Notes under the pieces: model-generated
The model's database searches: none
Seen by the model: the letters and a program-made list of their open reading frames with translations, nothing else
Told to the model about the DNA's origin: nothing
Origin: an uncultured Gemmatimonadales bacterium
GTDB taxonomy: Bacteria > Gemmatimonadota > Gemmatimonadetes > Gemmatimonadales > GWC2-71-9
Length of the DNA: 64,000 nucleotides
Assembly (NCBI GenBank): GCA_963792265.1
Contig: CAWBVP010000018.1
Coordinates: 16,841 to 80,840, forward strand
Reading direction: 5' to 3'
Program-made: the position numbers and the translations under genes
Shown here: in pieces, positions 1-64,000 of the stretch
Layout of the letters: each line of letters starts with the position of its first letter
How positions within the stretch are numbered: the first letter of the stretch is position 1

Positions 1-164
1 CGCAGGCTATCCCCCATCTGCTGAATGATTGAAGAGACGATCGGAAAGGCCATACCGCAGTAGGGACATTCGTAGTCGCCGTACTCCACGAGCGTGACGG
101 GAGCGTCGGCAGGGCCAATCACGTGGTCGCGGTCGCTGAGCGGGGGAACCAGTCGGGTACTCAT
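1..164 (-). CDS. DsbA-family thioredoxin-fold protein, N-terminal part only (runs off the window)
   Basis: The ATG at 164 overlaps the TGA of the upstream peroxiredoxin (ATGA). My translation is MSTRLVPPLSDRDHVIGPADAPVTLVEYGDYECPYCGMAFPIVSSIIQQMGDSL, which has a CPYC redox motif. The frame is open to position 1, so it is absent from the ORF track. Confidence 0.75.
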   Translation of the reverse strand, partial: MSTRLVPPLSDRDHVIGPADAPVTLVEYGDYECPYCGMAFPIVSSIIQQMGDSL

Positions 165-685
165 GACGCGGCTCCAAGATTGGCCGTTGGCGATGGCAGG
201 GCCTCGAGCGCAGCGAGAATACCATCGGCTCCGGGGTTCACATTGATGGGTGAGAGATAGCTCCAGCGGACCACGCCGTCTCGGTCGAGCACGAACAGCG
301 CCCGCTCGGAGAAGCCGTCCTCAGCCCGGTACGCGCCATAGGCACGAGACACGGCACCCTTGGGCTCGAAATCAGCGAGGAGAGGAAACTCCAGGTGCCG
401 CGCCTCCTCATAGGCGCGGTGGCACCAGACGCCGTCCACCGAGATGCCCACTACTTCGGCCTCATGGCGGCGGAATTCAGGGAGCAGCTCGTTGTAGAGA
501 GCCAGCTCGTCTCCACAAACCGGGCTCCAGTCGGCCGGATAGAATACCAGCACCACTGGCCGGCCTTTCAGATCAGACAATCTGAACCTGCTATCGGGGC
601 CGCTGGGCAAGGTGAAATCCGGGGCCTGGGTTCCAGCCGGAAGCGGCTTCGAGGAAGTCTCAGTCATATCATGGTCTCCGCTCAT
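161..685 (-). CDS. peroxiredoxin (AhpC/TSA family, Bcp/AhpE-like)
   Basis: 174-aa ORF. VLVFYPADWSPVCGDE...GISVD...FPLLADF...ALFVLDRDGVVR is the typical thiol-peroxidase core. Confidence 0.9.
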   Translation of the reverse strand: MSGDHDMTETSSKPLPAGTQAPDFTLPSGPDSRFRLSDLKGRPVVLVFYPADWSPVCGDELALYNELLPEFRRHEAEVVGISVDGVWCHRAYEEARHLEFPLLADFEPKGAVSRAYGAYRAEDGFSERALFVLDRDGVVRWSYLSPINVNPGADGILAALEALPSPTANLGAAS

Positions 686-1066
686 TGCTGAAGGCGCCCG
701 ATCGCGATCGTGCGCTCAAAGTGACCATCCACCCTATCACGCGCTGTCAGATAAACGCGAAGGGACCGCCGGAGAATAGGGTCTTTCCCCACGCGAGCCA
801 GTGCAATAACTGTCACGCCGCCGACCAGTTTTGGGCGCAGCGCAGTTCGCGTCAACGCTGGTCGGCTGCATGCCGCTGGACCCGTAATCTCACCCCGGCA
901 GGGTACTTGCTCGGGGTGACCCAAGTCTGCTGGTCACATCCCGGTAACGACGGTGCGCCGAGGGCTGCAGTCACCCGGCACGTCGCTTGCGCTTCCCCCC
1001 ACGAACTGCCTAAACCCATCGTCACCAATTTCTGTCATCCTGCGAACTGCCGGAGGGGATACGCGC

Positions 1067-2317
1067 ATGCTACCGACCCTCGATACCGTCCAGACCGCCC
1101 AGCCGGAACAGTGGAGCTGGATGCTGACCCAGCTGTGGAGCTGGATGTGGTCTGGGATGTCCTGGATTCTCGACCTCCAGAACCTGGTCTTCGGTTTCGT
1201 GTTCAGCGGCTCCGCCGGGCTCGCCGTGCTCAAGGCCACTCTGCTCCTGCTGCCGGTCGCCGTGCTCATCGTCAGCATGTGGGCCACGATGACCTCCCTC
1301 TACACCCTGCCGTTCCGGTCCGGCCGCGGCTACTTCCTGACCGCGCTGTTGATGTCGTGGTGGGATGTAGGCCGGATGATCTGGTTCTACTGGGCGGGCA
1401 TGGCGCAGTTTCTCTTCGTGTTTGCCGGCTGGATCTGGAGCGGTGTCCGGGCCTTCTTCCGGCTCCTGTGGAACGCGATCAAGGGTGCCCTGAACTCGCC
1501 CTTTGCGATCCTCGACTGGACCTCGCGCCGCTACTTCAAGCCCGGGGTGCCATGGCTGGCCTTCCTGCTGCTGATTCTGTGGTCCGCCATCGAGGCCACC
1601 ATCTTCACGTTCACGCTGCGTCCTACGATGAACGAGCTGCTGTCCGATCTGACCGGGTTCGAGCCCAATCCGGTCATGCTCTCGGCGTTGCTCTACATCT
1701 TCCTCTTCTTCCTGGTGGGCGGAAGCTTTGCCTGCGTGCAGGCACTGAACGACGCCATCAAGACCAAGAAGTACGGCACCATCATCTCGATGACCATCAT
1801 CGAGATCGTGGTCGCCGCGTTCGAAGTGCTCTTCCTCTATCGTGAGCTGGTCGACGCGATCACCCCGTGGATGGCCCAGCAAGGGTTCAACCTCGGCATC
1901 GTCGGCGTTCTGGGTCTCGCCTTCGCCGGCTGGCTTGGCGTCCGGGGCATGACCTGGTTCCTCTTCGGCCGCTACGGCACCCCGGCGCTGATCGCGGTGC
2001 TGGCCCGGGAGACCATCAGCCACGGCAGCTCGGTGGACATCGCTCCGCCCAAGCAGCCCGACTTCTGGAAGGCTCCGATCACGGCCCTCAAGGCCGAGAT
2101 CGAATGGTTCAAGGCCGAAGCTCGCGAGATGTTCGAGCTGATCACCCTCCCGGTGCTGCAGCTGATGGCCTCGGGGTTCAACTTCTGGCTGGTGGTGCTG
2201 CTGGGGCGGCCGCACTTCACCCTGCCGTTCCGCTCCCTGGAAGAGGTGCTGTCGGCAACGCCGCTCAGCATCGAGCGGAAGGCTACCGGCCGTACGGCGT
2301 CGCAGGTGGCCGCATGA
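1067..2317 (+). CDS. Trp-rich polytopic membrane protein, unknown function
   Basis: In-frame ATG at 1067 is preceded by GGAGGGGA. There are many hydrophobic segments. I recognise no family. Confidence 0.6.
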   Translation: MLPTLDTVQTAQPEQWSWMLTQLWSWMWSGMSWILDLQNLVFGFVFSGSAGLAVLKATLLLLPVAVLIVSMWATMTSLYTLPFRSGRGYFLTALLMSWWDVGRMIWFYWAGMAQFLFVFAGWIWSGVRAFFRLLWNAIKGALNSPFAILDWTSRRYFKPGVPWLAFLLLILWSAIEATIFTFTLRPTMNELLSDLTGFEPNPVMLSALLYIFLFFLVGGSFACVQALNDAIKTKKYGTIISMTIIEIVVAAFEVLFLYRELVDAITPWMAQQGFNLGIVGVLGLAFAGWLGVRGMTWFLFGRYGTPALIAVLARETISHGSSVDIAPPKQPDFWKAPITALKAEIEWFKAEAREMFELITLPVLQLMASGFNFWLVVLLGRPHFTLPFRSLEEVLSATPLSIERKATGRTASQVAA

Positions 2318-3060
2318 AGCGCGCGCTTCTCGTCGCGGCCCTCGCCGCGCTGACTCTCGGGTGTCAGATGCCCAAGGACGGGCCGCCGCCCAAATCCACG
2401 CTGGTGATCGGCCTGGACGTCTCCGGCTCGTTCCGCAAGGGCGAGCACTACGAGGATGCGATCGACTTCGCGTCGCTCTACATCTATGCCCACATGAAGG
2501 GATTCCGGGAGCTGCGCCAGCCCACCGAAGTGTTCATCGGCACGATGGGTGGACAGAAGACCGGCGAGGCCAAGACCTTTCATCCGATCCAGGATCTCAC
2601 CGGCAAATCGCCCTCCCAGATTGCGGCCAGCCTCAAGGCCTGGTTCCCGGAGGACGACCCGATCACCGATTTCAACGCTTTCTTCGAGCGGGTGGCGGTG
2701 CACGTGCAGCGGCAGAATCTGGGTCTCCAGCCGCTCAGCATCGTGATGTTCTCCGATGGGATCCCTGACATGCCGGGGGTCAAGGGCGACGACCTCTACC
2801 GCCGCATCAATGTCACTCCTCTGGAGTACATCTCCCGGAGCGTGACCGTGCGGCTGCTCTATGCTTCGCCCCGGGTAGCCCAGCGCTGGGAAAAGCTGGT
2901 GCCCCGGAAGCGGGTGCGGCTCTGGACTCAGGACGCGGACGTGATGGCCGGCTGGCGCCGTCAATTCGTGCCGACCGCCAGGATGGAGCAGCAGGACTCG
3001 CTCTGGTCCTGGATGCAGAATATCGTGGACTTCCGGGTGAGACGGGGGAAAGTGATCTAA
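2314..3060 (+). CDS. lipoprotein with VWA-like (MIDAS DxSGS) domain
   Basis: ATGA overlap with the previous gene. MKRALLVAALAALTLGC is a lipobox. VIGLDVSGSF ... MFSDGIPD resembles a von Willebrand A fold. Confidence 0.6.
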   Translation: MKRALLVAALAALTLGCQMPKDGPPPKSTLVIGLDVSGSFRKGEHYEDAIDFASLYIYAHMKGFRELRQPTEVFIGTMGGQKTGEAKTFHPIQDLTGKSPSQIAASLKAWFPEDDPITDFNAFFERVAVHVQRQNLGLQPLSIVMFSDGIPDMPGVKGDDLYRRINVTPLEYISRSVTVRLLYASPRVAQRWEKLVPRKRVRLWTQDADVMAGWRRQFVPTARMEQQDSLWSWMQNIVDFRVRRGKVI

Positions 3061-3084
3061 CAACGATCCATCCGGAAACAACGG

Positions 3085-3116
3085 CGCGCCGGCGAAGAGC
3101 CGGCGCGTTCGTTTTC
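3085..3116. terminator. GC-rich hairpin plus T-tract between convergent genes
   Basis: CGCGCCGGC-gaaga-GCCGGCGCG followed by TTCGTTTTC. Confidence 0.65.
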
Positions 3117-3130
3117 AGGTCCAACCAGCG

Positions 3131-3616
3131 CTAGAAGCGACGCTCGAGGAGATCATCCCGCACCGCGAATCCGTGCCGCTGGTACAGTGAGCGGCTGAGC
3201 TCCGTGGGCCAGAGGAAAACGGCATCGATGGCTTCGGCCTCGCACCGGGCCAGGCAGGCAGCCAGGAGGGCGGAGCCGATCCCGGCGCCGCGCCGGTCAG
3301 CCGTGACATACACACTGCTGATATAACCGTGGTATCCGAGGTGCCCAACCGGGTTGGGTAACTTCTCGATCCGTTGGAGCCAGACGGTTCCCACCACGGC
3401 GCCGCCGGAATCGGCCACCCAGCAGCGCCATGCTCCCCCGGGCGCGAGCTGAGCAGCCATCCACTCGGCGCAGCGCTCCATGAAGCGCTCTTTCGCCTCC
3501 ACCGCCGGGTCCAACTCAGTCCTGAATTCGTAGCGGAGCCGCGCCAGGTCGGCCGCATCCGCCGGCGTTGCCGGCCGGATCAGGAACGCCGGCGTGCTCA
3601 AGGGGCCACTTGGCAC
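3131..3616 (-). CDS. GNAT family N-acetyltransferase
   Basis: VGTVWLQRIEKLPNP...YISSVYVTADRRGAGIGSALL...LYQRHGF is the acetyl-CoA binding motif region. The start is uncertain: in-frame GTG 3616, TTG 3601 or ATG 3673. Confidence 0.8.
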   Translation of the reverse strand: MPSGPLSTPAFLIRPATPADAADLARLRYEFRTELDPAVEAKERFMERCAEWMAAQLAPGGAWRCWVADSGGAVVGTVWLQRIEKLPNPVGHLGYHGYISSVYVTADRRGAGIGSALLAACLARCEAEAIDAVFLWPTELSRSLYQRHGFAVRDDLLERRF

Positions 3617-3774
3617 CGGTAGCCCCTGATGTCTGGTAGAATGCGTTGACGCTGGTACTGCAACTCCGCGCACTCCCGCTCTAACACATGACGACGCTGC
3701 GACTTTAGCTCAACCCGTTGGCGGGCGCATGAGTTGCGGTAGGAATCGGTCTCCGGTATTCCGAGGACTTGTCC

Positions 3775-4386
3775 ATGCGCCCCCTGCTGCTGGCTCTCCC
3801 GATATCCGTCATTTTGCTCGCGAGTAAACCCTGCTCCGCGCAGACCCTCTCGTCCCGGCCGGCCATCTTCACCGATCCCTCACTGGGAAACGATCCCAGT
3901 TACGGGGAGCTGGTCCTGGGACAGACCACGCTCATCTCGGCGCTCCGGATCTTCGCGGTGGAGCTGCAGGACAGCGTTTACTTGCCGCTGGGACATGGCA
4001 GCAATCCGGACACCGTCGGGGCCAATAGTCAGCTTCCCGGGGGCCTGAATGTCCGACCCCGCTACCGGCTCGAGATCGGAGCCGGCCATTACACTCTTTA
4101 CTTCGATCGGCACGAGCGGCTGGTGGCCGCCATCACCGATCGGTCTCAGCTTCCGCGTGCCCTCCGGCGGGATGAGCTGGTCGCTCGCTACCCCACCTTG
4201 ACCGTCGCCCATGTGGGCCGGACTGCTGAGGGTGCGTGGATCATGGATGACCTCGCCGCTCCACTCGCGCCCTGCGTCTCCCTGGTGGCGGACGTATGGC
4301 GCCGGGACAAGGGAATGGTCAGCTCCATCGGCTACATCTACACCTGCGCCACCCCGCCGTCGCCCCGGAAAGCGCTCGACCCCTAG
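3775..4386 (+). CDS. secreted hypothetical protein
   Basis: MRPLLLALPISVILLASKPCSAQ looks like a signal peptide. No family recognised. Confidence 0.5.
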   Translation: MRPLLLALPISVILLASKPCSAQTLSSRPAIFTDPSLGNDPSYGELVLGQTTLISALRIFAVELQDSVYLPLGHGSNPDTVGANSQLPGGLNVRPRYRLEIGAGHYTLYFDRHERLVAAITDRSQLPRALRRDELVARYPTLTVAHVGRTAEGAWIMDDLAAPLAPCVSLVADVWRRDKGMVSSIGYIYTCATPPSPRKALDP

Positions 4387-4393
4387 CTTCGGC

Positions 4394-4606
4394 TCACTCT
4401 TCGTCGAGGGTAAACCCGATCTTGAGCGTCACCTGCCAGTGGGCCACCTTCCCCTTTTCGATGTGGCCTCGGGTGTCCAGCACCTCGAACCAGCGAAGGT
4501 TACGCACCGTTTCAGCCGCCTTGCCGATGGCCTTTTGAACGGCATCCTCCATCCCACGGCTGGAGGAACCGACCAGCTCGATGGTCTTGTAAACGTGGTC
4601 CGGCAT
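4394..4606 (-). CDS. dodecin family flavin-binding protein
   Basis: [65 protein letters not shown] is a close match to the dodecin consensus. AGGAGA lies upstream of the ATG at 4606. Confidence 0.85.
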
Positions 4607-5060
4607 CCAGTCTCCTGGGAAGGGAAGTCCCAAAATAGCACCACACTGCCCCCTCAGTGGGTCATTAAGTCCCCCCAGTATGCCGAAAGGGGCCATGGGC
4701 GGCGCGAAACGGTACCCATTGCCAGCCCCCAGGTGCGGTACACTGCTTGCAACCTTTCTGCCTCCGGAGGCGTCAAGCCCCTACATGGGGGGTGGGCCTC
4801 GGAGAGGAGCAGGAGCAGTCGTGTTCAGTTGCGATTACAACGGGTGGGCAGACGTGCCGGAAGAGGAGCGCGAGGGGATCGATGCCTTCGAAGCTGCCCC
4901 GGTTCCACCTCGTGCCGCGGTAAAGGTAACCCTCGCCCTGGCTCGTTCACTCCCCGGTTCCCCCGCGTCGCCCCAGCGAAAGGCTGCCTAGCTTTCTCCC
5001 TTCCTCGTGCCAGCCTGGCGCCAGTCATAGTGCCGAGCGGCCGCTAGATTATCCATCAAT

Positions 5061-5795
5061 ATGCCAACCCGCTCGCGCTCCTGGCCGCGGAGAACTCTCC
5101 GCAAGGCCTCGCACTGGCTGGCCTACCAATTCCGGGTACTGCGACGCCCTGTCATCACCATCGAGGGAGTCCAGCTCCGGGTGGGGCGCCACATGTCTCG
5201 GCGGGTCGAGCGAGCTCTGTCGAAAGGCGGCTACGTGCGGCAGGAGCTTCAGCTCATCGGAGCGCTACTGGAGCTGGACGATGTGGTGCTGGAAGTCGGG
5301 GCCGGCCTGGGCCTGGTCTCCACCTACTGCGCCAAGCGGCTGGGATCGAACCGGGTCTTTGCATTCGAGGCTGACCCGGACCTCGAACCTTGCATCCGGG
5401 AAACCTACGATTTGAACGGTGTCGAGCCTCACCTGGATATGTGCGCGGTGGGAGCGCGAGCCGGCCGGGTTACCATCTTCCGCGATAAACATCTGGTCTC
5501 CTCGTCGGTCGGCCGCCGCCGAGGCGGCACCCGGCCGGTGGAGGTTCCGGGCAAGGCGCTGAACTACGTGGTCCACCGCTATCAGCCTACGCTGCTCATC
5601 ATCGATGCCGAGGGTGCGGAGCGCGACCTCTTCCAAGGGGCCCAGCTACCCAGCGTGACCAAAATCGTTCTGGAGCTGCACGAGCAGGTGATCGGCACCC
5701 AGGGAACCGACCGGGTCCACGCCATGCTGAACCGGCTGGGGTACCGGGAGGAGCTCGGCCTGTCGACCAGCGAGCATCTGGTGCTAAGGAAGTGA
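5061..5795 (+). CDS. FkbM-family SAM-dependent methyltransferase
   Basis: VLEVGAGLGLVSTYCAKRLG...VFAFEADP is SAM motif I. The overall length fits FkbM-type enzymes. Confidence 0.65.
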   Translation: MPTRSRSWPRRTLRKASHWLAYQFRVLRRPVITIEGVQLRVGRHMSRRVERALSKGGYVRQELQLIGALLELDDVVLEVGAGLGLVSTYCAKRLGSNRVFAFEADPDLEPCIRETYDLNGVEPHLDMCAVGARAGRVTIFRDKHLVSSSVGRRRGGTRPVEVPGKALNYVVHRYQPTLLIIDAEGAERDLFQGAQLPSVTKIVLELHEQVIGTQGTDRVHAMLNRLGYREELGLSTSEHLVLRK

Positions 5796-6141
5796 TCTCG
5801 GCGGACCTCCGGGGAGAATCCCCTGGTTCCCACCGGTGCTCCCGCCATTAGGATTCAGGCATGCGACCCCGCTCACTGTCCGGAACCTCCACCCCATCAA
5901 TATTGTTGGCAGGGGCATGACCACCCTCCTAAGCCGGCCGGTCACCGAAGGCGACCATAGCCGGGGCCCCGCCGGTGCTCCGGTGCCCGGTTTCACATGG
6001 AGCTCGCCACCGGAGCGTACCAGGAGCGGGCCTGAGCGGCGCCAGCCTCGATGGTTTACTCGAAGCCCTTCGCACCGCCGCCGCGGAGGCCACTCGCCCC
6101 GCGCGACGCGGTGTCACCCTTCCGAGAGGAGTACCCCGATA

Positions 6142-6715
6142 ATGCAGAAGACGGCCGAACCGCCAGCCCGGCAGCAAGCCTCACGTTCCCAGCGTGAGTC
6201 CCAGACCACCCGGCTGTTCCCGACCAAGAACGACCTCCCGGTGGAGACCCGGGCCAAGGTCGCCGAGCTGCTCAACCGGCGGCTCGCCGATTGCATCGAT
6301 CTCCAGACCCAGTGCAAGCAGGCCCACTGGAACGTGAAGGGTCCTCAGTTCATCGCCCTGCACAAGCTGTTCGACGAAGTCAACGAGGCCGTGGAAGAGT
6401 ACGTCGATCTGCTGGCCGAGCGGGTGGTCCAGCTCGGCGGAGTGGCCGAAGGCACCGCTCGCACCGTCGCCGGACGCACGACCATCCCGGAATATCCCCT
6501 CCATATCGCGGCCGGGCTGGAGCACGTGGACGCGCTCTCGACCGCGCTGGCCGCGTTCGGGGCCTCCGCCCGGCAGGCGATCGAGGACCTGGACGAGTTG
6601 AAGGACGCCGACAGCTCAAGACATTCTGACCGAGATCTCCCGCGGCGTGGACAAGTGGCTCTGGTTCGTGGAGGCCCACCTGCAGGGTCCGCAGGGGGGA
6701 AACGGCCGCCGATGA
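6142..6715 (+). pseudogene. dps: Dps (DNA protection during starvation protein), one frameshift near 6613
   Basis: The core reads RLADCIDLQTQCKQAHWNVKGPQFIALHKLFDE. The conserved C-terminus DILTEISRGVDKWLWFVEAHLQ is in the +1 frame after ...DADSS. The long N-terminal ORF extension (5836-6141) is not credible. Confidence 0.85.
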
Positions 6716-6741
6716 TTACGCCGGCCCTCAGGGCCGGCTTA

Positions 6742-7170
6742 CTAAACGGTCAATCCAGATGGGGCTGAACGGCGCGCGAACCGCGCCGTTTTTGCGTCCG
6801 GTCCTTCCTCCGATTGATCCACCGTGGGGTCCAACAGGCGGCGAACCACGTCCCGGAGGTCGTCCGCCAGGAACGGCTTCCACAGCACCGGCCCGGGAAG
6901 ATCCGAGAGACCGTGTCCTCCGGTGACGAACAGCACCCGTGGGGCCGGGGCGCGAATGGCCAGACGTCTCGCCAACTCGACCCCATCCATGCCCGGCATG
7001 AGGACATCGGTGACGACCAGATCGATCGGGGGAGCGCCGAGGTCAAACAGGGCCAGCGCCCCGAAGCCGTCACCCGCGACGAACACGCGATAGCCGTCCT
7101 CAGCAATCACTCGCGCTACGTACCGGCGCAGCAGCTCCTCGTCATCCACCACCAGAATCGAGCGTTCCAT
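6742..7170 (-). CDS. single-domain response regulator (CheY-like receiver)
   Basis: MERSILVVDDEELLRRYVARVIAEDGYRVFVAGDGFGAL...DLVVTDVLMPGMDG. The C-terminal approx 25 aa read through the dps terminator and may not be real. Confidence 0.8.
   Translation of the reverse strand: MERSILVVDDEELLRRYVARVIAEDGYRVFVAGDGFGALALFDLGAPPIDLVVTDVLMPGMDGVELARRLAIRAPAPRVLFVTGGHGLSDLPGPVLWKPFLADDLRDVVRRLLDPTVDQSEEGPDAKTARFARRSAPSGLTV
6768..6793 (+). terminator. intrinsic terminator downstream of dps
   Basis: AACGGCGCG-cgaac-CGCGCCGTT followed by TTTTT. A second small hairpin CCGGCCC-tca-GGGCCGG lies at 6721-6737. Confidence 0.7.
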
Positions 7171-7178
7171 GCCAACCA

Positions 7179-7338
7179 GTGAGAGGTGAGAGGTGAGAGG
7201 TGAGAGGTGAGTGAGGGTGAGCTCTCGGCGCATTCGGGATCAAAGGGGATACGGTCGGTCGGCAAAACGTTGGGCGGGAGCAATCACCTCTCACCTCTCA
7301 CCTCTCACCTCTCACCTCTCACCTCTCACCTCCCACTC
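7179..7338. repeat. inverted heptamer arrays: (GTGAGAG)n left arm, 62-bp spacer, (TCACCTC)7 right arm
   Basis: Read directly. 7179-7221 is GTGAGAG x4, then GTGAGTG, then AGGGTGAG. 7284-7332 is TCACCTC x7. Confidence 0.95.
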
Positions 7339-8237
7339 ATATCCACCACATTGTCCGACCAGGTCCCGTAGGCCAGCACCATCGTCCTCGCACGATAGCC
7401 CGGCGCCGTCACCCGCACGATCTGGCTGTGACACCGGTCCACCAGTTTGGGGTCGAAGCGGAGCCGGTAGTGGCCGGCGTCGTCGGCGAAGGTGGCGGAG
7501 CCGGTGCCGAGGAGTTGAAGGAAAGCACCGGGAACCGGCTGGCCATCGTGCTCGTTGCGCACCACTCCCTCGACCACCCCGTTCTCTGGACCGCCCCCGT
7601 CTGAGCCGGCGTCGTCTCCGTCCCAACTGCAGTGGGACCCGCCGCCCATCAGTGCCACCGGCCGGCCGGCCTGAACCGGGCCCGCCAGAGGCGCGTCCGT
7701 GGGCCCTTGCTTGGGGCCGAAGATGCGGCGAGCCTCGAGCACCATTGCGTCCTCGACCACCTCGCGGCGCTCCGGGGCCTCGGTCCTGGCTTCTGCTTTG
7801 GCCGGCCTCCGCTCCGGACTCATCGCGGCCGGATCATCGTTCTCGGGTGCCTTCGCGGTGGTGATCGGCGCCGGGAGCGGAGACTCCGGTGTCTTCGGCG
7901 GGGCCGCCTGAGCGGGCTTCGGAGCAGGGCGGGGTAGATGTGCTCTGGGTTTGGCCGCCACCGGCTTGGGCGGCACGTACATCATGGTGACTGCAACCGG
8001 CGTGGAATTTTGCTGTGGTCTATTTCCTGAGGGAGAGTGAGCGGGCCGAGTGGAGAACAGGAGCAACCCGATCACCAGAAGATGAAGACCTGCGCTCGCG
8101 ATCCCGGTCCGGAGGTTGAACCGGTATTTCGTGAGCGTCTCCCAGGCGCGAAAATACTGCGGCCGCTGGGGTCCCTGGCCCGCGGAGCGGGTGCGAGCAT
8201 TGAGGCCAAGGCCCAGAGGCCGGGTTCGACCGAACAC
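7326..8237 (-). CDS. membrane-anchored proline-rich protein with C-terminal carboxypeptidase-regulatory-like domain
   Basis: One TM segment (GLHLLVIGLLLF), a Pro/Ala-rich linker, then VVEGVVRNEHDGQPVPGAFLQLLGTGSATFADDAGHYRLRF. The stop and last codons lie inside the heptamer array. Confidence 0.6.
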   Translation of the reverse strand: MFGRTRPLGLGLNARTRSAGQGPQRPQYFRAWETLTKYRFNLRTGIASAGLHLLVIGLLLFSTRPAHSPSGNRPQQNSTPVAVTMMYVPPKPVAAKPRAHLPRPAPKPAQAAPPKTPESPLPAPITTAKAPENDDPAAMSPERRPAKAEARTEAPERREVVEDAMVLEARRIFGPKQGPTDAPLAGPVQAGRPVALMGGGSHCSWDGDDAGSDGGGPENGVVEGVVRNEHDGQPVPGAFLQLLGTGSATFADDAGHYRLRFDPKLVDRCHSQIVRVTAPGYRARTMVLAYGTWSDNVVDMSGR

Positions 8238-8239
8238 TC

Positions 8240-8770
8240 TTACCGCTTACTCCACTGCGCCCGTTCCGCTTTGTCCCGATTGTCTTTCCACTTCTTGTAT
8301 TGCTTCTGCTGGTCCTTGCTCAAAATGTCCTTCAATCCGTTATCGAAGGTCTCGTCCTGCTTGGCCAGCTCCTTCGACTGCTGGTCCATTCGATCCCGCT
8401 GGTCCCGGGCGGCCGAGCGATCGCCGCTCTCGAAAGCAGCCCGCATGGTTTGCACCTCGCTCCGGAGACTGTCGCGGGTGACCTTGGTGTTGGCCATGTA
8501 ATTCTGATACCGGCGGGTGTAGGTCTGGAGTGGAGTGCCATTCAGCCCGATCGAGTCTCGCATCACGTCGGGAGCTGCCGGGCCTTCGATGGTCTCCGAC
8601 GAGAGCATCCGGGAGCCACCCCCGTGGGAGCCCATGTGGCGGCCGTACCCGCCTCCCGCCCGCATGCCTGGATTCCCCGGGCCGTATCCGCCAGGCGAGC
8701 TTTGAGCCAGCGACGTGCTCACGAGACCAGTCCCCAGGATCAAGAAAAAGCCTATGGTAGTCAAAGACAT
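8240..8770 (-). CDS. secreted protein, possibly a Spy/CpxP-like (LTXXQ-type) periplasmic protein
   Basis: Signal peptide MSLTTIGFFLILGTGLVSTSLAQ. The C-terminal half is helical and charged, with LSKDQQKQY. Confidence 0.45.
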   Translation of the reverse strand: MSLTTIGFFLILGTGLVSTSLAQSSPGGYGPGNPGMRAGGGYGRHMGSHGGGSRMLSSETIEGPAAPDVMRDSIGLNGTPLQTYTRRYQNYMANTKVTRDSLRSEVQTMRAAFESGDRSAARDQRDRMDQQSKELAKQDETFDNGLKDILSKDQQKQYKKWKDNRDKAERAQWSKR

Positions 8771-9057
8771 AAATGCACTCCGATCGGGCGGTTGGATGAT
8801 TGATAGCTCTGGCTGAGATACGGCCCGCAGGGTCGGTCCGTTGGCAGCCAGGCGTTGCTGCGCGCCCGCGACCGGAGCATTCTCCAGAACATGAAGATTG
8901 CTTTGGCACTGGGAAACTATCACCCGATTGGCGTGGCCCGCAAAGCCGTGTTGCCCAACGAAACAGCGGCTGTTGCGTATATCAGGTCGAGAGGGCCGGA
9001 CCGACCGAGCCACCGCGAGGAATTGGAGATTCGACTCAGAGGCACCGGCGGACCGCC

Positions 9058-9642
9058 ATGATGGGGATCCAGACACTGGCGGTCAACCGGGGCTCGGCCG
9101 GCGAGGAGCCTGGCGACCGCGAGCTGCTGCTCCGGGTGCAGGACGGCGATTCCGCAGCCTTCGACGTCCTGGTGCGCCGCTATCTCGGCCGCGCCAGGCT
9201 GGTGGCCGGGCGGCTGATGCAGGACCCGGATGACGCCGATGACCTGGTCCAGGACGCCTTTCTCCGGGCCCTCGACCGGATCGGCACCTTCGATGCGGGC
9301 CGAGCGTTCGGGCCCTGGTTCACCCGCCTGCTGGTCAACCTGGGGCTGGATCAGCGGCGGAAGCAGAAGGTCCGGCGCACCGAGCCGCACGATCCCGAAA
9401 CCTTAGCAGGAGGGGTGAGCCCGGAGCAGGAGATGGAGCGCGCCGAGCTCAAGGCTTCGCTCGGCAAGGCCCTGGAAGCGCTGCCCGACCGCCAGCGGCT
9501 GATCGTGACGTTGTTCGAGATCGACGGACATTCGACCGAGGAGGTAGCGAACATGCTTCAGGTGAGTCAGGTGACGATCCGGTGGCATTTGCACCAGGCG
9601 CGGCGAACCCTCCGAGAGACGTTGAAAGGATGGGCGGAATGA
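9058..9642 (+). CDS. ECF-type RNA polymerase sigma-70 factor
   Basis: Region 2 reads DADDLVQDAFLRAL ... FGPWFTRLLVN. Region 4 reads LPDRQRLIVTLFEIDGHSTEEVANMLQVSQVTIRWHLHQARRTL. Confidence 0.9.
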   Translation: MMGIQTLAVNRGSAGEEPGDRELLLRVQDGDSAAFDVLVRRYLGRARLVAGRLMQDPDDADDLVQDAFLRALDRIGTFDAGRAFGPWFTRLLVNLGLDQRRKQKVRRTEPHDPETLAGGVSPEQEMERAELKASLGKALEALPDRQRLIVTLFEIDGHSTEEVANMLQVSQVTIRWHLHQARRTLRETLKGWAE

Positions 9643-10052
9643 AGTGGCTGTTGGGTGAGCCGGACCGAGATCCGCAGCTCGCCGCCGCGCTGAGACGGGC
9701 CGATCCCGAGCCCGATCCCGCTCGGGGCGAGGAGCTGCGGCGCAGAATCATGGCTCGGGCCCGTCCCCGGCTGGCCGAGCTGCAGCTTCCGACCGGGCAC
9801 TGGTGGGATTGGCTCTCCGGGTGGGTGCGAATTGCGCTGCCGGTCGGTGTTGCCGCCTCCCTTGCCGCCGGCTTGCTCCTGCCCAATAACGTTGAGACCG
9901 ACAGCCTCGGCAGCACCACGGCAGAGGCGGGGGCCGACAGCACCTTGATCGCAGCAGCCTTCTCGGAGCCGTCCACTGGCGGCCAGGTGGCAGCGCACCT
10001 CATCGCACCGGAGAGCAACGACTGGCTGTTCGAGCAGGTATTGACCCAATGA
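9630..10052 (+). CDS. putative anti-sigma factor (single-pass membrane protein)
   Basis: Overlaps the sigma gene stop. One TM segment (WVRIALPVGVAASLAAGLLL). The call rests on position. Confidence 0.5.
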   Translation: MGGMKWLLGEPDRDPQLAAALRRADPEPDPARGEELRRRIMARARPRLAELQLPTGHWWDWLSGWVRIALPVGVAASLAAGLLLPNNVETDSLGSTTAEAGADSTLIAAAFSEPSTGGQVAAHLIAPESNDWLFEQVLTQ

Positions 10053-10534
10053 CGGCTCCCGCCTCGAGGAGACCGCCCCCGGGACCGCTCATGGCCGTGC
10101 TGGTGTTGCTTCTGGTGGCCATCGTCGGCGGCTTTGCTGGAGTGGCGCTGGACCGGTTGGTACTTCTGCCCCACATGTTCCATGGGGCCGGGTTCGGCCA
10201 CGGGCATGGACCGGGAGGCCCGCCCCGCGACCGGGAGTTCAGAGCCCGATTTGCCCGGGAGCTGGGTCTCTCACCGGAACAGCAGACCCGGATCGACTCC
10301 ATCATGGATCGCAGGGGACGCGAGCTGCGAGCGGTGCGGGGACAGGTTCAGCCCACGCTGGATTCGATCATTGCCCGCACTCGGCGCTCAATAGACTCGG
10401 TGCTCACCCCGGAGCAACGCACGAAGGCAGCGGAGATCCGGCGGAAGCATCCCCGTCCGCCCGGTCCCCCACCGGGCATGTTCGAGCCCGGCCCGCCGCC
10501 GGATGGGCCGCCGCCCGGCAAGCCGCCACGATAA
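10049..10534 (+). CDS. periplasmic LTXXQ-motif (Spy/CpxP-like) protein
   Basis: ATGA overlap with the previous gene. TM/signal anchor, LSPEQQTRID and LTPEQRTKAAEI motifs, and a Pro-rich tail. Confidence 0.6.
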   Translation: MTAPASRRPPPGPLMAVLVLLLVAIVGGFAGVALDRLVLLPHMFHGAGFGHGHGPGGPPRDREFRARFARELGLSPEQQTRIDSIMDRRGRELRAVRGQVQPTLDSIIARTRRSIDSVLTPEQRTKAAEIRRKHPRPPGPPPGMFEPGPPPDGPPPGKPPR

Positions 10535-10542
10535 TATATCAC

Positions 10543-10953
10543 CTACCGCACCGTCGGTTGACTTGCTCCTGAGGGCGAGAGGAAGACCAGCACGGCTTCG
10601 ACTGAGCCCACCTTGGTGTCTTCGGACCAGACCGCGACACTGCCGAAGTACAGGTGACGTTTGCGTTGCAGCGTGGCTTTCAGGACGAGACGGGAGGAGT
10701 CTGAGCTCACCGGATTGTGAAACTCGGCGCCGGTGCGGACCAACCGGGGACGTCCCCGCACTCCCTGGGCCCAGGCCCAGAGCGCAAAGAGCTGCCCGGC
10801 TCCTTCAATCATCAGGGTTCCGGGAAAGATCGGATCGCCGGGAAAGTGTTGGGGGTAGACCCAGTGATCCGGTCCCAGCTCGATCTCGCCCTCAATCGTA
10901 TCCTCCTCGACGGCCGTAACTCGCGCGATCTGACGCATCTGACCAACCGGCAA
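10543..10953 (-). CDS. FabA/FabZ-like hotdog-fold dehydratase
   Basis: HFPGDPIFPGTLMIEGAGQL is the active-site motif. TTG start as in the track. Confidence 0.7.
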   Translation of the reverse strand: MPVGQMRQIARVTAVEEDTIEGEIELGPDHWVYPQHFPGDPIFPGTLMIEGAGQLFALWAWAQGVRGRPRLVRTGAEFHNPVSSDSSRLVLKATLQRKRHLYFGSVAVWSEDTKVGSVEAVLVFLSPSGASQPTVR

Positions 10954-11348
10954 AAAGGTCTCGTCGAGATCGATCAGGCTGGTCGCTGTCGGGCAGCGGT
11001 GGAGGCTTCAGGCGTCATCCCCGGCTTACGCCCGTGAACCGGTCCGGCGGATCTCGATCGGCAGTGGATAGCTCACGCATAAATCCAAAATCAGAGTAGC
11101 GGCGTATATCCTCGGTATCGTCGCAGTCTACTCGATCATCCTCAAACACATATCTCGTCGCTATTTTAGGTGACCGGACTCACCGACGAGCCATGCCTGC
11201 AACCATTGTATTGCGGGCCGGTTCTCCGCAGATCGCCCACTCTCACGGCCGATCGCGGTAACTCCAAACTCCATTACCTGCGCGTTGAGTCCCAGGCACC
11301 AGCCGGTTCACCCGCCTCCCACTATCGGATGCCGGAGGTTCTGAGGTC

Positions 11349-12484
11349 ATGTCGTCACGAATCCTTACCGTCAGTGTCGCATTCCAGCTGGCTGCCTCGC
11401 CTGTTCTCCCGCTCAGCGCGGCCGGATGGAAACCGCGCAAGCGAACGGCGCTGCCGCCGATTCGAGCGCTCACCGCCGGTGCCGAGTACGGGCCGCGCCC
11501 GCCAAGCCCAACGAGCAGATGCAGGCGGTGCTGGACCAGCTCGCCGCCCTGCACCCAAGGCCGATTACGGCGCTCCCTGCGGCCGAGGCGCGGAAGCAGC
11601 CTAGCCCGGCGGATGCGGTGAAGGCGCTGCTCAAGAAGCAGGGCAAGAGCACCGCTCCGGAGCCGGTGGGCAGCGTGATGAACCGGACGATCCCCGGTGC
11701 TGGCGGACCGATCCCGGTCCGGATCTACACCCCGAAGGGCGCGGGCCCGTTCCCGGTGGTGGTCTACTACCACGGCGGCGGCTGGGTGATCGCCAATCTG
11801 GACACCTATGACGCGTCTCCTCGCGCGCTGGCCAACCTCGCCAACGCGGTCGTGGTCTCGGCGCACTACCGCCAGGGGCCGGAGCACAAGTTCCCGGCCG
11901 CCCATCAGGACGCGTTCGCGGCGTACAGTGGGTGCTGGCGAACGCCAAGGCGCTTGAAGGGCGACCCGTCCAGGGTGGCCGTGGTCGGCGAGAGCGCCGG
12001 CGGCAACCTGGCGGCCGCGGTCGGCCATGATGGCGCGCGACAGCGGCGTGCAGCTGCCGGTCTACCAGGTGCTGGTCTATCCCATCGCGGGCTCCGACGT
12101 CAACACGCGCATCCTATCAGGAGAACGCCGACGCCAAGCCGCTCAACAAGCCGATGATGGAGTGGTTCTTCGAGCAGCTACCTGCGCGCTCCGGCCGACG
12201 GCAAGAGCCCGCTGATCGATCTGGTCCACGCGGATCTCTCCGGACTCCCGCCGGCGACAGTGATCACCGCGCAGATCGACCCGCTTCGCTCCGAAGGCAA
12301 GGAGTTGGCGGACCGGCTGCAAGCAGGCCGGGGTCGAGGTGGACTACCAGAACTATGACGGGGTCACCCACGAGTTCTTCGGCATGGGTCGGTGGTCGAC
12401 GAGGCGAAGGAGGCAGAGCAGCAAGCAGCCGACGGCCTCAACAAGGGGTTCGGCAGCAGCACCACAACTACTTCGCAACGGTAG
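11349..12484 (+). pseudogene. alpha/beta hydrolase, hormone-sensitive-lipase family esterase, at least 5 frame changes
   Basis: VVVYYHGGGWVIANL (HGGG box) and VAVVGESAGGNLAAA (GxSxG). The downstream pieces MMARDSGVQLPVYQVLVYP, PMMEWFFEQ, VITAQIDPLRSEG and DYQNYDGVTHEFFGMG lie in different frames. Confidence 0.8.
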
Positions 12485-12602
12485 ACAAGAGCCGGGGCAG
12501 ATCCAGAACCGTGTTCTGGTTCGTACACCCATGGGGCCGCGGCACGAGGCTGCGGCCGAAACGAGTGCGATCACTTCAATGACGGATCAAGGAGTGGGGA
12601 CA

Positions 12603-13314
12603 ATGAGCACGAGGTTACCTGAGAAGGATGGCGAGCTCGGCTTTCTCGACGGGCTGGCCCGAACCACCAGCCGGCGGAAGTTCTTGCAGTGGTCCGGGCT
12701 GACCCTCGCCGTCGTCGCAGTCGGTTGCAGCGATAACACCAGCAACACTCCCGTACCTACGGGCGGTGCGGTCGATCTCGGTACCGGCGACACCGGGGTG
12801 CTGAACTACGCCTATGCGCTGGAGCAGCTCGAGGCGGCGTTCTATACCCAGGTGGTGGCCGGCGCCTATTACAGCGGCGCGCCGGTGGCGGAGCAGACGA
12901 TTCTGAGCGACATCAAGAACCACGAAGTCATCCACCGCGATTTCCTGAAGGCCGCGCTGGGCGCTTCAGCCATCGCCGATCTGCAGGTGGACTTCACCAG
13001 CGTCAACTTCGCCGATCGGGCCAGCGTGCTCGGCACGGCGAAGACCTTCGAGGACCTCGGCGTCGCGGCCTACAATGGGGCCGGCCAGCTCCTCGACTAC
13101 CCCCGCGAATCTGCTCACCGCCGGGAAGATCGTGTCGGTGGAGGCCCGCCATGCCGCCGCGATTCGGGACCTGCTGCAGCCGACTTCGTTCGCCGGCAGC
13201 GACGTGGTGGATGCCAACGGGTTGGACCAGGCCAAGACCCCGGCCGAGGTGCTCACCGCCGCCGATCCGTTCATCACCACCACCGTGACCGCCAACAATC
13301 TGCCGACCACCTGA
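12603..13314 (+). pseudogene. Tat-signal ferritin-like domain protein, frameshift near 13090
   Basis: AAGGAG lies upstream of the ATG at 12603. SRRKFLQWSGLTLAVVAV is a Tat-type signal. VLNYAYALEQLEAAFY ... SVEARHAAAIRDLL is the ferritin-like (Ferritin_2) pattern. Confidence 0.7.
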
Positions 13315-13325
13315 GGAGCCACATC

Positions 13326-14079
13326 ATGAAAGACCAAGACCATTCTCGGCTCCCTCGATGCCGAGCTCATGGATCGGGTCGTGTCCCGGCGCGATGCGGT
13401 GGCCGGAGCGGCAAGCTGGCCGGCGTTGCGGCACTCGCCTCCATGCCGGTGATGTTCGGCCTGATGGCCAAGCGCGCGTTTGCCCAGTCCAGCAGTCTGC
13501 CTCAGGGCATCATCGACGTGCTCAACTTCGCGCTCACGCTGGAGTATCTGGAAGACGAGTACTACCGCACCGGCCTGAGCTCGGGGATCATTCCGTCAAC
13601 CGACCAGCCGATCTTCGCCCAGATCAGCGCGCCACGAATCGGCCCACGTGGCCCTGCTCCAGGGCGCGCTCGGCGCCAGTGCCGTGGCCAAGCCGACCTT
13701 CGACTTCACCGCCGGCGGGACCTTCGATCCATTCGCCAACTACGCGACCTTCAAGACGCTGTCCAGGGCTTCGAGGACACCGGGGTCCGGGCGTACAAGG
13801 GACAGGCGGCCAATCTCATCACCGACGATGCCATCCTGACCACCGCGCTGCAGATCCACTCGGTCGAGGCCCGCCACGCCTCCGCGGTGCGGCGGCTCCG
13901 GGGTCAGAAGGGGTGGATCACCGGGAACCAGAGCGACGTGCCCCAGCTGGCGCCGGTCTATGCCGGCGAAGACGCGGTCAACGGAGCGGCCACCGACGAC
14001 GCGGGCAGCGGAGGCTTTCGACGAGCCGCTCACCAAGGAGCAGGTGCTGGCAATAGCGGGACTCTTCATCGTCGCTTAG
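13326..14079 (+). pseudogene. second ferritin-like domain protein, several frame changes
   Basis: VLNFALTLEYLEDEYY, FEDTGVRAYKGQAANL and IHSVEARHASAVRRLRG. The N-terminal Tat-like SRRDAVAGA and the C-terminal AFDEPLTKEQVLAIAGLFIVA are in other frames. Confidence 0.65.
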
Positions 14080-14102
14080 AGGTTCAGAGGCTCAGCGGTG
14101 CG

Positions 14103-14137
14103 AAAGCCCTCCGGGTTATCCGGGGGGCTTTGTCGTT
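14103..14137. terminator. hairpin between convergent genes
   Basis: AAAGCCCTCCGG-gttat-CCGGGGGGCTTT followed by GTCGTTT. Confidence 0.6.
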
Positions 14138-14164
14138 TGCCGTTCCAGGCTGGAAAGCCGACCC

Positions 14165-14617
14165 TCAAGCTCGGAAGCCCGGCGCCGTCGAGACCCGGGC
14201 GTACAACACCACGGCAACGAGGAGCAACATCAGCACGCCGGCTGCAATCCAGCCATTCCCCAGCGGCCGATGGATGCCATGGTGGATAAGCAGCACGCCG
14301 GCCAGGCCGGCAGCCACCAGCCACCCACTCCACCGGTCTGCCTGGAAGCGGCGAGCCACCGAAATGTGGGTTCCAGCGGTACCCGCGCGGGTCAGGAGAC
14401 GCTCCCGGATGGCGGCTGACCGGCGGGGATCCGGCTGTTGCTCTGGAGCTGCAAGCAAGAGAGAACCCGCGACATCCCGATAGTCCCGCAGCAAGCCGGC
14501 GCACTCGGAGCAAGTCCTGGCATGAGTCATCACCAGTTGCAGCTCGGCGGCGTCGAGTATCTCCAGGGCGGCCGCCGGGAGCATTTCCTGCATCTCGTCA
14601 TGGCTGAGCGGGCTCAC
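14165..14617 (-). CDS. anti-sigma factor (zf-HC2 type), membrane protein
   Basis: HARTCSECAGLL zinc-finger motif. C-terminal TM segments. 4-nt overlap with the upstream sigma gene. Confidence 0.75.
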   Translation of the reverse strand: MSPLSHDEMQEMLPAAALEILDAAELQLVMTHARTCSECAGLLRDYRDVAGSLLLAAPEQQPDPRRSAAIRERLLTRAGTAGTHISVARRFQADRWSGWLVAAGLAGVLLIHHGIHRPLGNGWIAAGVLMLLLVAVVLYARVSTAPGFRA

Positions 14618-15195
14618 CGATCATCCTCCCGCAGGGGTTTCAGGAGCTGGCGAAGCTTCTGCATCGCGAGCCGAATCCGGGTCTTCACGGTGCCGAGCGG
14701 CTCGGCCATGTGAGCGGCAATCTCGGAGTGGGACAGGCCACCGAAGAATGCCAGCTCCAGTGCCTGCCGTTGCTCCAGGGGAAGCGCGCCCAACGCCGCG
14801 GCTACGGTCAGCTGACGCTCCGCGGTTTCCGAACGGTCATCAGGGGCCTCCGGCTTCGCGGCCCCGGCAAGATCGAGAAAGGCGCTGGTAGTTGCGGGCG
14901 AGGCGGTCCAGTCCACCAGACGTCGCCTCGCCCGGAGTCGGTCCAGGGCCCGGCTGCGGGCGATCATGAGGAGCCAGGTCGAAGCCCCGCCCCGCCGCTC
15001 GTCATAGCGGCTCGCCGTCCGCCAGGCCTGCCAGAAGGTCTCCTCCACCACGTCCTCGGCCTCATCGCCATCCTTCAGGATCCAGAAGGCCAGGTTGTGG
15101 ACCCGCTGGGACCATTGGTCATAGAGCAGCGCCAGCGCCGCCTCGTCCCCGTCGGCCATTCGACGGAGGAGAACGCGAAAGGGGTCATCGTGCAC
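14614..15195 (-). CDS. ECF-type RNA polymerase sigma-70 factor
   Basis: DEAEDVVEETFWQAWRTASRYD ... ASTWLLMIARSRALDRLR ... LPLEQRQALELAFFGGLSHSEIAAHMAEPLGTVKTRIRLAMQKL. Confidence 0.9.
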   Translation of the reverse strand: MHDDPFRVLLRRMADGDEAALALLYDQWSQRVHNLAFWILKDGDEAEDVVEETFWQAWRTASRYDERRGGASTWLLMIARSRALDRLRARRRLVDWTASPATTSAFLDLAGAAKPEAPDDRSETAERQLTVAAALGALPLEQRQALELAFFGGLSHSEIAAHMAEPLGTVKTRIRLAMQKLRQLLKPLREDDR

Positions 15196-15312
15196 GCGTG
15201 CTTAGCCTGAGGTGGAGTGGCCAGTGGGGCAGGGCAAGGCCCGCCGTCGGTCATCCTGCATAGTTACGAATCCAACATCCGAATTGGATTGGTTTCGCCG
15301 CCGGGATAGAGG

Positions 15313-15429
15313 GCTATTGGCCTATGCTATCGGCATTCGCTATTGGCTATTCGCAAAACGTCGGTGGAGTCCCAGCTGAGTTGGCCGAGCACTGAGCGCG
15401 ACGTAGCGGATAGCCAATAGCGATTACCG
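15313..15429. repeat. inverted repeat element with GCTATTGGC-type short repeats
   Basis: The left arm 15313-15354 contains TCGCTATTGGCTAT. The right arm 15406-15429 contains its complement ATAGCCAATAGCGA. The spacer is approx 51 bp. Confidence 0.85.
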
Positions 15430-17754
15430 AGACGCCCGGACCGCCGGACGCGGGCCGGGAGGCAGATTCTGCTCCAGGTAGTGGGTAAGCAGCGAGAACA
15501 GGTGCAGGGTCGTCCCGTTCGCCCTCGCAGATGCAGTGGGACCGGTTGGGATAATCCATCAGGGTGAACGGCTTGTTGGCAGCCACCAGGGCATTCACCA
15601 GCCGCTCGGTGGCCTGGTAGTGCACGTTGTCGTCGCCCGAGCCGTGCACCACGAGCAGATTTCCCCGCAGCTTGTCGGCGTAGGTGATGGCCGATCCCAC
15701 CCGATAGTCTTCCACGTTGTCCTGCGGCAGTCCCATGTAGCGCTCTTGATAGATGGTGTCGTAGAGCCGGAGCTCCGCCATCGGCGCCACCGCCATGCCG
15801 GTCTGATACAGGTCGGGATAGCGGAACATCAGGTTCAGGGTCATGCTGCCGCCGCCGCTCCAGCCCCACACGCCCACCCGGGTCGAGTCCACCCAGGGCC
15901 ACCCGCGCATGGTGCGGGCCGCGCCCGCCTGATCGGCGGTGTTGAGCACGCCCAGCTTGCGGTAGATCGCCTTCCGAAAGGCGCGTCCCCGGGGGGCGGG
16001 TGTCCCCCGGTTGTCCACCGAGGCGACGACGTAGCCCTCCTGGGTGAGCATCAGGTGCCAGAGGTAGTCGCCGGTCCAGCGATCGAGCACGGTCTGCGCG
16101 GCCGGCTCACCGTAGGTCAGGAAGAAGAGCGGATACCGCCGGGTGGAGTCGAAGTCGGCCGGCTTCATCACCCAGCCGTCGAGCTGGAGGTTCGAGCCGG
16201 CAGCGACTCTGACGAATCCAACCGGGCCCCGGCGCAGCCGGGCGACAGTCGCCCTGAGCCGCTGATTTCGAACCAGGGTACGCACCACCTGGTGGGAGGG
16301 AAGCCGCACCAGATCGACCACCGGAGGGGTGCCGAGCGAGGAGTAGGTGTGCAGGGCCCAATGGCCGTCCTGGGAGATCTGGTACAGGTGATATCCCGGC
16401 TGATTCTTCGGCGTGACCCGCTCCGGCTGGCCCTTGCCGTCGAGCCGGCTGCGATAGAGGTAGAGCTGGGTCGCGTTCGTCGGTGACGCGGTGTAGTAGA
16501 TGATGCCAGCCGCCGAGTCGACGCCTACCACGACGGGCTCGCCGAAGGGGCTGAAGGGATTGTGGAGGTCGAAGGCGCCTTTGGTGACCAGCCGGGTGCT
16601 CTTCCCATCCCGGGAGATCACGTAGAGATGGCGCCAGCCGTCCCGCTCGCTGATCCAGGTGAAGCTCTTGCCCCCTTCGATGAAGCGGAGGTCGTCGCCG
16701 ACGTCGACCCAGGCGCTGTCGCGCTCGGTGAGCACGGTGCGCATCTTCCCGGTCTGCGCGTTGCCCAACATCACCTCGAGGGTGTTCTGCGCCCGATTGA
16801 GATGTTGCAGCACGACCTCGCCGGAGCTGGCCGCCCAGTCCATCCGGACGATGTAGTTGTTGCGGGGGTCGCCGGGAACCTGCAGCCATACCGTGGGGCC
16901 TCCGCTGGCGCTGACCACACCGGCGCGCGCGGCGGAGTTGGTGGTGCCCGCCTTGGGGTACTGCACTGGAACGGTGAAGGAGTAGAGCGAGTCGGTGTCG
17001 TCCATCAGCAGGAAATCGCGCACCCCGGAGGCGTCGAGCTGCCAATAGGCGATGTGTTGCCCGTCCGGGCTCCAGCGGAACCCGTCGCGCAGATTCAGCT
17101 CTTCTTCGTAGACCCAGTCGAAGGTGCCGTTGATGATGGTGCGGGAGCCGTCGTGAGTGAGCTGGGTGATTCGGCCATCGCCCAGGTTCTCGACGTAGAG
17201 ATTGTTCTCCCGCACGTACGCCACCCGGCCCCCGTCGGGGGAAAACTTGGCGAACATCAGGGTGGATGGTTTGGCTTGGGCGCCGCCGAGCTTGGTGAGC
17301 CGCCAGCTGGCGAGATCGAGGGCCCAGAAATCGCCCCGGGTGTTCTGCCGCCAGACCTTCTTGGAGTTGGTGAAGACGAGGAGCCGGCGCCCGTCGGGTG
17401 AGACGGTGTAGTCCTCGACCGAGAGCGCGGCGGTATCGCCCGGTGGAATCAACCGGGTGGCCGGCACCCACACGTCCCGCTTCCCGGAGGCGGCGTCATA
17501 GCGCACCAGCGACCGTCCGCCCGGCACGGTGCTGTCGGCCTCCAGCTTCACGTAGGCGGGGCGGTCCTCCAGCCAGCGCACCGGTCCCAGCCGCTCGGGG
17601 GTGAAGTCACTCGAGTTGAAGAGCCGGTCGAGCGTAACCAGCGAAGAATCGGCGGCCTGTTCGGGGTGGGCTCCTGCGCCGGCAGCGCGGCGCAAACCGA
17701 AAGACTCAGCGCGATGGTGGATGAGAGCAAGCGGACATTGAGCACAAACCTCAC
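15424..17754 (-). CDS. dipeptidyl-peptidase IV (S9B family), apparent frame changes at both ends
   Basis: DPP-IV N-terminal propeller plus the GVWGWSGGGSMTL serine motif. The signal peptide MRFVLNVRLLSSTIALSLSVCAALPAQ (start 17754) is in another frame. So is the family-typical C-terminus GTTLHLFSLLTHYLEQNL (stop about 15424). The uninterrupted ORF itself spans 15347..17785. Confidence 0.85.
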
Positions 17755-17902
17755 TAGTCAGTGCAAAATTTACCACAGAGGACATTGCTTTTCTCGGAGT
17801 CCTGTATTAGCTCTAGGTGAAATAAATACGCCCAACCGTCCGCGACTAGCGCCGCCCCGCCCCCCGCCGTACCCTTGCTATACCCATTCAATCAGTCCAT
17901 GA

Positions 17903-19523
17903 GTGACGACTCCGGACTCCCGACTGCTGACCTCCGGCTCATCGAGACCGAGACGGGGGGCAACCTGCCCCCCCTCTCCCCCGGCGGGCAGCGCCCGTTA
18001 CAGCCTGCCGGAAGACCTCCTGCGCGAAGCGTCCCGCCGGCTGGGAACCATCTGCCTGATCAGCGCCTGCGTCTGGTCGGCCAATCTCCTCCTGCTCAAC
18101 TTCGTCTACGCCGTGCCCGGCAACATCCCGGCCGAACGGGCGGCCTCCTACTTGAAGTGGGAGGCGCTCTACGACCTGGTCGTTGTCGCCAATGTCGTGG
18201 TCTCCCTGGGACTCTTCGGGTTTACCCGCCGGCGCAGGGTGGACCCCCGATTAGTGCTCAACATCGCTCTAGTGTATGAGGTGTTTACCGCCTTCTCGGT
18301 CGGTTTCCTGGATTACGCTGACCAGGGTCCTACCGAAGGGGTGTCATGGATCGCGGTCATCATCCTGCTCTTTGCGCCGATCATACCCGCTTCTCCCCGC
18401 AAGACGCTGGTCACCGCACTCTCGGCGGCCACGATGGGGCCCGCTCGGCGCCCTGATCTGGAAGGCGCTCGGCACGGAACCGGAGAGCCTCCGGCAGATC
18501 TTGCTGCTCTCGATCCCTAACTATCTCTGCGCCGCCATGGCGCCGGTGGTCTCCCACCTGATCACCCGACTCGGGCGCGAGGTCAGGCAGGCCCGGGAAA
18601 TGGGCAGTTACGTCCTGGGAAACCTCATTGCCAGAGGGGGAATGGGCGAGGTCTGGCAGGCGACCCACCGCTTCCTGGTCCGCCCGGCGGCCATCAAGCT
18701 GATCAAATCTGAGACCCTCGGCGCCGGTACGCCGGAGCAAGCCAAGGTGATGGTCCAGCGGTTCCGCCGCGAAGCCCGGGCGGCCGCCGCGCTGCGCTCG
18801 CCCCATACGATTCAGCTCTACGATTTCGGCGTGGCTGGCGACGGGACTTTCTACTACGTGATGGAGCTGCTCAATGGGATGGACCTGCAGAGCCTGGTCT
18901 CCCAGCACGGCCCAATGCCTCCCGCCCGTGCGATCCACATTTTGAAGCAGATCTGCGAGTCCCTGGGCGAGGCGCATACCCGCGGCCTGATTCACCGCGA
19001 CATCAAGCCGGCCAACATCCAGGTCTGCCGGATGGGGCGGGAGTGCGACTTCGTGAAGGTGCTCGATTTCGGCCTGGTCAAACGAGCCGGTCCGGCGGAG
19101 CCATCGGAGCCCGGGCTCACGTCGCCCAACATGCTGGCCGGCACGCCGGCCTACCTCTCACCCGAGACGGCCTCGGGCGAGCCGATCGATCATCGCAGCG
19201 ACATCTACTCGCTGGGGTGCGTCGCTTATTGGATGCTGACTGGCCGGCAGGTATTCGTGGCGGACGGACTGATGCAGATGATCGCCCGACACATCCAGGC
19301 CGTGCCGGAGCCGCCGTCCCGCCACAGTCCGTTCCCGGTTCCGGCCGAACTGGACGCGATCGTGCTCGACTGCCTGGCCAAGTTCGCTGCGCAGCGGCCG
19401 GCCAGTGCGTGGGAGCTGGCGGACAGGCTGGCGAAGTGTGAGCTGAACTCGCCCTGGACCCGGGAGGATGCGCAGGGCTGGTGGCAGAACCGGCTGGAAC
19501 CCGAGCCGGCCGTCGCGCTATAG
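17903..19523 (+). pseudogene. membrane-associated Ser/Thr protein kinase, frameshift near 18440
   Basis: N-terminal TM region, then GGMGEVWQATH...AIKLIK, HRDIKPANIQV, DFGLVK and GTPAYLSPE. An alternative ATG at 17899 lies in a different frame. Confidence 0.85.
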
Positions 19524-20133
19524 TAGCCGCTGCCGGGCGTCCACTTCAGCAATCCGTCGAGCCCCCTCGGCCCAATCCACCGCCGGCGCCACCTCCTGAT
19601 CCGCCAGGGCAAGAGAGGCCCGGGCCCGCTCCACCACGACCGCACCATCGGGCAGTGCCAGCCCGAACTCCAGCTCGGCCTTGCCGGCAGAGCCGCTCCT
19701 CCCGGGGCCTCAGCTCCAGGGACAGCGGGCCGCACATGCTGGCTACTCGAGCGTGGGTGGCCTCATGCACGATCGACGCTGAGATCTCGGCGAGGGTGTG
19801 CCGGGGATTCACCGTGAAGGTGAGCTCCACCAGACATTCTCTGCTGTCGTGGAAGAACGCGCCGCGGCAGGGAAACCGGCGCACAATGATTCCGGCAAAG
19901 TCCTGCTGCAGGCGGCGAAACCGGTGGGGCGCATAGCGGGCGATGAGATCGAGCGCCTGGGTCAGACGCTCGATCACATCGGCGGTATCGATGTCGTGTC
20001 GGGTATTGAAAATCCGGACCGGCAGCCCCCGGATCTGGCGCCGCTCGGCGAGCAGCGATTCGGTCCAGGAGCGCAGCCGGTCGCTCAGGTTACGGCGTGT
20101 GCCCATGCTGGGGGTCGTCGGCCGGATTGACAT
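19518..20133 (-). pseudogene. hypothetical protein with HExxH motif, frameshift near 19690
   Basis: IVHEATHARV motif. A plausible C-terminus AELEFGLALPDGAVVVERARASLALADQEV... appears in the +1 frame. That frame ends at 19518, overlapping the kinase stop. Confidence 0.45.
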
Positions 20134-20554
20134 AGGTCAAGGCAAATGGTCCCATCGACTTGACGTCGATCCGGGTCTTGCCTCGCGCGATGGCGTAGTG
20201 ATGCTGTTGGGCCGGCACCGTGGCGCTGGCTCCCACCTTCATGGCCTGGGTCTGCTTCAGGTCGACCTTGTCACCCATGCCCACCAACAGAGTGCCTCGT
20301 TTCACCGTCACCGTCTCATCGGTGGGATGGAAGTGAGGCGGAACCCGATAGCCGTTGGGAAAGGAAAGCTGGACCTCGAACGGCTGGGCCTGGCTCGGAT
20401 CGCCGCTGACTACCGCCATCTTGGCGCCTTTAGGGAACACGGCCGGGGCCGGAGCCCACTTCAAGGCTGGTGCTTTGGCGGTCGCAGTGGTCTGGGCCAT
20501 GAGGGCCGGGGCTGCGAACACCAAAAGGCATGACGCGAGATGCAAGGACCGCAT
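20090..20554 (-). CDS. secreted cupin-domain protein
   Basis: Signal peptide MRSLHLASCLLVFAAPALMAQ. GYRVPPHFHPTDETVTVKRGTLLVGMGD is a cupin motif. Confidence 0.7.
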   Translation of the reverse strand: MRSLHLASCLLVFAAPALMAQTTATAKAPALKWAPAPAVFPKGAKMAVVSGDPSQAQPFEVQLSFPNGYRVPPHFHPTDETVTVKRGTLLVGMGDKVDLKQTQAMKVGASATVPAQQHHYAIARGKTRIDVKSMGPFALTYVNPADDPQHGHTP

Positions 20555-20620
20555 AGCTACTCCGGTAAAAGGGACTTTAAAATAGCTCGGTTGAGATGGA
20601 AACCTGAAAGGAAGCAAATC

Positions 20621-20809
20621 TTCACCACAAGGCAAGAGACACAGAGGGATCATCTAGCCATACGGCTCACGACATCGCGATCTCCGGCATCGCAACAACT
20701 TTGTGCGGGGTAAAAACTAACAACAAATAATTCTGGTTGATGATGGTCGGCTCCCGCGATGTCGTGAGCTCGTTCGGATGAGGAGCCCTCTGTGTCCTCT
20801 GTGGTGGAA
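20621..20809. mobile_element. MITE-like nested inverted-repeat element (copy 1), no coding capacity
   Basis: Outer arms are TTCACCACAAGGCAAGAGACACAGAGGGATCATC and GATGAGGAGCCCTCTGTGTCCTCTGTGGTGGAA. Inner arms are GCTCACGACATCGCG (20665-20679) and CGCGATGTCGTGAGC (20755-20769). The centre is AT-rich. Confidence 0.6.
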
Positions 20810-20813
20810 ATTC

Positions 20814-21556
20814 TTATGAGATTATCTGCGTTAACCACCCCGCAAACGCCAGCCACGCCGGCGTCCCCGAGATCATCAGCCGCAGCGGCTGCGACACCAC
20901 AAGCGCCAGGCCGCCCCAGAGCGTGGCGGGATGAACCTTTCTGAGAGTGAGCAGGTCGTATCCCACCATCACCACAATGAAGAGGTCGGACAAGCCGAAG
21001 AAGTGGGTGGGCCACCCAGATGAAATCGGGCGATCGGGGCGGCCAACAGCCCGATGGTGCCGAGGAGCATCAGCCGCTTGTGGGTCTCGAGCCGGCGGCG
21101 GAAGTAGAGCGCGCTGCCCACCAGACCGGCGAACATAGCCATGTCGAACAGCGGTATGGCGAGGAAGGAAAGGCCCGATACGCCGGGAATCGGCGCTGAG
21201 CCGCCCTTGACCCGGAGGATGGCGGTCAGCGACCCCATGACGAACACGAGCAGGGCGAGCACCGCTCCGGCCACGCCCATGCGGCGGTGGATGTACGTCC
21301 GGCCGGTGGCGACCAGGCTGGTCTGCGCCACCAGGAAGAGCACCCAGGTGGTGAACACCACGCCGTGGATATGGAGCAGCGTGCTCAGCTCCGGCGTGCC
21401 GTAGTAGGCCTTGAGGAAATAGGTCCGGGAGAATCCGGCGAACACGGTCAGCGCGATGGCGATCGCCATGCCCACATAAAAGCGGCGCGCTCGCCGGGCG
21501 GCGACGACCCGGGGTGGCACCCTCAGGCCTGCATCCAGGGCGGATTCATTTCTCAT
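20814..21556 (-). pseudogene. polytopic membrane protein, frameshift near 21005
   Basis: 195-aa ORF with multiple TM segments. It continues as WPTHFFGLSDLFIVVMVGYDLLTLRKVHPATLWGGLALVVSQPLRLMISGTPAWLAFAGWLTQIIS in another frame. Confidence 0.55.
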
Positions 21557-21584
21557 CCGGGCTCTCCTCCAGCGGAAACAAAGT

Positions 21585-21975
21585 TTAGGGCACGGTTACG
21601 TCCACGAGAACGCTGTCGTGTTTCAGGTTGCCGCCGAAGTCCTCCCGAAAGCGGACTGTCGCGCCTTCTACGGTCACCGTGGGATTGCTGGGTGGACCTA
21701 TGTCGGGCACTTGGACCCGGATGCAGGCTGTAAACGGACCCGACCCACTGCGGATGCTGCCCCGGTAACGGCCATCGCTCCCCGTGCCCAGCACATCGGG
21801 GCCAGACACCGCGCCGCCGGTACAGCGTGTTCTGAAACGCCTGCACGGTCACCGACGTGCTCGCCACTGGCACTCCTGCTTTTGTGACCGTGCCGTATAC
21901 GATTGCAGAGGTCGAACAGACATCGCAGACCTCGCCGCAACCCGAGAGCAGGAGGCTGAGTAGACCCGCGATCAA
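21585..21975 (-). pseudogene. small lipoprotein (carboxypeptidase-regulatory-like fold?), frameshift near 21810
   Basis: LLSLLLSGCGE lipobox. The second half, GTGSDGRYRGSIRSG...TVTVEGATVRF, is in another frame. An ATG at 21999 in a third frame overlaps the dcp stop. Confidence 0.4.
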
Positions 21976-21989
21976 AGGTCGGCCCGTCC

Positions 21990-24158
21990 CTATTTCTCAT
22001 CCGGCGTCTCCACCAGTCCACGTTGCTCCAGTAACGGCTCGATCTTCGGGTCCCGGCCGCGGAAGGCCCGGAACAGGGTCCCCACATCCTCCGTGCTGCC
22101 GCGCGACAGGATCATGTCCCGGTAGCGCTGCCCATTCGCCCGGGTCATGCCCCCATTCTCCTGGAACCAGGCGTAGGCGTCGTCGTCCAGCAGCTCGCTC
22201 CAGAGATAGGCATAGTAAGAGGCGGAATAGCCACCTCCCCAGATGTGCGCGAAATACGGCGTGCGATACCGGGGCGGGACCTCCGGCACATTCACCTGGA
22301 AGCGGGTCAGCGCCTGCTGCTCGAACTGCTCCACGTCCGGCTCCGCTGCGTTCGGCGGCAGCTGATGCCAGGCCAGATCCAGCAGCGCGGCCGCCAGATA
22401 CTCGGTGGTGGCAAAGCCCTGGTTGAAGGTGCGGGCCTTCTTGATCCGGTCCACCAGATCCTGGGGCATGGCCGCCCCGGTCTGATAGTGCTTGGCGTAG
22501 TTGGCGAATACCGCCGAGTCGAGGGCCCAGTGCTCGTTGAACTGGGAGGGGAACTCCACGAAGTCGCGGGGCACGTTCAGCAGCGTGGGATACTGCACGT
22601 GGGCGAACATGCCGTGCAGCGCGTGGCCGAACTCGTGGAACATGGTGGTGACGTCGTCGAAGGTCAGCAGCGCGGGCATCCCCGGCGCCGGCTTGGTGAA
22701 GTTGCAGACGTTGTAGACCACCGGCTTGGTGCCCATCAGTCCCGATGGATCCACGAAACTGTCCATCCAGGCGCCGCCGCCCTTGTTGTCCCGCTTGAAA
22801 TAGTCGGTGTAGAACAGGGCCATCGACTTGCCGTCCGCGTCGAACACCTCGTAGACCCGGACGTCGGGGTGATATACCGGAAGGTCCTTCCGCTCCTTGA
22901 AGCTCAGGCCATAGAGCCGGTTGGCGGCGAAGAACACGCCGTCCTGCAGCACCCGATCGAGCAGGAAGTAGGGCTTGATCTTCGCTTCATCCAGGTTGTA
23001 CTCGGCCTGGCGCACCCGCTCGGCGTAGTACTGCCAGTCCCACGGAGCCAGCTTGAAGTTGCCGTTCTCCTGGTCGATGATGGCCTGCATCTTCTCGGCT
23101 TCGGCCCGGGCCTTCCTCGTGGCCGGAGGTACCAGCTGACCCAGCAGGCCGATCGCGGCCTCGGGCGTCTTGGCCATTTGATTGTCGAGCGCAAAGGCCG
23201 CGTAATCGGGAAAGCCGAGCAGGGCCGCTTTCTGGGCCCGGAGCACGGCGAGGCGGCGGATGACGGCTCGGGTGTCGTTGCTGTCGCCCCGGTCGGCCCG
23301 GCGGGTGGAGGCCTCGAAGAGCCGCTGGCGCACCGCCCGATTGGCGAGCGAGGCCTGGAGCGGGTGCTGGGTGGTGTTCTGCAGCACGATCACGTACTTG
23401 CCCTTCAGGCCTCGCTCCTTGGCTGCCTGGGCGGCCGCTGCGAGGTCGTCCTTGCTCAGTCCCTTGAGCTGGGCGGGGTCGTCGATGACGAGGGCGCCGG
23501 CCTTGGTGGCGGCCAGCAGCTTGTTCTGAAACTCGGTGGAGAGCTTGGCCTCTTCCTGGTTGAGCGCGCTGAGCCTGGTCTTGTCCGCCGGGGAAAGCTT
23601 GGCGCCGGCCCGGATGAAGTCCCGGTGGTAGCGCTCCAGCAGGGTCATCTGCTCCGGGGTCAGATTCAGCGTGGCGCGCCGGTCGTAGACCCTCTCCACC
23701 CGCTGGAACAGCCCCGGGTTCAGGTAAATAGCGTCGGTGTGGGCGGCGAGCTTGGGCGCCTCCGCCGTCTGAATTTCCTGTAGCGTATCGTTGGTGTTGG
23801 CATTCACCACCCCGCCGAAGACTTTGAGCGACCGGGTGAGCAGAACGCCGGTGCGCTCCAGAGCCACGATGGTGTTCTCGAAGGTCGGCTCCGCCGTCTG
23901 CCGGGCGATGCTATCCACCTCTCGCAGCTGGCGCCGCATCCCCTCCTCGATCGCGGACTGGTAATCCCGGTTCCGGATCCGGTTGAACTGCGGTGCCTCG
24001 TACTGCAGGGGACTCGGCTGGGCAAAGGGGTTTGCCGGGGTGAATGCCACCTCGAGCGGGGCCGCCCCGGAGGGCGCTGAGGAAGGAGTGTGGGCACAGC
24101 CCAGGGCCAGCAGGCCGAGGGCCCAGCTAAACGAGCGGGATCGCATCAGTTGATCCAT
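21990..24158 (-). CDS. dcp: peptidyl-dipeptidase Dcp (M3 family zinc metallopeptidase)
   Basis: TMFHEFGHALHGMF is the HExxH zinc site, and M3 similarity runs the full length. The signal-like N-terminus is MDQLMRSRSFSWALGLLALGC. Confidence 0.9.
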   Translation of the reverse strand: MDQLMRSRSFSWALGLLALGCAHTPSSAPSGAAPLEVAFTPANPFAQPSPLQYEAPQFNRIRNRDYQSAIEEGMRRQLREVDSIARQTAEPTFENTIVALERTGVLLTRSLKVFGGVVNANTNDTLQEIQTAEAPKLAAHTDAIYLNPGLFQRVERVYDRRATLNLTPEQMTLLERYHRDFIRAGAKLSPADKTRLSALNQEEAKLSTEFQNKLLAATKAGALVIDDPAQLKGLSKDDLAAAAQAAKERGLKGKYVIVLQNTTQHPLQASLANRAVRQRLFEASTRRADRGDSNDTRAVIRRLAVLRAQKAALLGFPDYAAFALDNQMAKTPEAAIGLLGQLVPPATRKARAEAEKMQAIIDQENGNFKLAPWDWQYYAERVRQAEYNLDEAKIKPYFLLDRVLQDGVFFAANRLYGLSFKERKDLPVYHPDVRVYEVFDADGKSMALFYTDYFKRDNKGGGAWMDSFVDPSGLMGTKPVVYNVCNFTKPAPGMPALLTFDDVTTMFHEFGHALHGMFAHVQYPTLLNVPRDFVEFPSQFNEHWALDSAVFANYAKHYQTGAAMPQDLVDRIKKARTFNQGFATTEYLAAALLDLAWHQLPPNAAEPDVEQFEQQALTRFQVNVPEVPPRYRTPYFAHIWGGGYSASYYAYLWSELLDDDAYAWFQENGGMTRANGQRYRDMILSRGSTEDVGTLFRAFRGRDPKIEPLLEQRGLVETPDEK

Positions 24159-24240
24159 GGTGGTGAGGTCTGTGGGATCGAGGTAAGGGCCTCCCAGGTA
24201 ATACACCCGGACCGCGGACTCGACAAGATTGCGGGCCGGC

Positions 24241-25342
24241 CTACTTCCTAGCCACCACGGCAAAGCGCTCGTTGATCAGCTCCTCCAGAGCGGCGATCAC
24301 CTGGTCCACCGGAATCGCCGAAATTCCTCCCGGGTGGGCCACAGCGCGGTGGGGGGTGTTGTAGGGGAGCCAGGGAGCGATCGTGGGATCGGAGTGATAG
24401 AGGGCCACGGTGGGGATCTTCCAGGCGGCGGCGAGGTGGACCACCGCGGTATCCGGGGTCAGCAGCAGGTCGAATTCATGTACGATCGCGGCGAACTCCT
24501 TCAACGACGAGGTCGGCGGCACGGCCTGGGCCTCGGTGGCAAAAGCCACCTGGCGCACCTCGGTCGCGTCCCCGGGAGCGCCGCAGATGCTGATGGCGAA
24601 GCGGGGATCGTTGCGCATCAGGTGCCGCACCACCGCGATGTAATTGGCTGAGCCCCATTGCTTCCCGGCTTCACGGCCGGAGAGGTTGATCCCCAGGCGG
24701 AGCGGACGCCAGGTGGGGCCGAGGGTACGCTGAGCCGCCTCGATGTCGCCGGGGCTGAGGGGGTAGGCCAGGTCCAAGGATTGGGAAGCCGGGTCGATGC
24801 CAAACGGAAGCAGCAGCTGCGCCAGGCGTTCCACCACATGCACTCGGCTGCGGTCCAGCAGCGGCGCCGCGTGGGTATACCCGCCGGCTTCCGCATGGAG
24901 CAGACCCACCGCCGCCGGCGCCCCGCACCAGCGGATCACCAGCTGCGCCGTGGCGGAGGGGTTGTCCACCAGATCCACTACCACGTCGTAGCGGCCTCGG
25001 CGGAGCTGGCGCAGCAGCCCGAGCGCGGATCGCACCGTTTTGTCGTAGCGACCAGACCTGGTCCACGAACGGCATCACTGCGTCACGGACGGCGAGATTG
25101 GCCCGGCTTACCAGCAGATCGATCTGACCCTGGGGATAGCGGGCGCGGAGGGCGCGGAGCACCGGCACGCTCACCAGGACGTCGCCGATCCGTTCCATCC
25201 GGATCAGCAGAATCCGGGGTGCCGCCGGGAGCTGGAGCAGGTCCCGGGGCTCGGACGCCAGCTGGCCCGTAAAAGGCCGCCGCCCGGCGCGAAGCAGCGC
25301 CCGGCGCCAGCGGAGCTCCAGCGTCTTCAGGGCAGTTGGCAT
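24241..25342 (-). pseudogene. glycosyltransferase family 9 (heptosyltransferase-like), frameshift near 25045
   Basis: RILLIRMERIGDVLVSVPVLRALRARYP ... RYDVVVDLVDNP ... LLLTPDTAVVHLAAAWKIPTVALY. Confidence 0.8.
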
Positions 25343-25443
25343 CGCGGGTGAATCTAGTGCTACAGTCGGCGCAGTTTGAATCACCAGGGTCAGGCTAGGC
25401 GCTGGTGGTAGGAGCGAATGACTGGGGAGTTTTGTGGCAGCTC

Positions 25444-25470
25444 TTCCCGTCCTTCCCGTCCTTCCCGTCT
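25444..25470. repeat. 9-bp tandem repeat TTCCCGTCC x3
   Basis: Read directly. It lies between the amine oxidase stop (25480) and the GT9 start (25342). Confidence 0.9.
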
Positions 25471-25479
25471 TTACTTCTC

Positions 25480-27067
25480 CTAGCGTTTCACCTTGAGGTC
25501 TGCCAGCACATCCGCCGCGGCCCGCTGGCCGGTCTCCACGGCGCCGTTGAGATAGCCCTGCGAGTCGATCGACGTGTGCTCGCCGCAGAAGTGGCAGTTG
25601 TTGGAGCGTCTGGTATTCGAGCCGGCAAAGCGGGTGTACTGGCCCACTCGCCAATAGGAGTAGGCGCCCCGGCTTCCAGACGTTGCTCGGCCAGTAATCC
25701 ATCGTTGCCTTGCCATTCCAACGCTTGCCCAGACCCGGAAGCACCGGCTCGATCTGGGCTAGGAATCGTCCAGCGGCCTGTTCGGCGGTCAGGCCGATTC
25801 TGGCTCCGGGTGGTGTCGCCGCCGGTGTAGTTCACCAGCAGTGCCGGAGGCGCCACCCTGGGCTCGCGCTACCTCCCAGGTGTCCTGATAGCCGGTATCG
25901 GCGTAGCTGTCGCCGTTGTTGCCGAGGGTGCGCCAGTGCCGATTGGTGAACTGGGAGATGCAGCTTGGCGTTGGCGCCGATCGGCATCTCCTTGATCGCA
26001 AACGTTTTCGGTTCCACGAATCCGGCCTTGCTGTAGTCCACCTCGCGGAGCTTGGAGAAGGGCAGGGCGAGCACCACCTGATCGGCGGTGACGCTGCGGC
26101 GGGTGCGGCCGCCGCCGAACGTCAGGGTGTAGCGGCCGTCGGAGAGGCGGGCGATCGACGACAGCGCGGCATCGGTCTCGATCTGTCCGTCCAGGGCCGC
26201 GGCCAGCCGGCTCACGATCTGATCGTTGCCCCCTCGCACATGATACTTCTCGTTGGACGGGCCGAAGATCCGGAACTGCCCGGGGCCGGAGTAACCCAGC
26301 AGGTATATAAGATTGAGCACGCTCTGGTCGTTGACTTCGGCCCCATACTCGATGTTGTAGGCGACGTCCAGCAATTGCCCCAGGGGCGAGGCGTGACCGC
26401 CGGGCACCCGGCTCTCGATCCATTGCAGGATGGACATGTGGTCGAGGGCGAATCCGGCCGAGGTATAGCTGTCGAACGTGGTGGGGTAGCTCGCGGCCGA
26501 CAGGTCTCGGTGCAGCGCCTGCCAGACCTGCTTCACCGCGTCGGTCGTCTCCGCGAAGGTCTGCCGCCGGCCGCCGAAGTAGTAAAACGGCTCGGTGCCG
26601 TTCTGCTCGGCCGACAACAGGTTGTCGAGGGAGAGGCCCAATTCCTGGGCCAGCTGGCGAATCTCGGTGTGAGCCTGGTCGATCAGCTCGCCCCCGTGCT
26701 CGGCCACCTGGGCGTCGTTGAAGGCGCCGCGGATCGACCAGCAGCGTCCGCCGAGGCGGGTGTTGCCCTCGTAGACCGTGGCGATCACGCCGGCCTGGCG
26801 GAGCCGGTAGGCGCAGGTCAGTCCGCCCAGCCCGGCGCCCACGATCGCGACGCGGGGCGCGGTGACCACCCCGAGCTTCCGCACCATATCCGGCAGGCCG
26901 GTGAGGGTGACGCCGGCAATGGCGCTCGCGCCGAGAAAGTCGCGCCGGCTGATCCGGTCCCGGGCCTGCTGCTCGAGGATCGCGTCCACCGGCTTGCCGG
27001 TGGTCACCGATTCTCCGGCGACGCGGAAGGCGTGGATCAACTGCTCGAACAGCGGGGTGTGCGCCAT
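25480..27067 (-). pseudogene. Tat-signal flavin-containing amine oxidase, at least 4 frame changes in the last approx 550 nt
   Basis: SRRDFLGASAIAG Tat motif. VAIVGAGLGGLTCAYRL...VYEGNTRLGGRC dinucleotide fold. The C-terminal pieces QFTNRHWRTLGNNGDSYADTGYQDTWEV, LVNYTGGDTT and RGAYSYWRVGQYTRFAG...CHFCGEHTS...GYLNGAVETGQRAA are scattered over the frames. Confidence 0.8.
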
Positions 27068-27244
27068 ATAAGAGCTCCGGGGATTCGGCGATGGTGCGGC
27101 GATGATATCGGTGGTCTGCTATCCTAGCCTGGGGAGACGACGTGGGCTAGAGCGTTGCAGCCGCCTCTGGCAGAGACTCTTGAAAGCGCTATACTCAGGT
27201 CGATCTCCCTGCCACCCTCAGCGCACTGTTCATCGAGAGGCTCC

Positions 27245-27608
27245 ATGCGCTCGTCTTCGCCCACTGTGTTTGGAGCCTTCGCCGCGTTGTCGCTCTCGGT
27301 TCTGGGCTGCTCGGCCGATCGGGTGGCGCAACCGTCGACGGAGCGGGTCACGTCGGGCGAATGGATCCTCACGTTATTCGACCGGGTCACCCTGGCGGCG
27401 GGCGAGCAGGCGCGCTTAAGAGCCGCAGTGGTCGAGGTCCGGAGCGCTCAGCTCGGCGGGACTCGCCTTCGTCATGCGGAATCCCGCGGTGGCCATCCTG
27501 GCGGCCACGAATGGACGGGTGCAGCTGCAGGGGTTAGCCGCCGGGCGGACCTGGGTGGTGGTGCAGAGCGCCGCGGCGGCGGATTCGGTGGAGGTCGTGG
27601 TCCAATAG
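27245..27608 (+). pseudogene. small lipoprotein with Ig-like (Big_2-like) domain, frameshift near 27460
   Basis: FAALSLSVLGCS lipobox. The tail AFVMRNPAVAILAATNGRVQLQGLAAGRTWVVVQSAAAADSVEVVVQ is in another frame. Confidence 0.45.
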
Positions 27609-27624
27609 GCTTTTATCTTCCCGC

Positions 27625-28392
27625 ATGTGTCTCGTCCTGCTCGCGCTCGATTCCCATCCCGACTATTCGCTGATCCTCGCCGCCAACCGGGACGAGTTCT
27701 ACGACCGGCCCACCGCAACCGCCGAGTTCTGGGCCGACGCGCCGACGGTCCTGGCGGGACGCGACCTCAAGGCCGGTGGTACCTGGCTCGGCATCGACGG
27801 GCACGGCCGGTTCGCCGCAGTCACCAACTATCGCCAGGGTGAGCGGGAGACTCCCGCGCCCCGCTCGCGGGGACTGTTAGTCAGCGATTTCCTGACCCGA
27901 GACGTGGGCGCGCTGGAGCACGTCGAGCGGGTGCGAGCGGAGGCCGATCTCTATAATGGCTTCAACCTGATCGCCGGCGACCCCTGGGGGGTCTTCTACT
28001 TCTCCAACCGGCAACGCCGGATTCGCCATCTGAAACCCGGCGTCTACGGCCTCAGCAATCACCTGCTGGACACACCCTGGCCCAAGGTGGCCGCGTCGAA
28101 GAATGCCTTGGGCAAGCTGCTCGGCAGTGGCGCGGCCGACCTCAGCGCCGAGCTGTTCGCGCTGCTGTCCGATCGCAATCGGGCTGCCGACGCGCTGCTG
28201 CCTTCGACTGGCGTGAGACCCGAATGGGAGTCGCTCCTGTCGTCCGCCTTCATCGCTTCGGATGACTACGGCACCCGCTCGTCCACCGTCATGCTGATCG
28301 GTCGGGACGGCAACATGGAGTTCGTGGAGCGGAGCTTCGGTCCCGGTGGTGTTCCTGGCGGGGAGATTCGGTTCGAGTTCCAGACCGGATAG
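27625..28392 (+). CDS. NRDE family protein (DUF833 / TANGO2-like)
   Basis: MCLVLLAL...LILAANRDEFYDRPT...GGTWLG...AVTNYR. Confidence 0.85.
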   Translation: MCLVLLALDSHPDYSLILAANRDEFYDRPTATAEFWADAPTVLAGRDLKAGGTWLGIDGHGRFAAVTNYRQGERETPAPRSRGLLVSDFLTRDVGALEHVERVRAEADLYNGFNLIAGDPWGVFYFSNRQRRIRHLKPGVYGLSNHLLDTPWPKVAASKNALGKLLGSGAADLSAELFALLSDRNRAADALLPSTGVRPEWESLLSSAFIASDDYGTRSSTVMLIGRDGNMEFVERSFGPGGVPGGEIRFEFQTG

Positions 28393-28410
28393 GAGGTTAA
28401 GGAGTCCTGA

Positions 28411-30064
28411 TCAACTGCGGAGAAACTTCCTAGCTGTGGTAAGCTCCGGCCGCTCGCCGTCACTCTTGCTCATGCGCGCCAGGAACTCCCGGTAGGCGGC
28501 CTTCGCCGCTGTTCGGTTTCCGGCCAGCTCGGCCGCCCGGGCCGCGCCGAACAGGCTCCGCGCCCGTCCCGGCTCGCGTGCGAGCGTCACCTGATAAGCC
28601 CGCCTCGCTTCGACGTACCGTCCCGCTTCCAGCAGCATGTCGCCCTCCAGCTCCCGCGCCGGCAACAGCTCGGCCGGCGTCACCGGATGCTTGTCGGTGA
28701 CCTCCTCGGTGTCCGCCGCGGCCTTGGCCAGCGCCAGCCCGCCGGCGGTGTCGCCCTCGGCAAACATCACCCAGGCTCGAGCGGCGTCCCGCTTGATCCC
28801 CGCCACCCGCGACCAGTAGGGCTCCTTCTTCTCCGCCATCTGCGCCGCGATCGAGTCCAGCGCCGCCACCTCGGCCCGAGCCGCCGCCGGGTCTCCGCTC
28901 CGGGCCGCCCCGATGGCGCGGGTGAAGCGACTCAGCATGACCGGAGTCCCCACGCCCTGCATCGGCGCCACCGGAAACTTCGCCGCCGCCGCCCAGTCGC
29001 CGGTCTCCAGCGGGATCCTCGCCGCCATCGCGGTCCGGTTGTAATCGCCCACCAGGCTCTTGCCCGCCGGAACGTCCAGGCTCTGCGCTGTCGCGACCGT
29101 CGCCCGGGCGGCGGAGTCCTGGCCCCGCTGGAGATAGGCGTAGACCGCATAGTCGAGGGCGTGAAGCACCTCGCCCGGGGGAGGGATCCCCTGGCTTTTG
29201 GCGTTCGCCACGCCCGCCCGATACGCCACCAGGTTCGACGCGATGGCCTCGTCCCAGTAGCCCAGCCGGACGAAGATGTGCGACGGCATGTGCTGCGCGT
29301 GCGGCGCCGCCGGGGCGATCCGGGCGTAGCGCCGCGCGGCGCTCAGGCCCAGGTGCGCCAGCTGCGGCGAGTCGGTGGAGTGGATGATGTAGTGGGCCAG
29401 ACCGGGATGCTGGGGATAGCGCGCGAAGAGCGGATTGAGGATGGCGGCCGCCCGCTTCTGCTGGGCGAAGGTGGTGTCGGTCTTGGGCGCCGTGGCGTCG
29501 AGCGCCAGGGCGTAGAAGGTGGCGACCTCGGTGTCCTTGGGATAATCCCGGTACACCCGGGCCATGGTGTCGGCGTAGGCCTGGAGCCGGACGGCGTTGG
29601 GTGTCGCATCGGGATCGCGATAGAGCGCGGCCACCGCCGCGATGAATCCCCGCTCCCGCGGAGTCTTCGCCGACAGCGAGGACGCCCGGGCCGCCGCCTC
29701 GGCGCCTCGGCTAAGCGCAGCTCCGGTGGGGCCGCCGGCGAAGGGATTGCCCCAGGCGTTCAGCGCCAGGCCCCAGTGCGCCATGGCACAGGTGGAGTCG
29801 GCCTCCAGCACCCGGTTGAAAGCGGCGTCGCCCTCCTCCCACCAGAACGAGTGCAGCACCGCCATGGCCCGCTCGAACCGGCGCCCGGCCTCCGGCGCTG
29901 CAGGAGACCGGAAAGGTGACCTGGCCCAGCTTGCCGAGCTGGTGAGCCTGGGCCGCGTGATCGTCGTGCTCGTGAACCTGAGCCTGGACGGGGGAAGCCA
30001 GAACCAGCACGGTTCCAACCACAACCAGAGCCAAACCCCTCGATCTCACGGCCGACCTCCGCAT
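28411..30064 (-). pseudogene. secreted TPR-like repeat protein, frameshift near 29905
   Basis: 537-aa helical-repeat ORF. The signal peptide MRRSAVRSRGLALVVVGTVLVLASPVQA (ATG 30064) is in another frame. Confidence 0.6.
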
Positions 30065-30172
30065 GCGGGACCACGGCGAAAATAGGGCGCGACAGGGACA
30101 ACCTGCACGCCGGCAACGACATCCACCAGTCCGCCAGTGAACGCCATCACTTTGCAGAGAGAGCAGAACTTT

Positions 30173-30781
30173 GCCAGGGACACGCAGATCGTCGCCAGGG
30201 ACACGCAGATCGTTGCCAGGGTCGCGCAGATCGGCGACAGGAACAGACGGATCCTCGCCCGAAACTGCCAGATCCTCGCCAGGCTCAGCCACCGACCTGC
30301 CACGCTCAGCGTGATCGGCGCCAGACTCAGCGTGATCGGCGTCAGACTCAGCGTGATCGGCGCCAGAGTCAGCGTGATTGCCGCCAGACTCAGCGTGATC
30401 CCCGCCAGGGTCAGCGCAGATCCCGCCAGGACTCAGCGCTGATCCCCGCCCAGGGACAGCGCAGATCCGCCGACAGCGAATTGCCAGAGTCCGCGTGATC
30501 GGCGACCGATTGCCAGACTCAGCGTGATCGGCGCCAGACTCAGCGTGATCGCCGCCAGACTCAGCGTGATCCCCGCCAGGGTCACGCAGATCTCGTCGAG
30601 CGCCGCAGACACGCCAGACCAGCATGAACTGCGCCAGACTCAGCGTGATCCCGCCAGACAGCTGATCGGCGCCAGACAGGTGATCGCCGCCAGAGCTCGC
30701 CGTGATCGGCGCCAGGGACAGCGTGATCGCCGCCAGGACAGCAGCGTGATCGCCGCCAGGACTCAGCCACGGATGCCCGGG
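30173..30781. repeat. degenerate 21-bp tandem array (consensus GCCAGACTCAGCGTGATCGGC), about 27 units
   Basis: Parsed by hand. Units 1-12 (30173-30424) are exactly 21 bp. Later units are 18-32 bp. By my count 23 of 27 units contain GATC. Confidence 0.95.
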
Positions 30782-30792
30782 AGTAAAGCGCT

Positions 30793-32184
30793 TCATTCCT
30801 CTGGCAGAAGCTCCTTGCGCGAGTACAACACCCCGTTCCGGATGACCGAGCGCACCTGGCGCGCGTTGTGGATGTCGGCGGTGGGGTCGGCGTCGAAGAC
30901 GACCAGGTCGGCCCGCTTCCCGGTCGCGATCGAGCCGACCTCCCGGTCCAGCGCCATCGCTCTGGCCGCGACGATCGTCGCTGAGGCGAACACCGCTCCC
31001 GCCGGCATGCCCGCCTGTTGCATCAATTCCATTTCCCGGTAGACGCTGGGCCCGTGCGCCGTGCCGGGATTGCCGGCGTCAGTCCCCATGGCAATCGGGA
31101 TGCCGGCCCGGTACATCCTCCGAAGGTTCGCCATCGAAGTGGTCATGAGGCTCGCGGCCCGGGGACTGGTCCAGAAGGCGTTCCCCCGCTTTCGGAGGCT
31201 GTCGGGCAGCACGGTCTCCAGCTTGCGCCGGGTGACCGGATCGACGCAATCGAGCGGATAGCGCAGCCCGGGTGATCGGCCGGCAAAGACATCCGCGTAC
31301 CCCTCCAACACCGTCAAGGTCGGGATCACGATGGTGCCGTTCCGCCGGGCCGCCTGAATGAACGCCGCATCCACGTTGCCCTCTTCCACATCGTGTACCA
31401 GAACGTTGGCTCCGGCTTCGAGCGCGTCCTTGGCACTGGGAAGCTCGGTGGCGTGGACGATCAGCCGGAGTCCCGCCTTCCGGGTCTCGTCTCCCGCCGC
31501 CATCAGCATGGCCTTGGCATGAGCATGCAGCGAGTCGGGGACCTGGATGTACCAGACCTTGATCGCCTCCGCGCCGCCGGCCTTGTGCTCCCGCACCGCT
31601 CGGCGCACGGTCTCCTCGTCGGACATGAACACGAACTGGCCCATCATCTGGGGGTCCACGGTGATGGTGGCGAGTAGCGGACCAACCGCGACAACCCGGG
31701 GCGCGTCGCCGGCCGAGCGGGTCCTGCGGTCCAGATCGTAGGTCCAGGGGAATCCTCCGACATCGAACACGGTGGTAACACCGCTGCAGAGGTTTGCCCG
31801 GTGAAAGCGTTCGGGGTGTTGCTCCAGGGAGCGGACGACCGAGTCGTACGGATACTGGGCCCGGAGATCGATGGCGTCCGGACGGCCGTCTACCCATCCC
31901 GTCTGTCCGTAATGCACGTGAGCATCGATGAGCCCGGGTCCCAGGTAACTCCCCCTCAGGTCCACCGGCTTCGAGCCGGCCGGGCGGGGACACGCGGTCG
32001 CCGTGCCGGCGCAGACGATGCGGCCATCGCGAATAACGACGCTCGCATCCGGTATGGGATGGCGGTTCGGATTGATGAGAGTCGCGTGCTGCAGCGTCAG
32101 CGCGGGTGCGACCTGCGCCGTGGCGCCGATCGCGGTGGTGAGAAGGAAGCCGAGCACCGCCAGCAATCTCCAGCTCTGGTGCAT
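30793..32184 (-). CDS. secreted amidohydrolase-family metal-dependent hydrolase
   Basis: Signal peptide MHQSWRLLAVLGFLLTTAIGATAQ. GLIDAHVHYG metal-binding motif. C-terminal ADLVVFDADP. Confidence 0.85.
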   Translation of the reverse strand: MHQSWRLLAVLGFLLTTAIGATAQVAPALTLQHATLINPNRHPIPDASVVIRDGRIVCAGTATACPRPAGSKPVDLRGSYLGPGLIDAHVHYGQTGWVDGRPDAIDLRAQYPYDSVVRSLEQHPERFHRANLCSGVTTVFDVGGFPWTYDLDRRTRSAGDAPRVVAVGPLLATITVDPQMMGQFVFMSDEETVRRAVREHKAGGAEAIKVWYIQVPDSLHAHAKAMLMAAGDETRKAGLRLIVHATELPSAKDALEAGANVLVHDVEEGNVDAAFIQAARRNGTIVIPTLTVLEGYADVFAGRSPGLRYPLDCVDPVTRRKLETVLPDSLRKRGNAFWTSPRAASLMTTSMANLRRMYRAGIPIAMGTDAGNPGTAHGPSVYREMELMQQAGMPAGAVFASATIVAARAMALDREVGSIATGKRADLVVFDADPTADIHNARQVRSVIRNGVLYSRKELLPEE

Positions 32185-32242
32185 AGGGAAACTCGAATGG
32201 GGAAGGCAGTCTGCGGGTCGCGATTGCCAAGTCACAAGCGGC

Positions 32243-32320
32243 GTGATGTGAACGTAAGCGGTAACCGGGAAACAGCTACCCGCTCACCGCTTACGCTCTT
32301 TCTGTTCCCGCTCACGCTTT
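32243..32320. repeat. inverted-repeat element (GTAAGCGG/CGGGAAAC left arm; CTCACCGCTT ... CCGCTCACGCTT right arm)
   Basis: CGTAAGCGGT (32253-32262) pairs with ACCGCTTACG (32286-32295). The right-arm motifs are shared with 50386-50416. Confidence 0.8.
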
Positions 32321-32329
32321 TTCTAGTCT

Positions 32330-33127
32330 CTACTCTCCCGGCCCCACCGGGTCGGTGGTCGGCAAGTTATTGATGATCGTAACATGGTTGCCCTGGCCCG
32401 CCAGGTCGAAGCACTTGGGGTGCTCGAACCCGTCGATGCTGCCTACCGCAAAGATCAAATTGTCGGTGTTGCTCGGCGCCGGCCCCGCCGGCACGTTGTC
32501 CAGGTTCAGCGAGTGCCGCAGCTTCCAGGCGATGATGTGATCGGTGCACGCGGTATCGCCGCTCAGGCCGATGCCGCCGATCAGCCGGCCGGCCGGGGTG
32601 TAGAGCGCCAGCCCGCCGCCGAACACGTTGATCCCGCCGATCCGCTTGCCAATCATGAAATCGTTGGTGGTGCCGAAGTCGGCCGCGTTGCCGCCGTAGG
32701 CGACCTCGGGATCCACCGGATTGCTCTCCTGCAGGCCGAAGAGGCTCCCGCCCGGCTGGACCGCGGCATACAGATTGGCGGTGCTGAGCGCGAAGCCCTT
32801 CAGACTGAAGTCATTGGCGGTGTTCGCCTTCTGGGCCGAGATCACCCGGCTGCCGGGCCACTGGTCGCCCCGGTTATTTCCGCTGAATACGATATCCACC
32901 ACCTTGCCGTCCCGATCCAGAATGGTGGCCCACATGTCGAAGCCGAGGCCGCCGTTATGCTCGGTGAGGATCTGGCGCAGCTTGCTGCGGAGGCTGTTGT
33001 GGCTGGGGAGGAAGGAAATCAGGTTGGTGCTCTGGTCAGTGGCGGGCGCGGTGGGACTGTTGTCGCTGCAGCTGGACGCCGCCAGGGCGCAGAGGGCCGT
33101 CAGCGGGAGAGCATAAAGCGCGCGCAT
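32330..33127 (-). CDS. lipoprotein with GlcG/HbpS-like (DUF336) heme-binding domain
   Basis: LCALAASSC lipobox. GGGLALYTPAGRLIGGIGLSGDTACTDHIIAWK is the DUF336 signature. AAGGAG lies upstream of the ATG at 33127. Confidence 0.7.
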   Translation of the reverse strand: MRALYALPLTALCALAASSCSDNSPTAPATDQSTNLISFLPSHNSLRSKLRQILTEHNGGLGFDMWATILDRDGKVVDIVFSGNNRGDQWPGSRVISAQKANTANDFSLKGFALSTANLYAAVQPGGSLFGLQESNPVDPEVAYGGNAADFGTTNDFMIGKRIGGINVFGGGLALYTPAGRLIGGIGLSGDTACTDHIIAWKLRHSLNLDNVPAGPAPSNTDNLIFAVGSIDGFEHPKCFDLAGQGNHVTIINNLPTTDPVGPGE

Positions 33128-33153
33128 GAGAAACTCCTTGGAGGAGGAGAGCC

Positions 33154-33209
33154 GGGAGCTGGGAGTGGGAGAATGCTGGGAGTGAGCGCATAGCGGATAG
33201 CGCATAGCT
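33154..33209. repeat. heptamer-phased array GGGAGCT GGGAGTG GGAGAAT GCTGGGA GTGAGCG CATAGCG GATAGCG CATAGCT
   Basis: Read directly, upstream of the GlcG-like gene. I found no inverted partner nearby. Confidence 0.7.
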
Positions 33210-33512
33210 CTACAAACGGCGGACTTCTCGCCCGGCCGGAAGAGACCAGCAACTGCCAGGCGCGGGCGGACCTGCATAAAGCGCCTTGCTACGGTTGCGT
33301 TGGTGAATCCAAACTGCGGAGAGGTTCAACCTAGGGGCGGTCCCGCATCCCACAAGTACTTGACGCCGGCTTGACCGCCATCAGGTAGGCTCGCTTCGGC
33401 AACGGGCCAACCCGTCCGGAACGGAGCAGTGTTCGATCTCACGGACCAGCGGGGTGGACCTGCCGTAAGTTAGGGTGCAGTGCGGTCCGTCCTGCAAGCC
33501 AGCGTGGGGTTT

Positions 33513-36344
33513 ATGAGCCCAACCGTAACCCGTCGCAACCTCCACCTCCTCAATCGGGCATTGGTCCTTGGCCTGCTGGCCTGTGCCGGAGGGGACTCGC
33601 TGGTGGTCCCGCCCGGTAGCGGAACCCTGCAGATCACCACCACGACCGACGGCGTCGAGCCTGATGGAGATGGCTATACGGTGCAGGTGGACGCGGCGCC
33701 CCCCGAGGCAGTGGCGTCGAGCGGGTCTCTCACCCGTGCGGTCAGTCCGGGAACGCACTCGGTGCTGCTCGCCGGCATAGCGCCGAACTGCAGCGTTGCG
33801 GTCGCCAATCCCAATAGCATCACTGTTCAGACCGGCCAGACGACGACCTTCACCTTCCAGGTGACCTGCGCTGCCACGACTGGCGGTCTTCAGGTCTCCG
33901 CCGCCACCCGGGGTCCGTCGCTCGACCCCGATGGCTACAGTATCACGCTCGACGGCGCGGACCAGGGAGCTCTGGGGGTGAATGGGTCCGTCACCCTGCC
34001 GGCTCTGGCTCCGGGAGCCCACGTCGTCGGCCTCGGCGGGATTGCCGGGAACTGCCAGCTGCAGGGGGATAACCTGCGGGACGTAACGATCGCCGCGGGA
34101 GCCAACGCCACCGTCGCCTTTGAAGTGACCTGCGCCGCTCCGCCCCCCAACTCAGGCACGCTGCGGATCACGACGGCCACAACCGGCTCGGATCCTGACC
34201 CGGATGGGTACCGATTTACGGTCGACGGAGGCTCCGACCAGCCGATCGGCACCAATGGGGTGACCACCCTGAACAACTTTGCGCCCGGGACGCACGCCGT
34301 GTTGCTCACCGGGGTGGCCGGTAACTGCTCGGTCCAGGGACTGAACCCCCGCTCGGCTTCACTGGCGGCGGGAGGCACCGCGGATTTCAGCTTTGCGGTT
34401 TCCTGCGCTTCAACGTCCGGTGGAATCCGGGTGAGCGTCGCCACCTCGGGAGCATCCAGTGACCCCGATGGTTACGCCGTGCAGTTGGATGGGATTAGTC
34501 CGGGCCAGCGCGTCGCGACCACCGGCAATGTGAGCTTCAACGGAGTTTCGGCGGGGGCTCACACGGTCGCTCTGAGCGATCTCTCGGTCAACTGCACGGT
34601 TGCCGGGGAGCTGTCCAGGAACGTCTCAGTAACCGTGGGGGCGACCAGCGATATCAGCTTCTCGGTTACTTGCCGGCCGACCGGTGGCGCGGCCCTCGAG
34701 AAGGTCTCCGGGGATGCCCAGACCGGCACCGCCGGGGCTGTGCTCGGAGCTCCGCTGGTGGTCAAAGTCAGCGATGTCATTGGGAATCCGGTCCCGGGGG
34801 CGGCTATCACCTGGAGCATTACCGGCGGTGGGAGCCTCAGTGCAACCTCATCCCTGACGGGCGCGGACGGCCAGGCGTCGGTCACCCGAACTCTGGGCGG
34901 CACTGCCGGGCAGCAGACCACCCTCGCCACCGCCGACGGCCTGGTCGGCTCCCCTTTGACCTTTACTCATACCGCTACCGGGGCCAGCACCGGAATGGGG
35001 CGTTGGGACGCGGCGTTTTCGACGCCGGTGGTCGACGTGCACATGCACCTGCTGGCGACGGGGAAGGTGCTCATGTGGGGTGACCGGGGGGACGCGCAGC
35101 TGTGGGATCCGGCGAATCCCCGTGCCGGCTTCACCCCGGTGACCAAGACCTTCCGGATGTACTGCAGCGGTCACACCATTCTCCGGGATGGCCGGCTGCT
35201 GGTGGTGGGAGGCACCAGCGCCAGCACCCGAGGGCTGCGGCTGGCCACGATCTTCGATCCAGCATCGGGAAGCTGGAGCGCCACCAGCTCGATGGCGCAG
35301 GGCCGCTACTATCCGACCATCACTTCCCTCCCTGACGGCGAGGTTCTGGCGGTCTCCGGCCATGACACCACGCTGGCCGACGTCACCATCCCCGAGGTCT
35401 GGAATGGGAGTGCCTGGCGCCAGCTGACCACCGCCCCGCTGGCGATCCCCAATCCGTATTACCCGGCCATGTTCGTCGCGCCGAACGGCAAGGTGTTCCT
35501 GGCCGGCTTCCCCCAGACCTCCCAGTATCTCGATGTCACCGGAACCGGCCAGTGGATCCCGGTGGCGGAACGCAATGTGGCCGACCGGACCATGGGATCT
35601 GCGGTGATGTACGCCCCGGGCAAGATCCTGTACGCCGGCGGTGGCGACCCACCCACCGCATCGGCCGAGGTGATCGATCTCAACCAGCCGGCCCCCTCGT
35701 GGCGCAGCGTCCAGGGGATGGCGTTCCCCCGCCGCCAGATGAATGCGACGCTGCTGGCGGACGGCAGTGTGCTGGTGACCGGCGGCACCAGCGGCCCGGG
35801 GTTCAACAGCCAGGCGGGTGCGGTCCACGAGGCCGAGCTGTGGAACCCCCAGACCGAGACCTGGACGATGATGGCTCCGGAGAGCAAGACCCGAACCTAT
35901 CATGGGACGGCCTTGCTGTTGCCCAGCGGGAAAGTGCTCTCCAGCGGCAGCGGTGAGGGTGGGGGCATAGCCTTCGCCAACAGCGAGTTCTCGGCTCAGG
36001 TGTTCAGCCCGCCCTACCTGTTCAATGCCGACGGCAGCCCGGCCGCACGGCCGACGATCACCTCGGCGCCTTCCACGCTCTCCTACGGCCAGCTGTTCAC
36101 CGTCCAGACGCCCGATGCGGGCGCCGTCACCCGGGGCACTCTGATCCGGCTCTCCTCCGTCACCCACGCGTTCAACATGAGCCAGCTGATCTATGGGCTG
36201 ACGTTCGCGGCCACGAGCCAGTCGACGGTAAGCGCCACCGCGCCGCCCAATGCCACCATCGCGCCCCCGGGGCCGTACATGCTCTTCCTGATCAATGGGG
36301 CGGGAACTCCTTCGGTGGCGAAGATCGTCATGGTCGGCCCCTAG
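33513..36344 (+). CDS. large lipoprotein: 4 repeated approx 85-aa modules, an Ig-like domain, and a glyoxal/galactose-oxidase-like Kelch propeller with DUF1929 C-terminus
   Basis: LGLLACAGG lipobox. The modules repeat G.L.I...DPDGY...PG.H.V.L.G.A.NC...F.V.C. The C-terminal half has MYCSGHTILRDGRLLVVGG, YYPTITSLPDGEVLAVSG, TYHGTALLLPSGKVLSSGSG and PGPYMLFLINGAGTPSVAKIVMV. Confidence 0.85.
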   Translation: MSPTVTRRNLHLLNRALVLGLLACAGGDSLVVPPGSGTLQITTTTDGVEPDGDGYTVQVDAAPPEAVASSGSLTRAVSPGTHSVLLAGIAPNCSVAVANPNSITVQTGQTTTFTFQVTCAATTGGLQVSAATRGPSLDPDGYSITLDGADQGALGVNGSVTLPALAPGAHVVGLGGIAGNCQLQGDNLRDVTIAAGANATVAFEVTCAAPPPNSGTLRITTATTGSDPDPDGYRFTVDGGSDQPIGTNGVTTLNNFAPGTHAVLLTGVAGNCSVQGLNPRSASLAAGGTADFSFAVSCASTSGGIRVSVATSGASSDPDGYAVQLDGISPGQRVATTGNVSFNGVSAGAHTVALSDLSVNCTVAGELSRNVSVTVGATSDISFSVTCRPTGGAALEKVSGDAQTGTAGAVLGAPLVVKVSDVIGNPVPGAAITWSITGGGSLSATSSLTGADGQASVTRTLGGTAGQQTTLATADGLVGSPLTFTHTATGASTGMGRWDAAFSTPVVDVHMHLLATGKVLMWGDRGDAQLWDPANPRAGFTPVTKTFRMYCSGHTILRDGRLLVVGGTSASTRGLRLATIFDPASGSWSATSSMAQGRYYPTITSLPDGEVLAVSGHDTTLADVTIPEVWNGSAWRQLTTAPLAIPNPYYPAMFVAPNGKVFLAGFPQTSQYLDVTGTGQWIPVAERNVADRTMGSAVMYAPGKILYAGGGDPPTASAEVIDLNQPAPSWRSVQGMAFPRRQMNATLLADGSVLVTGGTSGPGFNSQAGAVHEAELWNPQTETWTMMAPESKTRTYHGTALLLPSGKVLSSGSGEGGGIAFANSEFSAQVFSPPYLFNADGSPAARPTITSAPSTLSYGQLFTVQTPDAGAVTRGTLIRLSSVTHAFNMSQLIYGLTFAATSQSTVSATAPPNATIAPPGPYMLFLINGAGTPSVAKIVMVGP

Positions 36345-36400
36345 GCCGGAGGCATCCGGCTTCTTGCGGCCCGGCGCGTCAGGCTTCAACATGTACCCCC

Positions 36401-37735
36401 ATGCGCCGCCTTCTCGTAGCCACCGCGTTCGTGTTGTTGACCGGTCAGCCGCTCCAGGCCCAGCACCTCAAGGACAAGCTCTCCGAGCTGTTCATCTTCG
36501 GATCCAATGGCGTCCCGCTCAACCTGGGCGGCAGCAGCAGTCCCAACAATCCCGCGTCGGTCCAGATCCACGGCAACCATTTCATCCCGGCGGCGGTCGC
36601 CAGTAACGGCACCATCATCTCGTTCCTGACCAACTCGATCGGCAGCAACGTCTCCAACGTCCCGGTGAGCGCCACCAGTGGCGGCTCCACGTTCAGCTTT
36701 CAGGGTGGCGTGCCCACCCGGACGTCGACCTCCTCGGGCCCGATCCTCGGCGAGCGGGCTCAGACCCTGGGCCGGGGCCGGATGCTCGCGGGCCTTGCCC
36801 GCACCGGCGTGCACTTCAAGACCCTCCGGGGGGTGGATCTCAACCATCTGCGCTTCACCTTCACCCACGCCAATACCGACTTCCCGGGGTGCGACTCGAT
36901 TGCCGGCGGAGACTGCTCCCTGCTCGGGCGTCCCCACGCTGGAGAACGAAACGATCGACCTGAACCTCGCGCTGGACGTCCAGCTCAACGTGACTTCCTT
37001 CCTGCTCACCTACGGCGTGAGCGACCGGATCGACGTGGGTGTCGTCCTCCCACTGGTGTCGATCTCGTTCGACGGCACCAGCAACGCGCAGATCAATCCC
37101 TTCGGCCCGCCACCCGCGGTGCACTTCTTCGGCGGGACTCCGGACAATCCCATTCTCACCGCCAGCCGGACCGTGGATGGGTCTTCCACCGGTCTGGGCG
37201 ACGTCGATGGCCGGGTCAAGGTGAGCCTCCGCCGGGGAGAGCCGCTCTCGGTCTCAGTGCTGGGTGACGTCCGCTTCCCCACCGGCAGCGAAAGCAACCT
37301 GCTCGGCTCCGGCGCCTGGGCGGCTCGAGGACTTGCCATCCTCTCGGCCCACTTCGGCGCCTTCTCGCCCCACGCGAACTTCGGCTACCTCTACCGCGGC
37401 GGCCAATTCGAGAACGACGCGGTGCTGGCGACGCTCGGCTTCGACCACCTCATGGCGCCCTGGGCGACGCTGGCCATCGACGTCCTGTCGGCGCTGCAGG
37501 TGGGCGAGAGCCCGCTCCAGGTGCCCGGCCCGGTGATGTCGAGGCCCCCTACCACCGGGAGATCATCCCCACGGTGATTCCCGACAGCCGGGACGATATT
37601 GTCGTGGGCTCGGTGGGCATGAAACTCACCGCTGCGTCTGGACTCACCTTCGTGGCTAACGGGGGATGGTCGCTTAATCGTGGTGGATTACGGCCCGACG
37701 TGATTTGGACGGGAGGGTTAGAGTACAACTTCTAG
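36401..37735 (+). pseudogene. outer-membrane beta-barrel protein, frame changes near 36930 and 37535
   Basis: Signal peptide MRRLLVATAFVLLTGQPLQAQ. Alternating beta-strand pattern. The terminal ...GGLEYNF aromatic residue is in a third frame. Its TAG stop at 37733 sits in a TCTAGGG repeat-like unit. Confidence 0.6.
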
Positions 37736-38202
37736 GGTGAGCAGAGAGCTGTGAGCTAGTGGGTCTAGGGTCTAGGGTCTGGGGTCTAGGTCGAGGGAAG
37801 ATGCCCGTTGGCTTGGCAGGTAGCGCCTGGTGGAGTTTCTGGAGCATGCCGCGTATAGAGTGGATCTCAGCAACAATGCCCGACGCAACCGGTGACTCTA
37901 GGTATCGCAGGTCACCTGCCAAAAGCAGTTCGCATTCAAGTTCTGAGAGCGAGCCCAGACTGATTCGAACGAAGCGTCTGAGCTCGATGTCTCCCATGCG
38001 ACCGCAACCTTCTGCGAGGTTTGCTCGACACCGACACAGCTGCACGGCGCATTTGAGAGCTGAGGCCATACCGCTCCGCAGAGGGGAAAGTGCCGGTCAG
38101 TTTGTAGACTGAAGCCACCAGCTTCTGGCTCTTCTGCCAGACTTCGAGCTTCCTGAAATCCCCCACCATCTCCCTCCAGCTTGCGTCTCCGACAATCTTC
38201 AT
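37674..38202 (-). pseudogene. four-helix-bundle protein (23S rRNA intervening-sequence protein / Avd-like family), frameshift near 38035, 3' end uncertain
   Basis: DFRKLEVWQKSQKLVASVYKLTGTFPSAERYGLSSQMRRAAVSV continues in another frame as ANLAEGCGRMGDIELRRFVRISLGSLSELECELLLAGDLRYL. As read, the ORF runs through the left arm to 37674. The other two frames hit TAG inside the arm. Confidence 0.8.
37756..37795. repeat. left arm of cassette: GGGTCTA GGGTCTA GGGTCTG GGGTCTA GGTCGAG
   Basis: Read directly. The heptamers occupy 37761-37795. Confidence 0.95.
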
Positions 38203-38252
38203 TTCTCGAGACTAAAAGCATTAATGCTCTCACCCAAGTCGGATCATTTTTG

Positions 38253-38290
38253 CGCTAGACCCTAGACCCTAGACCCTAGACCTCACCTCA
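38253..38290. repeat. right arm of cassette: TAGACCC x3, TAGACCT, then CACCTCACC
   Basis: Read directly. 38255-38282 is the reverse complement of the left arm. Confidence 0.95.
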
Positions 38291-39918
38291 CCTGACTGAT
38301 CCTCCACTTTCCCCCTTCGTTCCTGAACGACGCATGGAATGACACCGGCTGGCTCTCGGTGCGCCCGGTGCTGGTGTTAAGGTAGGTATAGGTGCCGGTG
38401 ACCTGGGCGTCGGCCGTTCCGCCGGAGACGTCGAGCCCTGCGATCGAGAGGCCGGGCTTTCACGTCGCGCACCAGCTGGAAGAACTGCTCCCAACCTCGC
38501 GCTTGCAGCCCCGTCATCGCGGGGTAAGCCCGTTGCAGGCCCGGAAGGCTCTTCGCCTCGATGGCCTGGGCGTACTCGGCAATCACCCCCCTGATTTCGG
38601 CTGCATGATCTGCAGCCTTGGCAGGCAGGGGGGCCGGAGCAACTGGCGGCGTGGTCGCCGCCGGGGGTGGCGGAGCGGGTGGCGTTACCGGTGGGGGCTC
38701 CGCCGCCGCCGTAACGGCAAGGGATTCCGGCGCCACTGCGGGGGTGGGCTTGGCCGGCTCGGCCCGGGGCCGTTCGCGCCGGGTGATCTTCGAGCGCGGT
38801 GCATCCGCTGTGACTGGTGAGGGAGCCGCCGGTGGCGCCACGGCGGCCGGTTGCGGTGGCGGCACGGCCAGGCCGGTGTCAGCGGAGGCCGAAGCTCCCG
38901 GCAAGGGGATGGCAGCCGGCGAGGTGCGTCTGAGCCACATCGCTCCTCCCGCCAGCAGCAGCACCAACGCCAGCAGTGCTGCCGGAACCAGCCACTTCCG
39001 TTTGCGGGCGCTCGGCTCCGAATGGACCGGTAGGCGCACCGCCGAGGTAGCCGACGTTCCTCCACTCGGTGTTGCGATTGCATCGAGCAGGTGCATCACC
39101 TGGGACGCCGTCTGCGGACGATCCGCCGGCCGCTTGGCCAGACAATCTCTCACCAATGCAGCCAGCATCGGCGGAACCGCGGGGCGGCGGCGCTCGACCG
39201 GCTCGGGCTCCTCGATCACGTGAGCGGCAAGCATCTGCTGGGCCGAGCGCCCGCTCAAAGGGGGGATGCCCGGTGAGCATCTCGTACGCGACGACGCCGA
39301 GGGAGTAGAGGTCGGCCCGGTGATCAATATTGGGGCTCGCGGTGGCCTGCTCCGGGGCCATGTACGCCGGGGTGCCAAGCGCGACTCCGAGCGAGGTGAG
39401 GCCGGGTACCGGTACCCGCGGAAGCGCTCGACCGCCTTGGCGACGCCGAAGTCGGTGACGACGGCGACCCCGCCGGAAAGGAGCACGTTGTCGGGCTTGA
39501 CGTCGCGGTGGATCACGCCGTTGCCGTGGGCGTACGCCAGAGCGGACACGACGTCGCGCAGGATGCGAACGGTCTCCGCGACCGGGAACTCTCCTTCCCG
39601 GGCCACTCGAGCCCGCAGCGACTCCCCGGTCACAAATGGCATGATGAAATACGGCAGACCATCAGCTTCGCCGGCTGACAAGAGGGGAACGATGTGAGGA
39701 TGTTGCAGCTGGGCGGCGAGCTGGATCTCCCGGCGGAACCGCTCCACATTGACGGCGGCGGTCAGCTCGGGGAGGAGCACCTTCACCACGACCTTTCGGC
39801 CGAGGACGCGGTCGAGCGCGACGAAGACGCGGGACATCCCGCCGCCGCCGAGCTCGCGCTCCAGGAGATAGGCTTCTCCCAGCGCCCGCTGTAGCTGTTC
39901 CTGCAGGGTGCTGCTCAC
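38283..39918 (-). pseudogene. Ser/Thr protein kinase with TM segment, Pro/Ala-rich linker and C-terminal NTF2/SnoaL-like domain; several frame changes
   Basis: GGGGMSRVFVALD...[18 protein letters not shown] and [18 protein letters not shown]...[19 protein letters not shown] is in another frame. The C-terminus ...LSIAGLDVSGGTADAQVTGTYTY...FRNEGGKWRISQVR is in a third. The GTG start at 39918 overlaps the sigma gene TGA (GTGA). Confidence 0.8.
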
Positions 39919-41190
39919 GATCTCACGGTCCGAAGGAGACCGGAATTTAGAGATCGGGAGAGGAGATGGCCACCTGTAGACGCTCCCAGCCTCCCTTCGA
40001 TGAACCGCCGCTGCGGCTCCTGCCGGGTGAGCTCGAGGGCCGTTCGGTAGGACTCGATCGCTTCTGCCGTTCGCCCCAGCCGCCGACACAGCTCCGCCCG
40101 CGCCGAGTGGGCCAGGCGCATAGTCGCGCCAGCTCGCCCCGGCCGAGAATCTCGTCGATCAGCTCCAGCCCTCGCGCGGGCCCATCCCGCATGGCGATCG
40201 CCGCCGCCCGGTTGAGCTCCACCACCGGAGATGGCTCGGCCCGGAGCAGCACGTCGTACAGCCCGACGATCTCCTCCCAGTCGGTGGCCTCCGGTGCCGG
40301 CGCCTCGGCGTGGAGTGCAGCGATGGCCGCCTGCAAGGTGTAGGGGCCGAATTGCCGGGAGCCCAGCGCCCGTTCGACCAGAGCCACGCCTTCGGCGATC
40401 TGTTCCCGATTCCAGCGCGAGCGGTCCTGCTCCGCCAACAGGACCAGCTCGCCGTCGGCGGTGGTGCGGGCCGCGCGACGCGACTCGTGCAGCAGCATCA
40501 ACGCCAGGAGTCCCAGCGCCTCCGGCTCCGGCAGCAGCTCGACCAGCAACCGCCCCAGCCGGATGGCCTCGCCGAGAGGTCGTGCCGGGTCAGCGGTGGC
40601 GCCGGAGGAGGCGGAGTAGCCCTCGTTGAAGACCAGGTAAATGACGTGGAGCACGGTGTCCAGCCGCTCCGGCAGATCGGCCCGCGCCGGACCTGATAGG
40701 GAATCTTTGCGGCCTGGATCTTGGCCTTGGCCCGCACGATCCGCTGCGCCAGGGTGGGCGCGGGCGATGAGGAACGCCCGGGCGATCTCCTCGGTGGTGA
40801 GACCGCAGACCTCCCGCAGGGTAAGCGCGATCTGGGCGTCGGGCGGCAGGGCGGGGTGGCAGCAGGTGAAGATGAGCCGGAGCCGGTCGTCGTCGACCCC
40901 CTCGTCGTCCAGCTCGATGCGCCGGGGTGACGCCGTCGCCCAGACGCTCGGCCACGACGCGAGCGAGGCGTCGAACCTCGCCCGCCGGCGCAATCTGTCG
41001 ATGGCCTTGAAGCGGCCGGTGGAGACCAGCCAGGCCCGGGGATTGGCGGCACCCCGTCCGCCGGCCAGCGCTCCACCGCCGCCGCGAAGGCGTCCTGCAG
41101 CGCCTCCTCGGCCAGATCGAAATCGCCGAGGAGGCGGATGAGGGTGGCCAGGACCCGCCGAGATTCTGCCCGGAAGAGCTCTTCGATCAC
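39915..41190 (-). pseudogene. ECF-like sigma-70 family factor with long C-terminal helical domain; several frame changes
   Basis: LFRAESRRVLATLIRLLGDFDLAEEALQDAF ... NPRAWLVSTGRFKAIDRLRRR ... ALTLREVCGLTTEEIARAF ... VIYLVFNEGY ... GPYTLQAAIAALHAEAP ... RAELCRRLGRTAEAIESYRTALEL. Confidence 0.8.
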
Positions 41191-41585
41191 GGCACTCGCC
41201 GTCTGCGCCGCTCGCCTTGCACTCGCCGCGCTCCTTGGAGAAATCCTCGATCGGCCGCACCTCGACCGAGCCGAACCGCGCGGTAGGGATGCGGGAGGCG
41301 ACCTGGATGGCCTCGTTCAAATCCTTGGCTTCGATCAGGTAGAACCCGCCCAGCTGCTCCTTGGTCTCGGCGAAGGGGCCGTCGGTGGTGGAGATCTTGC
41401 CGTTGCGCACCCGGACGGTGGTGGCGGTGCCGGTGGGCTGCAGCGCTTCGCCCGCCGATAGCTTGCCGTTCTTCGCGATGTCCGCGGTGAAGTCGAAGTA
41501 CTCGTGCATGATGGCCCCGTACTGGGCCGGCGGCCATGGTCTCCCAGTTCTTCTCGTTCTCGTAGATCAGGCAGAGGTATTTCAT
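41187..41585 (-). pseudogene. YCII-related domain protein, frame change near 41520; 3' end uncertain
   Basis: MKYLCLIYENEKNWETMA, then in another frame FTADIAKNGKLSAGEALQPTGTATTVRVRNGKISTTDGPFAETKEQLGGFYLIEAKDLNEAIQVASRIP. Confidence 0.75.
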
Positions 41586-41685
41586 GGGGTCCTCAGAGAT
41601 GGGGTGACGGTGTGGACGCTAGATAGTCGTTCGGGCCGGCCGGGAATCGACATCGCTACATCACGAGGCCGGCCCCACCCCGGTT

Positions 41686-42165
41686 TCACCGTCTCCAGGT
41701 ATAGCCAAAGCCCAGGTTGGCCATCAGCTCCACTGCATGAACCGCGGTCGCAACCCGGCCCCCAGTCCGAAGAGGGCCGGAAAACCCGCCATCAGAGGTA
41801 TAGCCGTATCCCACCGTCATTCCGGGGCCGTAGCGGGCCCGTTCGCTGCCTGGACCTATGCTTACGGCGATCGGAGCGTAGACCGCCTCGAGGAACAGCC
41901 GGTGGCGCTGACCGGTGAAGAGCCGCAGGCCGAGGGCTGCCTCCACCCCGGTGTCGAGCCCGGTGCCGAGCCCGGCGACCACCGAAGCCTGGTGGGGAAA
42001 CCAATATTCGACGGTTCCTCCGAAGCCGGCGAAGGTGTTCCCCAGGCCGGCCATCACGGTCAGCCGGTGAGCACCCGGCTCGTCGACATCGGCTTCCTGC
42101 GCCAGCAGCGGGGGCGCGGTGCACGCGGCCACGATCGCGAACGTTCGCAGCGTCGGAAATCGCAT
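41686..42165 (-). CDS. small outer-membrane beta-barrel-like protein
   Basis: Signal peptide MRFPTLRTFAIVAACTAPPLLAQ. Gly/aromatic alternating strands. Confidence 0.5.
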   Translation of the reverse strand: MRFPTLRTFAIVAACTAPPLLAQEADVDEPGAHRLTVMAGLGNTFAGFGGTVEYWFPHQASVVAGLGTGLDTGVEAALGLRLFTGQRHRLFLEAVYAPIAVSIGPGSERARYGPGMTVGYGYTSDGGFSGPLRTGGRVATAVHAVELMANLGFGYTWRR

Positions 42166-42280
42166 AGGTCACCATTAGAATGAAGCAGGGAACAGCCTGC
42201 CGCGAGAGAATCTGGCGGACGATCCGTTTTTGCGCTACATCTATTCACCCTTCCCGAATTCGCCTGGCTCAGAGATTCCC

Positions 42281-45121
42281 TTGGCGCACGTCAGATTTCA
42301 ATCCGTTGTCGTGCTCGCGCTCCTCGCGGCCTGCGGGGGCGGAAGCAACATCGAGCCACCTCCTCCGCATGCCACCAAGCTGGCGCTCACCGTTCAGCCT
42401 CCGGCCCAGGCGCAGAGCGGCATCAGCCTCACGCCGGCACCGGCGGTGCAGCTGCAGGACGACCAGGGAGCCGCCGTGGCGCAGGCCGGCGTGCCGGTGA
42501 CCGTGGCGATCGCCAGCGGCGGAGGCAGCCTGACCGGCTCCGCCACGGTGAATACCTCGGCCGCCGGGCTGGCCACCTTCAGCGGACTGGGCATTCACGG
42601 AACTGTCGGTTCCCGGACCCTGGCGTTTACCGCGCCGGAGCTGACGGGAGCGACCTCGGGGACGATCGATCTGTCCGCCGGGGCCGCCGCAGTGATAACG
42701 GCGTTGGCCGGCGATCAGCAGACCGCCGGTCCCGGCACTCCCGTCGCCACCGCTCCTTCGGTAGCGGTCACTGACGGGGACAACAATCCGGTGGCGAGCG
42801 TTGCGGTCGGCTTTCAGGTCACCGCCGGAGGCGGCGCGGTGGAGCCGGCCGCCGTCAACACCGACGCCAGCGGCCATGCCTCGGTCACCAGCTGGACCCT
42901 GGGCCCGGCTCCGGGTCCCAACACCCTGACCGCCACCGTCTTCGGCCATCCCCGGAGCATCGGTGGTCTTCACGGCCACCGGGAGCGCCGATGTGGCGAC
43001 GATCAGCGGAACGATCAGCCTCTCCACCCGGCTTTTGTCGCGGGGGAATCCAACCCGAGCCACGACGCTCAGCGCTCGGGGCCGGCAAAAATTCCGGTCA
43101 CTGCAGACGCGGACAGCTTCGGCGCACCTCGCCCCGGTCAGCGCGATCCAGGCCGGCCGAGCTGATCGTCACCTACCGCGCGGCTTCCCTCGGCGCTCCG
43201 GCGATGGGATCCCGGGCACTGGCGTCGCGCTCGCTGGGAGCGGCGGTCAGCAGCGCCATTCGGGCCCACGTCCAGGCGCATCTGTCGGCGCGGGCCTCCG
43301 CGGTCACCGGAGTCTCGCCCTCGGTCATGGCGGCCCGGATTCGAGTGCAGAGCCCGGGTGACGTCGCCAGTGTCGCGGCGGAGCTGCGCCGTGACCCCGC
43401 GGTGGCAACGGTCGAGCCCAACGGGCTGGTGTTTGGGGACGCCGGCAGGATGCCGATCCGAGCCGCCAACGATCGCTTCTATCCGGAACAGGCCTGGCAC
43501 TACGGAATGATCGATCTGCCGGAGGCGTGGGCTATCACGACCGGGTCTTCGGCGGTGCTCGTCGGGAGTGGTGGATGACGGGATCCGGTTCGATCACCCC
43601 GACATCACGGCCAATCTCACCACCGATGGCTACGATTTCGTCTCCAACGACTTCACAGCCTGTTCCGGCACCGCGTCCCCCGCGCGGGCGACGGCGACGG
43701 CTACGACCCCGACCCGACCGTGCCAGCGATCTGTGATGGAGGAGCCGACTCGATCGGTGGCCACGGCCTCCACGTGGCCGGCACCATCGGAGCGGTAGGA
43801 AACGATGGGCTCGGCGCCACCGGGATCAACTGGACGGTCAGGATCCGCCCGGTGCGGGTGCTCGATATCGATGACGCCGGGACTGACTACGATGTGGCGC
43901 AGGGGATCCTGTATGCGGCGGGCCTTCCCGCGGACGACGGTAATGGAGCCACGGTGCAGGCGAGTCCCGGAGCCAAGGTCATCAACCTGAGCCTGGGAGG
44001 CCCCACCACAAGCAAGGTGATCCATGACGCAGTCATCGCCGCTACCAACGCCGGCGCCCTGATCGTCGCGGCCGCGGGAAATGACGGCACCTCGGACCCC
44101 AGCTACCCCGCGTCCTTCCCCGAGGTGCTGTCGGTGTCCGCCGTCGGGCCGGACCGAGAACTGGCGTCGTATTCATCCTTCGGGCCTACCATCGGGATAG
44201 CGGCGCCCGGCGGCGACTTTGACGATGGTGATGCGACGTTCGGCGTGCTGTCGCTGATCTGGGACTTCAAGATGGGCGGCGCCGGCCTACGCCTTTGCCG
44301 ATGGCACCTCCATGGCTACCCCGCATGTGACCGGAGTTGCCGCGCTGCTGCTGGCCCAGAATCCGGGACTGACCGCGGCGGAGCTCAGGTCGCGGCTGAC
44401 CAGCTACGCCGTGGACGCCGGATCAGCTGGAAGGGACGACAAGTTCGGAGCCGGCATCGTCAACGCGCGGAACAGCCTGACCCAGACCCTGGCTCCTCCC
44501 CGGCAGCTGTTTGCGAGACTCTACGACGCGGCCACCGGCGGCGTGGTTCAGACCGTCGCCGCCACGAGCCGGGCGTACACCTTCTCCGGGGTGACCAGCG
44601 GATCCTATCAGGTGTATGCGGGAGAGGACGAGGACGCTGACCAGGCGATCGGGATTCCCGGCCGGCGCTGGGGCGCATTCGGCGGTACCGCAACGCCCTC
44701 CGCCATCGACGTGACCGGGGCAGGAACCCACCACGCCTCGTTCTCCGTCGGACGTCCGGCCGAGCAGGAGCCGAATGACCGGTTCGGCAATGCGAATCTT
44801 CTGGTGGTCGGGGGATATCTGATCGGCGACACCAGTCCGGACGACAACGATTCCTATCGGGTTCTGATCCCGCAGCAGGGGCAGTACACGTTCGAGACTT
44901 CCGCGGTCGACGGAGCCTGCGGGTTTGCGCTGGAGGAGGACACGGTCATCGGAGTCTTCGATGCCCAGGGCACCCCGCTCGGCTCCAACGACGACATCAA
45001 CCAGGCCACCGACAATCTCTGTTCTCGGGTCACCCTGACGCTGGCCCCGGGCCGGTACCGGGTGGACGTTCAGGGCGTCAACGGAGGCGCCTACCGTCTT
45101 CAGGCACGCGCCGGCCCATGA
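42281..45121 (+). pseudogene. S8 (subtilisin) family serine peptidase with N-terminal Ig-like domains and C-terminal pre-peptidase (PPC-like) domain; many frame changes; could be two genes
   Basis: VVVLALLAACGGG lipobox. Ig-like repeats (LALTVQPPAQAQSG...). The catalytic residues sit in VDDGIRFDHPDI, GGHGLHVAGTIGA and GTSMATPHVTGVAALLLA. The C-terminus has EPNDRFGNAN...SYRV...GRYRVDV. Confidence 0.8.
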
Positions 45122-45150
45122 GCTCGGCCGGCCTGGCTCTTGCCTTCGAA

Positions 45151-45450
45151 CTAATGGGGGAAGAACCGGCTCTCCTCCCGGATCAGCGCCAGGCTCTTGA
45201 TGCCGAGGGTGACCAGCGCCTGGAACTTTCCCTTCACGCCGATCTTCGATCCGGTGGGAGGAGGATCTCCCCGCTGGCTCACGACCGGGATGGTGCCGGT
45301 GTCATCTTTCACCTCGTAGGCGCCGACTCCGAGCCCACCCAAGGCGCCCTTCACCTGTCCTTCGATCTTGACCGTCTTTCCATTATATCGGGCTGGGTCA
45401 CTGACGAGCTGGCCTATCGGGGTGACGGACGCACAACCGCTGAGGACCAA
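45151..45450 (-). CDS. small lipoprotein (OB-fold-like), start uncertain
   Basis: LSGCASV lipobox at the ORF start. An upstream in-phase hydrophobic stretch and an ATG lie behind C6/C5 homopolymer runs (about 45490-45510). Confidence 0.5.
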   Translation of the reverse strand: MVLSGCASVTPIGQLVSDPARYNGKTVKIEGQVKGALGGLGVGAYEVKDDTGTIPVVSQRGDPPPTGSKIGVKGKFQALVTLGIKSLALIREESRFFPH

Positions 45451-45547
45451 CAGGGCGCCCAGCAGCGGCAGGAATGCCGGGAGACGGGGGCGGGGGGCGT
45501 AATCATAATGAGCTGCTCCTGATCGGAGTCGCGTTAGGTACGAGCCA

Positions 45548-45853
45548 GGATATCCGAATCTACTTCGGCCTGAACCGGTAGGCCACGATCACTGACCCGA
45601 TGAGGCTCCGCAACAGCTTTCACCACAGAGGCACAAGGACACAGAGGGATCGCAGGCCCGATGAGCTCACGACATCGCGTGATTCACGATCTCCAAAAGA
45701 TGTTTTTGTGGGATTTGGATTGGAGCTTCGTGTGGGTAGGAGCCCACCCAAAAAATTCTGCTCGTGGATGCGGCGAATGACGCGATGGTCCGTGAGCCGC
45801 TAGTGCGGATATCCGCTGACTTCGGCCTGCTGTAGGATCGCTAGCCGATGACG
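45548..45853. mobile_element. MITE-like element (copy 2) flanked by approx 50-bp imperfect direct repeats
   Basis: The core is 45618-45797. It holds TTTCACCACAGAGGCACAAGGACACAGAGGGATC, the same 15-mer GCTCACGACATCGCG (45665-45679), and the inner right arm CGCGATGGTCCGTGAGC. The direct repeats GGATATCCG..ACTTCGGCCTG..GTAGG..CCGATGA.GC lie at 45548-45606 and 45807-45853. Confidence 0.6.
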
Positions 45854-45902
45854 CTGTCGCCTCTGAATGGCTGCCGAGACCGATCCTTATCTGACCGCCA
45901 CT

Positions 45903-46636
45903 TTATCTACGCTCGGATCGGTCTGCGACATCTCGTGCAACGGCGTCGGATAGGCGTCCGGACTCCAGGTCCACCGGCACCGGCACCTCCAGCACCTCAC
46001 CCTCCACGACGACAAAGGCCCGCTCGCCCGGCCCCGGCTCCACATTCCCGAAGCCGGTGAAGCTGCCGAACGCGGGGATCAACGCTCCCCGGCTCCCGAC
46101 CAGGAAGCAGGGCAGGGTCTCCCGCTGCAGTCCTCGTCCGACCAGGGTAATGCCGGGATGGACGTGCCCGGCCAGGCCATAGCCGTCGTGCGAATCGGCC
46201 TGCTCGTGGCGGAACACGAACGGCGGCACGAAGGCCGGCGCGTTGACGCAGTTGATGCGGAGATCGTTGGGCGGGTCGCCGGCATGGCGGTCGTGATTGC
46301 CCCGCACCAGCAGGATCTCGACCGGTGACGGCCATGCTCCGCCAGCGCCGCAGCTCCGCGAGGGTATGGGAGGCGACCCGGCCGGCCTTGGCATGGAAAA
46401 GATCGCCCAACACGACCATGCGGCGGGCGCCGGTGCGGGTCAGCGCGCTGTCGAGCCGGGCCAGGTCGTCGCTGGTAGTGCCGATGGGAATCGGGGATCC
46501 CGACCGCCCGGAAGGTCGAGGCCTTGCCCCAGTGGAGGTCGGCCACCACCAGGGTGCTCGCGCTGGGCCAGTACAGCGCGCGCTCCGCGAGGAGGTAGAC
46601 CTCCTCTCCCACGATGGTGAGTGCGACATCGGTCAT
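45903..46636 (-). pseudogene. pdeM: ligase-associated DNA damage response endonuclease PdeM (metallophosphoesterase); about 3 frame changes
   Basis: MTDVALTIVGEEVYLLAERALYWPSASTLVVADLHWGK, MVVLGDLFHAKAG, LLVRGNHDRHAG and GLAGHVHPG lie in three frames. The ATG at 46636 overlaps the helicase TGA (ATGA). Confidence 0.8.
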
Positions 46637-49350
46637 CGAAAGCCTCGGCCCCGTCCCCGTGCAAAGCGTACCGATCCTGCCGCTGCACCGTTGCCGCTCG
46701 ACGCTGCCCGCTCCAGCGGCGTAAGCAAGCCGTTTCACCCGGTCGAGAAACTTCTCGCTGCTCACCTGCTCGCGCGCCCGATCCACCAGCAGGGAGAAAG
46801 CCAGCGGGGTAGGTCGCTCGACCTCGACCACGCTGATCCGCCCGCTCGCCATCCGCTCCAGCGCGCGGCCCAGCCGGCTCCGCTCCAGCTGCTTCTCCAA
46901 CACTTCGCGATGGGCCTGGAACAGGAGCAGGTTCTCCGGATCGTAGCGGGCAAAGACGTCGTACAGGAGCCCGCTCGAGGCCTGCACCTGCTTCACGCTC
47001 TTGTTGTTCCCTGGATACCCCTGAAAGATAAGCCCCGCCACCCGCGCGATCTCGCGGAACTGCCGCCGGGCCAGCTCGGCCGCATTGAGGCTGGCCGGAA
47101 TGTCGTGCAGCAGATGGTCCGGGCGAGACCAGCCCAGCCTCCAGCGCCTCTTCCAGCCTGGCCGGGTCGGGAGACAGCAGCTCGAACCCGTAATCGTTGG
47201 CCGCCAGAGTGAAAGTAATCGGAGCCAACTGGGCCAGTCGATAGGCAAAGAGCGCGGCCAGACCCTCGTGCACCAGCCGTCCCTCGACCGGATAGAAGAA
47301 CAGGTGATGGCCTTCCCGGGTCTTCACCCGCTCGATCAACAGCTCGTCGGCGGCAGGGAGCCGGGACCAGCGGGCCTGCAGCTCCAGGATCGGCCGCACC
47401 GCTTCCATCTCCGGTCCGTCGAACATCCCCTGCCGGGCCTGGTCCAGCTTGCCCCGCACCGCGGCGGCCAGCTCGGGAGAGATGGCCAGGCGGGCGCCGG
47501 TCCAATGCGGCACCACCGACGTCGCCTCCTGGGCCAGCCGCACCCACGCGGTCATGTCGCGTACCCGGACGAACTTCGAGCGTCCGTCCCGCGAAGGTGA
47601 ACACGTCGCCGGGACGGAGCCGGGCGATGAAGTTCTCCTCCACCGTGCCGATGGTCTTGCCCCGGACGAAGCGGACCTTCATCGCCGCCTCGCTCACGAT
47701 GGTCCCGATGGACATCCGGTGCCGCATGGCTGCGCCGCGGTCGCGGATGACGTAGAGGCCGTCCCGCTCGACCACCTTGTTGTACTCGGGATACGCACTC
47801 AGCGCCGCGCCGCCGCGGGTGATGAAGTCCATGACCCAGCGCCATTCGGCGTCGGTCAGATCGCGATACGCCCGGGTGGTGCGTACCTCCGCCAGCAGCT
47901 CGTCGGGACGGAACCCTCCGCCTACCGCGACCGTGACGGCGTGCTGCGCCAGCAGATCGAGCGGACGCTCCACCGGGAGGCGAGACTCGATGGCACCGGC
48001 GCCCAGCGCATCGCGCGCGGCGGCGACATCGACCAGCTCCAGCGCATTGGTGGGAACACAGGTCAGCCGGCTGACCGCGCCCGGCTGGTGGCCGCTCCGG
48101 CCGGCGCGCTGAATCAAGCGGCCCACGGCCTTGGGGCTTCCGACCTGGAGCACCCGGTCCACCGGGGTGAAGTCGACGCCGAGGTCGAGGGTCGAGGTGC
48201 AGACCACGCAGCGGAGCCGGCCGTCCCGGATGCCGTCTTCCACCCATTCCCGGGTGTCGCGGTCCAGCGAGCCATGATGCAGCGCGATGACCCCGGCCCA
48301 GTCGGGCCGCGCCTCGAGCAGTGCCTGAAACCAGAGCTCGGCCGTGGCCCGGGTGTTGGTGAAGACGAGCGAGGTCTGGCCCTCCTCGATCGCGCGGATC
48401 ACTTCGGGCAGCAGCCGGAGACCGATCTGCCCCGACCAGGGAAACCGCTCCATGGTCTCCGGAATGAGCGAGTCCACCTCCAGCGCCTTGGGGACCAGCC
48501 CGCGCACGATGCGGCCGGGCGCTCGCAAGCCGCTCGCGGGTCGATGCCGAGCAGAGTGTCGCGCGCGGTTTCGAGATTCCCCAGCGTCGCCGAAAGCCCC
48601 CAGGTGCGAAGACCGGGACGCCAACGGCGGAGCCGGGCCAGGGCGAGCTCGGTCTGAACCCCCCGCTTCGAGGCCATGAGCTCGTGCCATTCGTCCACCA
48701 CCACCAGCTCGAGGTGCTGGAACAGCTCCGCGGCATCGTCGCGGGTGAGCAGGAGCGACAGGCTTTCCGGTGTGGTGACGAGGGCGGTGGGAAGGCGCCG
48801 GCTCTGCCGGGCTCGGATCCCGGGCGCGGTGTCGCCGGTGCGGGACTCGACGGTCCAGGGGAGGCCGAGGTCTTCGACCGGGGCGAGCAGCGCGGCTTGG
48901 GTGTCCGCAGCGAGTGCTCTAAGAGGAGTGACCCAGAGAATGCGCAGCGGCGGGCTCCCCTCGGCTGCCCGCCGGCCCGCTGCCCGCTGCCCCGCCGGAT
49001 AATCCCTCATCCACTCCAGCACCGGCCCCATCCAGGCCGCGTAGGTCTTGCCGGTGCCGGTGGCGGCGTGGATCAGCCCGCTCTCACCGGCGAGATACGC
49101 CCGCCAGACCTCCTCCTGGAACTGGAACGGCTCCCAGCCTTCGGACTGGAACCACTCGCGGACGCACTCGATCGGCTCCCGGTTGCTGCAGTTGACGGTC
49201 GGAGAGGGCTCGGCTCGGCCTGGGCGGAGCAGCCGCGGCTTCGGCGGCCTTCTCCTCCCGCCGGCGGGCAGCTCGAGCTCGGCGCAGATCGACCGCCAGC
49301 GCGGATCCGCCTCGGCGTGGTTTGGCGCTTACGATTTCATCATCCGTCAT
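46633..49350 (-). pseudogene. ligase-associated DNA damage response DEXH-box helicase (Lhr-like); at least 5 frame changes
   Basis: [68 protein letters not shown] and QRAGRSGH, plus C-terminal winged-helix-region pieces. The ATG at 49350 overlaps the upstream MBL gene TGA. Confidence 0.85.
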
Positions 49351-50285
49351 AGCTGATAAAGATACGCCCGCCTTCGGAGGCCAACACGATTCATGCGCTG
49401 ACGCGCGCTCGGGCCGGCTGGGCGTCCAGGCCCGACGTCATTAGGCCCGCCGAAGGCGGCGTAGCGTGACGATGTATCATCGGTGATTGCCGCGATGTAG
49501 CGGTCGGCGGAAGAGCGAAGCGCCTCCTTCGCGTTCGCCTTCACGTTCCGACCGAACCAGGCCCCATAGATCTGATCGAACGGGTACGGCTCGACCGCCG
49601 CCACGATCCGGCGCACCGTCTCAGCGTTGACCGGGATGAAGTTGGGAAAGCTGTACATGAAGCTCACCGTCTTCCGGTCCTGTCCCACCTGAATCACGTC
49701 TCCGCTGAGCAGGGCGCCCTTGCCGCCGGCGCCGCCGGCCCAGTGCAGCACCGTTCCCCCGGGAAAGTGGCCGCCGAGCCGGATGAGGGTGAGTCCCGGC
49801 GCCAGCTGATGGGTGTCGCCGTGCCAGAAGACAACCGCGGGATGCGGACGCATGACCCACTCGCCGTCGGCCGCATGGAGATAGACCGGCACATCGCCCA
49901 GGGCCCGGCTCCACTCGACCATCGACGAGTAGTAGTGGGGGTGGGAGATGGCGATGGCAGACACGCCGCCGAGCGCCTGGATGGCGTTGACGCTCCGGTC
50001 GTCGATCAGGGTGATGCAGTCCCAGAGCACATTGCCGTCCGGGGTCCGGACGTGCAGCGCCCGCTGCCCGAGCGCGAAGGTGGGCTCGGTGACCAGGCTG
50101 ATCAGCTCGGGCCCCTCGACATCGAGCTGGTTCCTGTGGGTGGCCTGCAGCTCCTTCAGCGTGGTCCACGCTGTCCCTCCCAGCCGATGTACTGCCGCTC
50201 GTCCTCGCAGACGGTGCATCGCTCCGGCGGGACCGCGGTGTCGGCGTACTGAACGCCGCAGGTGGCGCAGATGTAGTTGGGCATG
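49347..50285 (-). pseudogene. MBL-fold metallo-hydrolase with N-terminal CxxC...CxxC knuckle; frameshift near 50165
   Basis: MPNYICATCGVQYADTAVPPERCTVCEDERQYIGWEGQ, then in another frame WTTLKELQ...AIAISHPHYYSSM... Confidence 0.7.
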
Positions 50286-50295
50286 TCTTAAATAA

Positions 50296-50417
50296 CAGTG
50301 TGAGCGGGACGGGAAACGGGAGGCGGGATACGTCCCCTCGAACTGGTCAGGTCGATCCTGCGGGCTCGACTAGCTCTACTCGCCCCTCACCGCTTCACTG
50401 TCCTCCGCTCACGCTTC
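50296..50417. repeat. inverted-repeat element (GTGAGCGGGACGGGAAACGGGAGGCGGG left arm; CTCACCGCTT...CCGCTCACGCTT right arm)
   Basis: Read directly. The right arm contains the TGA stop of the ligase gene (50387). Motifs are shared with 32243-32320. Confidence 0.8.
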
Positions 50418-52006
50418 AGCAATGCCCTCACCGTCTCAATCGTATCCGCCTCTTCCGCCTTCTTGTCGGTCCGCCAGCTCGCCATCCGGGGAAACCGCAC
50501 CGCGATTCCCGACTTGTGCCGGCTGGAGCGCTGGATGCCCTCGAAATGCAGCTCGAAGACCAGCTCCGGCTTGACCGTGCGCACCGGGCCGAACTTCTCC
50601 AGCGTGTTGCGCCGGACGAAGGCGTCCACCTTGCGGATCTCCTCGTCGGTCAGCCCGGAGTACGCCTTGGCGAACGGCACCAGGTGATTCCCCTCCCAGA
50701 TCCCGAAGGTGTAGTCGGTAAAGAGTCCGGCGCGCTTGCCGCTGCCCGGGCTGGGCGTAGATAGCACCGCATCCACGGTGAGAGGATCCACCTTCCACTT
50801 CCACCAGTCCCCCGCCGCCGGCCGACGCCGTACTCGCGAGGATAGCCGCTTGAGCATGAGCCCCTCGGCACCGGCGTCCCGAGCGCCGCGGCGAGCCTCG
50901 GTGAGCTGCTCCCAGTTGGCGGCGGTCGACCGCGGGCGACAGCATGAGCCGCCCGCCGCGGCACCGACTCGAGCAAGGCGGCCAGCCGCGCTGCGCCGCT
51001 CGCTCAAGCGGAAGCGACCGGACGTCGGCGCCGGCTTCCTCCAGCAGGTCGTAGGCCACCAGGACCGACGGGCACCTCGTCCAGAATCTTCCGGCCCAGA
51101 TTCTTCCGCCCGATACGGCGCTGGAGCTGGGCGAAGGGCAGGGGGCCGCCATCCACCCAGGGAAGCAGCTCGCCGTCGATGACGGTGCCCTCGGGAAGCA
51201 GCGCGCCGATCTCCTCCACCTCGGGAAACCGGCCGGCCAGCAGCTCTTCGCCCCGCGACCAGAGAAACGTGCGCCCCGCCCGGCGGATCAGCTGGGCCCG
51301 GATGCCGTCCCACTTCCATTCCGCGATCCACTCCTGCGAGTCGCCCAGGGAGGCGGGCTCCGCCCTCCAGCGGATGCGCCAGGAAGAACGGGTAGGGCCG
51401 GCTCACATCGGCGTCCCGGGTATCCGGCGCGATCAGTCGCTGGAAGAATTCCGGCGGTCGGCTCCCACGCGCCCATGAGCCGATGGGCGATCACGCCCTC
51501 GTCCACCCCGCTCACCTCGGCCAGCGCCCGGACGACCAGCCGCTGCGAGGCGCCCACCCGGAAGCTTCCGGTGATGAGCTTGTTCCAGACGAAGCGCTCC
51601 TGCCGGTCCAGCTCCCGCCAGGCGCGCACCATGCACCTCGCGCTGCACGTCATCGTCCTCGCCCCGGAGGCGGAGCAGCCGCTCCTCGACCCAGTGCGCC
51701 AGCGAGCAGCTCGCTCGACTCGCCGGTCGTCCGGCAGGAGCAGGGTGATGGTCTCGGCGAGATCGCCGACCGCGTGGTAGCTCTCCTCGAACAGCCAGTC
51801 GGGGATACCGGCCTCTTCCGCCGCCCAGGCGGCCAGCTTGCGGGATGCCGACCAGCCGCTTGGGGCGCCGGCCGCTGAGGAAGTGCACCGCCCAGGCGGC
51901 GTCGGCCGGCGGGGCGCTGCGGAAGTACGTCGACCAGCGCCGCGACCTTCTCGTTGGTGGCGGTGGTCTCATCGATCGCGGCGAAGAGCCGAGCGAAGCT
52001 CTTCAC
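50387..52006 (-). pseudogene. ATP-dependent DNA ligase (ligase-associated damage-response type); many frame changes
   Basis: KSFARLFAAIDETTATNEKVAALVDYFRSAPPADAAWAVHFLSGRRPKRL, LEWKWDGIRAQLIRRAG, GTVIDGELLPW, EGLMLKRLSS, WWKWKVDP and RFPRMASWRTDK lie in several frames. The suggested start is the GTG at 52006. Confidence 0.85.
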
Positions 52007-52008
52007 AG

Positions 52009-53065
52009 GCTCGAGCAGCTCGCTCGCTGCTCCGCTTCCCGGCTGCCCCGCCTCTTCGGCCACCTCGTCGTCCCGCTCGCCCTCGAACCGGGTCTGGACC
52101 GCCTTCGCGTCGATGCCCTTCTCCTGGAGCCAGCGCACCACCGGCCCGGTGTAGCCGTGGGTCACCCAGACCTCGCCGGCTCCGGTGGCCTCGATCGGCG
52201 CCGAGCAGGCTGGGCCAGTCCACGTGGTCGGAGAGGGGGAAGCCCCGGTCGAGCGAGCGCCGCCGCCGGGCGCCCCGCACCAGCATCCAGCCCGAGGCGA
52301 AGCCGGTCGAGTAGGGCGCCGAACCGCCGGAGCCAGGGCGAGCCGCTCGGAGTGGGGAGGCGCGATGACGATGGCGCCCCGGGAATCGGCTTTGCGCTCG
52401 GCGGTGCCGGCATACCGGGTCGGCGGAAGCGCGATGCCGGCGTCGCGATAGGCGCGCGGTCATCCGTTCCACCGCGCCGTGGGTCAGGATCGGTCCGATC
52501 GAGGGATCCAGTCCCGGCGAGCAGACGTTGCGCCTTGCCCAGGGTGTAGCCGAAGAGGAGGCTGGTCTTCCCGCCGGCCGCGTTGGCTCGCCACCAGGCG
52601 TTGATCTCCTCGAATACCTCGGCCTGCGGGGGCCAGCGATAGATCGGGAGCCCGAAGGTGGACTCGGTGACGAAGGTGTGGCAGCGAACCGGCTCGAACG
52701 GAGTGCAGGTGGGATCGGGATCGGTCTTGTAGTCGCCCGAGACGACCCACACCTCGCCCCGGTGCTCGATCCGCACCTGGGAGGAGCCCAGGATGTGGCC
52801 GGCCGGATGCAGCGAGACGGTCACGCCGTTGAGGGAGACCGGCTCGCCGTAGGCAATGCCCCGAATCGCTCGCCCCAGGCTCAAGCCGCGCGCGCAGGAC
52901 GCCGACGCCCGCGGAGCGGAGGTGAGGTAGGCGCTGCGAGCCCCAGCTGGCGTGGTCGCCATGCGCGTGGGTGATGACGGCGCGATCGACCGGCTCCCAG
53001 GGATCGACGAAGAAGTCGCCGGCTTCGCAGTAGAGGCCGCGGGCGGTGAGGGCGAGTAACGGCAT
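52009..53065 (-). pseudogene. ligase-associated DNA damage response exonuclease (MBL/beta-CASP fold); several frame changes
   Basis: MPLLALTARGLYCEAGDFFVDPWEPVDRAVITHAHGDHA, VTVSLHPAGHILGSSQVRIEHRGEVWVVSGDYK, CHTFVTESTFGLPIYRW and VWVTHGYTGPVVRWLQEKGIDA. The 3' boundary with the ligase is not resolved. Confidence 0.8.
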
Positions 53066-53076
53066 TCTGAAAAGTA

Positions 53077-53117
53077 AGGCGGAGACGGCGGAGAAGGCGG
53101 AGTAGGGCTCCGCCTTC
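53077..53117. repeat. 9-bp tandem repeat (AGGCGGAGA x3) ending in a 10-bp perfect hairpin
   Basis: The units span 53077-53103. GAAGGCGGAG (53093-53102) pairs with CTCCGCCTTC (53108-53117). Confidence 0.9.
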
Positions 53118-53607
53118 CTGCCTGTGCTGATACGTCCCCATGATGCTTCCCTGGGCCAGGATGTGTTGGTCCATGGCCTTCTCCAGCTCGGCTCGGGTCA
53201 TGCCTGGCAGGCAGGTTGAGGAGGATGTCGAGGGCGTAGAGCCGGAAGAAGTAGCGGTGCGGCTTACCCGGAGGCGGACAGGGTCCGGCATAGGCGAGGT
53301 CGCCCGCGGTATTGCGGCCGTGGCGCGCGCCGGAGGGAAGCTCCGGCAGGGTGGGGACGGCCCGGGCCAGCTCCACCGTTTCCTTCGGGATGTTGTAGAG
53401 CACCCAATGGACGTAGGTGCCCCGCGGCGCGTCGGGATCTTCGCAGATCAGCGCAAAGCTGCGGGTCTGGACCGGCGCTCCGCTCCACTGGAGCGGGGGA
53501 GAGATGTCGTCGCCCTCGCAGGTGTAGAGATACGGAATCCGTCCTCCCTGCTCGAAGACCGGGGAGGTCAGGGTGATTTCGGCGGCTCTGGATTCGGTGC
53601 TGGTCAT
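53118..53607 (-). pseudogene. YbhB/YbcL (PEBP, Raf-kinase-inhibitor-like) family protein; frameshift near 53210; stop codon not identifiable
   Basis: RIPYLYTCEGDDISPPLQWSGAP...ALICEDPDAPRGTYVHWVLYNIP...GPCPPPGKPHRYFFRLYALD, then GMTRAELEKAMDQHILAQGSIMGTYQ in another frame. Confidence 0.8.
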
Positions 53608-53617
53608 GGCGCTACGC

Positions 53618-53983
53618 TCAACCCTTTCCCGCTTCCATCCACAGCCGGACGGCCATCAGGACGATGAAGATGGCAAACATCCGCTGCAAGGTTGCGCCCG
53701 AGAGATGCTGGGCCAGCTTGGCTCCGATCCAGGCTCCGAAGAAGAGGCCCACGGCAATCAGCAGCGAGGCCCGGAGGTTCAGATTGCCGTCGCGGTAATA
53801 GGTGTAGGCCCCCAGGAGACCGACCGGCAGCAGCAGTGCGCCGAGTGAGGTGCCCAGCGCGATCTTGGTAGAGAACTTGGCCAGGAAAATGAGCGAAGGG
53901 ACGATGAGGATGCCGCCGCCGATCCCGAACATCCCCGAGAGCACGCCGGCGGCCAGACCGATGGCAAGAAAGATCGCGACCAT
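53618..53983 (-). CDS. TauE/SafE (TSUP) family membrane protein, short form
   Basis: GMFGIGGGILIVPSLIF ... four TM segments in 121 aa. Confidence 0.7.
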   Translation of the reverse strand: MVAIFLAIGLAAGVLSGMFGIGGGILIVPSLIFLAKFSTKIALGTSLGALLLPVGLLGAYTYYRDGNLNLRASLLIAVGLFFGAWIGAKLAQHLSGATLQRMFAIFIVLMAVRLWMEAGKG

Positions 53984-54132
53984 GAAGACTCCGTTGAGGG
54001 GGAGCCGCGGAACGAGTCAAAAGTAAGCAGTCCTTGTAGAACTCGCCGCTTCGATACAGCTTACGGTCCTGCACCACCCACCGCTCGACCCCCAGCTGGC
54101 CCCGGAGACGCGAAGATGACGAGAGGAAGACT

Positions 54133-54543
54133 GTGAGACGGGTGACGCCGGTGATACTCGCCGCCGCCGCCTTTCTGCTTGCGCTGGACATCGTAGGCGC
54201 ATTCACCGACCGCCCACTCGGCTTTCCCTACCCGACCCTCAGCGTCGTGTCCGTCCTGGTCTACCTTGCGGTGGGCTTGCTGGCGGCCTTGCGGTCCAAC
54301 CTCGTCGCCGGCGTGGCCTCCGCGGCCGTGGTCGGGTTTCTGGACGTGACCCTCGGTCCCCTGTCCGCCTGGCTGGTGGGGCACGGCCCTCTGGGACAGA
54401 CCATCACCGAGCCTCGGGTGTTTGCGTACGGCATCACCGTGGTGACCCTCACCGCCGCCGCCGCCGGGCTGCTCGGGGCCGCCATGGCCAGTTGGCTGGA
54501 GCGGCGCCGAGGCATCCGCGCGGTGGTGGGGAGCAAGTCGTGA
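54133..54543 (+). CDS. hypothetical membrane protein
   Basis: 136-aa ORF with four hydrophobic segments. Its stop overlaps the GTG of the next gene. Confidence 0.5.
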   Translation: MRRVTPVILAAAAFLLALDIVGAFTDRPLGFPYPTLSVVSVLVYLAVGLLAALRSNLVAGVASAAVVGFLDVTLGPLSAWLVGHGPLGQTITEPRVFAYGITVVTLTAAAAGLLGAAMASWLERRRGIRAVVGSKS

Positions 54544-57410
54544 ATCGTCAGCGGACCAGCCTGGATGGTGAGTGGGAGTTCTTTCCGGATCCGAAGCAAA
54601 ATCTCAGCCTCAAGAATCTCCCGGAAACCGACGTCCGGAAGATCCGGGTCCCGGGTCCGTGGCAGGCCCAGTTCGACGATCTTCGAGACTACAGCGGGGT
54701 GGCGTGGTATCGGCGTCGTTTCGAGCGTCGGGACGAGGAGCCTACCGCCTTACCGCCTGTCCCGCCCTACCGCCATCCTCCACTTCGGCGCCGTCGACTA
54801 CCACGCCACCGTCTGGCTCAACGGCCAGGAGGTCGGCGAGCACGAGGGGGGCTACCTCCCCTTTGAGCTCGACGTCAGCGAGGCCCTCCGCCCCGGGGAC
54901 AGCAACGAGCTGGTGGTCCGGGTGCTCGATCCCGGCAACGACGCGGATCTCCCCGATTTCAGCTTCGCCGAGATCCCCCATGGAAAGCAGAGCTGGTACG
55001 GACCGATCGGCGGTATCTGGCAGAGCGTCTATCTCGAGCGGCGATCCCCCACCCATATCACCCGTCTACGCATGACCCCGGATGTCCCGGGCGAACGGGT
55101 GCGAGTGGACGTTCACCTCAGCCAGCCGACCGACCAGCCCGTCGGCCTCTGGCTCAACGTCACCGATCCGCGAGGCCAGGTACGGCGGCACCGGTTCGTG
55201 TTGGGAACCGGCCGGGAGAGCGCAGCGAGCTGACGATCCCGATCCCCGAGCCGATGCTCTGGGACACCACCACCCCCAACCTCTACGAGCTGCAGGCCTC
55301 GCTGCTCGACGGCAGCGACGACCGGGCCGAGCCGCTCGACGTGTACTCGTCGCGTTTCGGCATGCGCACGATCGGCACGTCGCCGTCAGGGCACCTGCTG
55401 CTGAACGGCCGGGTGCTCTACGTCCGGGGCGCCCTGGATCAGGACTATTACCCCCACCTCATCTACACGCCCTTCAGCGATGACCAGCTGGACGATCAGT
55501 TCGCCAAGGCCAAGCAGATGGGGCTCAACCTGCTGCGGACCCATATCAAGATCACCGACCCCCGCTACTACGATGCCGCCGACCGCGCCGGGATCCTGAT
55601 CTGGACCGAGCTTCCCAACTGGCAGGACCTGACGGAGGCGGCCAAGCGCCGGGCCAAGGAGACCATGTTCGGCATGGTGGAACGGGACTGGAACCATCCT
55701 TCCATCGTGATCTGGACCATCGTCAATGAGAACTGGGGTGTGGACCTGGCGGTAAACGCGAGCCACCGGGCCTGGCTGGCCGACATGTACACCCAGCTCA
55801 AGACCCTGGACCCCTACCGACTGGTGGTGGGCAATTCGCCCTGTTTCACCAATTTTCACGTGGTTACCGACATCGAGGACTTTCACAACTACTACGCGAT
55901 GCCGGACCACTACAAGAAGTGGAAGGACTGGGTCCAGACCTTCGCCAGCCGACCGCCGTGGACCTTTGCCCACGTGTACGAGAGCATCGAGTCATGGCGC
56001 CAGTACATCCGGGATCCCTGGAATCCGCTGCCCCGGCAGCAAGCCCCCGAAGTACACCGGCGGGGGAGCGAGCCGATGGTGGTCTCGGAGTTCGGCAACT
56101 GGGGCCTGCCCGACGTCGCGAAACTGAAGGAGTGTTACCACGGTGAGCCCTGGTGGTTCGAGACCGGAATCGAGTGGGGCGACGGCGTGGTGTACCCCCA
56201 CGGGATCGAACAGCGGTTCAAGGCATTTCATCTCGACAAGGTGTTCCCCACGCTCTCCGACCTGTCCGCCGCCAGCCAGCGGATGCAGTTCACCGCGCTC
56301 AAGTACCAGATCGAACAGATGCGGCGGCATCCCAGCATCGTGGGTTACGTCATCACCGAATTCACCGACGTGCATTGGGAGAGCAACGGATTGCTGGACA
56401 TGTGCCGCAACCCGAAGACCTATTTCGATGTCATCGGGCAGGTGAACAACCCCGACGCCATCGTGCCCACCGACTGGGAGCGGATCGCCTTCTGGGAAGG
56501 CGAGCGCTGTGAGGTGCGGTTGGCGCTGTCTCACTTCTCCTCCAGCGACCTCCGCGGCTGCCGGCTGGAGTGGAACCTCGACGTGTGGCCGGAGATTCAC
56601 GGCTCATTCGAGGGGATCATCCCCGAGCGGGCCCAGCTGACCAACCTGGGCACCGTGGTCTTCGAGGTGCCCTGGGTGGAGCACTCGGTGCGGGCCAGGC
56701 TGGAGATGCGCCTGCTCAGCGCCGGGGGCGAGGTGGTGACCCGGAATCACCACGAGCTCTACTTTTTCCCTCGGCTGGCCCCGAGCGAGCGGCCGCTCCG
56801 CATTTCGGTCCCGGGGTTGCCCCGCCTGGCCGCCCGGCTCGCGGCAATGGGCTACGAGCTCACCGACGACAGTTCCGCCGACCTCGTCGTAGTCGAGCGG
56901 ATGACCGACGATCTTCGCTGGTACGCCCAGAATGGCGGGAGGGTGCTGTGGCTGGCCGAGTCGCCTGAGGCGCAGCAGGCGCACCTGGGGGCCATCAGCA
57001 TTGCGCAGAGGAGTGGACGGAGCTGGCAGGGTGACTGGGCCAGCAGCATGAGCTGGATCCGGCAGGACAAGCTGTTCGGCAGCATCCCCACCGGCGGCAC
57101 GGTGGACTTCGCTTTTGCCGATCTCACCCCGGAGACGGTGATCGTCGGGCTGAGCCCTCGCGACTTCGCGGCCAACGTGCACTCGGGACTGTTTGTGGGC
57201 TGGGTGCACCACATCGTGGCCCTGGTCGCTGAGCGGCCGATCGATCGGGGGCGGCTGATGATCTGCACCTATCGGCTCCGCGATCACCTGGGCACTCACC
57301 CCGTGGCGACCATCATGATGCGCGACATGATCGCCCGAATGGCCAACGTGGCCGCCGCCGAGCCGGCACGGTGGGAGCCCGGAACCATCCCACCGGCGGC
57401 GATCTCGTAA
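54540..57410 (+). pseudogene. glycoside hydrolase family 2-like enzyme; frame changes near 54750 and 55220
   Basis: LDGEWEFFPD...GVAWYRRRF, ILHFGAVDYHATVWLNGQEVGEHEGGYLPFELDV, LWDTTTPNLYEL, FLLNGRVLYVRGALDQDYYP, GLNLLRTHIK and WNHPSIVIWTIVNENWG. Confidence 0.8.
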
Positions 57411-57489
57411 CCAACACGCCCGCCTGCGGCGGGCCTACATGATTGGATTGGCGTTGAGGGCCGGCTGCGCGTCCAAGCGCAACGATACG

Positions 57490-57513
57490 AAAAGCCCGTC
57501 GGTTACGACGGGC
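57490..57513 (-). terminator. intrinsic terminator of the GH1-like gene (stop codon in the loop)
   Basis: Minus strand reads GCCCGTCG-taac-CGACGGGC followed by TTTT. Confidence 0.65.
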
Positions 57514-59920
57514 GTGACAGCATGGCGCGACGGAGCTCGTCCGCGTACGGCTCGCACAACACCCGTTCGAGCCGGTTCGCGCCGTCCACCCGCAGATCCC
57601 ACAGCCCGCTGTTGTGCCAGTGGTTGGGGTCTTCCCAGTCGGGCCGATCGATGATCGGATAGATGCAGACCCCCTCCATCGGCACGCCCAGCTCCCGGGC
57701 GAGGCGCACCTCCTCCGCCACCTCCGCGATCCAGCGCCCCCGTCCCGCACCGAAGTGGCTGGTCTCCGACACAATCATGGGCCGGTCATACTTGGCGAAG
57801 ACCTCCGCCAGCAGGTAGCGCAGCGGGATCCAGCGCCGGTCCCGGGGCACGTCTTCCCAGCGCAGCCGCTGATCGGGGTACTCCCACTCGTTGGAGTGGT
57901 AGAAGTTCACCCCGATGACATCGAGGTAGCGCGGGTGTCCGCCGAGTGATGGGTCGAGACCGCCGGCGAGCATGTCCCAGGCGTCGAACTGCCGGGCGCG
58001 CTGGTCGGCCGCCGCCCGGGCCAGCTCGGGATGTCCTTTCGGCGGGATGACGTGGATCAGCGGATCCACCTGGATCATCCGGGCTCGGGGATCCACCTCC
58101 CAGATCGCTTCCATGCCGGCGATGGCAGCCCGGACCAACTGCTGCTTGATTTCGCCGCCCCGGCCGCGGGCGTAAGGGAAAATGTAGCCCTTCTCGCCAG
58201 TGGCCCACGCGAGGAAGGAGATCTCGTTGATGGGAACGTAGAACGGAACCGTGTCGGTGTGGTCCGAGATGACCCGCGCAACCGCGCCGCAGTAGCGAGC
58301 AAAGCGCTCCACGAACCCGGAGGTGAAAAGGCTCACGTCCTCCGGCCAGCCGTAATGGCACAGATTCCAGATCACCTGAACCCCTTTTTGTTCGGCGGCC
58401 TGCACCATCGGCAGCAGGGAGGAGAAATCCATCCGCCGTCCCCGATCGATCAGGTGCCAGCGGATCCCCTCCCGCACGGTTCGAATATCCATGGCCACCA
58501 GGCGGGCGTAGTCCTCGGCGATCATCTCGTCGTGCTGCGTCGCCGCGATCAGGTCGAGCCGTTCGCCCCGGGAGTTGATGTGACAGGAGGACTCGAAGCC
58601 GGCCATCCAGAAGGAGCGGAAGAGTCGGGAGTCGTCAGTCATGAGGTTCGGCATGGTCGAGGACTCTTCGACACCGATATTGCCGATTGCTGCCTCGGAG
58701 TCGGTCACATAACTCCGGAACTGCTCGACCAGCGGCGTCGCCCGCCAGCGCTCGGTCCCATCCAGCGTGTACAGCCCGAGATCCAACCGGTACTCGTCGA
58801 GCGGCCCGCGGCCGAAGCGGTACTTCCAGTCGATCATGGTGAAGAGGGGAAACCAGGTGTAGCCCAGCACGGGGATGCCCCGGCCGCGGAGCACCCGGAT
58901 GGCGGCGACGGACGCCTCGAGCCAGCGGGCTCTGATCGATTCGTCGCCTTTGGCGCTGGTCTCGGTGACCATGATCGGCAGCTGATAGCGGGTGTAGTAA
59001 TCCTCGATCAGCTGGCTGAATCCGGCGCCGTCCTGCTCCACTGGCTGATACGCCAGCCGGCCCCGCCGGTCGATGTAGAGCTGGGTAGTGGACCACTGGG
59101 GATAGAAGTTGAGTCCCATCAGGTTGAACGGCACCGGCCGGGAGGCAATGGAGGCCAGCCGGTCGGGAGAGGCGCCACTGCGTACCAGCCAGGGGAACAG
59201 CGGATGACTGGGGGTGACTCGGCCGGTCAGAAGATCGTAGGCCAGAAAGGTGCGGGACTGTTCCTCCCGGGCCACCGCATGCAGATCCTCCCGCGCGGTC
59301 CGGCTCAAGCCGGTCGCTTCGACATGCACCAGCACTATGTTGGGATCGACCGAGAGCAGCGCGGCGCTGGTTTGGATGATCCCCTCAACGACCTGGAGCA
59401 GGATCTGGACGTAGCCGCTCTCACTGCGAAGGTAGGGGGGCCAGAGCCCCCGCTGCCCGCAGAAGAGGGCGGTCACGATCGGCTCATTGAGGGGGGTGTA
59501 CCAGCGGACCAGTCCGGCGTAGCGGCGGGCAAAAGCCGCGGCGTAAGCCGCCACCGCGGCGGGGTAATCGTCACTGGCAAATTCGCGGCGCAGCCAGAAG
59601 GGGCACCCGTAATGCATCAGGTCCACGATCGGGGTGATTCCCAGGTCGTGGACCATGTAGGGGATCACCTGATCGGTCCACCGCCAGTCAAACTCACCGG
59701 GCTGAAACGGCTCCAGCCGGTACCAGGGCACCCCCCAGCGGACCATCTTGAGCCCGAGGTTGCGCACCAGGGTGAGATCCTCGCGCCAGTGGTCGTAGTG
59801 GCCCATGAGCTGGTATTCGTCCAGGGCGCGGTGGCCCGGCCGAGTCTGGGGCACAAAGGTGTTCTCGATCCCGGTGGCCCACAGGAAGTCCTCGGGACGG
59901 CGGCGGAGTAGGTCGGTCAT
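57503..59920 (-). CDS. tandem fusion of two GH1-like (beta-glucosidase-fold) domains
   Basis: N-terminal half: FLWATGIENTF...WYTPLNEP...IMVTETS. C-terminal half: FWMAGFESSCH...YVPINEIS...MIVSETS. The ATG is at 59920. Confidence 0.75.
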   Translation of the reverse strand: MTDLLRRRPEDFLWATGIENTFVPQTRPGHRALDEYQLMGHYDHWREDLTLVRNLGLKMVRWGVPWYRLEPFQPGEFDWRWTDQVIPYMVHDLGITPIVDLMHYGCPFWLRREFASDDYPAAVAAYAAAFARRYAGLVRWYTPLNEPIVTALFCGQRGLWPPYLRSESGYVQILLQVVEGIIQTSAALLSVDPNIVLVHVEATGLSRTAREDLHAVAREEQSRTFLAYDLLTGRVTPSHPLFPWLVRSGASPDRLASIASRPVPFNLMGLNFYPQWSTTQLYIDRRGRLAYQPVEQDGAGFSQLIEDYYTRYQLPIMVTETSAKGDESIRARWLEASVAAIRVLRGRGIPVLGYTWFPLFTMIDWKYRFGRGPLDEYRLDLGLYTLDGTERWRATPLVEQFRSYVTDSEAAIGNIGVEESSTMPNLMTDDSRLFRSFWMAGFESSCHINSRGERLDLIAATQHDEMIAEDYARLVAMDIRTVREGIRWHLIDRGRRMDFSSLLPMVQAAEQKGVQVIWNLCHYGWPEDVSLFTSGFVERFARYCGAVARVISDHTDTVPFYVPINEISFLAWATGEKGYIFPYARGRGGEIKQQLVRAAIAGMEAIWEVDPRARMIQVDPLIHVIPPKGHPELARAAADQRARQFDAWDMLAGGLDPSLGGHPRYLDVIGVNFYHSNEWEYPDQRLRWEDVPRDRRWIPLRYLLAEVFAKYDRPMIVSETSHFGAGRGRWIAEVAEEVRLARELGVPMEGVCIYPIIDRPDWEDPNHWHNSGLWDLRVDGANRLERVLCEPYADELRRAMLSRPS

Positions 59921-59930
59921 AGGAAGGAAT

Positions 59931-60007
59931 AGTAAGAGGTGAGAAGTGAGAGGTGAGAGGGGTGTCAACCTGATCCTCTCGCCTCTCACCTCTCACCCCT
60001 CACTCGC
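59931..60007. repeat. imperfect hairpin built from GTGAGAG-type heptamers
   Basis: AGTAAGAGGTGAGAAGTGAGAGGTGAGAGGGGTG, 10-nt loop, CCTCTCGCCTCTCACCTCTCACCCCTCACTCGC. The right arm contains the TGA stop (60000) of the upstream gene. Confidence 0.9.
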
Positions 60008-61523
60008 TAACAACCTCAGCGGTGGCCGATTCTACCAGCCCGCCCCTTCGCAGATCGGTCACCTGCTCGGCCGCTTTCTTTCCGGCAATGAATGCGTGAT
60101 CCGAGTTGTAGTACTCCCACTCCGCGTAGCGACCGGCGAGCACGATGTCCTGCCTGGACAGCCACTCCCGAATCACGGCGACGTTGGCGGCGCGGTCATG
60201 GTCATAGACGACGTACGCCACCGGCATGTCTACCTGGTTTGCGGCCCAGATCGGGTCGTCCTTCCGGAAGAATCCCACCCGGTGGCAATCCTCGATACAC
60301 TGCCGGGTCAGGTCGTCGCCGTCGGCGGGAAGCGGCTTGGCGTCGGAGTAGGTGATCTCGCAGGTGAGCCCGAAGCCGCCCGGTGGATTACAGTGAGGGC
60401 TCGCGTTCCCTTGCACGAAGATGCGGTGGAATACGGTCTCTTCCGGATAGTAGATCCAGTGCTTTTCGGTGAGGTTTTCCCGGCCCACCCCGAGGTTTAC
60501 GCAGCGGACCGACACGTGCCGGAGACCGGCGGCCGCCTTGCGTACCTCGGTTGGCGCTTCGTCTCCCATGACCCGCACCAACGCCGGGAGGGGCATGGTG
60601 CTGATCAAATACTCGTACGACATCACGCTGCCATCAGAGAGGGTGACGGTGTGCTCCGAGGGGGAGACGGCGGTCACCTTGGTGTCGAGTCGCAGCTCGC
60701 CGGCGAGATGGGGAAGGAAGCCATTCATGAGCGCTTGAAAGCCGCCGCGGAGTGGATAGCCGAAGCGGGCGTTCGGCCCCATCGGCCTCGCTGAGGGCGA
60801 CAGCGCGCCCTCGATCATCTCCTCCAGATTGGGCAGGGGGACCCGCCCGCCCAGCCAGGAGGTCTCCATCTCGTCGAGAGGAACCGCCCAGAGCTTTCGG
60901 TTATAGGGAATCGCGAAATGCCGGGCGATTCCCTCACCCCACACCTTGTAGATGAACTCTTCGAAATTCCTGGGTGCGCCCTTGGGCGCCGTCAGCCTGC
61001 GCTCGGTACCACTATACGCCCTCGGCTTGCGGGCGCCGTTGGCCTTCATCAGCGGCTCAAACATTCCCCGCCGCTCCGGGCCGGTGTAGTCGCCGTTGCT
61101 CCCCTTGTCGGCAGCCGGCCGCTTGGCGGTGAGACTGCCGAACCGCGCCTCGATGGCGCCGACGATGCATTCCTTGATGACCGCCGGAGGCAACCCGTAG
61201 AGCGCGCCCTGGAAGGGATAGCGGGTGTAGACCTGCTTGCTGTAGATCCAGGCCTCACGATCCTGCCAGTGGACGTTATCGCCCAGCAGCAGCTGGTACA
61301 TCTCGTGCACATAGGGGTCGTTGGAGAACATGATGTGGCCGGCCATGTCGAAGGTGAACCCGTTGTCCTCGACGGACCGGCACCATCCCCCCACCCGGTC
61401 GGCCTGCTCGATGAGCAGCGCATCCTCCCCGATATGATAAGCGGCGCTCAGCCCGGTGGGACCGGCGCCGATGACAACGACGGAAGCTGATGATGACGAT
61501 GAATCCAGATCCTTAGGTGGCAT
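60000..61523 (-). CDS. FAD/NAD(P)-binding oxidoreductase (amine-oxidase / UDP-galactopyranose-mutase-like fold)
   Basis: VVVIGAGPTGLSAAYHI...LIEQADRVGGWCRS dinucleotide-binding motif. 507 aa. Confidence 0.75.
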   Translation of the reverse strand: MPPKDLDSSSSSASVVVIGAGPTGLSAAYHIGEDALLIEQADRVGGWCRSVEDNGFTFDMAGHIMFSNDPYVHEMYQLLLGDNVHWQDREAWIYSKQVYTRYPFQGALYGLPPAVIKECIVGAIEARFGSLTAKRPAADKGSNGDYTGPERRGMFEPLMKANGARKPRAYSGTERRLTAPKGAPRNFEEFIYKVWGEGIARHFAIPYNRKLWAVPLDEMETSWLGGRVPLPNLEEMIEGALSPSARPMGPNARFGYPLRGGFQALMNGFLPHLAGELRLDTKVTAVSPSEHTVTLSDGSVMSYEYLISTMPLPALVRVMGDEAPTEVRKAAAGLRHVSVRCVNLGVGRENLTEKHWIYYPEETVFHRIFVQGNASPHCNPPGGFGLTCEITYSDAKPLPADGDDLTRQCIEDCHRVGFFRKDDPIWAANQVDMPVAYVVYDHDRAANVAVIREWLSRQDIVLAGRYAEWEYYNSDHAFIAGKKAAEQVTDLRRGGLVESATAEVVSE

Positions 61524-62655
61524 GCGAAAACCTTGAACCCTTTCTGATGCTCAAGCCGGCTAACAATTTCTCCATGGCTGCGACGGTAACTCCCCACGAG
61601 GTACCGGACAGGACCCGGCGCATACCCGCTGCCCGCCGGGCTCGTTCTTCCGGTCCAGCGGCAAGAGCCGCGTTGCAGGCAGCGAGGAACTCTTCCGCCG
61701 TACCGCCCAAATAGACGATGTCCCCGTAGGGCTCGGCCACGTCGGTGATCGGGGTACTCACGATGGGAAGCTCCGCCGCCATGTATTCCAGCGTCTTCGT
61801 GGGGCTGATGAACCGGGTAGCGTCATTCCGCGCGAACGGGAGCAGACAGACATCCCAACCCGCGAGATAGCGGGGAAGCTCCTCGTACGAGCGCTGTCCG
61901 AAGTAATGGATGTTCGGGCGACGGGGCAGACTGGCGGGATCGATCTTGACCACGGGCCCGACCAGGACGATCTGCCAATCCGGCCGGGCCCGAGCCACAG
62001 TATCCAACAGCGCCAGGTCGAGCCGTTCATCGATGACGCCATAAAAGCCCAGCCGTGGGTGCGGGAGCCCGGCCTGATCCGAGGCTTCTGACAACCCCTC
62101 CCGTGCCTGGCGGAAATGCCCGGCATCCACGCTGCTTGGAAAACAGTGCACGTTCGGGTGCCGCGCCTGCTTGGCGCGGTAGAGGCTGGGTCCTCCAGTG
62201 AACATCACGTCCGCACACTCCAGCAAGGCCGCCTCCCGGCTGAGTAGCTCGGGTGGCGCTCCCAGGAAGAGCGACAGCTCGTCCATACAGTCGTACGCTA
62301 TCGCAGCGGGACCGAGGGCTTCGGCCAGAGGCAGTGCCATGGGGGTATAGAGCCAGGCCAGCACGGTAGTACCTGCCAGCTCCGCCGCCAGCTCGGCGAT
62401 GAGCGGCTCGAGTGCCGGCAGCTGATCAGCATGGAAGCCCGGCGCCTCGATCGGTGTCCGGGGCTTGAGCACGGTCACGTTAGGGTGGGGACTGCTTCGC
62501 TCCCAGCGGGCTGGAGCTTCACGATCCAGCTCCGGCTCCTCGACAAAAAATACCGGTCGGGTGGAGGCGAGCCGGGAAAGTAGATGTTGAGGGCGCTGAT
62601 AGACGAAATTCCAGCGGAGATGGGAGAATGCGACAATCGAGTACTGAGGCTGCAT
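61513..62655 (-). CDS. glycosyltransferase (GT-B fold, family 1/4-like)
   Basis: The ATG at 62655 gives MQPQYSIVAFSHLRWNFVYQRPQHLLSRL. The C-terminal region reads ISPTKTLEYMAAELPIVST. It overlaps the downstream gene by 11 nt. Confidence 0.75.
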   Translation of the reverse strand: MQPQYSIVAFSHLRWNFVYQRPQHLLSRLASTRPVFFVEEPELDREAPARWERSSPHPNVTVLKPRTPIEAPGFHADQLPALEPLIAELAAELAGTTVLAWLYTPMALPLAEALGPAAIAYDCMDELSLFLGAPPELLSREAALLECADVMFTGGPSLYRAKQARHPNVHCFPSSVDAGHFRQAREGLSEASDQAGLPHPRLGFYGVIDERLDLALLDTVARARPDWQIVLVGPVVKIDPASLPRRPNIHYFGQRSYEELPRYLAGWDVCLLPFARNDATRFISPTKTLEYMAAELPIVSTPITDVAEPYGDIVYLGGTAEEFLAACNAALAAGPEERARRAAGMRRVLSGTSWGVTVAAMEKLLAGLSIRKGSRFSHAT

Positions 62656-62986
62656 GCTGCGCTCGTGCGTTAGCGAATAGACTCTGCCCGACCGATCTTG
62701 TGGGTACGCTTTAGGACAATCCTCCTTCTCCCCGGAGCCATCCCGCAGCTCCGGCAAGCTCGAGTGGAACTCGATAGGCTTGAGGAAGGGCCGTTGCCTT
62801 CACTGCGGCTTTAACGACGGGGCCAATTTGACCACTCGGCCGAATCATTTCGGGGTCCGGTACCTCATTCAACTTGTGAGTCTCATCACAGAACCCTCGT
62901 GGAAGATTCACACTTTGTCAACGCATAGAGAGGCGCCAGATTTCGACGTGCTCTTACGCGATTGATCCCGCGCCTCGGAGGAGTCT

Positions 62987-63872
62987 ATGGCTGGCACGAA
63001 AACACTCATCGGCGGTCTGACCCTGGGGGCCGGACTGGCGTACTTGTTGGATCCCGATCTCGGCAGATTCCGCCGTGATCGGCTGGCCAAGACGCTGAGC
63101 CCGTTGCTGGAGGAGGCCCGTCGTGCTCTCCAGTCGGGGGCGGGTGAATCGTATGGTACGGGGCTGCTTCGCTATGGCGCCCGGATCGGCGATATCCAGG
63201 GCCTCGGAGCTGGCCACCTTGAATCTCTCCGGTCTGCGATCCTTCACCGATCCGGTTTCCACGACGGCGCTGCGGGTGCTCGGGGGGGCGCTGGCGGTCT
63301 ACGGCCTCACCCGCCGCGGCACCTTCGGAGCCCTGCTCCGGACCGTTGGAGCCGGCATGCTGGTTGGGGCTACCGGCCGGGATGCGTTTACCGGGTCGGG
63401 TCTTCCCACCCTCGACCGCCGCCGGGCGGTGGATATCCAGAAGACCTTGCACATCGATGCCCCGGTGGAACAGGTCTACGAGTTCTGGAGCAACTACGAG
63501 AATTTCCCGCTCTTCATGTCTCACGTCCGCGAAGTGGAAGACCTGGGAGAGGGACGGTCCCACTGGAGCGTCAGCGGGCCGGGCGGCGTGCCGATCGAGT
63601 GGCACGCGACGGTGACACAGCAGACGCCCAACGAGGTCATCGCCTGGCGGAGCGAGCCCGGCTCGATGCTGGAGAACGCGGGGATCATCCGTTTCGTCCC
63701 CACCGGAGCGGGCACCAGAGTAGACCTGCGATTCTGCTATCATCCGCCTGCCGGCGGGGCGGGACAGGCAGTGGCCGAACTGCTGGGCTCCGACCCGCGG
63801 GGGAAGCTGAACGAGGACCTTGGGCGGATGAAGGCCCTGCTCGAGGCAACTACGAGGAGCAAGGAGTCATGA
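62987..63872 (+). pseudogene. membrane-anchored SRPBCC (cyclase/dehydrase-like) protein; frameshift around 63100-63200
   Basis: GGAGGAG lies upstream of the ATG at 62987, which gives MAGTKTLIGGLTLGAGLAYLLDPDLGRFRRDRL. That frame has no stop within the window, so it is not in the track. The rest is in the 63123 frame: LRVLGGALAVYGLTRRG ... IDAPVEQVYEFWSNYENFPLFMSHV... Confidence 0.7.
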
Positions 63873-64000
63873 GCAAGAACATCAGCCGGAAGTTCGCGGC
63901 CATGAGCGAGGAGGAGCGCCGGAGCTTCGCCCTCGAAGAGGACGCGGGGACTCGCGAGCTCCCGAGCCAGCTGGATTTTGAGGAGCCCCGGGACCCGGAA
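63869..64000 (+). CDS. hypothetical protein, N-terminal part only
   Basis: ATGA overlap with the previous stop. MSKNISRKFAAMSEEERRSFALEEDAGTRELPSQLDFEEPRDPE is open to the window end. Confidence 0.4.
   Translation, partial: MSKNISRKFAAMSEEERRSFALEEDAGTRELPSQLDFEEPRDPE

What the first reader, a model, noticed from the sequence alone, without database searches (positions are those of the whole stretch)
7179..60007. A family of intercistronic arm-spacer-arm elements built from short-period (7-9 nt) repeats, whose arms donate the stop codon of the upstream gene
At least seven loci share one architecture: a short tandem array, a 10-470 bp spacer, then the reverse-complement array.
- 7179-7338: GTGAGAG type.
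- 59931-60007: GTGAGAG type.
- 37756-38290: GGGTCTA type, the only one with a gene inside.
- 15313-15429: GCTATTGGC type.
- 32243-32320 and 50296-50417: GTGAGCGG/CGGGAAAC type.
- 20621-20809: nested inverted repeat.

Half-elements or bare arrays occur at 25444-25470, 33154-33209 and 53077-53117.

In six cases the arm nearest the upstream gene contains or directly abuts that gene's stop codon, reading that gene's coding strand:
- 7326 gene: TGA in GAGGTGA.
- 60000 gene: TGA in GAGTGAGG.
- Ligase 50387: TGA in GGTGAGGGG.
- Kinase 38283: TGA in GGTGAGGTGA.
- OMP 37733: TAG in TCTAGGG.
- DPP-IV corrected stop at about 15424.

A GTGAG core recurs in several otherwise different units. A heptamer that carries a stop triplet shows a stop in every frame within 21 nt, so these arrays act as frame-independent translation stops as well as long stems.

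Whether this is a functional design (mRNA stabiliser, processing site, or decoupling of cistrons) or the footprint of one mobile family is inference.
Basis: partly seen in the sequence, partly recalled or inferred. Interest (0 to 1): 0.7.

Follow-up and report, generated by a model that had tools for sequence, protein, structure and literature searches.

The report
Heptamer-repeat hairpins between genes
The window, from a Gemmatimonadales bacterium, carries several long hairpins between genes whose two arms are runs of 7-8-base repeats; the same architecture surrounds every copy I examined of a small "intervening-sequence protein" gene in five phyla, including a true insertion in 23S ribosomal RNA, which suggests that three separately described oddities are one kind of element.

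Summary
It is weak for 50296-50417. The 20621-20809 locus belongs to a different repeat family.

In 920 kb of related Gemmatimonadales DNA I found 52 such elements:
- Period 7 dominates.
- 50 of 52 have the G-rich arm first on both strands.
- Most arrays lie outside predicted genes, almost always next to a gene's 3' end.
- Spacers are unrelated between loci.

At one orthologous junction the hairpin is present in about ten relatives and absent in nine. Its unit differs between relatives (GTGAGAG, GTAAGAG, GTGAACG, GTGAGCGG), yet the two arms stay complementary.

The gene inside 37756-38290 is a frameshifted 23S-rRNA-intervening-sequence protein (PF05635). About 19 other loci with this gene in five phyla are bracketed by arrays of the same polarity. 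One is a genuine 23S rRNA intervening sequence.

Best reading: these are intervening-sequence-like, slippage-prone hairpins of the cyanobacterial STRR type. They are transcribed within operons and are probably cut by RNase III.

"Stop-codon donation" is a side effect. About 40% of units carry no stop, and the native stop position is conserved in relatives that lack the element.

The parts
7179..7220 (.). G-rich arm on the + strand, GTGAGAG x4.7 plus degenerate units. On the transcribed (-) strand it is the 3', C-rich arm. It ends 8 nt before the ATG (7168-7170) of a response-regulator gene.
   Evidence: TRF; inverted repeat; sequence; Pfam PF00072 for 6742-7170(-)
7221..7283 (.). 63-nt spacer (loop) of element 1. 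It is unrelated to the spacers of other elements.
7284..7338 (.). C-rich arm on the + strand, TCACCTC x7.6. On the - strand it is the 5', G-rich arm (GAGGTGA)n. It contains the TGA (7326-7328) that ends ORF 7326-8237(-).
   Evidence: fold -94.2 kcal/mol, z = -8.7
15312..15430 (.). GGCTATT-type (period 7) arm-spacer-arm element with arms 15312-15354 and 15406-15430. It lies between the DPP-IV gene and an ECF sigma-factor gene, both on the - strand. The same unit forms elements in L068 and arrays in L123.
   Evidence: fold -60.9 kcal/mol, z = -6.5
32236..32313 (-). GTRAGCGG-type hairpin. The main stem is 32251-32265 / 32284-32298, with an outer helix 32236-32241 / 32308-32313. It lies between the stop of an HbpS-like gene (32330) and the start of an amidohydrolase gene.
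   Evidence: fold -43.1 kcal/mol, z = -5.7
37731..37790 (.). Left (G-rich) arm of the gene-carrying element: GGGTCTA x4.3 at 37761-37790, preceded by outer GTGAG-type units at 37731-37757.
   Evidence: I6, I7
37797..38212 (-). Cargo gene: a 23S-rRNA-intervening-sequence protein (four-helix-bundle, PF05635), broken by a 1-nt frameshift.
   Evidence: Pfam E = 7.5e-33 after correcting one base; tblastn; homologues at up to 90% identity
38255..38296 (.). Right (C-rich) arm: CTAGACC x4 at 38255-38282, followed by outer CTCAC units at 38283-38296.
50296..50417 (-). Weak, degenerate GTGAGCGG-type hairpin after the ORF that ends at 50387. Membership is doubtful.
   Evidence: fold -56.3 kcal/mol but z = -2.5
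53066..53118 (-). Short hairpin with stem 53108-53118 / 53092-53102. Its C-rich arm continues as CTCCGCCTT x3.4. It is orthologous to full 8-mer elements (GCGGGTAA / CCCGCTTA) in L002 and L003.
   Evidence: fold -25.1 kcal/mol, z = -3.0
59931..60007 (-). GTGAGAG-type hairpin with arms 59931-59960 and 59975-60007 and a 14-nt loop. The TGA of the UGM-like gene (60000-60002) lies in the 5' arm of the - strand RNA. The ATG of the GH1 gene (59918-59920) lies 10 nt after the 3' arm.
   Evidence: fold -55.8 kcal/mol, z = -7.5; orthologous junctions
25443..25469 (.). Bare array CTTCCCGTC x3 with no inverted partner and no structure.
   Evidence: z near 0 on both strands
33149..33208 (.). Bare G-rich arrays (GAGCTGG, AGCGCAT) in a divergent intergenic region, without structure.
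   Evidence: z = -0.5

Best explanation
The loci are members of a widespread class of hairpin elements whose arms are tandem arrays of 7-8-nt units. Cyanobacterial STRR hairpins show the same architecture. So do the intervening sequences (IVS) of 23S rRNA that carry a PF05635 gene.

SHOWN
- Each element has a G-rich array, an arbitrary spacer and the complementary C-rich array. This order holds on both strands.
- The elements fill short junctions, mostly inside operons or between convergent genes. The outer edge sits at the upstream stop codon. The next start codon follows 3-39 nt after the second arm.
- Copy number changes between closely related populations, independently in the two arms.
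- The unit turns over at one junction while the arms stay complementary.
- The loop can carry a PF05635 gene.

INFERRED
- The element is transcribed with its neighbours and folds into a 20-60-bp, near-perfect RNA duplex.
- Like an rRNA IVS, that duplex is cut by RNase III. The cut would separate the cistrons and leave stem halves at the new ends.
- Because the insert is self-complementary, it is tolerated in tight junctions.
- Stops in the G-rich arm are a consequence of its composition.
- The G-first order may be kept because a C-rich, G-poor first arm would recruit Rho before it could pair.
For: ARCHITECTURE AND STATISTICS
- Arrays and inverted repeats in the window.
- Fold z-scores of -5.7 to -8.7.
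- 127 arrays in 920 kb of Gemmatimonadales DNA, with period 7 in 82 and period 8 in 29.
- 52 unique elements, 50 of them G-first.
- In other phyla, 70 arrays are G-first and 6 are C-first.
- 93 of 127 arrays lie mostly outside predicted genes, against 11.7% non-coding DNA. Stops lie within 17 nt of the arm in 42 of 46 cases. Downstream starts follow 3-39 nt after the arm.

TURNOVER
- Census of the UGM-like to GH1 junction.
- Copy number differs between samples.

LINK TO IVS AND PF05635
- The spacer ORF is PF05635 (E = 7.5e-33).
- Homologues at 74-83% identity sit at three different Gemmatimonadales loci, all between GGGTCTA/GGGTCGA and TAGACCC arrays.
- Dormibacteria, Bacteroidota and Flavobacteriales loci.
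- Gemmatirosa and 13 cyanobacterial plasmid loci.
- The Azospirillum locus lies inside LSU rRNA (Rfam RF02541) and has period-7 arms.

LITERATURE
- STRR hairpins of 7-bp repeats occur between hupS and hupL, with stability or coupling suggested as their role: PMC2670836.
- An IVS is bordered by a 28-bp stem, carries S23p and is cut by RNase III: PMC4990558.
Against: - No transcript or cleavage data exist for any of these loci. RNase III processing is inferred only by analogy with rRNA IVS.
- Sense and antisense RNA folds are equally stable (15 vs 11 elements; 80 vs 65 G-U pairs). Nothing here shows that selection acts on RNA rather than DNA.
- In the L204 family the two arms differ systematically, with one G.A mismatch per unit. 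Perfect pairing is therefore not strictly maintained.
- The Gemmatimonadales set is biased. Twenty loci were picked by a GTGAGAG search and 80 by one gene.
- Gene calls come from my own crude codon-usage caller.
- Most elements carry no PF05635 gene, so the link from 'empty' hairpins to IVS rests on shared architecture alone.
- The Rho argument for the polarity is untested.
Confidence: 0.5

Rival explanations
1. Adaptive design at each junction. The hairpins are selected as mRNA stabilisers, translational-coupling devices or insulators, and the stop-bearing arm acts as a frame-independent translation stop.
For: - Stops lie inside or next to the arm in 42 of 46 cases.
- Units with an inbound stop make up 31 of 52, against 33% expected.
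- The hairpin brings the stop and the next start to the base of one stem.
- Stability or coupling has been proposed for STRR hairpins (PMC2670836).
Against: - About 40% of units have no stop. Among non-trigger elements the excess is small, 17 of 38.
- Nine relatives do without the element at the same junction, with a 17-46-nt gap or overlapping stop and start.
- The native stop position is conserved whether or not the element is present.
- Copy number drifts between samples.
Confidence: 0.2
2. Pure mutational by-product. Slippage-prone repeats grow in place around pre-existing hairpins or terminators, and the arms are kept alike by template switching. There is no mobility and no function.
For: - Spacers are unrelated between loci, and several contain classic terminator hairpins (L137).
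- Units differ between loci.
- The element-free junction in L140 reads TAAGAGGTG, which is one unit of GTAAGAG.
- Heptamers are the commonest long simple repeats in prokaryotes (Mrazek 2007, as cited in PMC4679880).
Against: - It does not explain the near-absolute G-first order.
- It does not explain why one PF05635 clade sits between the same GGGTCTA arms at three unrelated loci.
- It does not explain why every PF05635 gene examined in five phyla is bracketed.
- Arms in the L204 family are homogenised separately, which argues against frequent copying between arms.
Confidence: 0.2
3. A family of miniature transposable elements (MITE or REP/REPIN type), mobilised in trans by a transposase.
For: - The elements are dispersed, intergenic and palindromic, with presence or absence polymorphism.
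- The same unit occurs at many loci.
Against: - There is no conserved internal sequence.
- No target-site duplication is visible.
- Arm length and unit are highly variable.
- No transposase lies next to any element examined.
- The arms are arrays, not a fixed terminal repeat.
Confidence: 0.05
4. Rho-independent transcription terminators.
For: - The elements lie at gene 3' ends, and 13 of 45 are between convergent genes.
- Some copies have TTTT after the second arm (L125, L132, L133).
Against: - None is called terminator-like. Ordinary terminators in the window sit elsewhere, at 3085-3107 and 57418-57513.
- Most elements lie inside apparent operons, with the next start 3-39 nt away.
- Stems of 30-60 bp with loops of 10-140 nt are far outside the terminator norm.
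Confidence: 0.05

Closest known systems
Cyanobacterial STRR (short tandemly repeated repetitive) sequences, in particular the STRR hairpins between hupS and hupL
   Same: - Tandem 7-bp units that are dispersed and intergenic.
- They can form a hairpin inside an operon.
- Their function is unknown (PMC2670836).
- Cyanobacterial PF05635 loci show exactly the window's architecture.
   Different: - The phylum is Gemmatimonadota and the units differ.
- In the papers I could read, STRR are described mainly as direct arrays.
- The G-first rule and the PF05635 cargo are not mentioned there.
Intervening sequences (IVS) of 23S rRNA, with or without the S23p/PF05635 ORF
   Same: - A long stem formed by terminal complementary sequences.
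- An optional PF05635 ORF in the loop.
- Sporadic distribution among close relatives (PMC4990558).
- The Azospirillum IVS has period-7 arms with the purine-rich arm first.
   Different: - The window's elements lie between protein-coding genes, not in rRNA (no Rfam hit).
- RNase III excision is not shown for them.
- Most have no ORF.
Intergenic TAACTGA heptamer repeats of Beggiatoaceae, Cyanobacteria and Bacteroidetes, and long simple sequence repeats in general
   Same: - Heptamer arrays close to start codons in intergenic regions.
- The unit contains stop triplets.
- The phylogenetic spread is patchy and includes Bacteroidetes and Cyanobacteria (PMC4679880).
   Different: Those are almost all direct repeats, 169 direct against 1 indirect in that genome. 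Here the inverted pair is the rule.
REP/REPIN and MITE elements
   Same: Dispersed intergenic palindromes at gene 3' ends.
   Different: The elements here have no conserved core and no fixed terminal repeat. The arms are variable arrays.

Membership tests
STRR-type repeats | Tandem repeats of a heptanucleotide unit | tested here: met
   Period 7 in 82 of 127 arrays and period 8 in 29
STRR-type repeats | Many dispersed copies, mainly in non-coding DNA | tested here: met
   Five to seven loci in 64 kb. 93 of 127 arrays are mostly outside predicted genes, against 11.7% non-coding DNA
STRR-type repeats | Found in heterocyst-forming cyanobacteria with the classical units (from memory: CCCCAGT, TTGGTCA, CAACAGT) | tested here: not met
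   The organism is Gemmatimonadales-like. The units are GTGAGAG, GGGTCTA, GGCTATT and others
rRNA intervening sequence (IVS) | Inserted in a helix of 23S (or 16S) rRNA | tested here: not met
   No rRNA or any Rfam family in the window. The elements lie between protein-coding genes
rRNA intervening sequence (IVS) | Bordered by complementary sequences that form a long stable stem | tested here: met
   Arms of 22-35 nt at 86-100% complementarity. Folds of -43 to -94 kcal/mol
rRNA intervening sequence (IVS) | May carry an ORF of the S23p / PF05635 family | tested here: met
   Element 37731-38296 only: PF05635, E = 7.5e-33
rRNA intervening sequence (IVS) | Excised from the transcript by RNase III | not testable with these tools
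   Needs RNA end mapping or an in vitro cleavage assay
rRNA intervening sequence (IVS) | Sporadic presence among close relatives | tested here: met
   About 10 junctions with the element and 9 without it
MITE | Copies share a conserved internal sequence and fixed terminal inverted repeats | tested here: not met
   No spacer-to-spacer similarity except between orthologues
MITE | Target-site duplication | tested here: inconclusive
   None is evident by eye at the window loci. No matched empty and filled site was compared base by base
REP/REPIN | Associated RAYT transposase in the genome | not tested
   Only 64 kb of the genome is available
Intrinsic terminator | Short G+C-rich stem, small loop, then a U tract | tested here: not met
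   No array hairpin appears among the terminator-like sites

The most novel reading that the evidence does not exclude
STRR-type heptamer hairpins, 23S rRNA intervening sequences and the stand-alone 'four-helix-bundle / S23p' genes are one class of element, spread over at least five phyla. The element is a bracket of (G-rich unit)n ... (C-rich unit)n that can sit empty or carry a PF05635 gene. It colonises rRNA helices and intercistronic junctions alike, is removed from transcripts by RNase III, and may spread by recombination between arrays of occupied and empty brackets.
Probability: 0.4. Interest if true: 0.8.

Novelty: new variant of a known kind. Interest (0 to 1): 0.66.

Why it matters
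- If the reading holds, it gives a common explanation for three long-standing puzzles: what STRR repeats are, how rRNA intervening sequences relate to the rest of the genome, and why PF05635 genes are so numerous.
- It makes these questions testable in cultured Gemmatimonadota and cyanobacteria.
- These arrays break short-read assemblies. Contigs L001 and L134 end at them, and most contigs with PF05635 homologues are under 3 kb.
- The C-rich arm has no stop codons, so ORF callers run through it and misplace gene ends and starts. An example is ORF 6742-7233, whose real start is at 7170.
- A hairpin with one fixed arm order and stops in all frames could also serve as a compact intercistronic insulator.

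Tried and rejected
- Exact-protein look-up of the window's UGM-like gene found nothing.
- Two related contigs had no DNA available.
- Rfam gave no match for the window or for the 20.4-21.0 kb repeat.
- Literature searches found no paper on these elements. I searched for the repeat itself, for Gemmatimonadetes repeats and for PF05635/TIGR02436. Vioque 1997 on STRR in RNase P RNA is not held.
- The sense-versus-antisense folding test, meant to separate RNA-level from DNA-level selection, showed no bias.
- A conserved core in the spacers, as a MITE would have, was not found.
- I tested whether the heptamer identity follows the PF05635 clade. The two GTGAGAG-flanked proteins (L078, L097) are not specifically related, so I rejected the idea.
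- I considered a telomerase-like 'healing' origin for the G-rich 3' extensions. I set it aside because no reverse transcriptase is nearby and native intergenic sequence is retained between the arms.

Full report
THE WINDOW AND ITS SOURCE

The window has 62-70% G+C. Its UGM-like oxidoreductase (60000-61523, - strand) has homologues at 80-95% identity. The named ones come from Gemmatimonadales metagenome-assembled genomes. The window has no Rfam match.

It shows many apparent frameshifts. They fall in the PF05635 gene, the GH2 gene, the PBP gene and the ligase region.

CHECK OF THE OBSERVATION

| Locus | Arms | RNA fold (kcal/mol) | z |
|---|---|---|---|
| 7179-7338 | GTGAGAG x4.7 / TCACCTC x7.6 | -94.2 | -8.7 |
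| 59931-60007 | GTGAGAG type | -55.8 | -7.5 |
| 15312-15430 | GGCTATT, really period 7 | -60.9 | -6.5 |
| 32236-32313 | GTRAGCGG type | -43.1 | -5.7 |
| 37761-37790 / 38255-38282 | GGGTCTA x4.3 / CTAGACC x4 | arms not folded | - |
| 50296-50417 | degenerate | -56.3 | -2.5 |

Other points:
- Markov simulations of the window gave no exact arrays of period 6-10, against three observed.
- 20621-20809 has no tandem arms. It is 72% identical to 45610-45800, so it is a different dispersed repeat.
- The 'bare' array at 53077-53117 is a short hairpin, orthologous to full 8-mer elements in two relatives.
- 25443-25469 and 33149-33208 are bare and unstructured.

THE FAMILY BEYOND THE WINDOW

An exact search for (GTGAGAG)x3 in one genome per species hit its 120-locus limit. 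The hits were almost all from these groups:
- Bacteroidota
- Verrucomicrobiota
- Planctomycetota
- Gemmatimonadales
- Acidobacteriota
- Armatimonadota
- Chloroflexota
- Cyanobacteria

Only single hits came from Pseudomonas, Streptomyces and Bacillota.

In the 20 Gemmatimonadales loci the arrays are nearly always paired as (GTGAGAG)n, spacer, (CTCTCAC)n. The same 8-kb blocks hold further inverted pairs with other units:
- GAGCAGG
- GATGGGA
- GGCTATT
- AGATGGG
- GTGAAAA
- AAGAAGT
- several 8-mers

I added 80 metagenome loci found through the UGM-like gene. The Gemmatimonadales set is then 920 kb with 127 arrays, 82 of period 7 and 29 of period 8. It holds 52 non-redundant arm-spacer-arm elements.

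Findings on this set:
- Fifty of the 52 elements have the G-rich arm first, and 46 have the purine-rich arm first. An inverted repeat reads the same on both strands, so this is a true property of the element and not of its orientation.
- In the other phyla, arrays with a partner are G-first 70 times and C-first 6 times.
- 93 of 127 arrays lie mostly outside predicted genes, although only 11.7% of the DNA is non-coding.
- Contexts are 27 co-directional, 13 convergent and 5 divergent.
- The elements fill their junctions. The stop of a gene that faces an element lies in the arm or no more than 2 nt before it in 26 of 46 cases, and within 17 nt in 42 of 46. A downstream start follows 3-39 nt after the second arm.
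- None is called terminator-like. The window's ordinary terminators sit at the convergent junctions 3085-3107 and 57418-57513.
- Spacers (3-141 nt) share no similarity between loci, and some contain classic terminator hairpins.

Caveat: gene calls come from my own codon-usage caller, and the sample is biased by how the loci were found.

ONE JUNCTION FOLLOWED THROUGH RELATIVES

I followed the junction between the UGM-like gene and the GH1 gene through the relatives.

| State of the junction | Where |
|---|---|
| GTGAGAG/GTAAGAG hairpin | window, L125, L133, L002 (= L129/130), L142 |
| GTGAACG/GTGAACA hairpin | L132, L139 |
| GTGAGCGG-like hairpin | L127 |
| GGCGGTAA x10 running to the contig end | L134 |
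| degenerate remnant | L135 |
| no element, 17-46 nt or overlapping stop/start | L003, L140, L143, L145, L147, L148, L149, L165, L194 |

- Only relatives with at least 81% protein identity carry the element.
- The protein's stop sits at the same position in relatives with different units or without the element. The arm therefore abuts a native stop rather than donating one.
- In L139 a mixed GTGAACA/GTAAGAG pattern is mirrored in both arms. The arms change together.
- The element-free L140 junction reads TAAGAGGTG, which is one unit of GTAAGAG.

THE GENE INSIDE 37756-38290

After removal of one extra A, the spacer ORF is a 23S-rRNA-intervening-sequence protein (PF05635, E = 7.5e-33).

Close homologues (74-83% identity) lie at three different Gemmatimonadales loci:
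- CoaE/TK
- an M23-peptidase locus
- the kinase/OMP locus, orthologous to the window's site

All three are bracketed by GGGTCTA/GGGTCGA arrays upstream and TAGACCC arrays downstream. Copy number differs between samples, independently in the two arms.

More distant PF05635 genes are bracketed too:

| Source | Arms or context |
|---|---|
| Dormibacteria (L097) | GTGAGAG x16 / CCTCTCA x10 |
| Flavobacteriales (L098) | AAGCGTG / CACGCTT |
| Gemmatirosa kalamazoonensis plasmid | GGGCAGGA / TCCTGCCC |
| Cyanobacterial plasmid loci | cas6-IVP-cas4, cas10-IVP-cmr3 and nrdB-IVP-nrdA (IVP = the PF05635 gene) |

Two loci show only one arm. One is cut by the locus end and the other lies next to an IS element.

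The Azospirillum lipoferum hit lies inside LSU rRNA (RF02541), so it is a genuine IVS. Its arms read GAGGACG GATGACA GAGGACG GAGGACA and TCCTCTG TCTTCTG TCATCCG TCTTCTG. They have period 7, with the purine-rich arm first.

The heptamer does not follow the protein clade.

HOW IT MOST LIKELY WORKS

Shown: the architecture, the fixed arm order, the position in junctions, slippage-type copy-number change, unit turnover with complementary arms, and the PF05635 cargo.

From the literature: rRNA IVS are bordered by a long stem, may carry S23p, are sporadic and are cut out by RNase III (PMC4990558). STRR hairpins of 7-bp repeats occur inside cyanobacterial operons, with stability or coupling proposed as their role (PMC2670836).

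Inferred: the window's elements are transcribed within operons, fold into near-perfect duplexes of 20-60 bp and are cut by RNase III. Being self-complementary, they are tolerated in tight junctions.

Stops in the first arm follow from its G/A/T-rich composition. Only 31 of 52 units carry one, against 33% expected.

The G-first order is unexplained. One testable idea is that a C-rich, G-poor first arm would load Rho before it could pair.

I found no evidence for RNA-level selection. Sense and antisense folds are equally stable.

COMPARISON WITH WHAT IS KNOWN, AND NOVELTY

- Heptamer arrays (STRR, TAACTGA repeats, long simple sequence repeats) and IVS are each known.
- I found no paper that describes the fixed arm order, these elements in Gemmatimonadota, or the bracketing of PF05635 genes by heptamer arrays. 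The library lacks most subscription journals, so prior description cannot be excluded.
- I rate this a new variant of a known kind.

VERDICT

- 'Stop donation' is a side effect.
- The most interesting result is the link between heptamer hairpins, PF05635 genes and rRNA intervening sequences.

Noticed in passing
window 20610-20815 and 45610-45800: Two copies (72% identity) of a dispersed repeat with non-tandem inverted arms (core CACCACA..GACACAGAGGGATC..GCTCACGACATCGCG). It has no Rfam match and is a different family from the heptamer hairpins.
   Followed up: partly
window 30163-30767: A long tandem repeat of 21/42-nt units (about 25 copies). It probably encodes a 7-residue protein repeat on the - strand.
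   Followed up: no
window 54743-54774; L003 16737-16806: Short-period arrays lie inside the GH2 coding sequence, about 180-250 nt from the annotated start in both genomes. In L003 they form an inverted pair (CGGTCGGC / CTGACCGA). In the window the reading frame changes inside the array.
   Followed up: partly
window 38040 region, 53066-53607, 54565-57410, 50387-52161: There are many apparent frameshifts or missing stops: the PF05635 gene, the PBP gene without an in-frame stop, a split GH2 gene and a fragmented ligase region. They suggest indel errors in the assembly or real pseudogenes.
   Followed up: partly
window 37731-37757 and 38283-38296: The GGGTCTA element with its PF05635 gene is nested between outer GTGAG / CTCAC units, as if it had been inserted into the loop of an older hairpin.
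   Followed up: no
L140 (junction after the UGM-like gene): The element-free junction reads TAAGAGGTG (stop, GAGG, GTG start), which is one unit of the GTAAGAG repeat. The commonest unit, (GAGGTGA)n, is also complementary to the conserved 16S rRNA 3' end as I recall it.
   Followed up: no
L229, L230, L238, L233 (cyanobacterial plasmids): Array-bracketed PF05635 cassettes sit inside operons: cas6-cas4 in Pseudanabaena and Anabaena sp. 90, cas10-cmr3 in Picosynechococcus, and nrdB-nrdA in Nostoc edaphicum.
   Followed up: partly
L001 end, L134 end; contig lengths: Contigs end in or next to the arrays, and most contigs that carry close PF05635 homologues are under 3 kb. These repeats break short-read assemblies.
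   Followed up: no
window 3085-3107 and 57418-57513: Ordinary terminator-like hairpins with T tails lie at two convergent gene junctions, separate from the array hairpins.
   Followed up: no

Follow-up and report, generated by a model that had tools for sequence, protein, structure and literature searches.

Long arrays of short motifs are known from plasmid centromeres such as F sopC (12 x 43 bp), R1 parC (10 x 11 bp) and pSK41 (4 x 20 bp), in which spacer-free motifs in helical register assemble a nucleoprotein filament. Among described intergenic repeats, the MIRU are arranged head to tail and the ends of their open reading frames (ORFs) can overlap the flanking genes (PMC3184786). The oriCII of Vibrio cholerae contains six GATC-bearing 12-mers whose phasing is functionally required (PMC4551981). 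The array analyzed here lies in a 64-kb stretch of DNA from an uncultured Gemmatimonadales bacterium (the window) and makes up essentially all of the intergenic DNA that precedes the gene for a TPR-like secreted protein in one sub-clade of uncultured Gemmatimonadales. Homologues of the proteins encoded by its flanks are named Gemmatimonadales by their sources.

Spacer-free, arranged head to tail, non-coding and changing in length by whole units, the array fits the bacterial intergenic minisatellites (VNTR) and can be filed under them, although its strict register is unusual. It resembles the MIRU as an intergenic, spacer-free repeat with whole-unit changes. Frames that overlap the flanking genes may be a further likeness: the window has an ATGA overlap with the upstream gene and an in-frame run into the TPR-like gene, but no co-oriented gene abuts the array in L136 or L141. 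Its unit, however, is 21 bp rather than 40-100 bp, and 34-38 copies occupy one locus, whereas MIRU occur in few copies at 40-50 loci; a single array locus was found in the window and a second locus type only in one relative (L139, below). Further differences from the MIRU are that no terminal or internal inverted repeats were noted, that the units are strongly diverged, with three types and higher-order repeats, and that copy number did not change between two samples. With iterons (the oriCII 12-mers and the 22-bp iterons of R6K), the array shares direct repeats about 21-22 bp apart, on one helical face and with GATC inside. In contrast to iterons, it has at least 30 copies, five to ten times more than the usual 3-7, lacks a nearby initiator gene, DnaA box, AT-rich unwinding region and GC-skew switch, shows no plasmid or phage similarity and does not keep GATC across its family. 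It differs from the plasmid centromeres in having no partition genes nearby, in its chromosomal, metabolic context and in being tied to the upstream region of one gene. The literature searched held nothing on such arrays in Gemmatimonadetes, nor on 21-bp GATC repeats.

Anatomy and setting of the array

Tandem Repeats Finder detected periods of 21/42 and also of 150 over 30163-30767. The 609 bp from 30173 to 30781 contain 23 GATC (about 38/kb, compared with 7.7/kb in the rest of the window), in agreement with the initial annotation, which had seen a GATC in nearly every unit. The claim that the first 12 units are 21 bp long and in phase also proved correct: between 30187 and 30397, the nine GATC closest to the TPR-like gene lie at distances that are exact multiples of 21, equivalent to 11-12 in-phase units. 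The units abut head to tail without unique spacers in non-coding DNA, and the locus is rightly described as not CRISPR-like. GGCGCC, said to form often at unit junctions, was counted only five times. A search of the window for the consensus 21-mer, which the annotation had proposed, gave 10 matches at three or fewer mismatches, all of them within the array, compared with 0.01 in shuffles.

Three types of unit were recognized: type A (TGGCGSCGATCACGCTGAGTC), type B (TGGCAAGTTCGTGGCTGTCCC), which has no GATC, and type C (TGACAGAGATCTGCGCGACCC). The basic period is overlain by higher-order repeats, which are 147 bp long in L136 and 126 bp long in L139. Decay is greatest in the units at either end of the array, and the central part is homogenised; homology with the relatives shows that decayed units reach the start codon of the TPR-like gene. 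The features of the locus are compiled in Table 1.

Table 1. Coordinates of the array, its parts and its flanking genes in the window.
Feature	Position	Strand	Description
TPR-like secreted-protein gene	28411..30064	-	Conserved; homologues 540-550 aa; signal peptide MRRSAVRSRGLALVVVG...AQA
361-codon ORF	29711..30796	-	Starts at the ATGA overlap, alternates between two open frames and spans the whole array uninterrupted, in frame into the TPR-like gene start; judged not a gene
Decayed units and immediate upstream region of the TPR-like gene	30065..30172	-	Delimited by homology with relatives; 2-base and 1-base deletions compared with both L136 and L141
Proximal in-register block	30173..30418	-	11-12 units of 21 bp each, belonging to types A, B-like and C; each unit has its orthologue within L136:4304-4560 and L141:857-1092; 40 substitutions in 257 ungapped columns versus L136
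Distal half, amidohydrolase side	30419..30781	-	Type A units (CTGGCGSCGATCACGCTGAGT on the minus strand); GATC-to-GATC lengths irregular, 17-58 bp; gaps needed to align to L136 and L141
Amidohydrolase gene (Amidohydro_1)	30793..32184	-	463 aa from an internal ATG; upstream of the array

The irregular distal half of the window array is genome-specific or in part consensus error, and it is partly suspect because L141 and L136 hold an exact 21-bp register there. Some variants in this half look real, such as two adjacent 18-bp units for which sequencing error is unlikely, and others may be consensus errors. The indel noise that had been suspected elsewhere in the window proved genuine, with roughly one frameshift for every 2 kb of coding sequence. 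An additional G near 29893 puts a +1 frameshift into the TPR-like gene, and the amine oxidase, glycosyltransferase and 23S_rRNA_IVP genes are also frameshifted relative to their homologues.

Genes found around the array encode the amidohydrolase, the TPR-like protein, TANGO2 and an HbpS-like protein. The true start of the TPR-like protein is MRRSAVRSR..., at 30064. At the other end, the ATG at 30796 does overlap the TGA of the amidohydrolase gene (ATGA; stop at 30793-30795), as had been annotated. The amidohydrolase gene lies upstream of the array in the window genome only and is inserted relative to L136, the one relative with a comparable upstream flank. Of the amidohydrolase homologues on readable contigs, the two closest lie among different neighbours and lack the array, and exact-protein look-ups with the amidohydrolase and TANGO2 of the window gave no match. 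The array belongs to the upstream region of the TPR-like gene, to which it is linked in relatives, and not to the amidohydrolase.

The array family in related genomes

In L136, an NCBI MAG whose TPR-like protein is 88% identical to that of the window, the gene order is an HbpS-like gene with a terminator hairpin, the array, the TPR-like gene and TANGO2, with no amidohydrolase gene. The closest relative (TPR-like protein 90% identical) is represented by L141 and L142, from two JGI samples, which have the same array behind yet another upstream flank. The L142 contig begins inside the array. In a second sub-clade, L137 has seven 21-bp units ahead of the TPR-like gene, L139 has about one unit before the TPR-like gene and a 23-unit array beyond TANGO2, adjoining a 65-bp remnant of a membrane-protein gene, and L138 and L140 have no array. 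The array is real and not an assembly artefact, since a homologous one is present in three related metagenome lineages.

The register was most regular in the relatives. In L141, 38 consecutive units (379-1177) are in register, the TG.C pattern continuing as far as the TPR-like start codon, and all 20 GATC fall at one phase modulo 21. L136 has 26-27 units in exact register, with 18 of 18 GATC at one phase, and all 23 units of L139 start with TGAC. The single phase of GATC in L141 and L136 bears out the earlier remark that 21 bp is two helical turns and would set these sites on one face of the helix. The TPR-proximal 300 bp or so align unit for unit among the window, L136 and L141; the sole length difference in this part is one whole 21-bp unit, which L136 and the window have and L141 lacks. 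Position-weight-matrix tests assigned the L139 units to the same family in the same orientation and the L137 units to the same family in inverted orientation (0/300 column-shuffles reached the observed score in each test). Common to the whole family are the 21-bp period and CTGRC at the start of the unit.

A hypervariable minisatellite was among the alternatives first proposed. The array is a minisatellite that changes by whole units, and the suggested comparison among related genomes recovered homologous arrays with totals of about 36 and 38 units in relatives, compared with about 34 in the window. Hypervariability was not borne out, because the proximal half is orthologous unit for unit at 14-20% divergence and the arrays of L141 and L142, which come from independent samples, are the same save for one mismatch and do not differ in copy number.

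Coding capacity, GATC and rejected readings

The array is non-coding; a coding role was not supported. Four of the six frames do stay open across perfect units, as initially annotated (ARLSVIG and QTQRDRR on the plus strand, GDHAESG and ITLSLAP, as we read them, on the minus strand), and a heptad-repeat protein broken by indels had been kept as an option. Such a protein would be read in the minus-strand GDHAESG frame (PDADVVD in L139) as an acidic, beta-roll-like repeat whose folding would require a seven-residue register, and it would be either free-standing or an N-terminal extension of the TPR-like protein. The register in exact multiples of 21 is what this reading predicts, and the GDHAESG frame is open over the whole array in L141 and L139; in the window, L136 and L141, it reads on in frame into the beginning of the TPR-like gene. 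Also in favour of a protein are the window's ATGA overlap at the end of the amidohydrolase gene and the open path of the 361-codon ORF through about 10 frame switches, which has a probability of only about 0.02-0.07 under random indels. The SG-x-D-H-A-x heptads of one frame resemble the SG-x-N-H-x-V of PF21300 (LbR_Ice_bind, the grass antifreeze beta roll), and the translations scored 31.9 bits (GDHAES frame of L141) and 29.7 bits (L139), at or near the Pfam gathering cut-off of 30 bits, although periodicity inflates such scores and the window ORF reached only 19.3 bits.

Substitution patterns and composition argue against a protein. Substitutions in the array were spread evenly over the three codon positions (11/13/16 for the window versus L136 and 27/19/15 for L141 versus L136), whereas the flanking genes had the usual excess at third positions (113/32/41 in TPR-like, 14/9/50 in TANGO2 and 25/59/14 in HbpS-like). 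Copies of the higher-order repeats likewise differed evenly over codon positions. The pN/pS ratio was about 1 (0.4-1.4 over all six frames) and stood at 1.06-1.16 in the GDHAESG frame, with no excess at third positions. Third-position GC of the 361-codon ORF was 50-60% (57% by hand count for the consensus unit in the GDHAESG frame), compared with 83-98% in the real genes that flank it. The frames of the relatives are not broken by indels, yet none is kept in all genomes: in L136 a stop interrupts both the ITLSLA and the GDHAES frame, the ARLSVIG frame has a stop in L141, and the GDHAES frame has no start codon at the beginning of the array in L141. In the sole open sense frame of L139, T is invariant at the third codon position (CCT, GGT and GCT) and the first two positions vary, which is the reverse of coding behaviour where genes have 83-98% GC at third positions. 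The family is inverted in L137, and an N-terminal extension would leave the signal peptide of the TPR-like protein internal and is missing from the relatives.

Protein searches gave a similar picture. A three-frame chimeric query against 5.8 billion clusters recovered nothing but the false extension at the N terminus of P0128, an exhaustive HMMER search of 1.8 billion representatives recovered only unrelated low-complexity heptads, and the array ORFs as called matched no Pfam or NCBIfam family. Unlike PF21300 proteins, the array has no conserved ORF, no purifying selection and an atypical codon usage, and its resemblance to that family is most likely a by-product of periodicity. We consider a protein-coding heptad repeat very unlikely.

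The initial annotation had also proposed a protein-binding or methylation-phased array, and part of this proposal stands: the two-turn phasing of GATC in L141 and L136 and the slow change of motif positions agree with it. In its methylation form, a Dam-type methylase would mark some 20 sites on one helical face and a methylation-sensitive binder would make the array an epigenetic switch or a titration site. Each array has 18-23 GATC, at a single phase in L141 and L136, and unit positions 8-13, which contain the GATC core, are among the slowest to change. Phased, methylation-dependent binding to GATC-bearing iterons is established for RctB (PMC4551981). Against methylation, GATC is lost from L137 (0/7 units) and nearly so from L139 (1/23 units) with the register kept, and type B units do not have it. 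GATC in the window at large was neither enriched nor avoided (observed/expected 1.00 under a Markov model), and the suggested check for a Dam-type methyltransferase yielded no candidate adenine-methylase motif (DPPY/NPPY) in the 64 kb. SeqA and MutH-type readers are not known outside Gammaproteobacteria. GATC belongs to the unit that founded the arrays of this sub-clade, but it does not define the family. Phased methylation is a minor possibility because the family shares the 21-bp period and CTGRC but not GATC, and we regard it as highly improbable.

Other candidate functions were considered and dropped. A structured RNA had no Rfam match and folding z-scores of 0.14 (minus strand) and -0.78 (plus strand), and no promoter or terminator consensus was found. 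For a replication origin, there was no GC-skew switch, GC content was 0.66-0.69 and the sole near-match to a DnaA box lay 16 kb away. By eye, the sigma-54 -24/-12 likeness of type B units (TGGCAAGTTCGTGGCT) was not kept in the unit nearest the gene, GGA was present in a minority of units (CsrA-type sponge), the spacing between G-runs was too large for a G-quadruplex, and the three 7-bp thirds of a unit were too dissimilar to be sub-repeats; a Chi-like CTGGTGG in decayed units was considered and dropped. In wider searches, a BLAST search of plasmids and phages with the L141 array found nothing similar, viral collections gave one chance match and no array, and a scan of genome contigs with a 16-mer, which was too short a query, gave 120 single chance matches and no array. 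A metagenome scan for two spaced TCAGCGTGATC cores detected 12 unrelated arrays of 20-22 bp, some of them iteron-like or coding and none belonging to the family.

Constraint, origin and possible function

Divergence of the array was 0.14-0.20, compared with 0.18-0.23 at third codon positions of the TPR-like gene. Because it amounts to 70-90% of third-position divergence, the sequence as a whole is nearly free to change, and any constraint is weak since the array as a whole diverges at close to the synonymous rate. It can also be dispensed with, as it is missing upstream of the TPR-like gene in L138, L139 and L140. What persists is an exact register of 21 bp (two helical turns) together with a few motif positions, namely CTGRC at the start of the unit, G-T-C around GATC and, later in the unit, one G and one C. 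These motif positions were variable in 16% of orthologous columns, compared with 34% elsewhere (Fisher p = 0.002). Between L141 and L136, 61 substitutions and no small indels were detected over 301 aligned sites, and each array of a relative has 23-38 diverged units in a single register with no slip. The family has persisted across three upstream flanks, one inversion and one relocation. Register and motif pattern fit a DNA-level constraint on spacing and a few bases, and we put this forward as a fit and not as proof. The slower change of motif positions could stem from gene conversion among units instead of selection, and gene conversion together with unit-wise satellite dynamics could yield much of the pattern. 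Counting against a constraint on register, the distal half of the window array, including the two adjacent 18-bp units, is out of register.

The array may instead be a neutral "fossil" minisatellite, functionless and kept by inertia: a 21-bp segment would have been amplified in an ancestor by slippage or unequal recombination, after which the units diverged too far to recombine. Its exact register would then reflect nothing beyond whole-unit changes and small indels that are rarer than substitutions. Divergence near the synonymous rate, the absence of the array from three relatives without obvious consequence and the irregular distal half of the window would be expected of such a relic, and decayed edges, a homogenised centre and higher-order repeats are typical of satellites in a lineage that is generally rich in short tandem repeats. 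The absence of small indels among 61 substitutions, the lack of a single register slip in 23-38 diverged units per array and the depleted variation at motif positions are harder to reconcile with neutrality. Compact genomes carry a deletional bias, and under this reading 700-800 bp of functionless DNA would have been kept in such genomes through flank changes, an inversion and a relocation. We regard a neutral relic as a strong rival, though less likely than a constrained array.

Our preferred reading, on which we are evenly divided, is that the array is a clade-conserved, non-coding minisatellite under constraint as DNA, either for its phased array of motifs or for the curvature of the upstream DNA. 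In origin, a 21-bp segment would have been amplified, and the array would have grown by duplication of single units and of blocks of 6-7 units (the 126-147-bp higher-order repeats). From then on it would have descended vertically together with the TPR-like gene, even as its neighbour on the upstream side changed. The array would act, if at all, as DNA: the register may present one short motif at least 30 times along a single helical face, a geometry that would suit cooperative protein binding or coherent intrinsic curvature upstream of the TPR-like promoter. A more specific version, which we consider rather unlikely, is a nucleoprotein scaffold in which at least 30 copies of CTGRC(...GATC) in two-turn register bind a putative Gemmatimonadales protein cooperatively along one helical face. 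The filament or loop so formed would set the expression of the TPR-like gene or switch it, or the array would titrate the binder, and binding is possibly methylation-sensitive in this sub-clade. The inverted copy in L137 suggests that such a scaffold would function in either orientation.

Even if neutral, the array matters for annotation. Gene callers derive spurious proteins from it (134-aa and 237-aa ORFs) and add false N-terminal extensions of 77-90 residues to the TPR-like protein (P0128 and P0158). It also breaks short-read contigs, as at the start of L142, and may attract long-read consensus errors. The array is a clean natural case of a higher-order-repeat satellite in a bacterial chromosome. 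A scaffold, if it exists, would be a counterpart, on a chromosome and in the service of gene control, of plasmid centromeres or iteron arrays. If the constraint on register is true, an uncultured and poorly studied phylum would harbour a phased cis-element of unusual length, whose 30-38 sites could be a handle for finding the binding protein.

Array family in the TPR-like/TANGO2 neighbourhood

A related 21-bp array was detected beyond TANGO2 in L139, a member of the second sub-clade. All 23 units of this array start with TGAC, its higher-order repeat is 126 bp and it contains a single GATC. The array adjoins a 65-bp remnant of a small membrane-protein gene, which is intact in L136, a relative with the homologous array before the TPR-like gene. 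The location of the L139 array beyond TANGO2 and beside a gene remnant indicates that arrays of this 21-bp family relocate, or give rise to rearrangements, locally in the TPR-like/TANGO2 neighbourhood. In L137, also of the second sub-clade, the TPR-like gene is preceded by a 21-bp array of the same family, which is inverted with respect to that gene; gene-calling software turns it into a 90-residue extension at the N terminus of the protein (P0158).

Only in the window genome is the HbpS-like gene separated from the array by the amidohydrolase gene. The corresponding place in L136 has no amidohydrolase gene and is occupied by decayed 21-bp units together with a terminator hairpin, and the amidohydrolase homologues on contigs L121 and L123 (83-87% identical) are in unrelated contexts. 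The distal array edge coincided with a rearrangement breakpoint in all three array-carrying genomes.

Positions of arrays, genes and frameshifts in the window and in related contigs
Sequence	Position	Feature
Window	7179-7336; 59931-60003	inverted pairs of tandem arrays
Window	~25040	frameshift, glycosyltransferase family 9 gene
Window	25700-25950	frameshift, amine oxidase gene
Window	~29893	frameshift, TPR-like protein gene; extra G (CCGGAGG vs CCGAGG in relative)
Window	30793-32235	amidohydrolase gene
Window	37761-38282	insert with inverted flanking arrays
Window	37761-37790	(GGGTCTA)x4.3, one insert flank
Window	38255-38282	(CTAGACC)x4, other insert flank
Window	~38000-38070	frameshift, 23S_rRNA_IVP gene
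L136	3832-4008	place corresponding to amidohydrolase gene
L136	7082-7489	intact small membrane-protein gene
L137	6055-6201	inverted 21-bp array
L139	4780-5380	21-bp array beyond TANGO2
L121	1414-1447	short tandem array
L141	1-45	short tandem array
L137	12789-12838	short tandem array
L138	500-524; 679-703	short tandem arrays

Metagenome arrays, tetranucleotides and frameshifts

Unrelated tandem arrays with 20-22-bp units, which come from a range of metagenomes (L126, L127, L129, L131, L132, and L135), have the core TCAGCGTGATC in common; the number of matches, 12, differs by no more than a few-fold from a rough estimate of what chance would give. Judged by sequence, the L131 and L126 arrays look like candidate iteron-type origins because the units of the former have an additional DnaA-box-like TGTGGATAA and the latter is AT-rich and contains TTATCAACA.

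Over the whole window, a Markov model showed that CTAG was strongly under-represented (35 observed vs. 80 expected; ratio 0.44) and that GATC occurred exactly as expected (513 observed vs. 513 expected). Four window genes were frameshifted compared to close homologues. At about one per 2 kb of coding sequence, these frameshifts point to noise in the long-read consensus rather than to pseudogenes.

Inverted heptamer arrays

Inverted tandem heptamer arrays lie on both sides of a lower-GC insert of ~470 bp, whose minus strand codes for a 23S_rRNA_IVP/four-helix-bundle protein (PF05635, E 5e-33). This segment looks like a small cassette with inverted ends built from repeats. Other inverted pairs of heptamer (or 8-9-mer) tandem arrays were detected in the window; these pairs and those of related contigs would be predicted to form long hairpins. 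Examples include (GTGAGAG)x4.7 followed, after 70 bp, by (CTCTCAC)x7.6 and (AGAGGTG)x3.7 adjoining (CCTCTCA)x4.1. Similar heptamer-type arrays were recurrent at gene ends in the related contigs (the short tandem arrays of L121, L137, L138 and L141). Inverted heptamer-type arrays seem to be a lineage-wide habit, with terminators or mobile-element ends as possible roles.

Follow-up and report, generated by a model that had tools for sequence, protein, structure and literature searches.

The DNA analysed here (the window; 64,000 nucleotides from an uncultured Gemmatimonadales bacterium) contains a small gene enclosed by two inverted arrays of tandem heptamers and placed between two convergent protein-coding genes. 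The question that this locus raises is whether such an arrangement is an accident of one intergenic region or one example of a wider kind of element and, if so, how this element would be accommodated by the transcripts of its host.

Structure of the heptamer-bounded cassette

In this Gemmatimonadales genome, an arm-bounded cassette (Table 1) fills the space that separates an OMP gene from a Ser/Thr kinase gene, in a neighbourhood that also encodes a galactose-oxidase-like protein and an ECF sigma/DUF6596 protein. Direct reading of the sequence gives GGGTCTA GGGTCTA GGGTCTG GGGTCTA for the left arm (37761-37788) and three TAGACCC units followed by TAGACCT for the right arm (38255-38282). TRF assigned period 7 to both arms, with 4.3 and 4.0 copies, and the inverted-repeat search returned 28-nt arms, 96% complementary and spaced by 465 nt, so that the arms described in the initial annotation were confirmed in sequence and position. 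The arm 14-mer occurs 7 times in the window, when 0.25 copies are expected, a number reached in 0/100 shuffles.

The cassette had been described as inserted exactly between two stop codons. This description is correct on the kinase side, where the TGA at 38283 adjoins the right arm. On the OMP side the cassette also fills the gap, but 25 nt of degenerate heptamers separate the OMP stop from the first perfect GGGTCTA unit. The GTGAG of these degenerate units can pair with CTCAC at 38283-38295, lengthening the stem (outer pairs of the MFE structure). Similarly, the statement that either arm presents TAG in three frames on both strands is true for the right arm only; the left arm leaves one frame open per strand because its third unit is the GGGTCTG variant, and the frameshifted four-helix-bundle ORF reads through the open frame of this arm. 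Folding of the arms, a check proposed with the initial annotation, placed the long-range stem in both the MFE and the centroid structures of both strands (z = -5.6 and -5.0).

The search for intrinsic terminators yielded 0 terminator-like sites in 37600-38400, and Rfam gave no match in 36000-40000 at E <= 1, so there is no rRNA near the cassette. The cassette contains no transposase ORF, and no direct repeat was seen outside the arms.

Table 1. Coordinates of the cassette and of the gene-less heptamer pairs in the window
Feature	Position	Strand	Evidence or remarks
OMP gene stop TAG	37733..37735	+	PF13557-like gene, two frameshifts in this assembly
Degenerate units GGTGAGC AGAGAGC TGTGAGC TAGT	37736..37760	.	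Sequence, inverted-repeat search, MFE outer pairs
Left arm (GGGTCTA)x4, third unit GGGTCTG	37761..37790	.	Downstream (TAGACCC)n arm on the strand of the gene
Four-helix-bundle gene, PF05635 / TIGR02436	37786..38169	-	Two 1-nt indels; repaired product ~127 aa
Conserved leader GCGCrAAtTTGATCC ... AGCAGTA ... AAGATTGTCGG ... GGAGGGAG	38170..38254	-	Alignment of relatives
Right arm TAGACCC x3 + TAGACCT	38255..38282	.	Upstream (GGGTCTA)n arm on the strand of the gene
Ser/Thr protein kinase gene stop TGA	38283..38285	-	Adjoins right arm; kinase HSP ends at 38286
Inverted pair (GTGAGAG)x4.7, 72-nt spacer, (TCACCTC)x7.6	7179..7336	.	TRF, inverted-repeat search
Inverted pair (AGAGGTG)x4, 14-nt loop, (CCTCTCA)x4	59931..60003	.	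TRF, inverted-repeat search

The four-helix-bundle gene and its product

As proposed, the cassette carries a single minus-strand four-helix-bundle gene, whose frameshift-repaired product matched the profiles PF05635 (113.2 bits; cutoff 33.8) and TIGR02436 (105.9 bits; cutoff 24). The reading frame is not intact in this assembly, since the ORF is split by two 1-nt indels, i.e., an extra base within 38020-38025 and one G missing from the run at 37789-37790, where the relatives have CCTCGACCCTAG. Frameshifts in both the OMP gene and the kinase gene point to a noisy assembly, and thus sequencing error is the likely cause of the indels.

The start codon originally assigned, ATG 38202, lies within a leader that is kept non-coding in the relatives (AAGATTGTCG block). 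The true start is likely ATG 38169 or GTG 38166 and, as judged from the relatives, translation would naturally end at the TAG that opens the downstream array (37788-37786). In the Gemmatimonadales cassettes, a conserved leader of ~85-110 nt precedes the gene. On the basis of this conservation, it is possible that the leader at 38170-38254 contains the gene's own promoter and ribosome-binding region. The sole site returned by a sigma-70 scan lies within the ORF.

The closest solved structure is XCC0516 of Xanthomonas campestris (PDB 2GSC; E = 1e-21), and the Xanthomonas homologue of the four-helix-bundle protein is a toroidal homopentamer. The cassette protein had no match among the anti-phage defence profiles of PADLOC, nor by tblastn at 1e-5 in 50,697 phage records, and for these reasons its identity as a defence system and a phage origin of the cassette were rejected.

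Heptamer arms at 84 independent loci

A set of 84 independent four-helix-bundle loci, selected by protein motifs only, was surveyed. We have measured arm pairing by an ungapped complementarity score. Any register chosen to align repeat arrays would be biased, and for this reason the own partner of each arm was compared with the other partners, in place of counting covariation per pair. Complementary flanks (score >= 12) were found in 61/84 loci versus 18% of mismatched partners, and the own partner was the best of 84 in 28 loci. Within the group sharing the YAGC core, the own partner was the best in 13 of 30 loci, which was reached by 0/5000 permutations. The enrichment in periodicity was limited to lags 7 and 14. 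Period 7, which is specific to the flanks of this gene family, was present in 40/84 and 51/84 flanks (Fisher p 7e-36 and 4e-50), as compared with 19/1062 control windows, and period-7 arrays were ~30-fold enriched at four-helix-bundle genes relative to other positions in the same loci.

The arms have a median of 30 nt with 88% Watson-Crick pairs and reach at least 20 nt in 51/56 loci; they adjoin the neighbouring genes, and the downstream arm usually overlaps the stop codon, which lies within or touches the arm in 35/56. The unit sequence varies between lineages yet agrees within each locus, whose arms are true inverted copies, paired unit by unit with the variable positions included. Clear arms are absent from about a quarter of the 84 loci, and the test of neighbour orientation was marginal (p about 0.07-0.08). 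These results show that the bracketing of four-helix-bundle genes by heptamers, first noticed at a single junction, generalises to the Gemmatimonadales sites and to most of the 84 loci, in many lineages.

Occupied, gene-less, and empty sites

In Gemmatimonadales the layout was found at three sites, i.e., kinase/OMP, M23/Trm112-like, and CoaE/TK. Comparison of the orthologous OMP/kinase junction among relatives, which had been suggested as a check, revealed the empty junction (L123/L124), a junction with a short array (L120), and another with arms but no gene (L121), and the last one indicates that the arms are not strictly tied to the gene. At two other sites the cassette is present in either orientation. 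One related locus has an unrelated unit, with (AGCTAAC/AGCTATC)x15 facing x9 of its complement (L012), and the unit of a Chloroflexota locus is also wholly different from GGGTCTA. Of 40 related loci, 0 are embedded in rRNA, and the comparison with rRNA-embedded copies made below rests on the Coxiella paper (PMC4990558). The only RNA family found among these 40 loci was a SAM-alpha riboswitch near L042.

The layout is also present in finished genomes. At the accB-accC junction of Xanthomonas, a four-helix-bundle gene is flanked by inverted heptamer arms of 30 nt (unit GGGAATC), with the start codon located within the 5' arm and a mismatch at each seventh position of the stem; the Xanthomonas genes at accB/accC encode close XCC0516 homologues (86% and 72% identical). 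Genes within inverted heptamers were likewise found on plasmids of Nostoc, Anabaena, Calothrix, and Picosynechococcus. The arrays of another cyanobacterial locus (L127) are direct, not inverted.

The window contains two inverted heptamer pairs without the gene (Table 1), one separating a CarboxypepD_reg-like gene from a response-regulator gene and the other separating an amine-oxidase gene from a glycosyl-hydrolase gene, all four on the minus strand. The first pair is of the same structural class as the cassette, with a different unit, and three units, GGGTCTA, GTGAGAG, and GCTATTG, coexist in the window. The relatives contain gene-less hairpins of GGGTCTA units, the same units as those of the cassette arms in the same MAG, and inverted heptamer arrays were once found around a cheB-like gene. 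The idea that the gene-less elements are miniature derivatives of the cassette was not supported, since local alignment of their spacers (window 7212-7283 and L121) with cassette interiors was no better than that of shuffles, and the window pairs use the unit GTGAGAG. A 'GCGCA..GATC' likeness between a gene-less spacer and the leader was not significant.

Comparison with known systems

The IVS of 23S rRNA, found in Coxiella burnetii and also in Leptospira and Brucella, resembles the cassette in its length of ~430-520 nt, in its sole ORF, which encodes a PF05635 protein, and in its terminal inverted repeats giving a stem of ~28 bp. The Coxiella IVS has 428-444 nt and a 28-bp terminal stem that is cut by RNase III at mid-stem, and its 5' region contains two to three tandem GACAGAT repeats, the first of which begins where RNase III makes its 5' cut (PMC4990558). 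The number of these repeats is variable, like that of the heptamers in the relatives of the cassette. However, the rRNA IVS sits in helix 9, 25, or 45, whereas the cassette lies between convergent protein-coding genes and differs from the Coxiella IVS in its unit, GGGTCTA, and in its conserved leader that may be a promoter.

Heptamers have been described as the commonest of the repeats in prokaryotic intergenic DNA, and those of the STRR (cyanobacteria) and TAACTGA (Beggiatoaceae, cyanobacteria, Bacteroidetes) types have no assigned function in the literature (PMC4679880; 10.1101/309039). Like the cassette arms, they are tandem 7-nt intergenic repeats of variable copy number that often touch start or stop codons. 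Nevertheless, they were reported as isolated direct arrays, in contrast with the inverted pairs found here around one gene family, and the TAACTGA paper mentions neither a four-helix-bundle gene nor inverted arrays that pair on both sides of a gene (PMC4679880). The unit GGGTCTA matches neither TAACTGA nor the published STRR units. Two of the related loci (L017, L081) use TCAGTTA, the reverse complement of TAACTGA.

The cassette protein belongs to the same four-helix-bundle superfamily as Avd, the DGR accessory protein, but it scored only 17.5 bits with the Avd equivalog NF033474, far under the cutoff of 80. The reverse transcriptase and the template/variable repeats of DGRs are absent near the cassette and in the neighbourhoods of the relatives, where no RVT domain was found. 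The REP/BIME elements and MITEs are also short palindromic intergenic elements located in operons or in the space separating convergent genes, and as in the case of the heptamer hairpins their gene-less copies are scattered over the genome. Unlike in these elements, the cassette arms are tandem heptamers instead of a fixed palindrome, there is no RAYT or transposase, no target-site duplication is evident, and the cargo is a non-enzymatic four-helix bundle. Our literature search found no paper linking the PF05635 family to heptamer repeats, and PF05635 genes packaged in inverted heptamers are apparently an undescribed class.

A probable stem-bounded element of the IVS type outside rRNA

Taken together, these data favour the interpretation that the cassette is an IVS-type, stem-bounded four-helix-bundle element located outside rRNA and belonging to a widespread class, which we consider probable. 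The proposal of an IVS-like cassette made for this locus alone thus holds and extends to other lineages and to finished genomes. According to this interpretation, the arms would pair in any transcript crossing the cassette, on either strand, forming a duplex of ~20-60 bp with the cassette looped out. RNase III needs roughly two helical turns, and the cassette stem is longer. By analogy with the rRNA IVS, the duplex is probably a substrate of RNase III, and we infer that the cassette would be processed by this enzyme. Where the stem begins, the two ends of the host RNA would remain next to each other, which would make the insertion tolerable in an rRNA helix, in an operon, or between convergent genes. 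The arrays may lengthen and shorten by slippage, their complementarity being kept by selection for pairing, by gene conversion between arms, or by both, and the common arms would supply homology for inversion, loss, or copying of the cassette between hairpin sites. The protein, presumably a pentamer and related to the RNA-binding DGR factor Avd, probably acts on heptamer-repeat RNA or DNA. If the leader promoter is real, the gene's own mRNA would be devoid of the 5' arm, and the formation of the stem would be restricted to read-through transcripts. In Coxiella, the IVS RNA is broken down rapidly after its excision and S23p is apparently not made, so that a benefit of the stem to the protein is hypothetical.

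These findings join three separate literatures, those of the 23S rRNA IVS with its orphan S23p ORF, of the PF05635 family, and of the tandem heptamer repeats. PF05635 is a very large family without a function, with many copies in cyanobacteria, Xanthomonas, and soil bacteria, and the question can be tested in culturable organisms, e.g., at the accB-accC junction of Xanthomonas or in Nostoc PCC 7120. IVS-type insertions are tolerated within essential operons and CRISPR-Cas operons, implying a general means by which host transcripts could loop out a foreign gene. A more speculative proposal, to which we give limited credence, is that PF05635 proteins are the missing partner of the intergenic heptamer repeats, the gene-bearing hairpins being the autonomous form, and the gene-less hairpins or arrays the non-autonomous form, of a single family of 'looped-out' elements at the RNA level, with the 23S IVS as the special case that was noticed first. 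The protein would then bind to the stem by recognising its 7-nt period and would contribute to the processing, maintenance, or spread of the stem.

Alternative explanations

The arrays could instead be primarily binding sites, in RNA or DNA, for the four-helix-bundle pentamer, with arm pairing as a secondary feature; the cognate sites around the own gene would serve for autoregulation or as a 'home' site, and the gene-less arrays would be other targets. This explanation, possible although we rate it below an even chance, agrees with the fixed polarity of the YAGB core, which lies in the upstream arm in 38 loci versus 6 despite very different units, with the toroidal pentamer of Xanthomonas, and with the typical array size of 3-5 units. 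It also agrees with the relationship to Avd, a protein whose role in DGRs involves nucleic acid, with the units shared by gene-less arrays and cassette arms in the same MAG, and with the every-seventh mismatch of the Xanthomonas stem, which resembles periodic recognition more than an optimised helix; besides, an unknown repeat-binding protein was already proposed by earlier authors. However, pure binding does not require that variable unit positions match between the arms of a locus, nor does it fit well with the coexistence of GGGTCTA, GTGAGAG, and GCTATTG in one genome. The binding-site and stem explanations are not mutually exclusive.

It is rather unlikely that the arms act at the DNA level only, as recombination or cruciform substrates of a selfish element, RNA pairing being a by-product. 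In line with this explanation, two sites have the cassette in either orientation, the same junction is occupied, gene-less, or empty among relatives, the protein tree does not track the insertion site, and the number of units differs between samples around an identical protein. Sense-strand G·U mismatches exceeded A·C mismatches only slightly (55 vs 37, p = 0.08), a near-symmetry predicted by DNA-level homogenisation, and because of this weak excess the pairing of sense RNA is not separated from concerted evolution of the DNA. Against a role restricted to DNA, the rRNA IVS, the sole relative studied experimentally, is processed at the RNA level, and the arms adjoin stop or start codons of the neighbours in cassettes that lie even within essential operons, e.g., accBC, suggesting selection on transcript behaviour. 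Moreover, no transposase, target-site duplication, or recent mobility was seen, and identical proteins were always found in one genomic context.

That the heptamer hairpins are ordinary intergenic terminators or insulators, one of them containing the gene by chance, is very improbable. Although gene-less inverted heptamer pairs exist in the window and one relative has arms without the gene at the same junction, this explanation does not account for the ~30-fold enrichment at the four-helix-bundle family or for the same layout in several phyla with unrelated units, and intrinsic terminators are far shorter than the stems, which have no T-tract, in agreement with the 0 terminator-like sites found. 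Regarding the arm itself, (GGGTCTA)4 fits the G-quadruplex pattern G3N4G3N4G3N4G3, but this structure cannot be a general principle because most units of the family have no G-runs (AGCTATC, CAGTTGT, GGCTATG, and others).

Finally, an origin of the arrays as artefacts of a noisy long-read assembly has a negligible probability: the many 1-nt frameshifts of the window do make exact unit counts uncertain, but the artefact is effectively refuted by the recurrence of the same arms in finished genomes of isolates and in metagenome assemblies, dozens of them, built independently from short reads.

The cassette at the OMP/kinase junction

The gap between the outer-membrane-protein (OMP) gene and the kinase gene had been initially annotated as a four-helix-bundle (4HB) gene enclosed by inverted heptamer arms, and this architecture was confirmed by sequence reading, Tandem Repeats Finder, a repeat search and profile matches. 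Tandem Repeats Finder called a period of 7 for both arms, and the repeat search paired them as 28-nt arms, 96% complementary and separated by 465 nt. A 14-mer of the arms occurs 7 times in the window versus 0.25 occurrences expected by chance. The enclosed content is a single minus-strand gene, a member of the PF05635/TIGR02436 family (113 and 106 bits, respectively, after frameshift repair), and the nearest solved structure to its product is XCC0516 of Xanthomonas (PDB 2GSC, E = 1e-21).

Coordinates of the cassette features, the gene-less inverted pairs (window) and the Xanthomonas cassettes (own locus coordinates)
Feature	Coordinates	Unit or sequence	Remarks
Left arm	37761-37788	GGGTCTA GGGTCTA GGGTCTG GGGTCTA	sequence reading
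Right arm	38255-38282	TAGACCC x3 + TAGACCT	sequence reading
Kinase stop	38283-38285	TGA	touching right arm
OMP stop	37733-37735	TAG	
Gene-less inverted pair	7179-7211 + 7284-7336	(GTGAGAG)x4.7 + (TCACCTC)x7.6	72-nt spacer
Gene-less inverted pair	59931-59960 + 59975-60003	GTGAGAG-type unit	14-nt loop
Xanthomonas cassette, L133	1930-2375		accB/accC
Xanthomonas cassette, L136	1990-2435		accB/accC

The 4HB gene is broken in the assembly, since compared with its relatives it contains an extra base within 38020-38025 and lacks one G at 37789-37790. The frame also switches in both neighbors, the OMP gene (36401-37735) being read over three segments and the kinase gene (38283-40089) over at least two. 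Therefore, the assembly is noisy, probably a long-read-only one, and the two 4HB indels are most likely errors. The start codon had been placed at ATG 38202, but the surrounding block is a non-coding leader in the relatives, and the gene probably starts at ATG 38169. In the relatives, translation stops at the downstream array's first TAG (upstream and downstream referring to the 4HB gene strand), and the window counterpart of this codon is 37788-37786. The proposal that either arm presents TAG in three frames on both strands holds for the right arm but not for the left one.

Insertion sites in Gemmatimonadales

The window belongs to a Gemmatimonadales bacterium, and the close 4HB homologues whose DNA was recovered are 62-90% identical. 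At the orthologous kinase/OMP site, the cassette is present in the relatives' loci L002 (7 units vs 3) and L030-L039; a second site is flanked by the genes of an M23 peptidase and a Trm112-like protein (L001, L003-5, L010, L011), and a third one by those of CoaE and thymidine kinase (L020-29, L040, L008). The order along the gene strand is invariant: (GGGTCKA)n, a conserved leader and the ORF, with its stop within (TAGACCC)n. Both the M23 and the CoaE sites hold the cassette in both orientations relative to the same neighbors, and for one identical protein (P0034) the downstream array varies by one or two units among samples. We infer that slippage would produce the variation in unit count, and that recombination via the inverted arms would produce the two orientations. 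In the inverted copy of L001 (4855-4983) there is an additional TAGACCC-type array between a leader-like spacer and the ORF, so that two like-oriented arrays flank the ORF and the inverted partner is located 68 nt further upstream. A more distant Gemmatimonadales locus (L012, 53% identity) has about 15 AGCTAAC/AGCTATC units facing 9 units of the exact complement.

The junction was located in relatives by means of the conserved OMP and compared among them. The empty orthologous junction that had been sought was found in L123 and L124, where it comprises 24 nt without repeats. The junction of L120 contains three CAGTYRC units and no gene, on a contig that also bears a cassette at the M23 site (L001), and that of L121 contains gene-less inverted arrays, (GAGTCGG)x7 and (TCCYGAC)x4, separated by 110 nt. 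The three occupied sites cluster together in the OMP tree, which makes the element at the OMP/kinase site look old and vertically inherited. A rough, identity-based tree of the 4HB proteins does not follow the insertion site, and this suggests copying or gene conversion between sites.

Generality of the layout

To the genome loci we added 80 metagenome loci picked solely by two conserved peptide motifs of the 4HB protein, and 84 loci of the combined set had sufficient flank to be analyzed. Complementarity was scored as the best match of a 150-nt upstream stretch to a 145-nt stretch across the stop, and it reached at least 12 in 61 of the 84 loci versus 18% of the mismatched upstream/downstream pairs; in 28 loci the own partner ranked first among all 84. 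Within the YAGC-core group the own partner was the best in 13 of 30 loci, a figure reached by none of 5000 permutations, and therefore the variable unit positions are matched between both arms of a locus. The only enriched lags were 7 and 14 (40/84 upstream and 51/84 downstream flanks versus 19/1062 control windows from the same loci). The arms, with a median of 30 nt, are 88% Watson-Crick paired and abut the neighboring ORFs; the upstream arm stops short of the protein-match start by a median of 33 nt, and the stop codon is inside the downstream arm, or in contact with it, in 35 of 56 loci. The polarity is fixed, with the YAGB core in the upstream arm in 38 loci versus 6. A Chloroflexota 4HB locus uses the units TAGTCNN and NNGACTA. 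In L042, a SAM-alpha riboswitch (RF00521, 49 bits; 1278-1351) is located about 45 nt upstream of the upstream arm of the cassette (1394-1423).

All the plasmid records carrying a 4HB homologue (19/19) are cyanobacterial, and in four of these plasmid loci (L125, L127, L128, L132) the cassettes lie inside operons. In Nostoc edaphicum the 4HB gene separates the ribonucleotide reductase beta and alpha genes (TAGGGAG x9 vs TCCCTAC x5). Its neighbors are cas6 and cas4 in both Anabaena sp. 90 (inverted GGTGACA arrays) and Pseudanabaena galeata, and cas10/cmr2 and cmr3 in Picosynechococcus PCC 7003. The Pseudanabaena locus (L127) is an exception, since its flanking arrays are direct and not inverted, with at least 17 AAAGCTA units upstream (425-594) and about 9 AAAGCCA units downstream (955-1060). 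The alpha (L129) and gamma (L130) plasmids of Nostoc PCC 7120 encode an identical 4HB protein (WP_010994075.1) adjoining a transposase gene, which on the gamma plasmid is annotated as a member of the ISL3 family. Each copy has a downstream (CTCTGCC)n array and no upstream one; it looks as though something else had taken the place of the upstream arm, or as though the IS carried the gene.

The accB-accC intervals of Xanthomonas campestris and X. sacchari each contain a gene whose product is closely homologous to XCC0516 (86% and 72% identical). The arms are 30 nt long and have units of the GGGAATC type, mismatched mainly at unit position seven. Along the 30-bp stem, every seventh position is mismatched in L133, and largely so in L136. 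According to our reading of the L133 sequence, the gene starts with a GTG within the 5' arm, and the last 3'-arm unit is immediately followed by the accC ATG.

Predicted RNA stem and relation to known systems

Folding of the arms, as had been recommended, predicted a long terminal stem on both strands of the window cassette, closed in the MFE and centroid structures (z = -5.6 and -5.0). The sole experimentally studied relative is the 23S rRNA intervening sequence (IVS) of Coxiella, which has 428-444 nt, an S23p ORF and a 28-bp terminal stem that RNase III cuts in its middle; its 5' region carries GACAGAT heptamers in variable number, and the first of these repeats begins where the 5' cut falls (PMC4990558). 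Given the predicted stem and this likeness, we interpret the element in the window as a cassette of IVS type outside rRNA. That location sets it apart from the rRNA IVSs as strictly defined.

The stem would loop the insertion out of any transcript crossing the cassette and, by analogy with Coxiella, is probably cut by RNase III. This proposal is weakened because the excesses of sense-strand G·U over A·C mismatches (55 vs 37, p = 0.08) and of co-oriented upstream neighbors (33 vs 19, p = 0.07) are weak, because a promoter may lie in the conserved leader, past the 5' arm, and because in Coxiella the excised IVS RNA is unstable and the protein is seemingly not made.

Identity with Avd was rejected, with NF033474 scoring 17.5 against a cutoff of 80 and no reverse transcriptase nearby. 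The window element was likewise rejected as a terminator and as a transposon, and its 4HB gene is not a known defence gene.

Tandem heptamers are known as STRR in cyanobacteria. They have been reported as the most abundant intergenic repeat of prokaryotes, without a known function (10.1101/309039), and TAACTGA repeats occur in Beggiatoaceae, cyanobacteria and Bacteroidetes, in a report mentioning neither the 4HB family nor inverted pairing around a gene (PMC4679880). The Coxiella authors recorded the heptamers without generalizing (PMC4990558). We found no link between heptamer repeats and the 4HB family in the open-access literature, and an earlier description may exist outside it. The generalization joins an orphan protein family to the long-standing puzzle of the 7-nt repeats.

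Gene-less arrays and other period-7 repeats

The interpretation as an IVS-like cassette is partly supported: an IVS-type element outside rRNA with a general layout stands, but the view of the gene-less pairs as its miniature derivatives has no sequence support, since the gene-less spacers compared (L121 and window 7212-7283) show no homology to the cassette interior. The pair at 7179-7336 takes up the space between two minus-strand genes, one CarboxypepD_reg-like and the other for a response regulator, and that at 59931-60003 has an amine-oxidase gene (stop 60000) on one side and a glycosyl-hydrolase gene (start 59920) on the other. Gene-less GGGTCTA-unit hairpins are found elsewhere in the relatives (L001 1222-1368, L007 805-916).

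L001 also contains a gene-less inverted pair, GGGCTAT/ATAGCCC (8738-8852), whose unit flanks a 4HB gene in L041, which comes from another organism. In L090 (1940-2600), inverted (CCATCCC)n and (GGGGRTR)n arrays surround a gene that is not 4HB but cheB-like, as read from its N-terminal translation, and therefore such arms can enclose other cargo.

In the window, a degenerate GCTATTG/GCTATCG array (15312-15351) is followed about 50 nt later by GATAGCCAATAGC (15404-15422), and the two together may be a third inverted heptamer pair, weaker than the others. Tandem repeats of period 21/42, a multiple of 7, extend over about 600 nt (30163-30767) inside a 361-aa minus-strand ORF without Pfam match (29711-30796). 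Two adjacent short period-7 arrays, GAGCTGG and then AGCGCAT (33149-33208), unrelated and not mutually complementary, are located about 270 nt upstream of a galactose-oxidase-like gene (start 33480).
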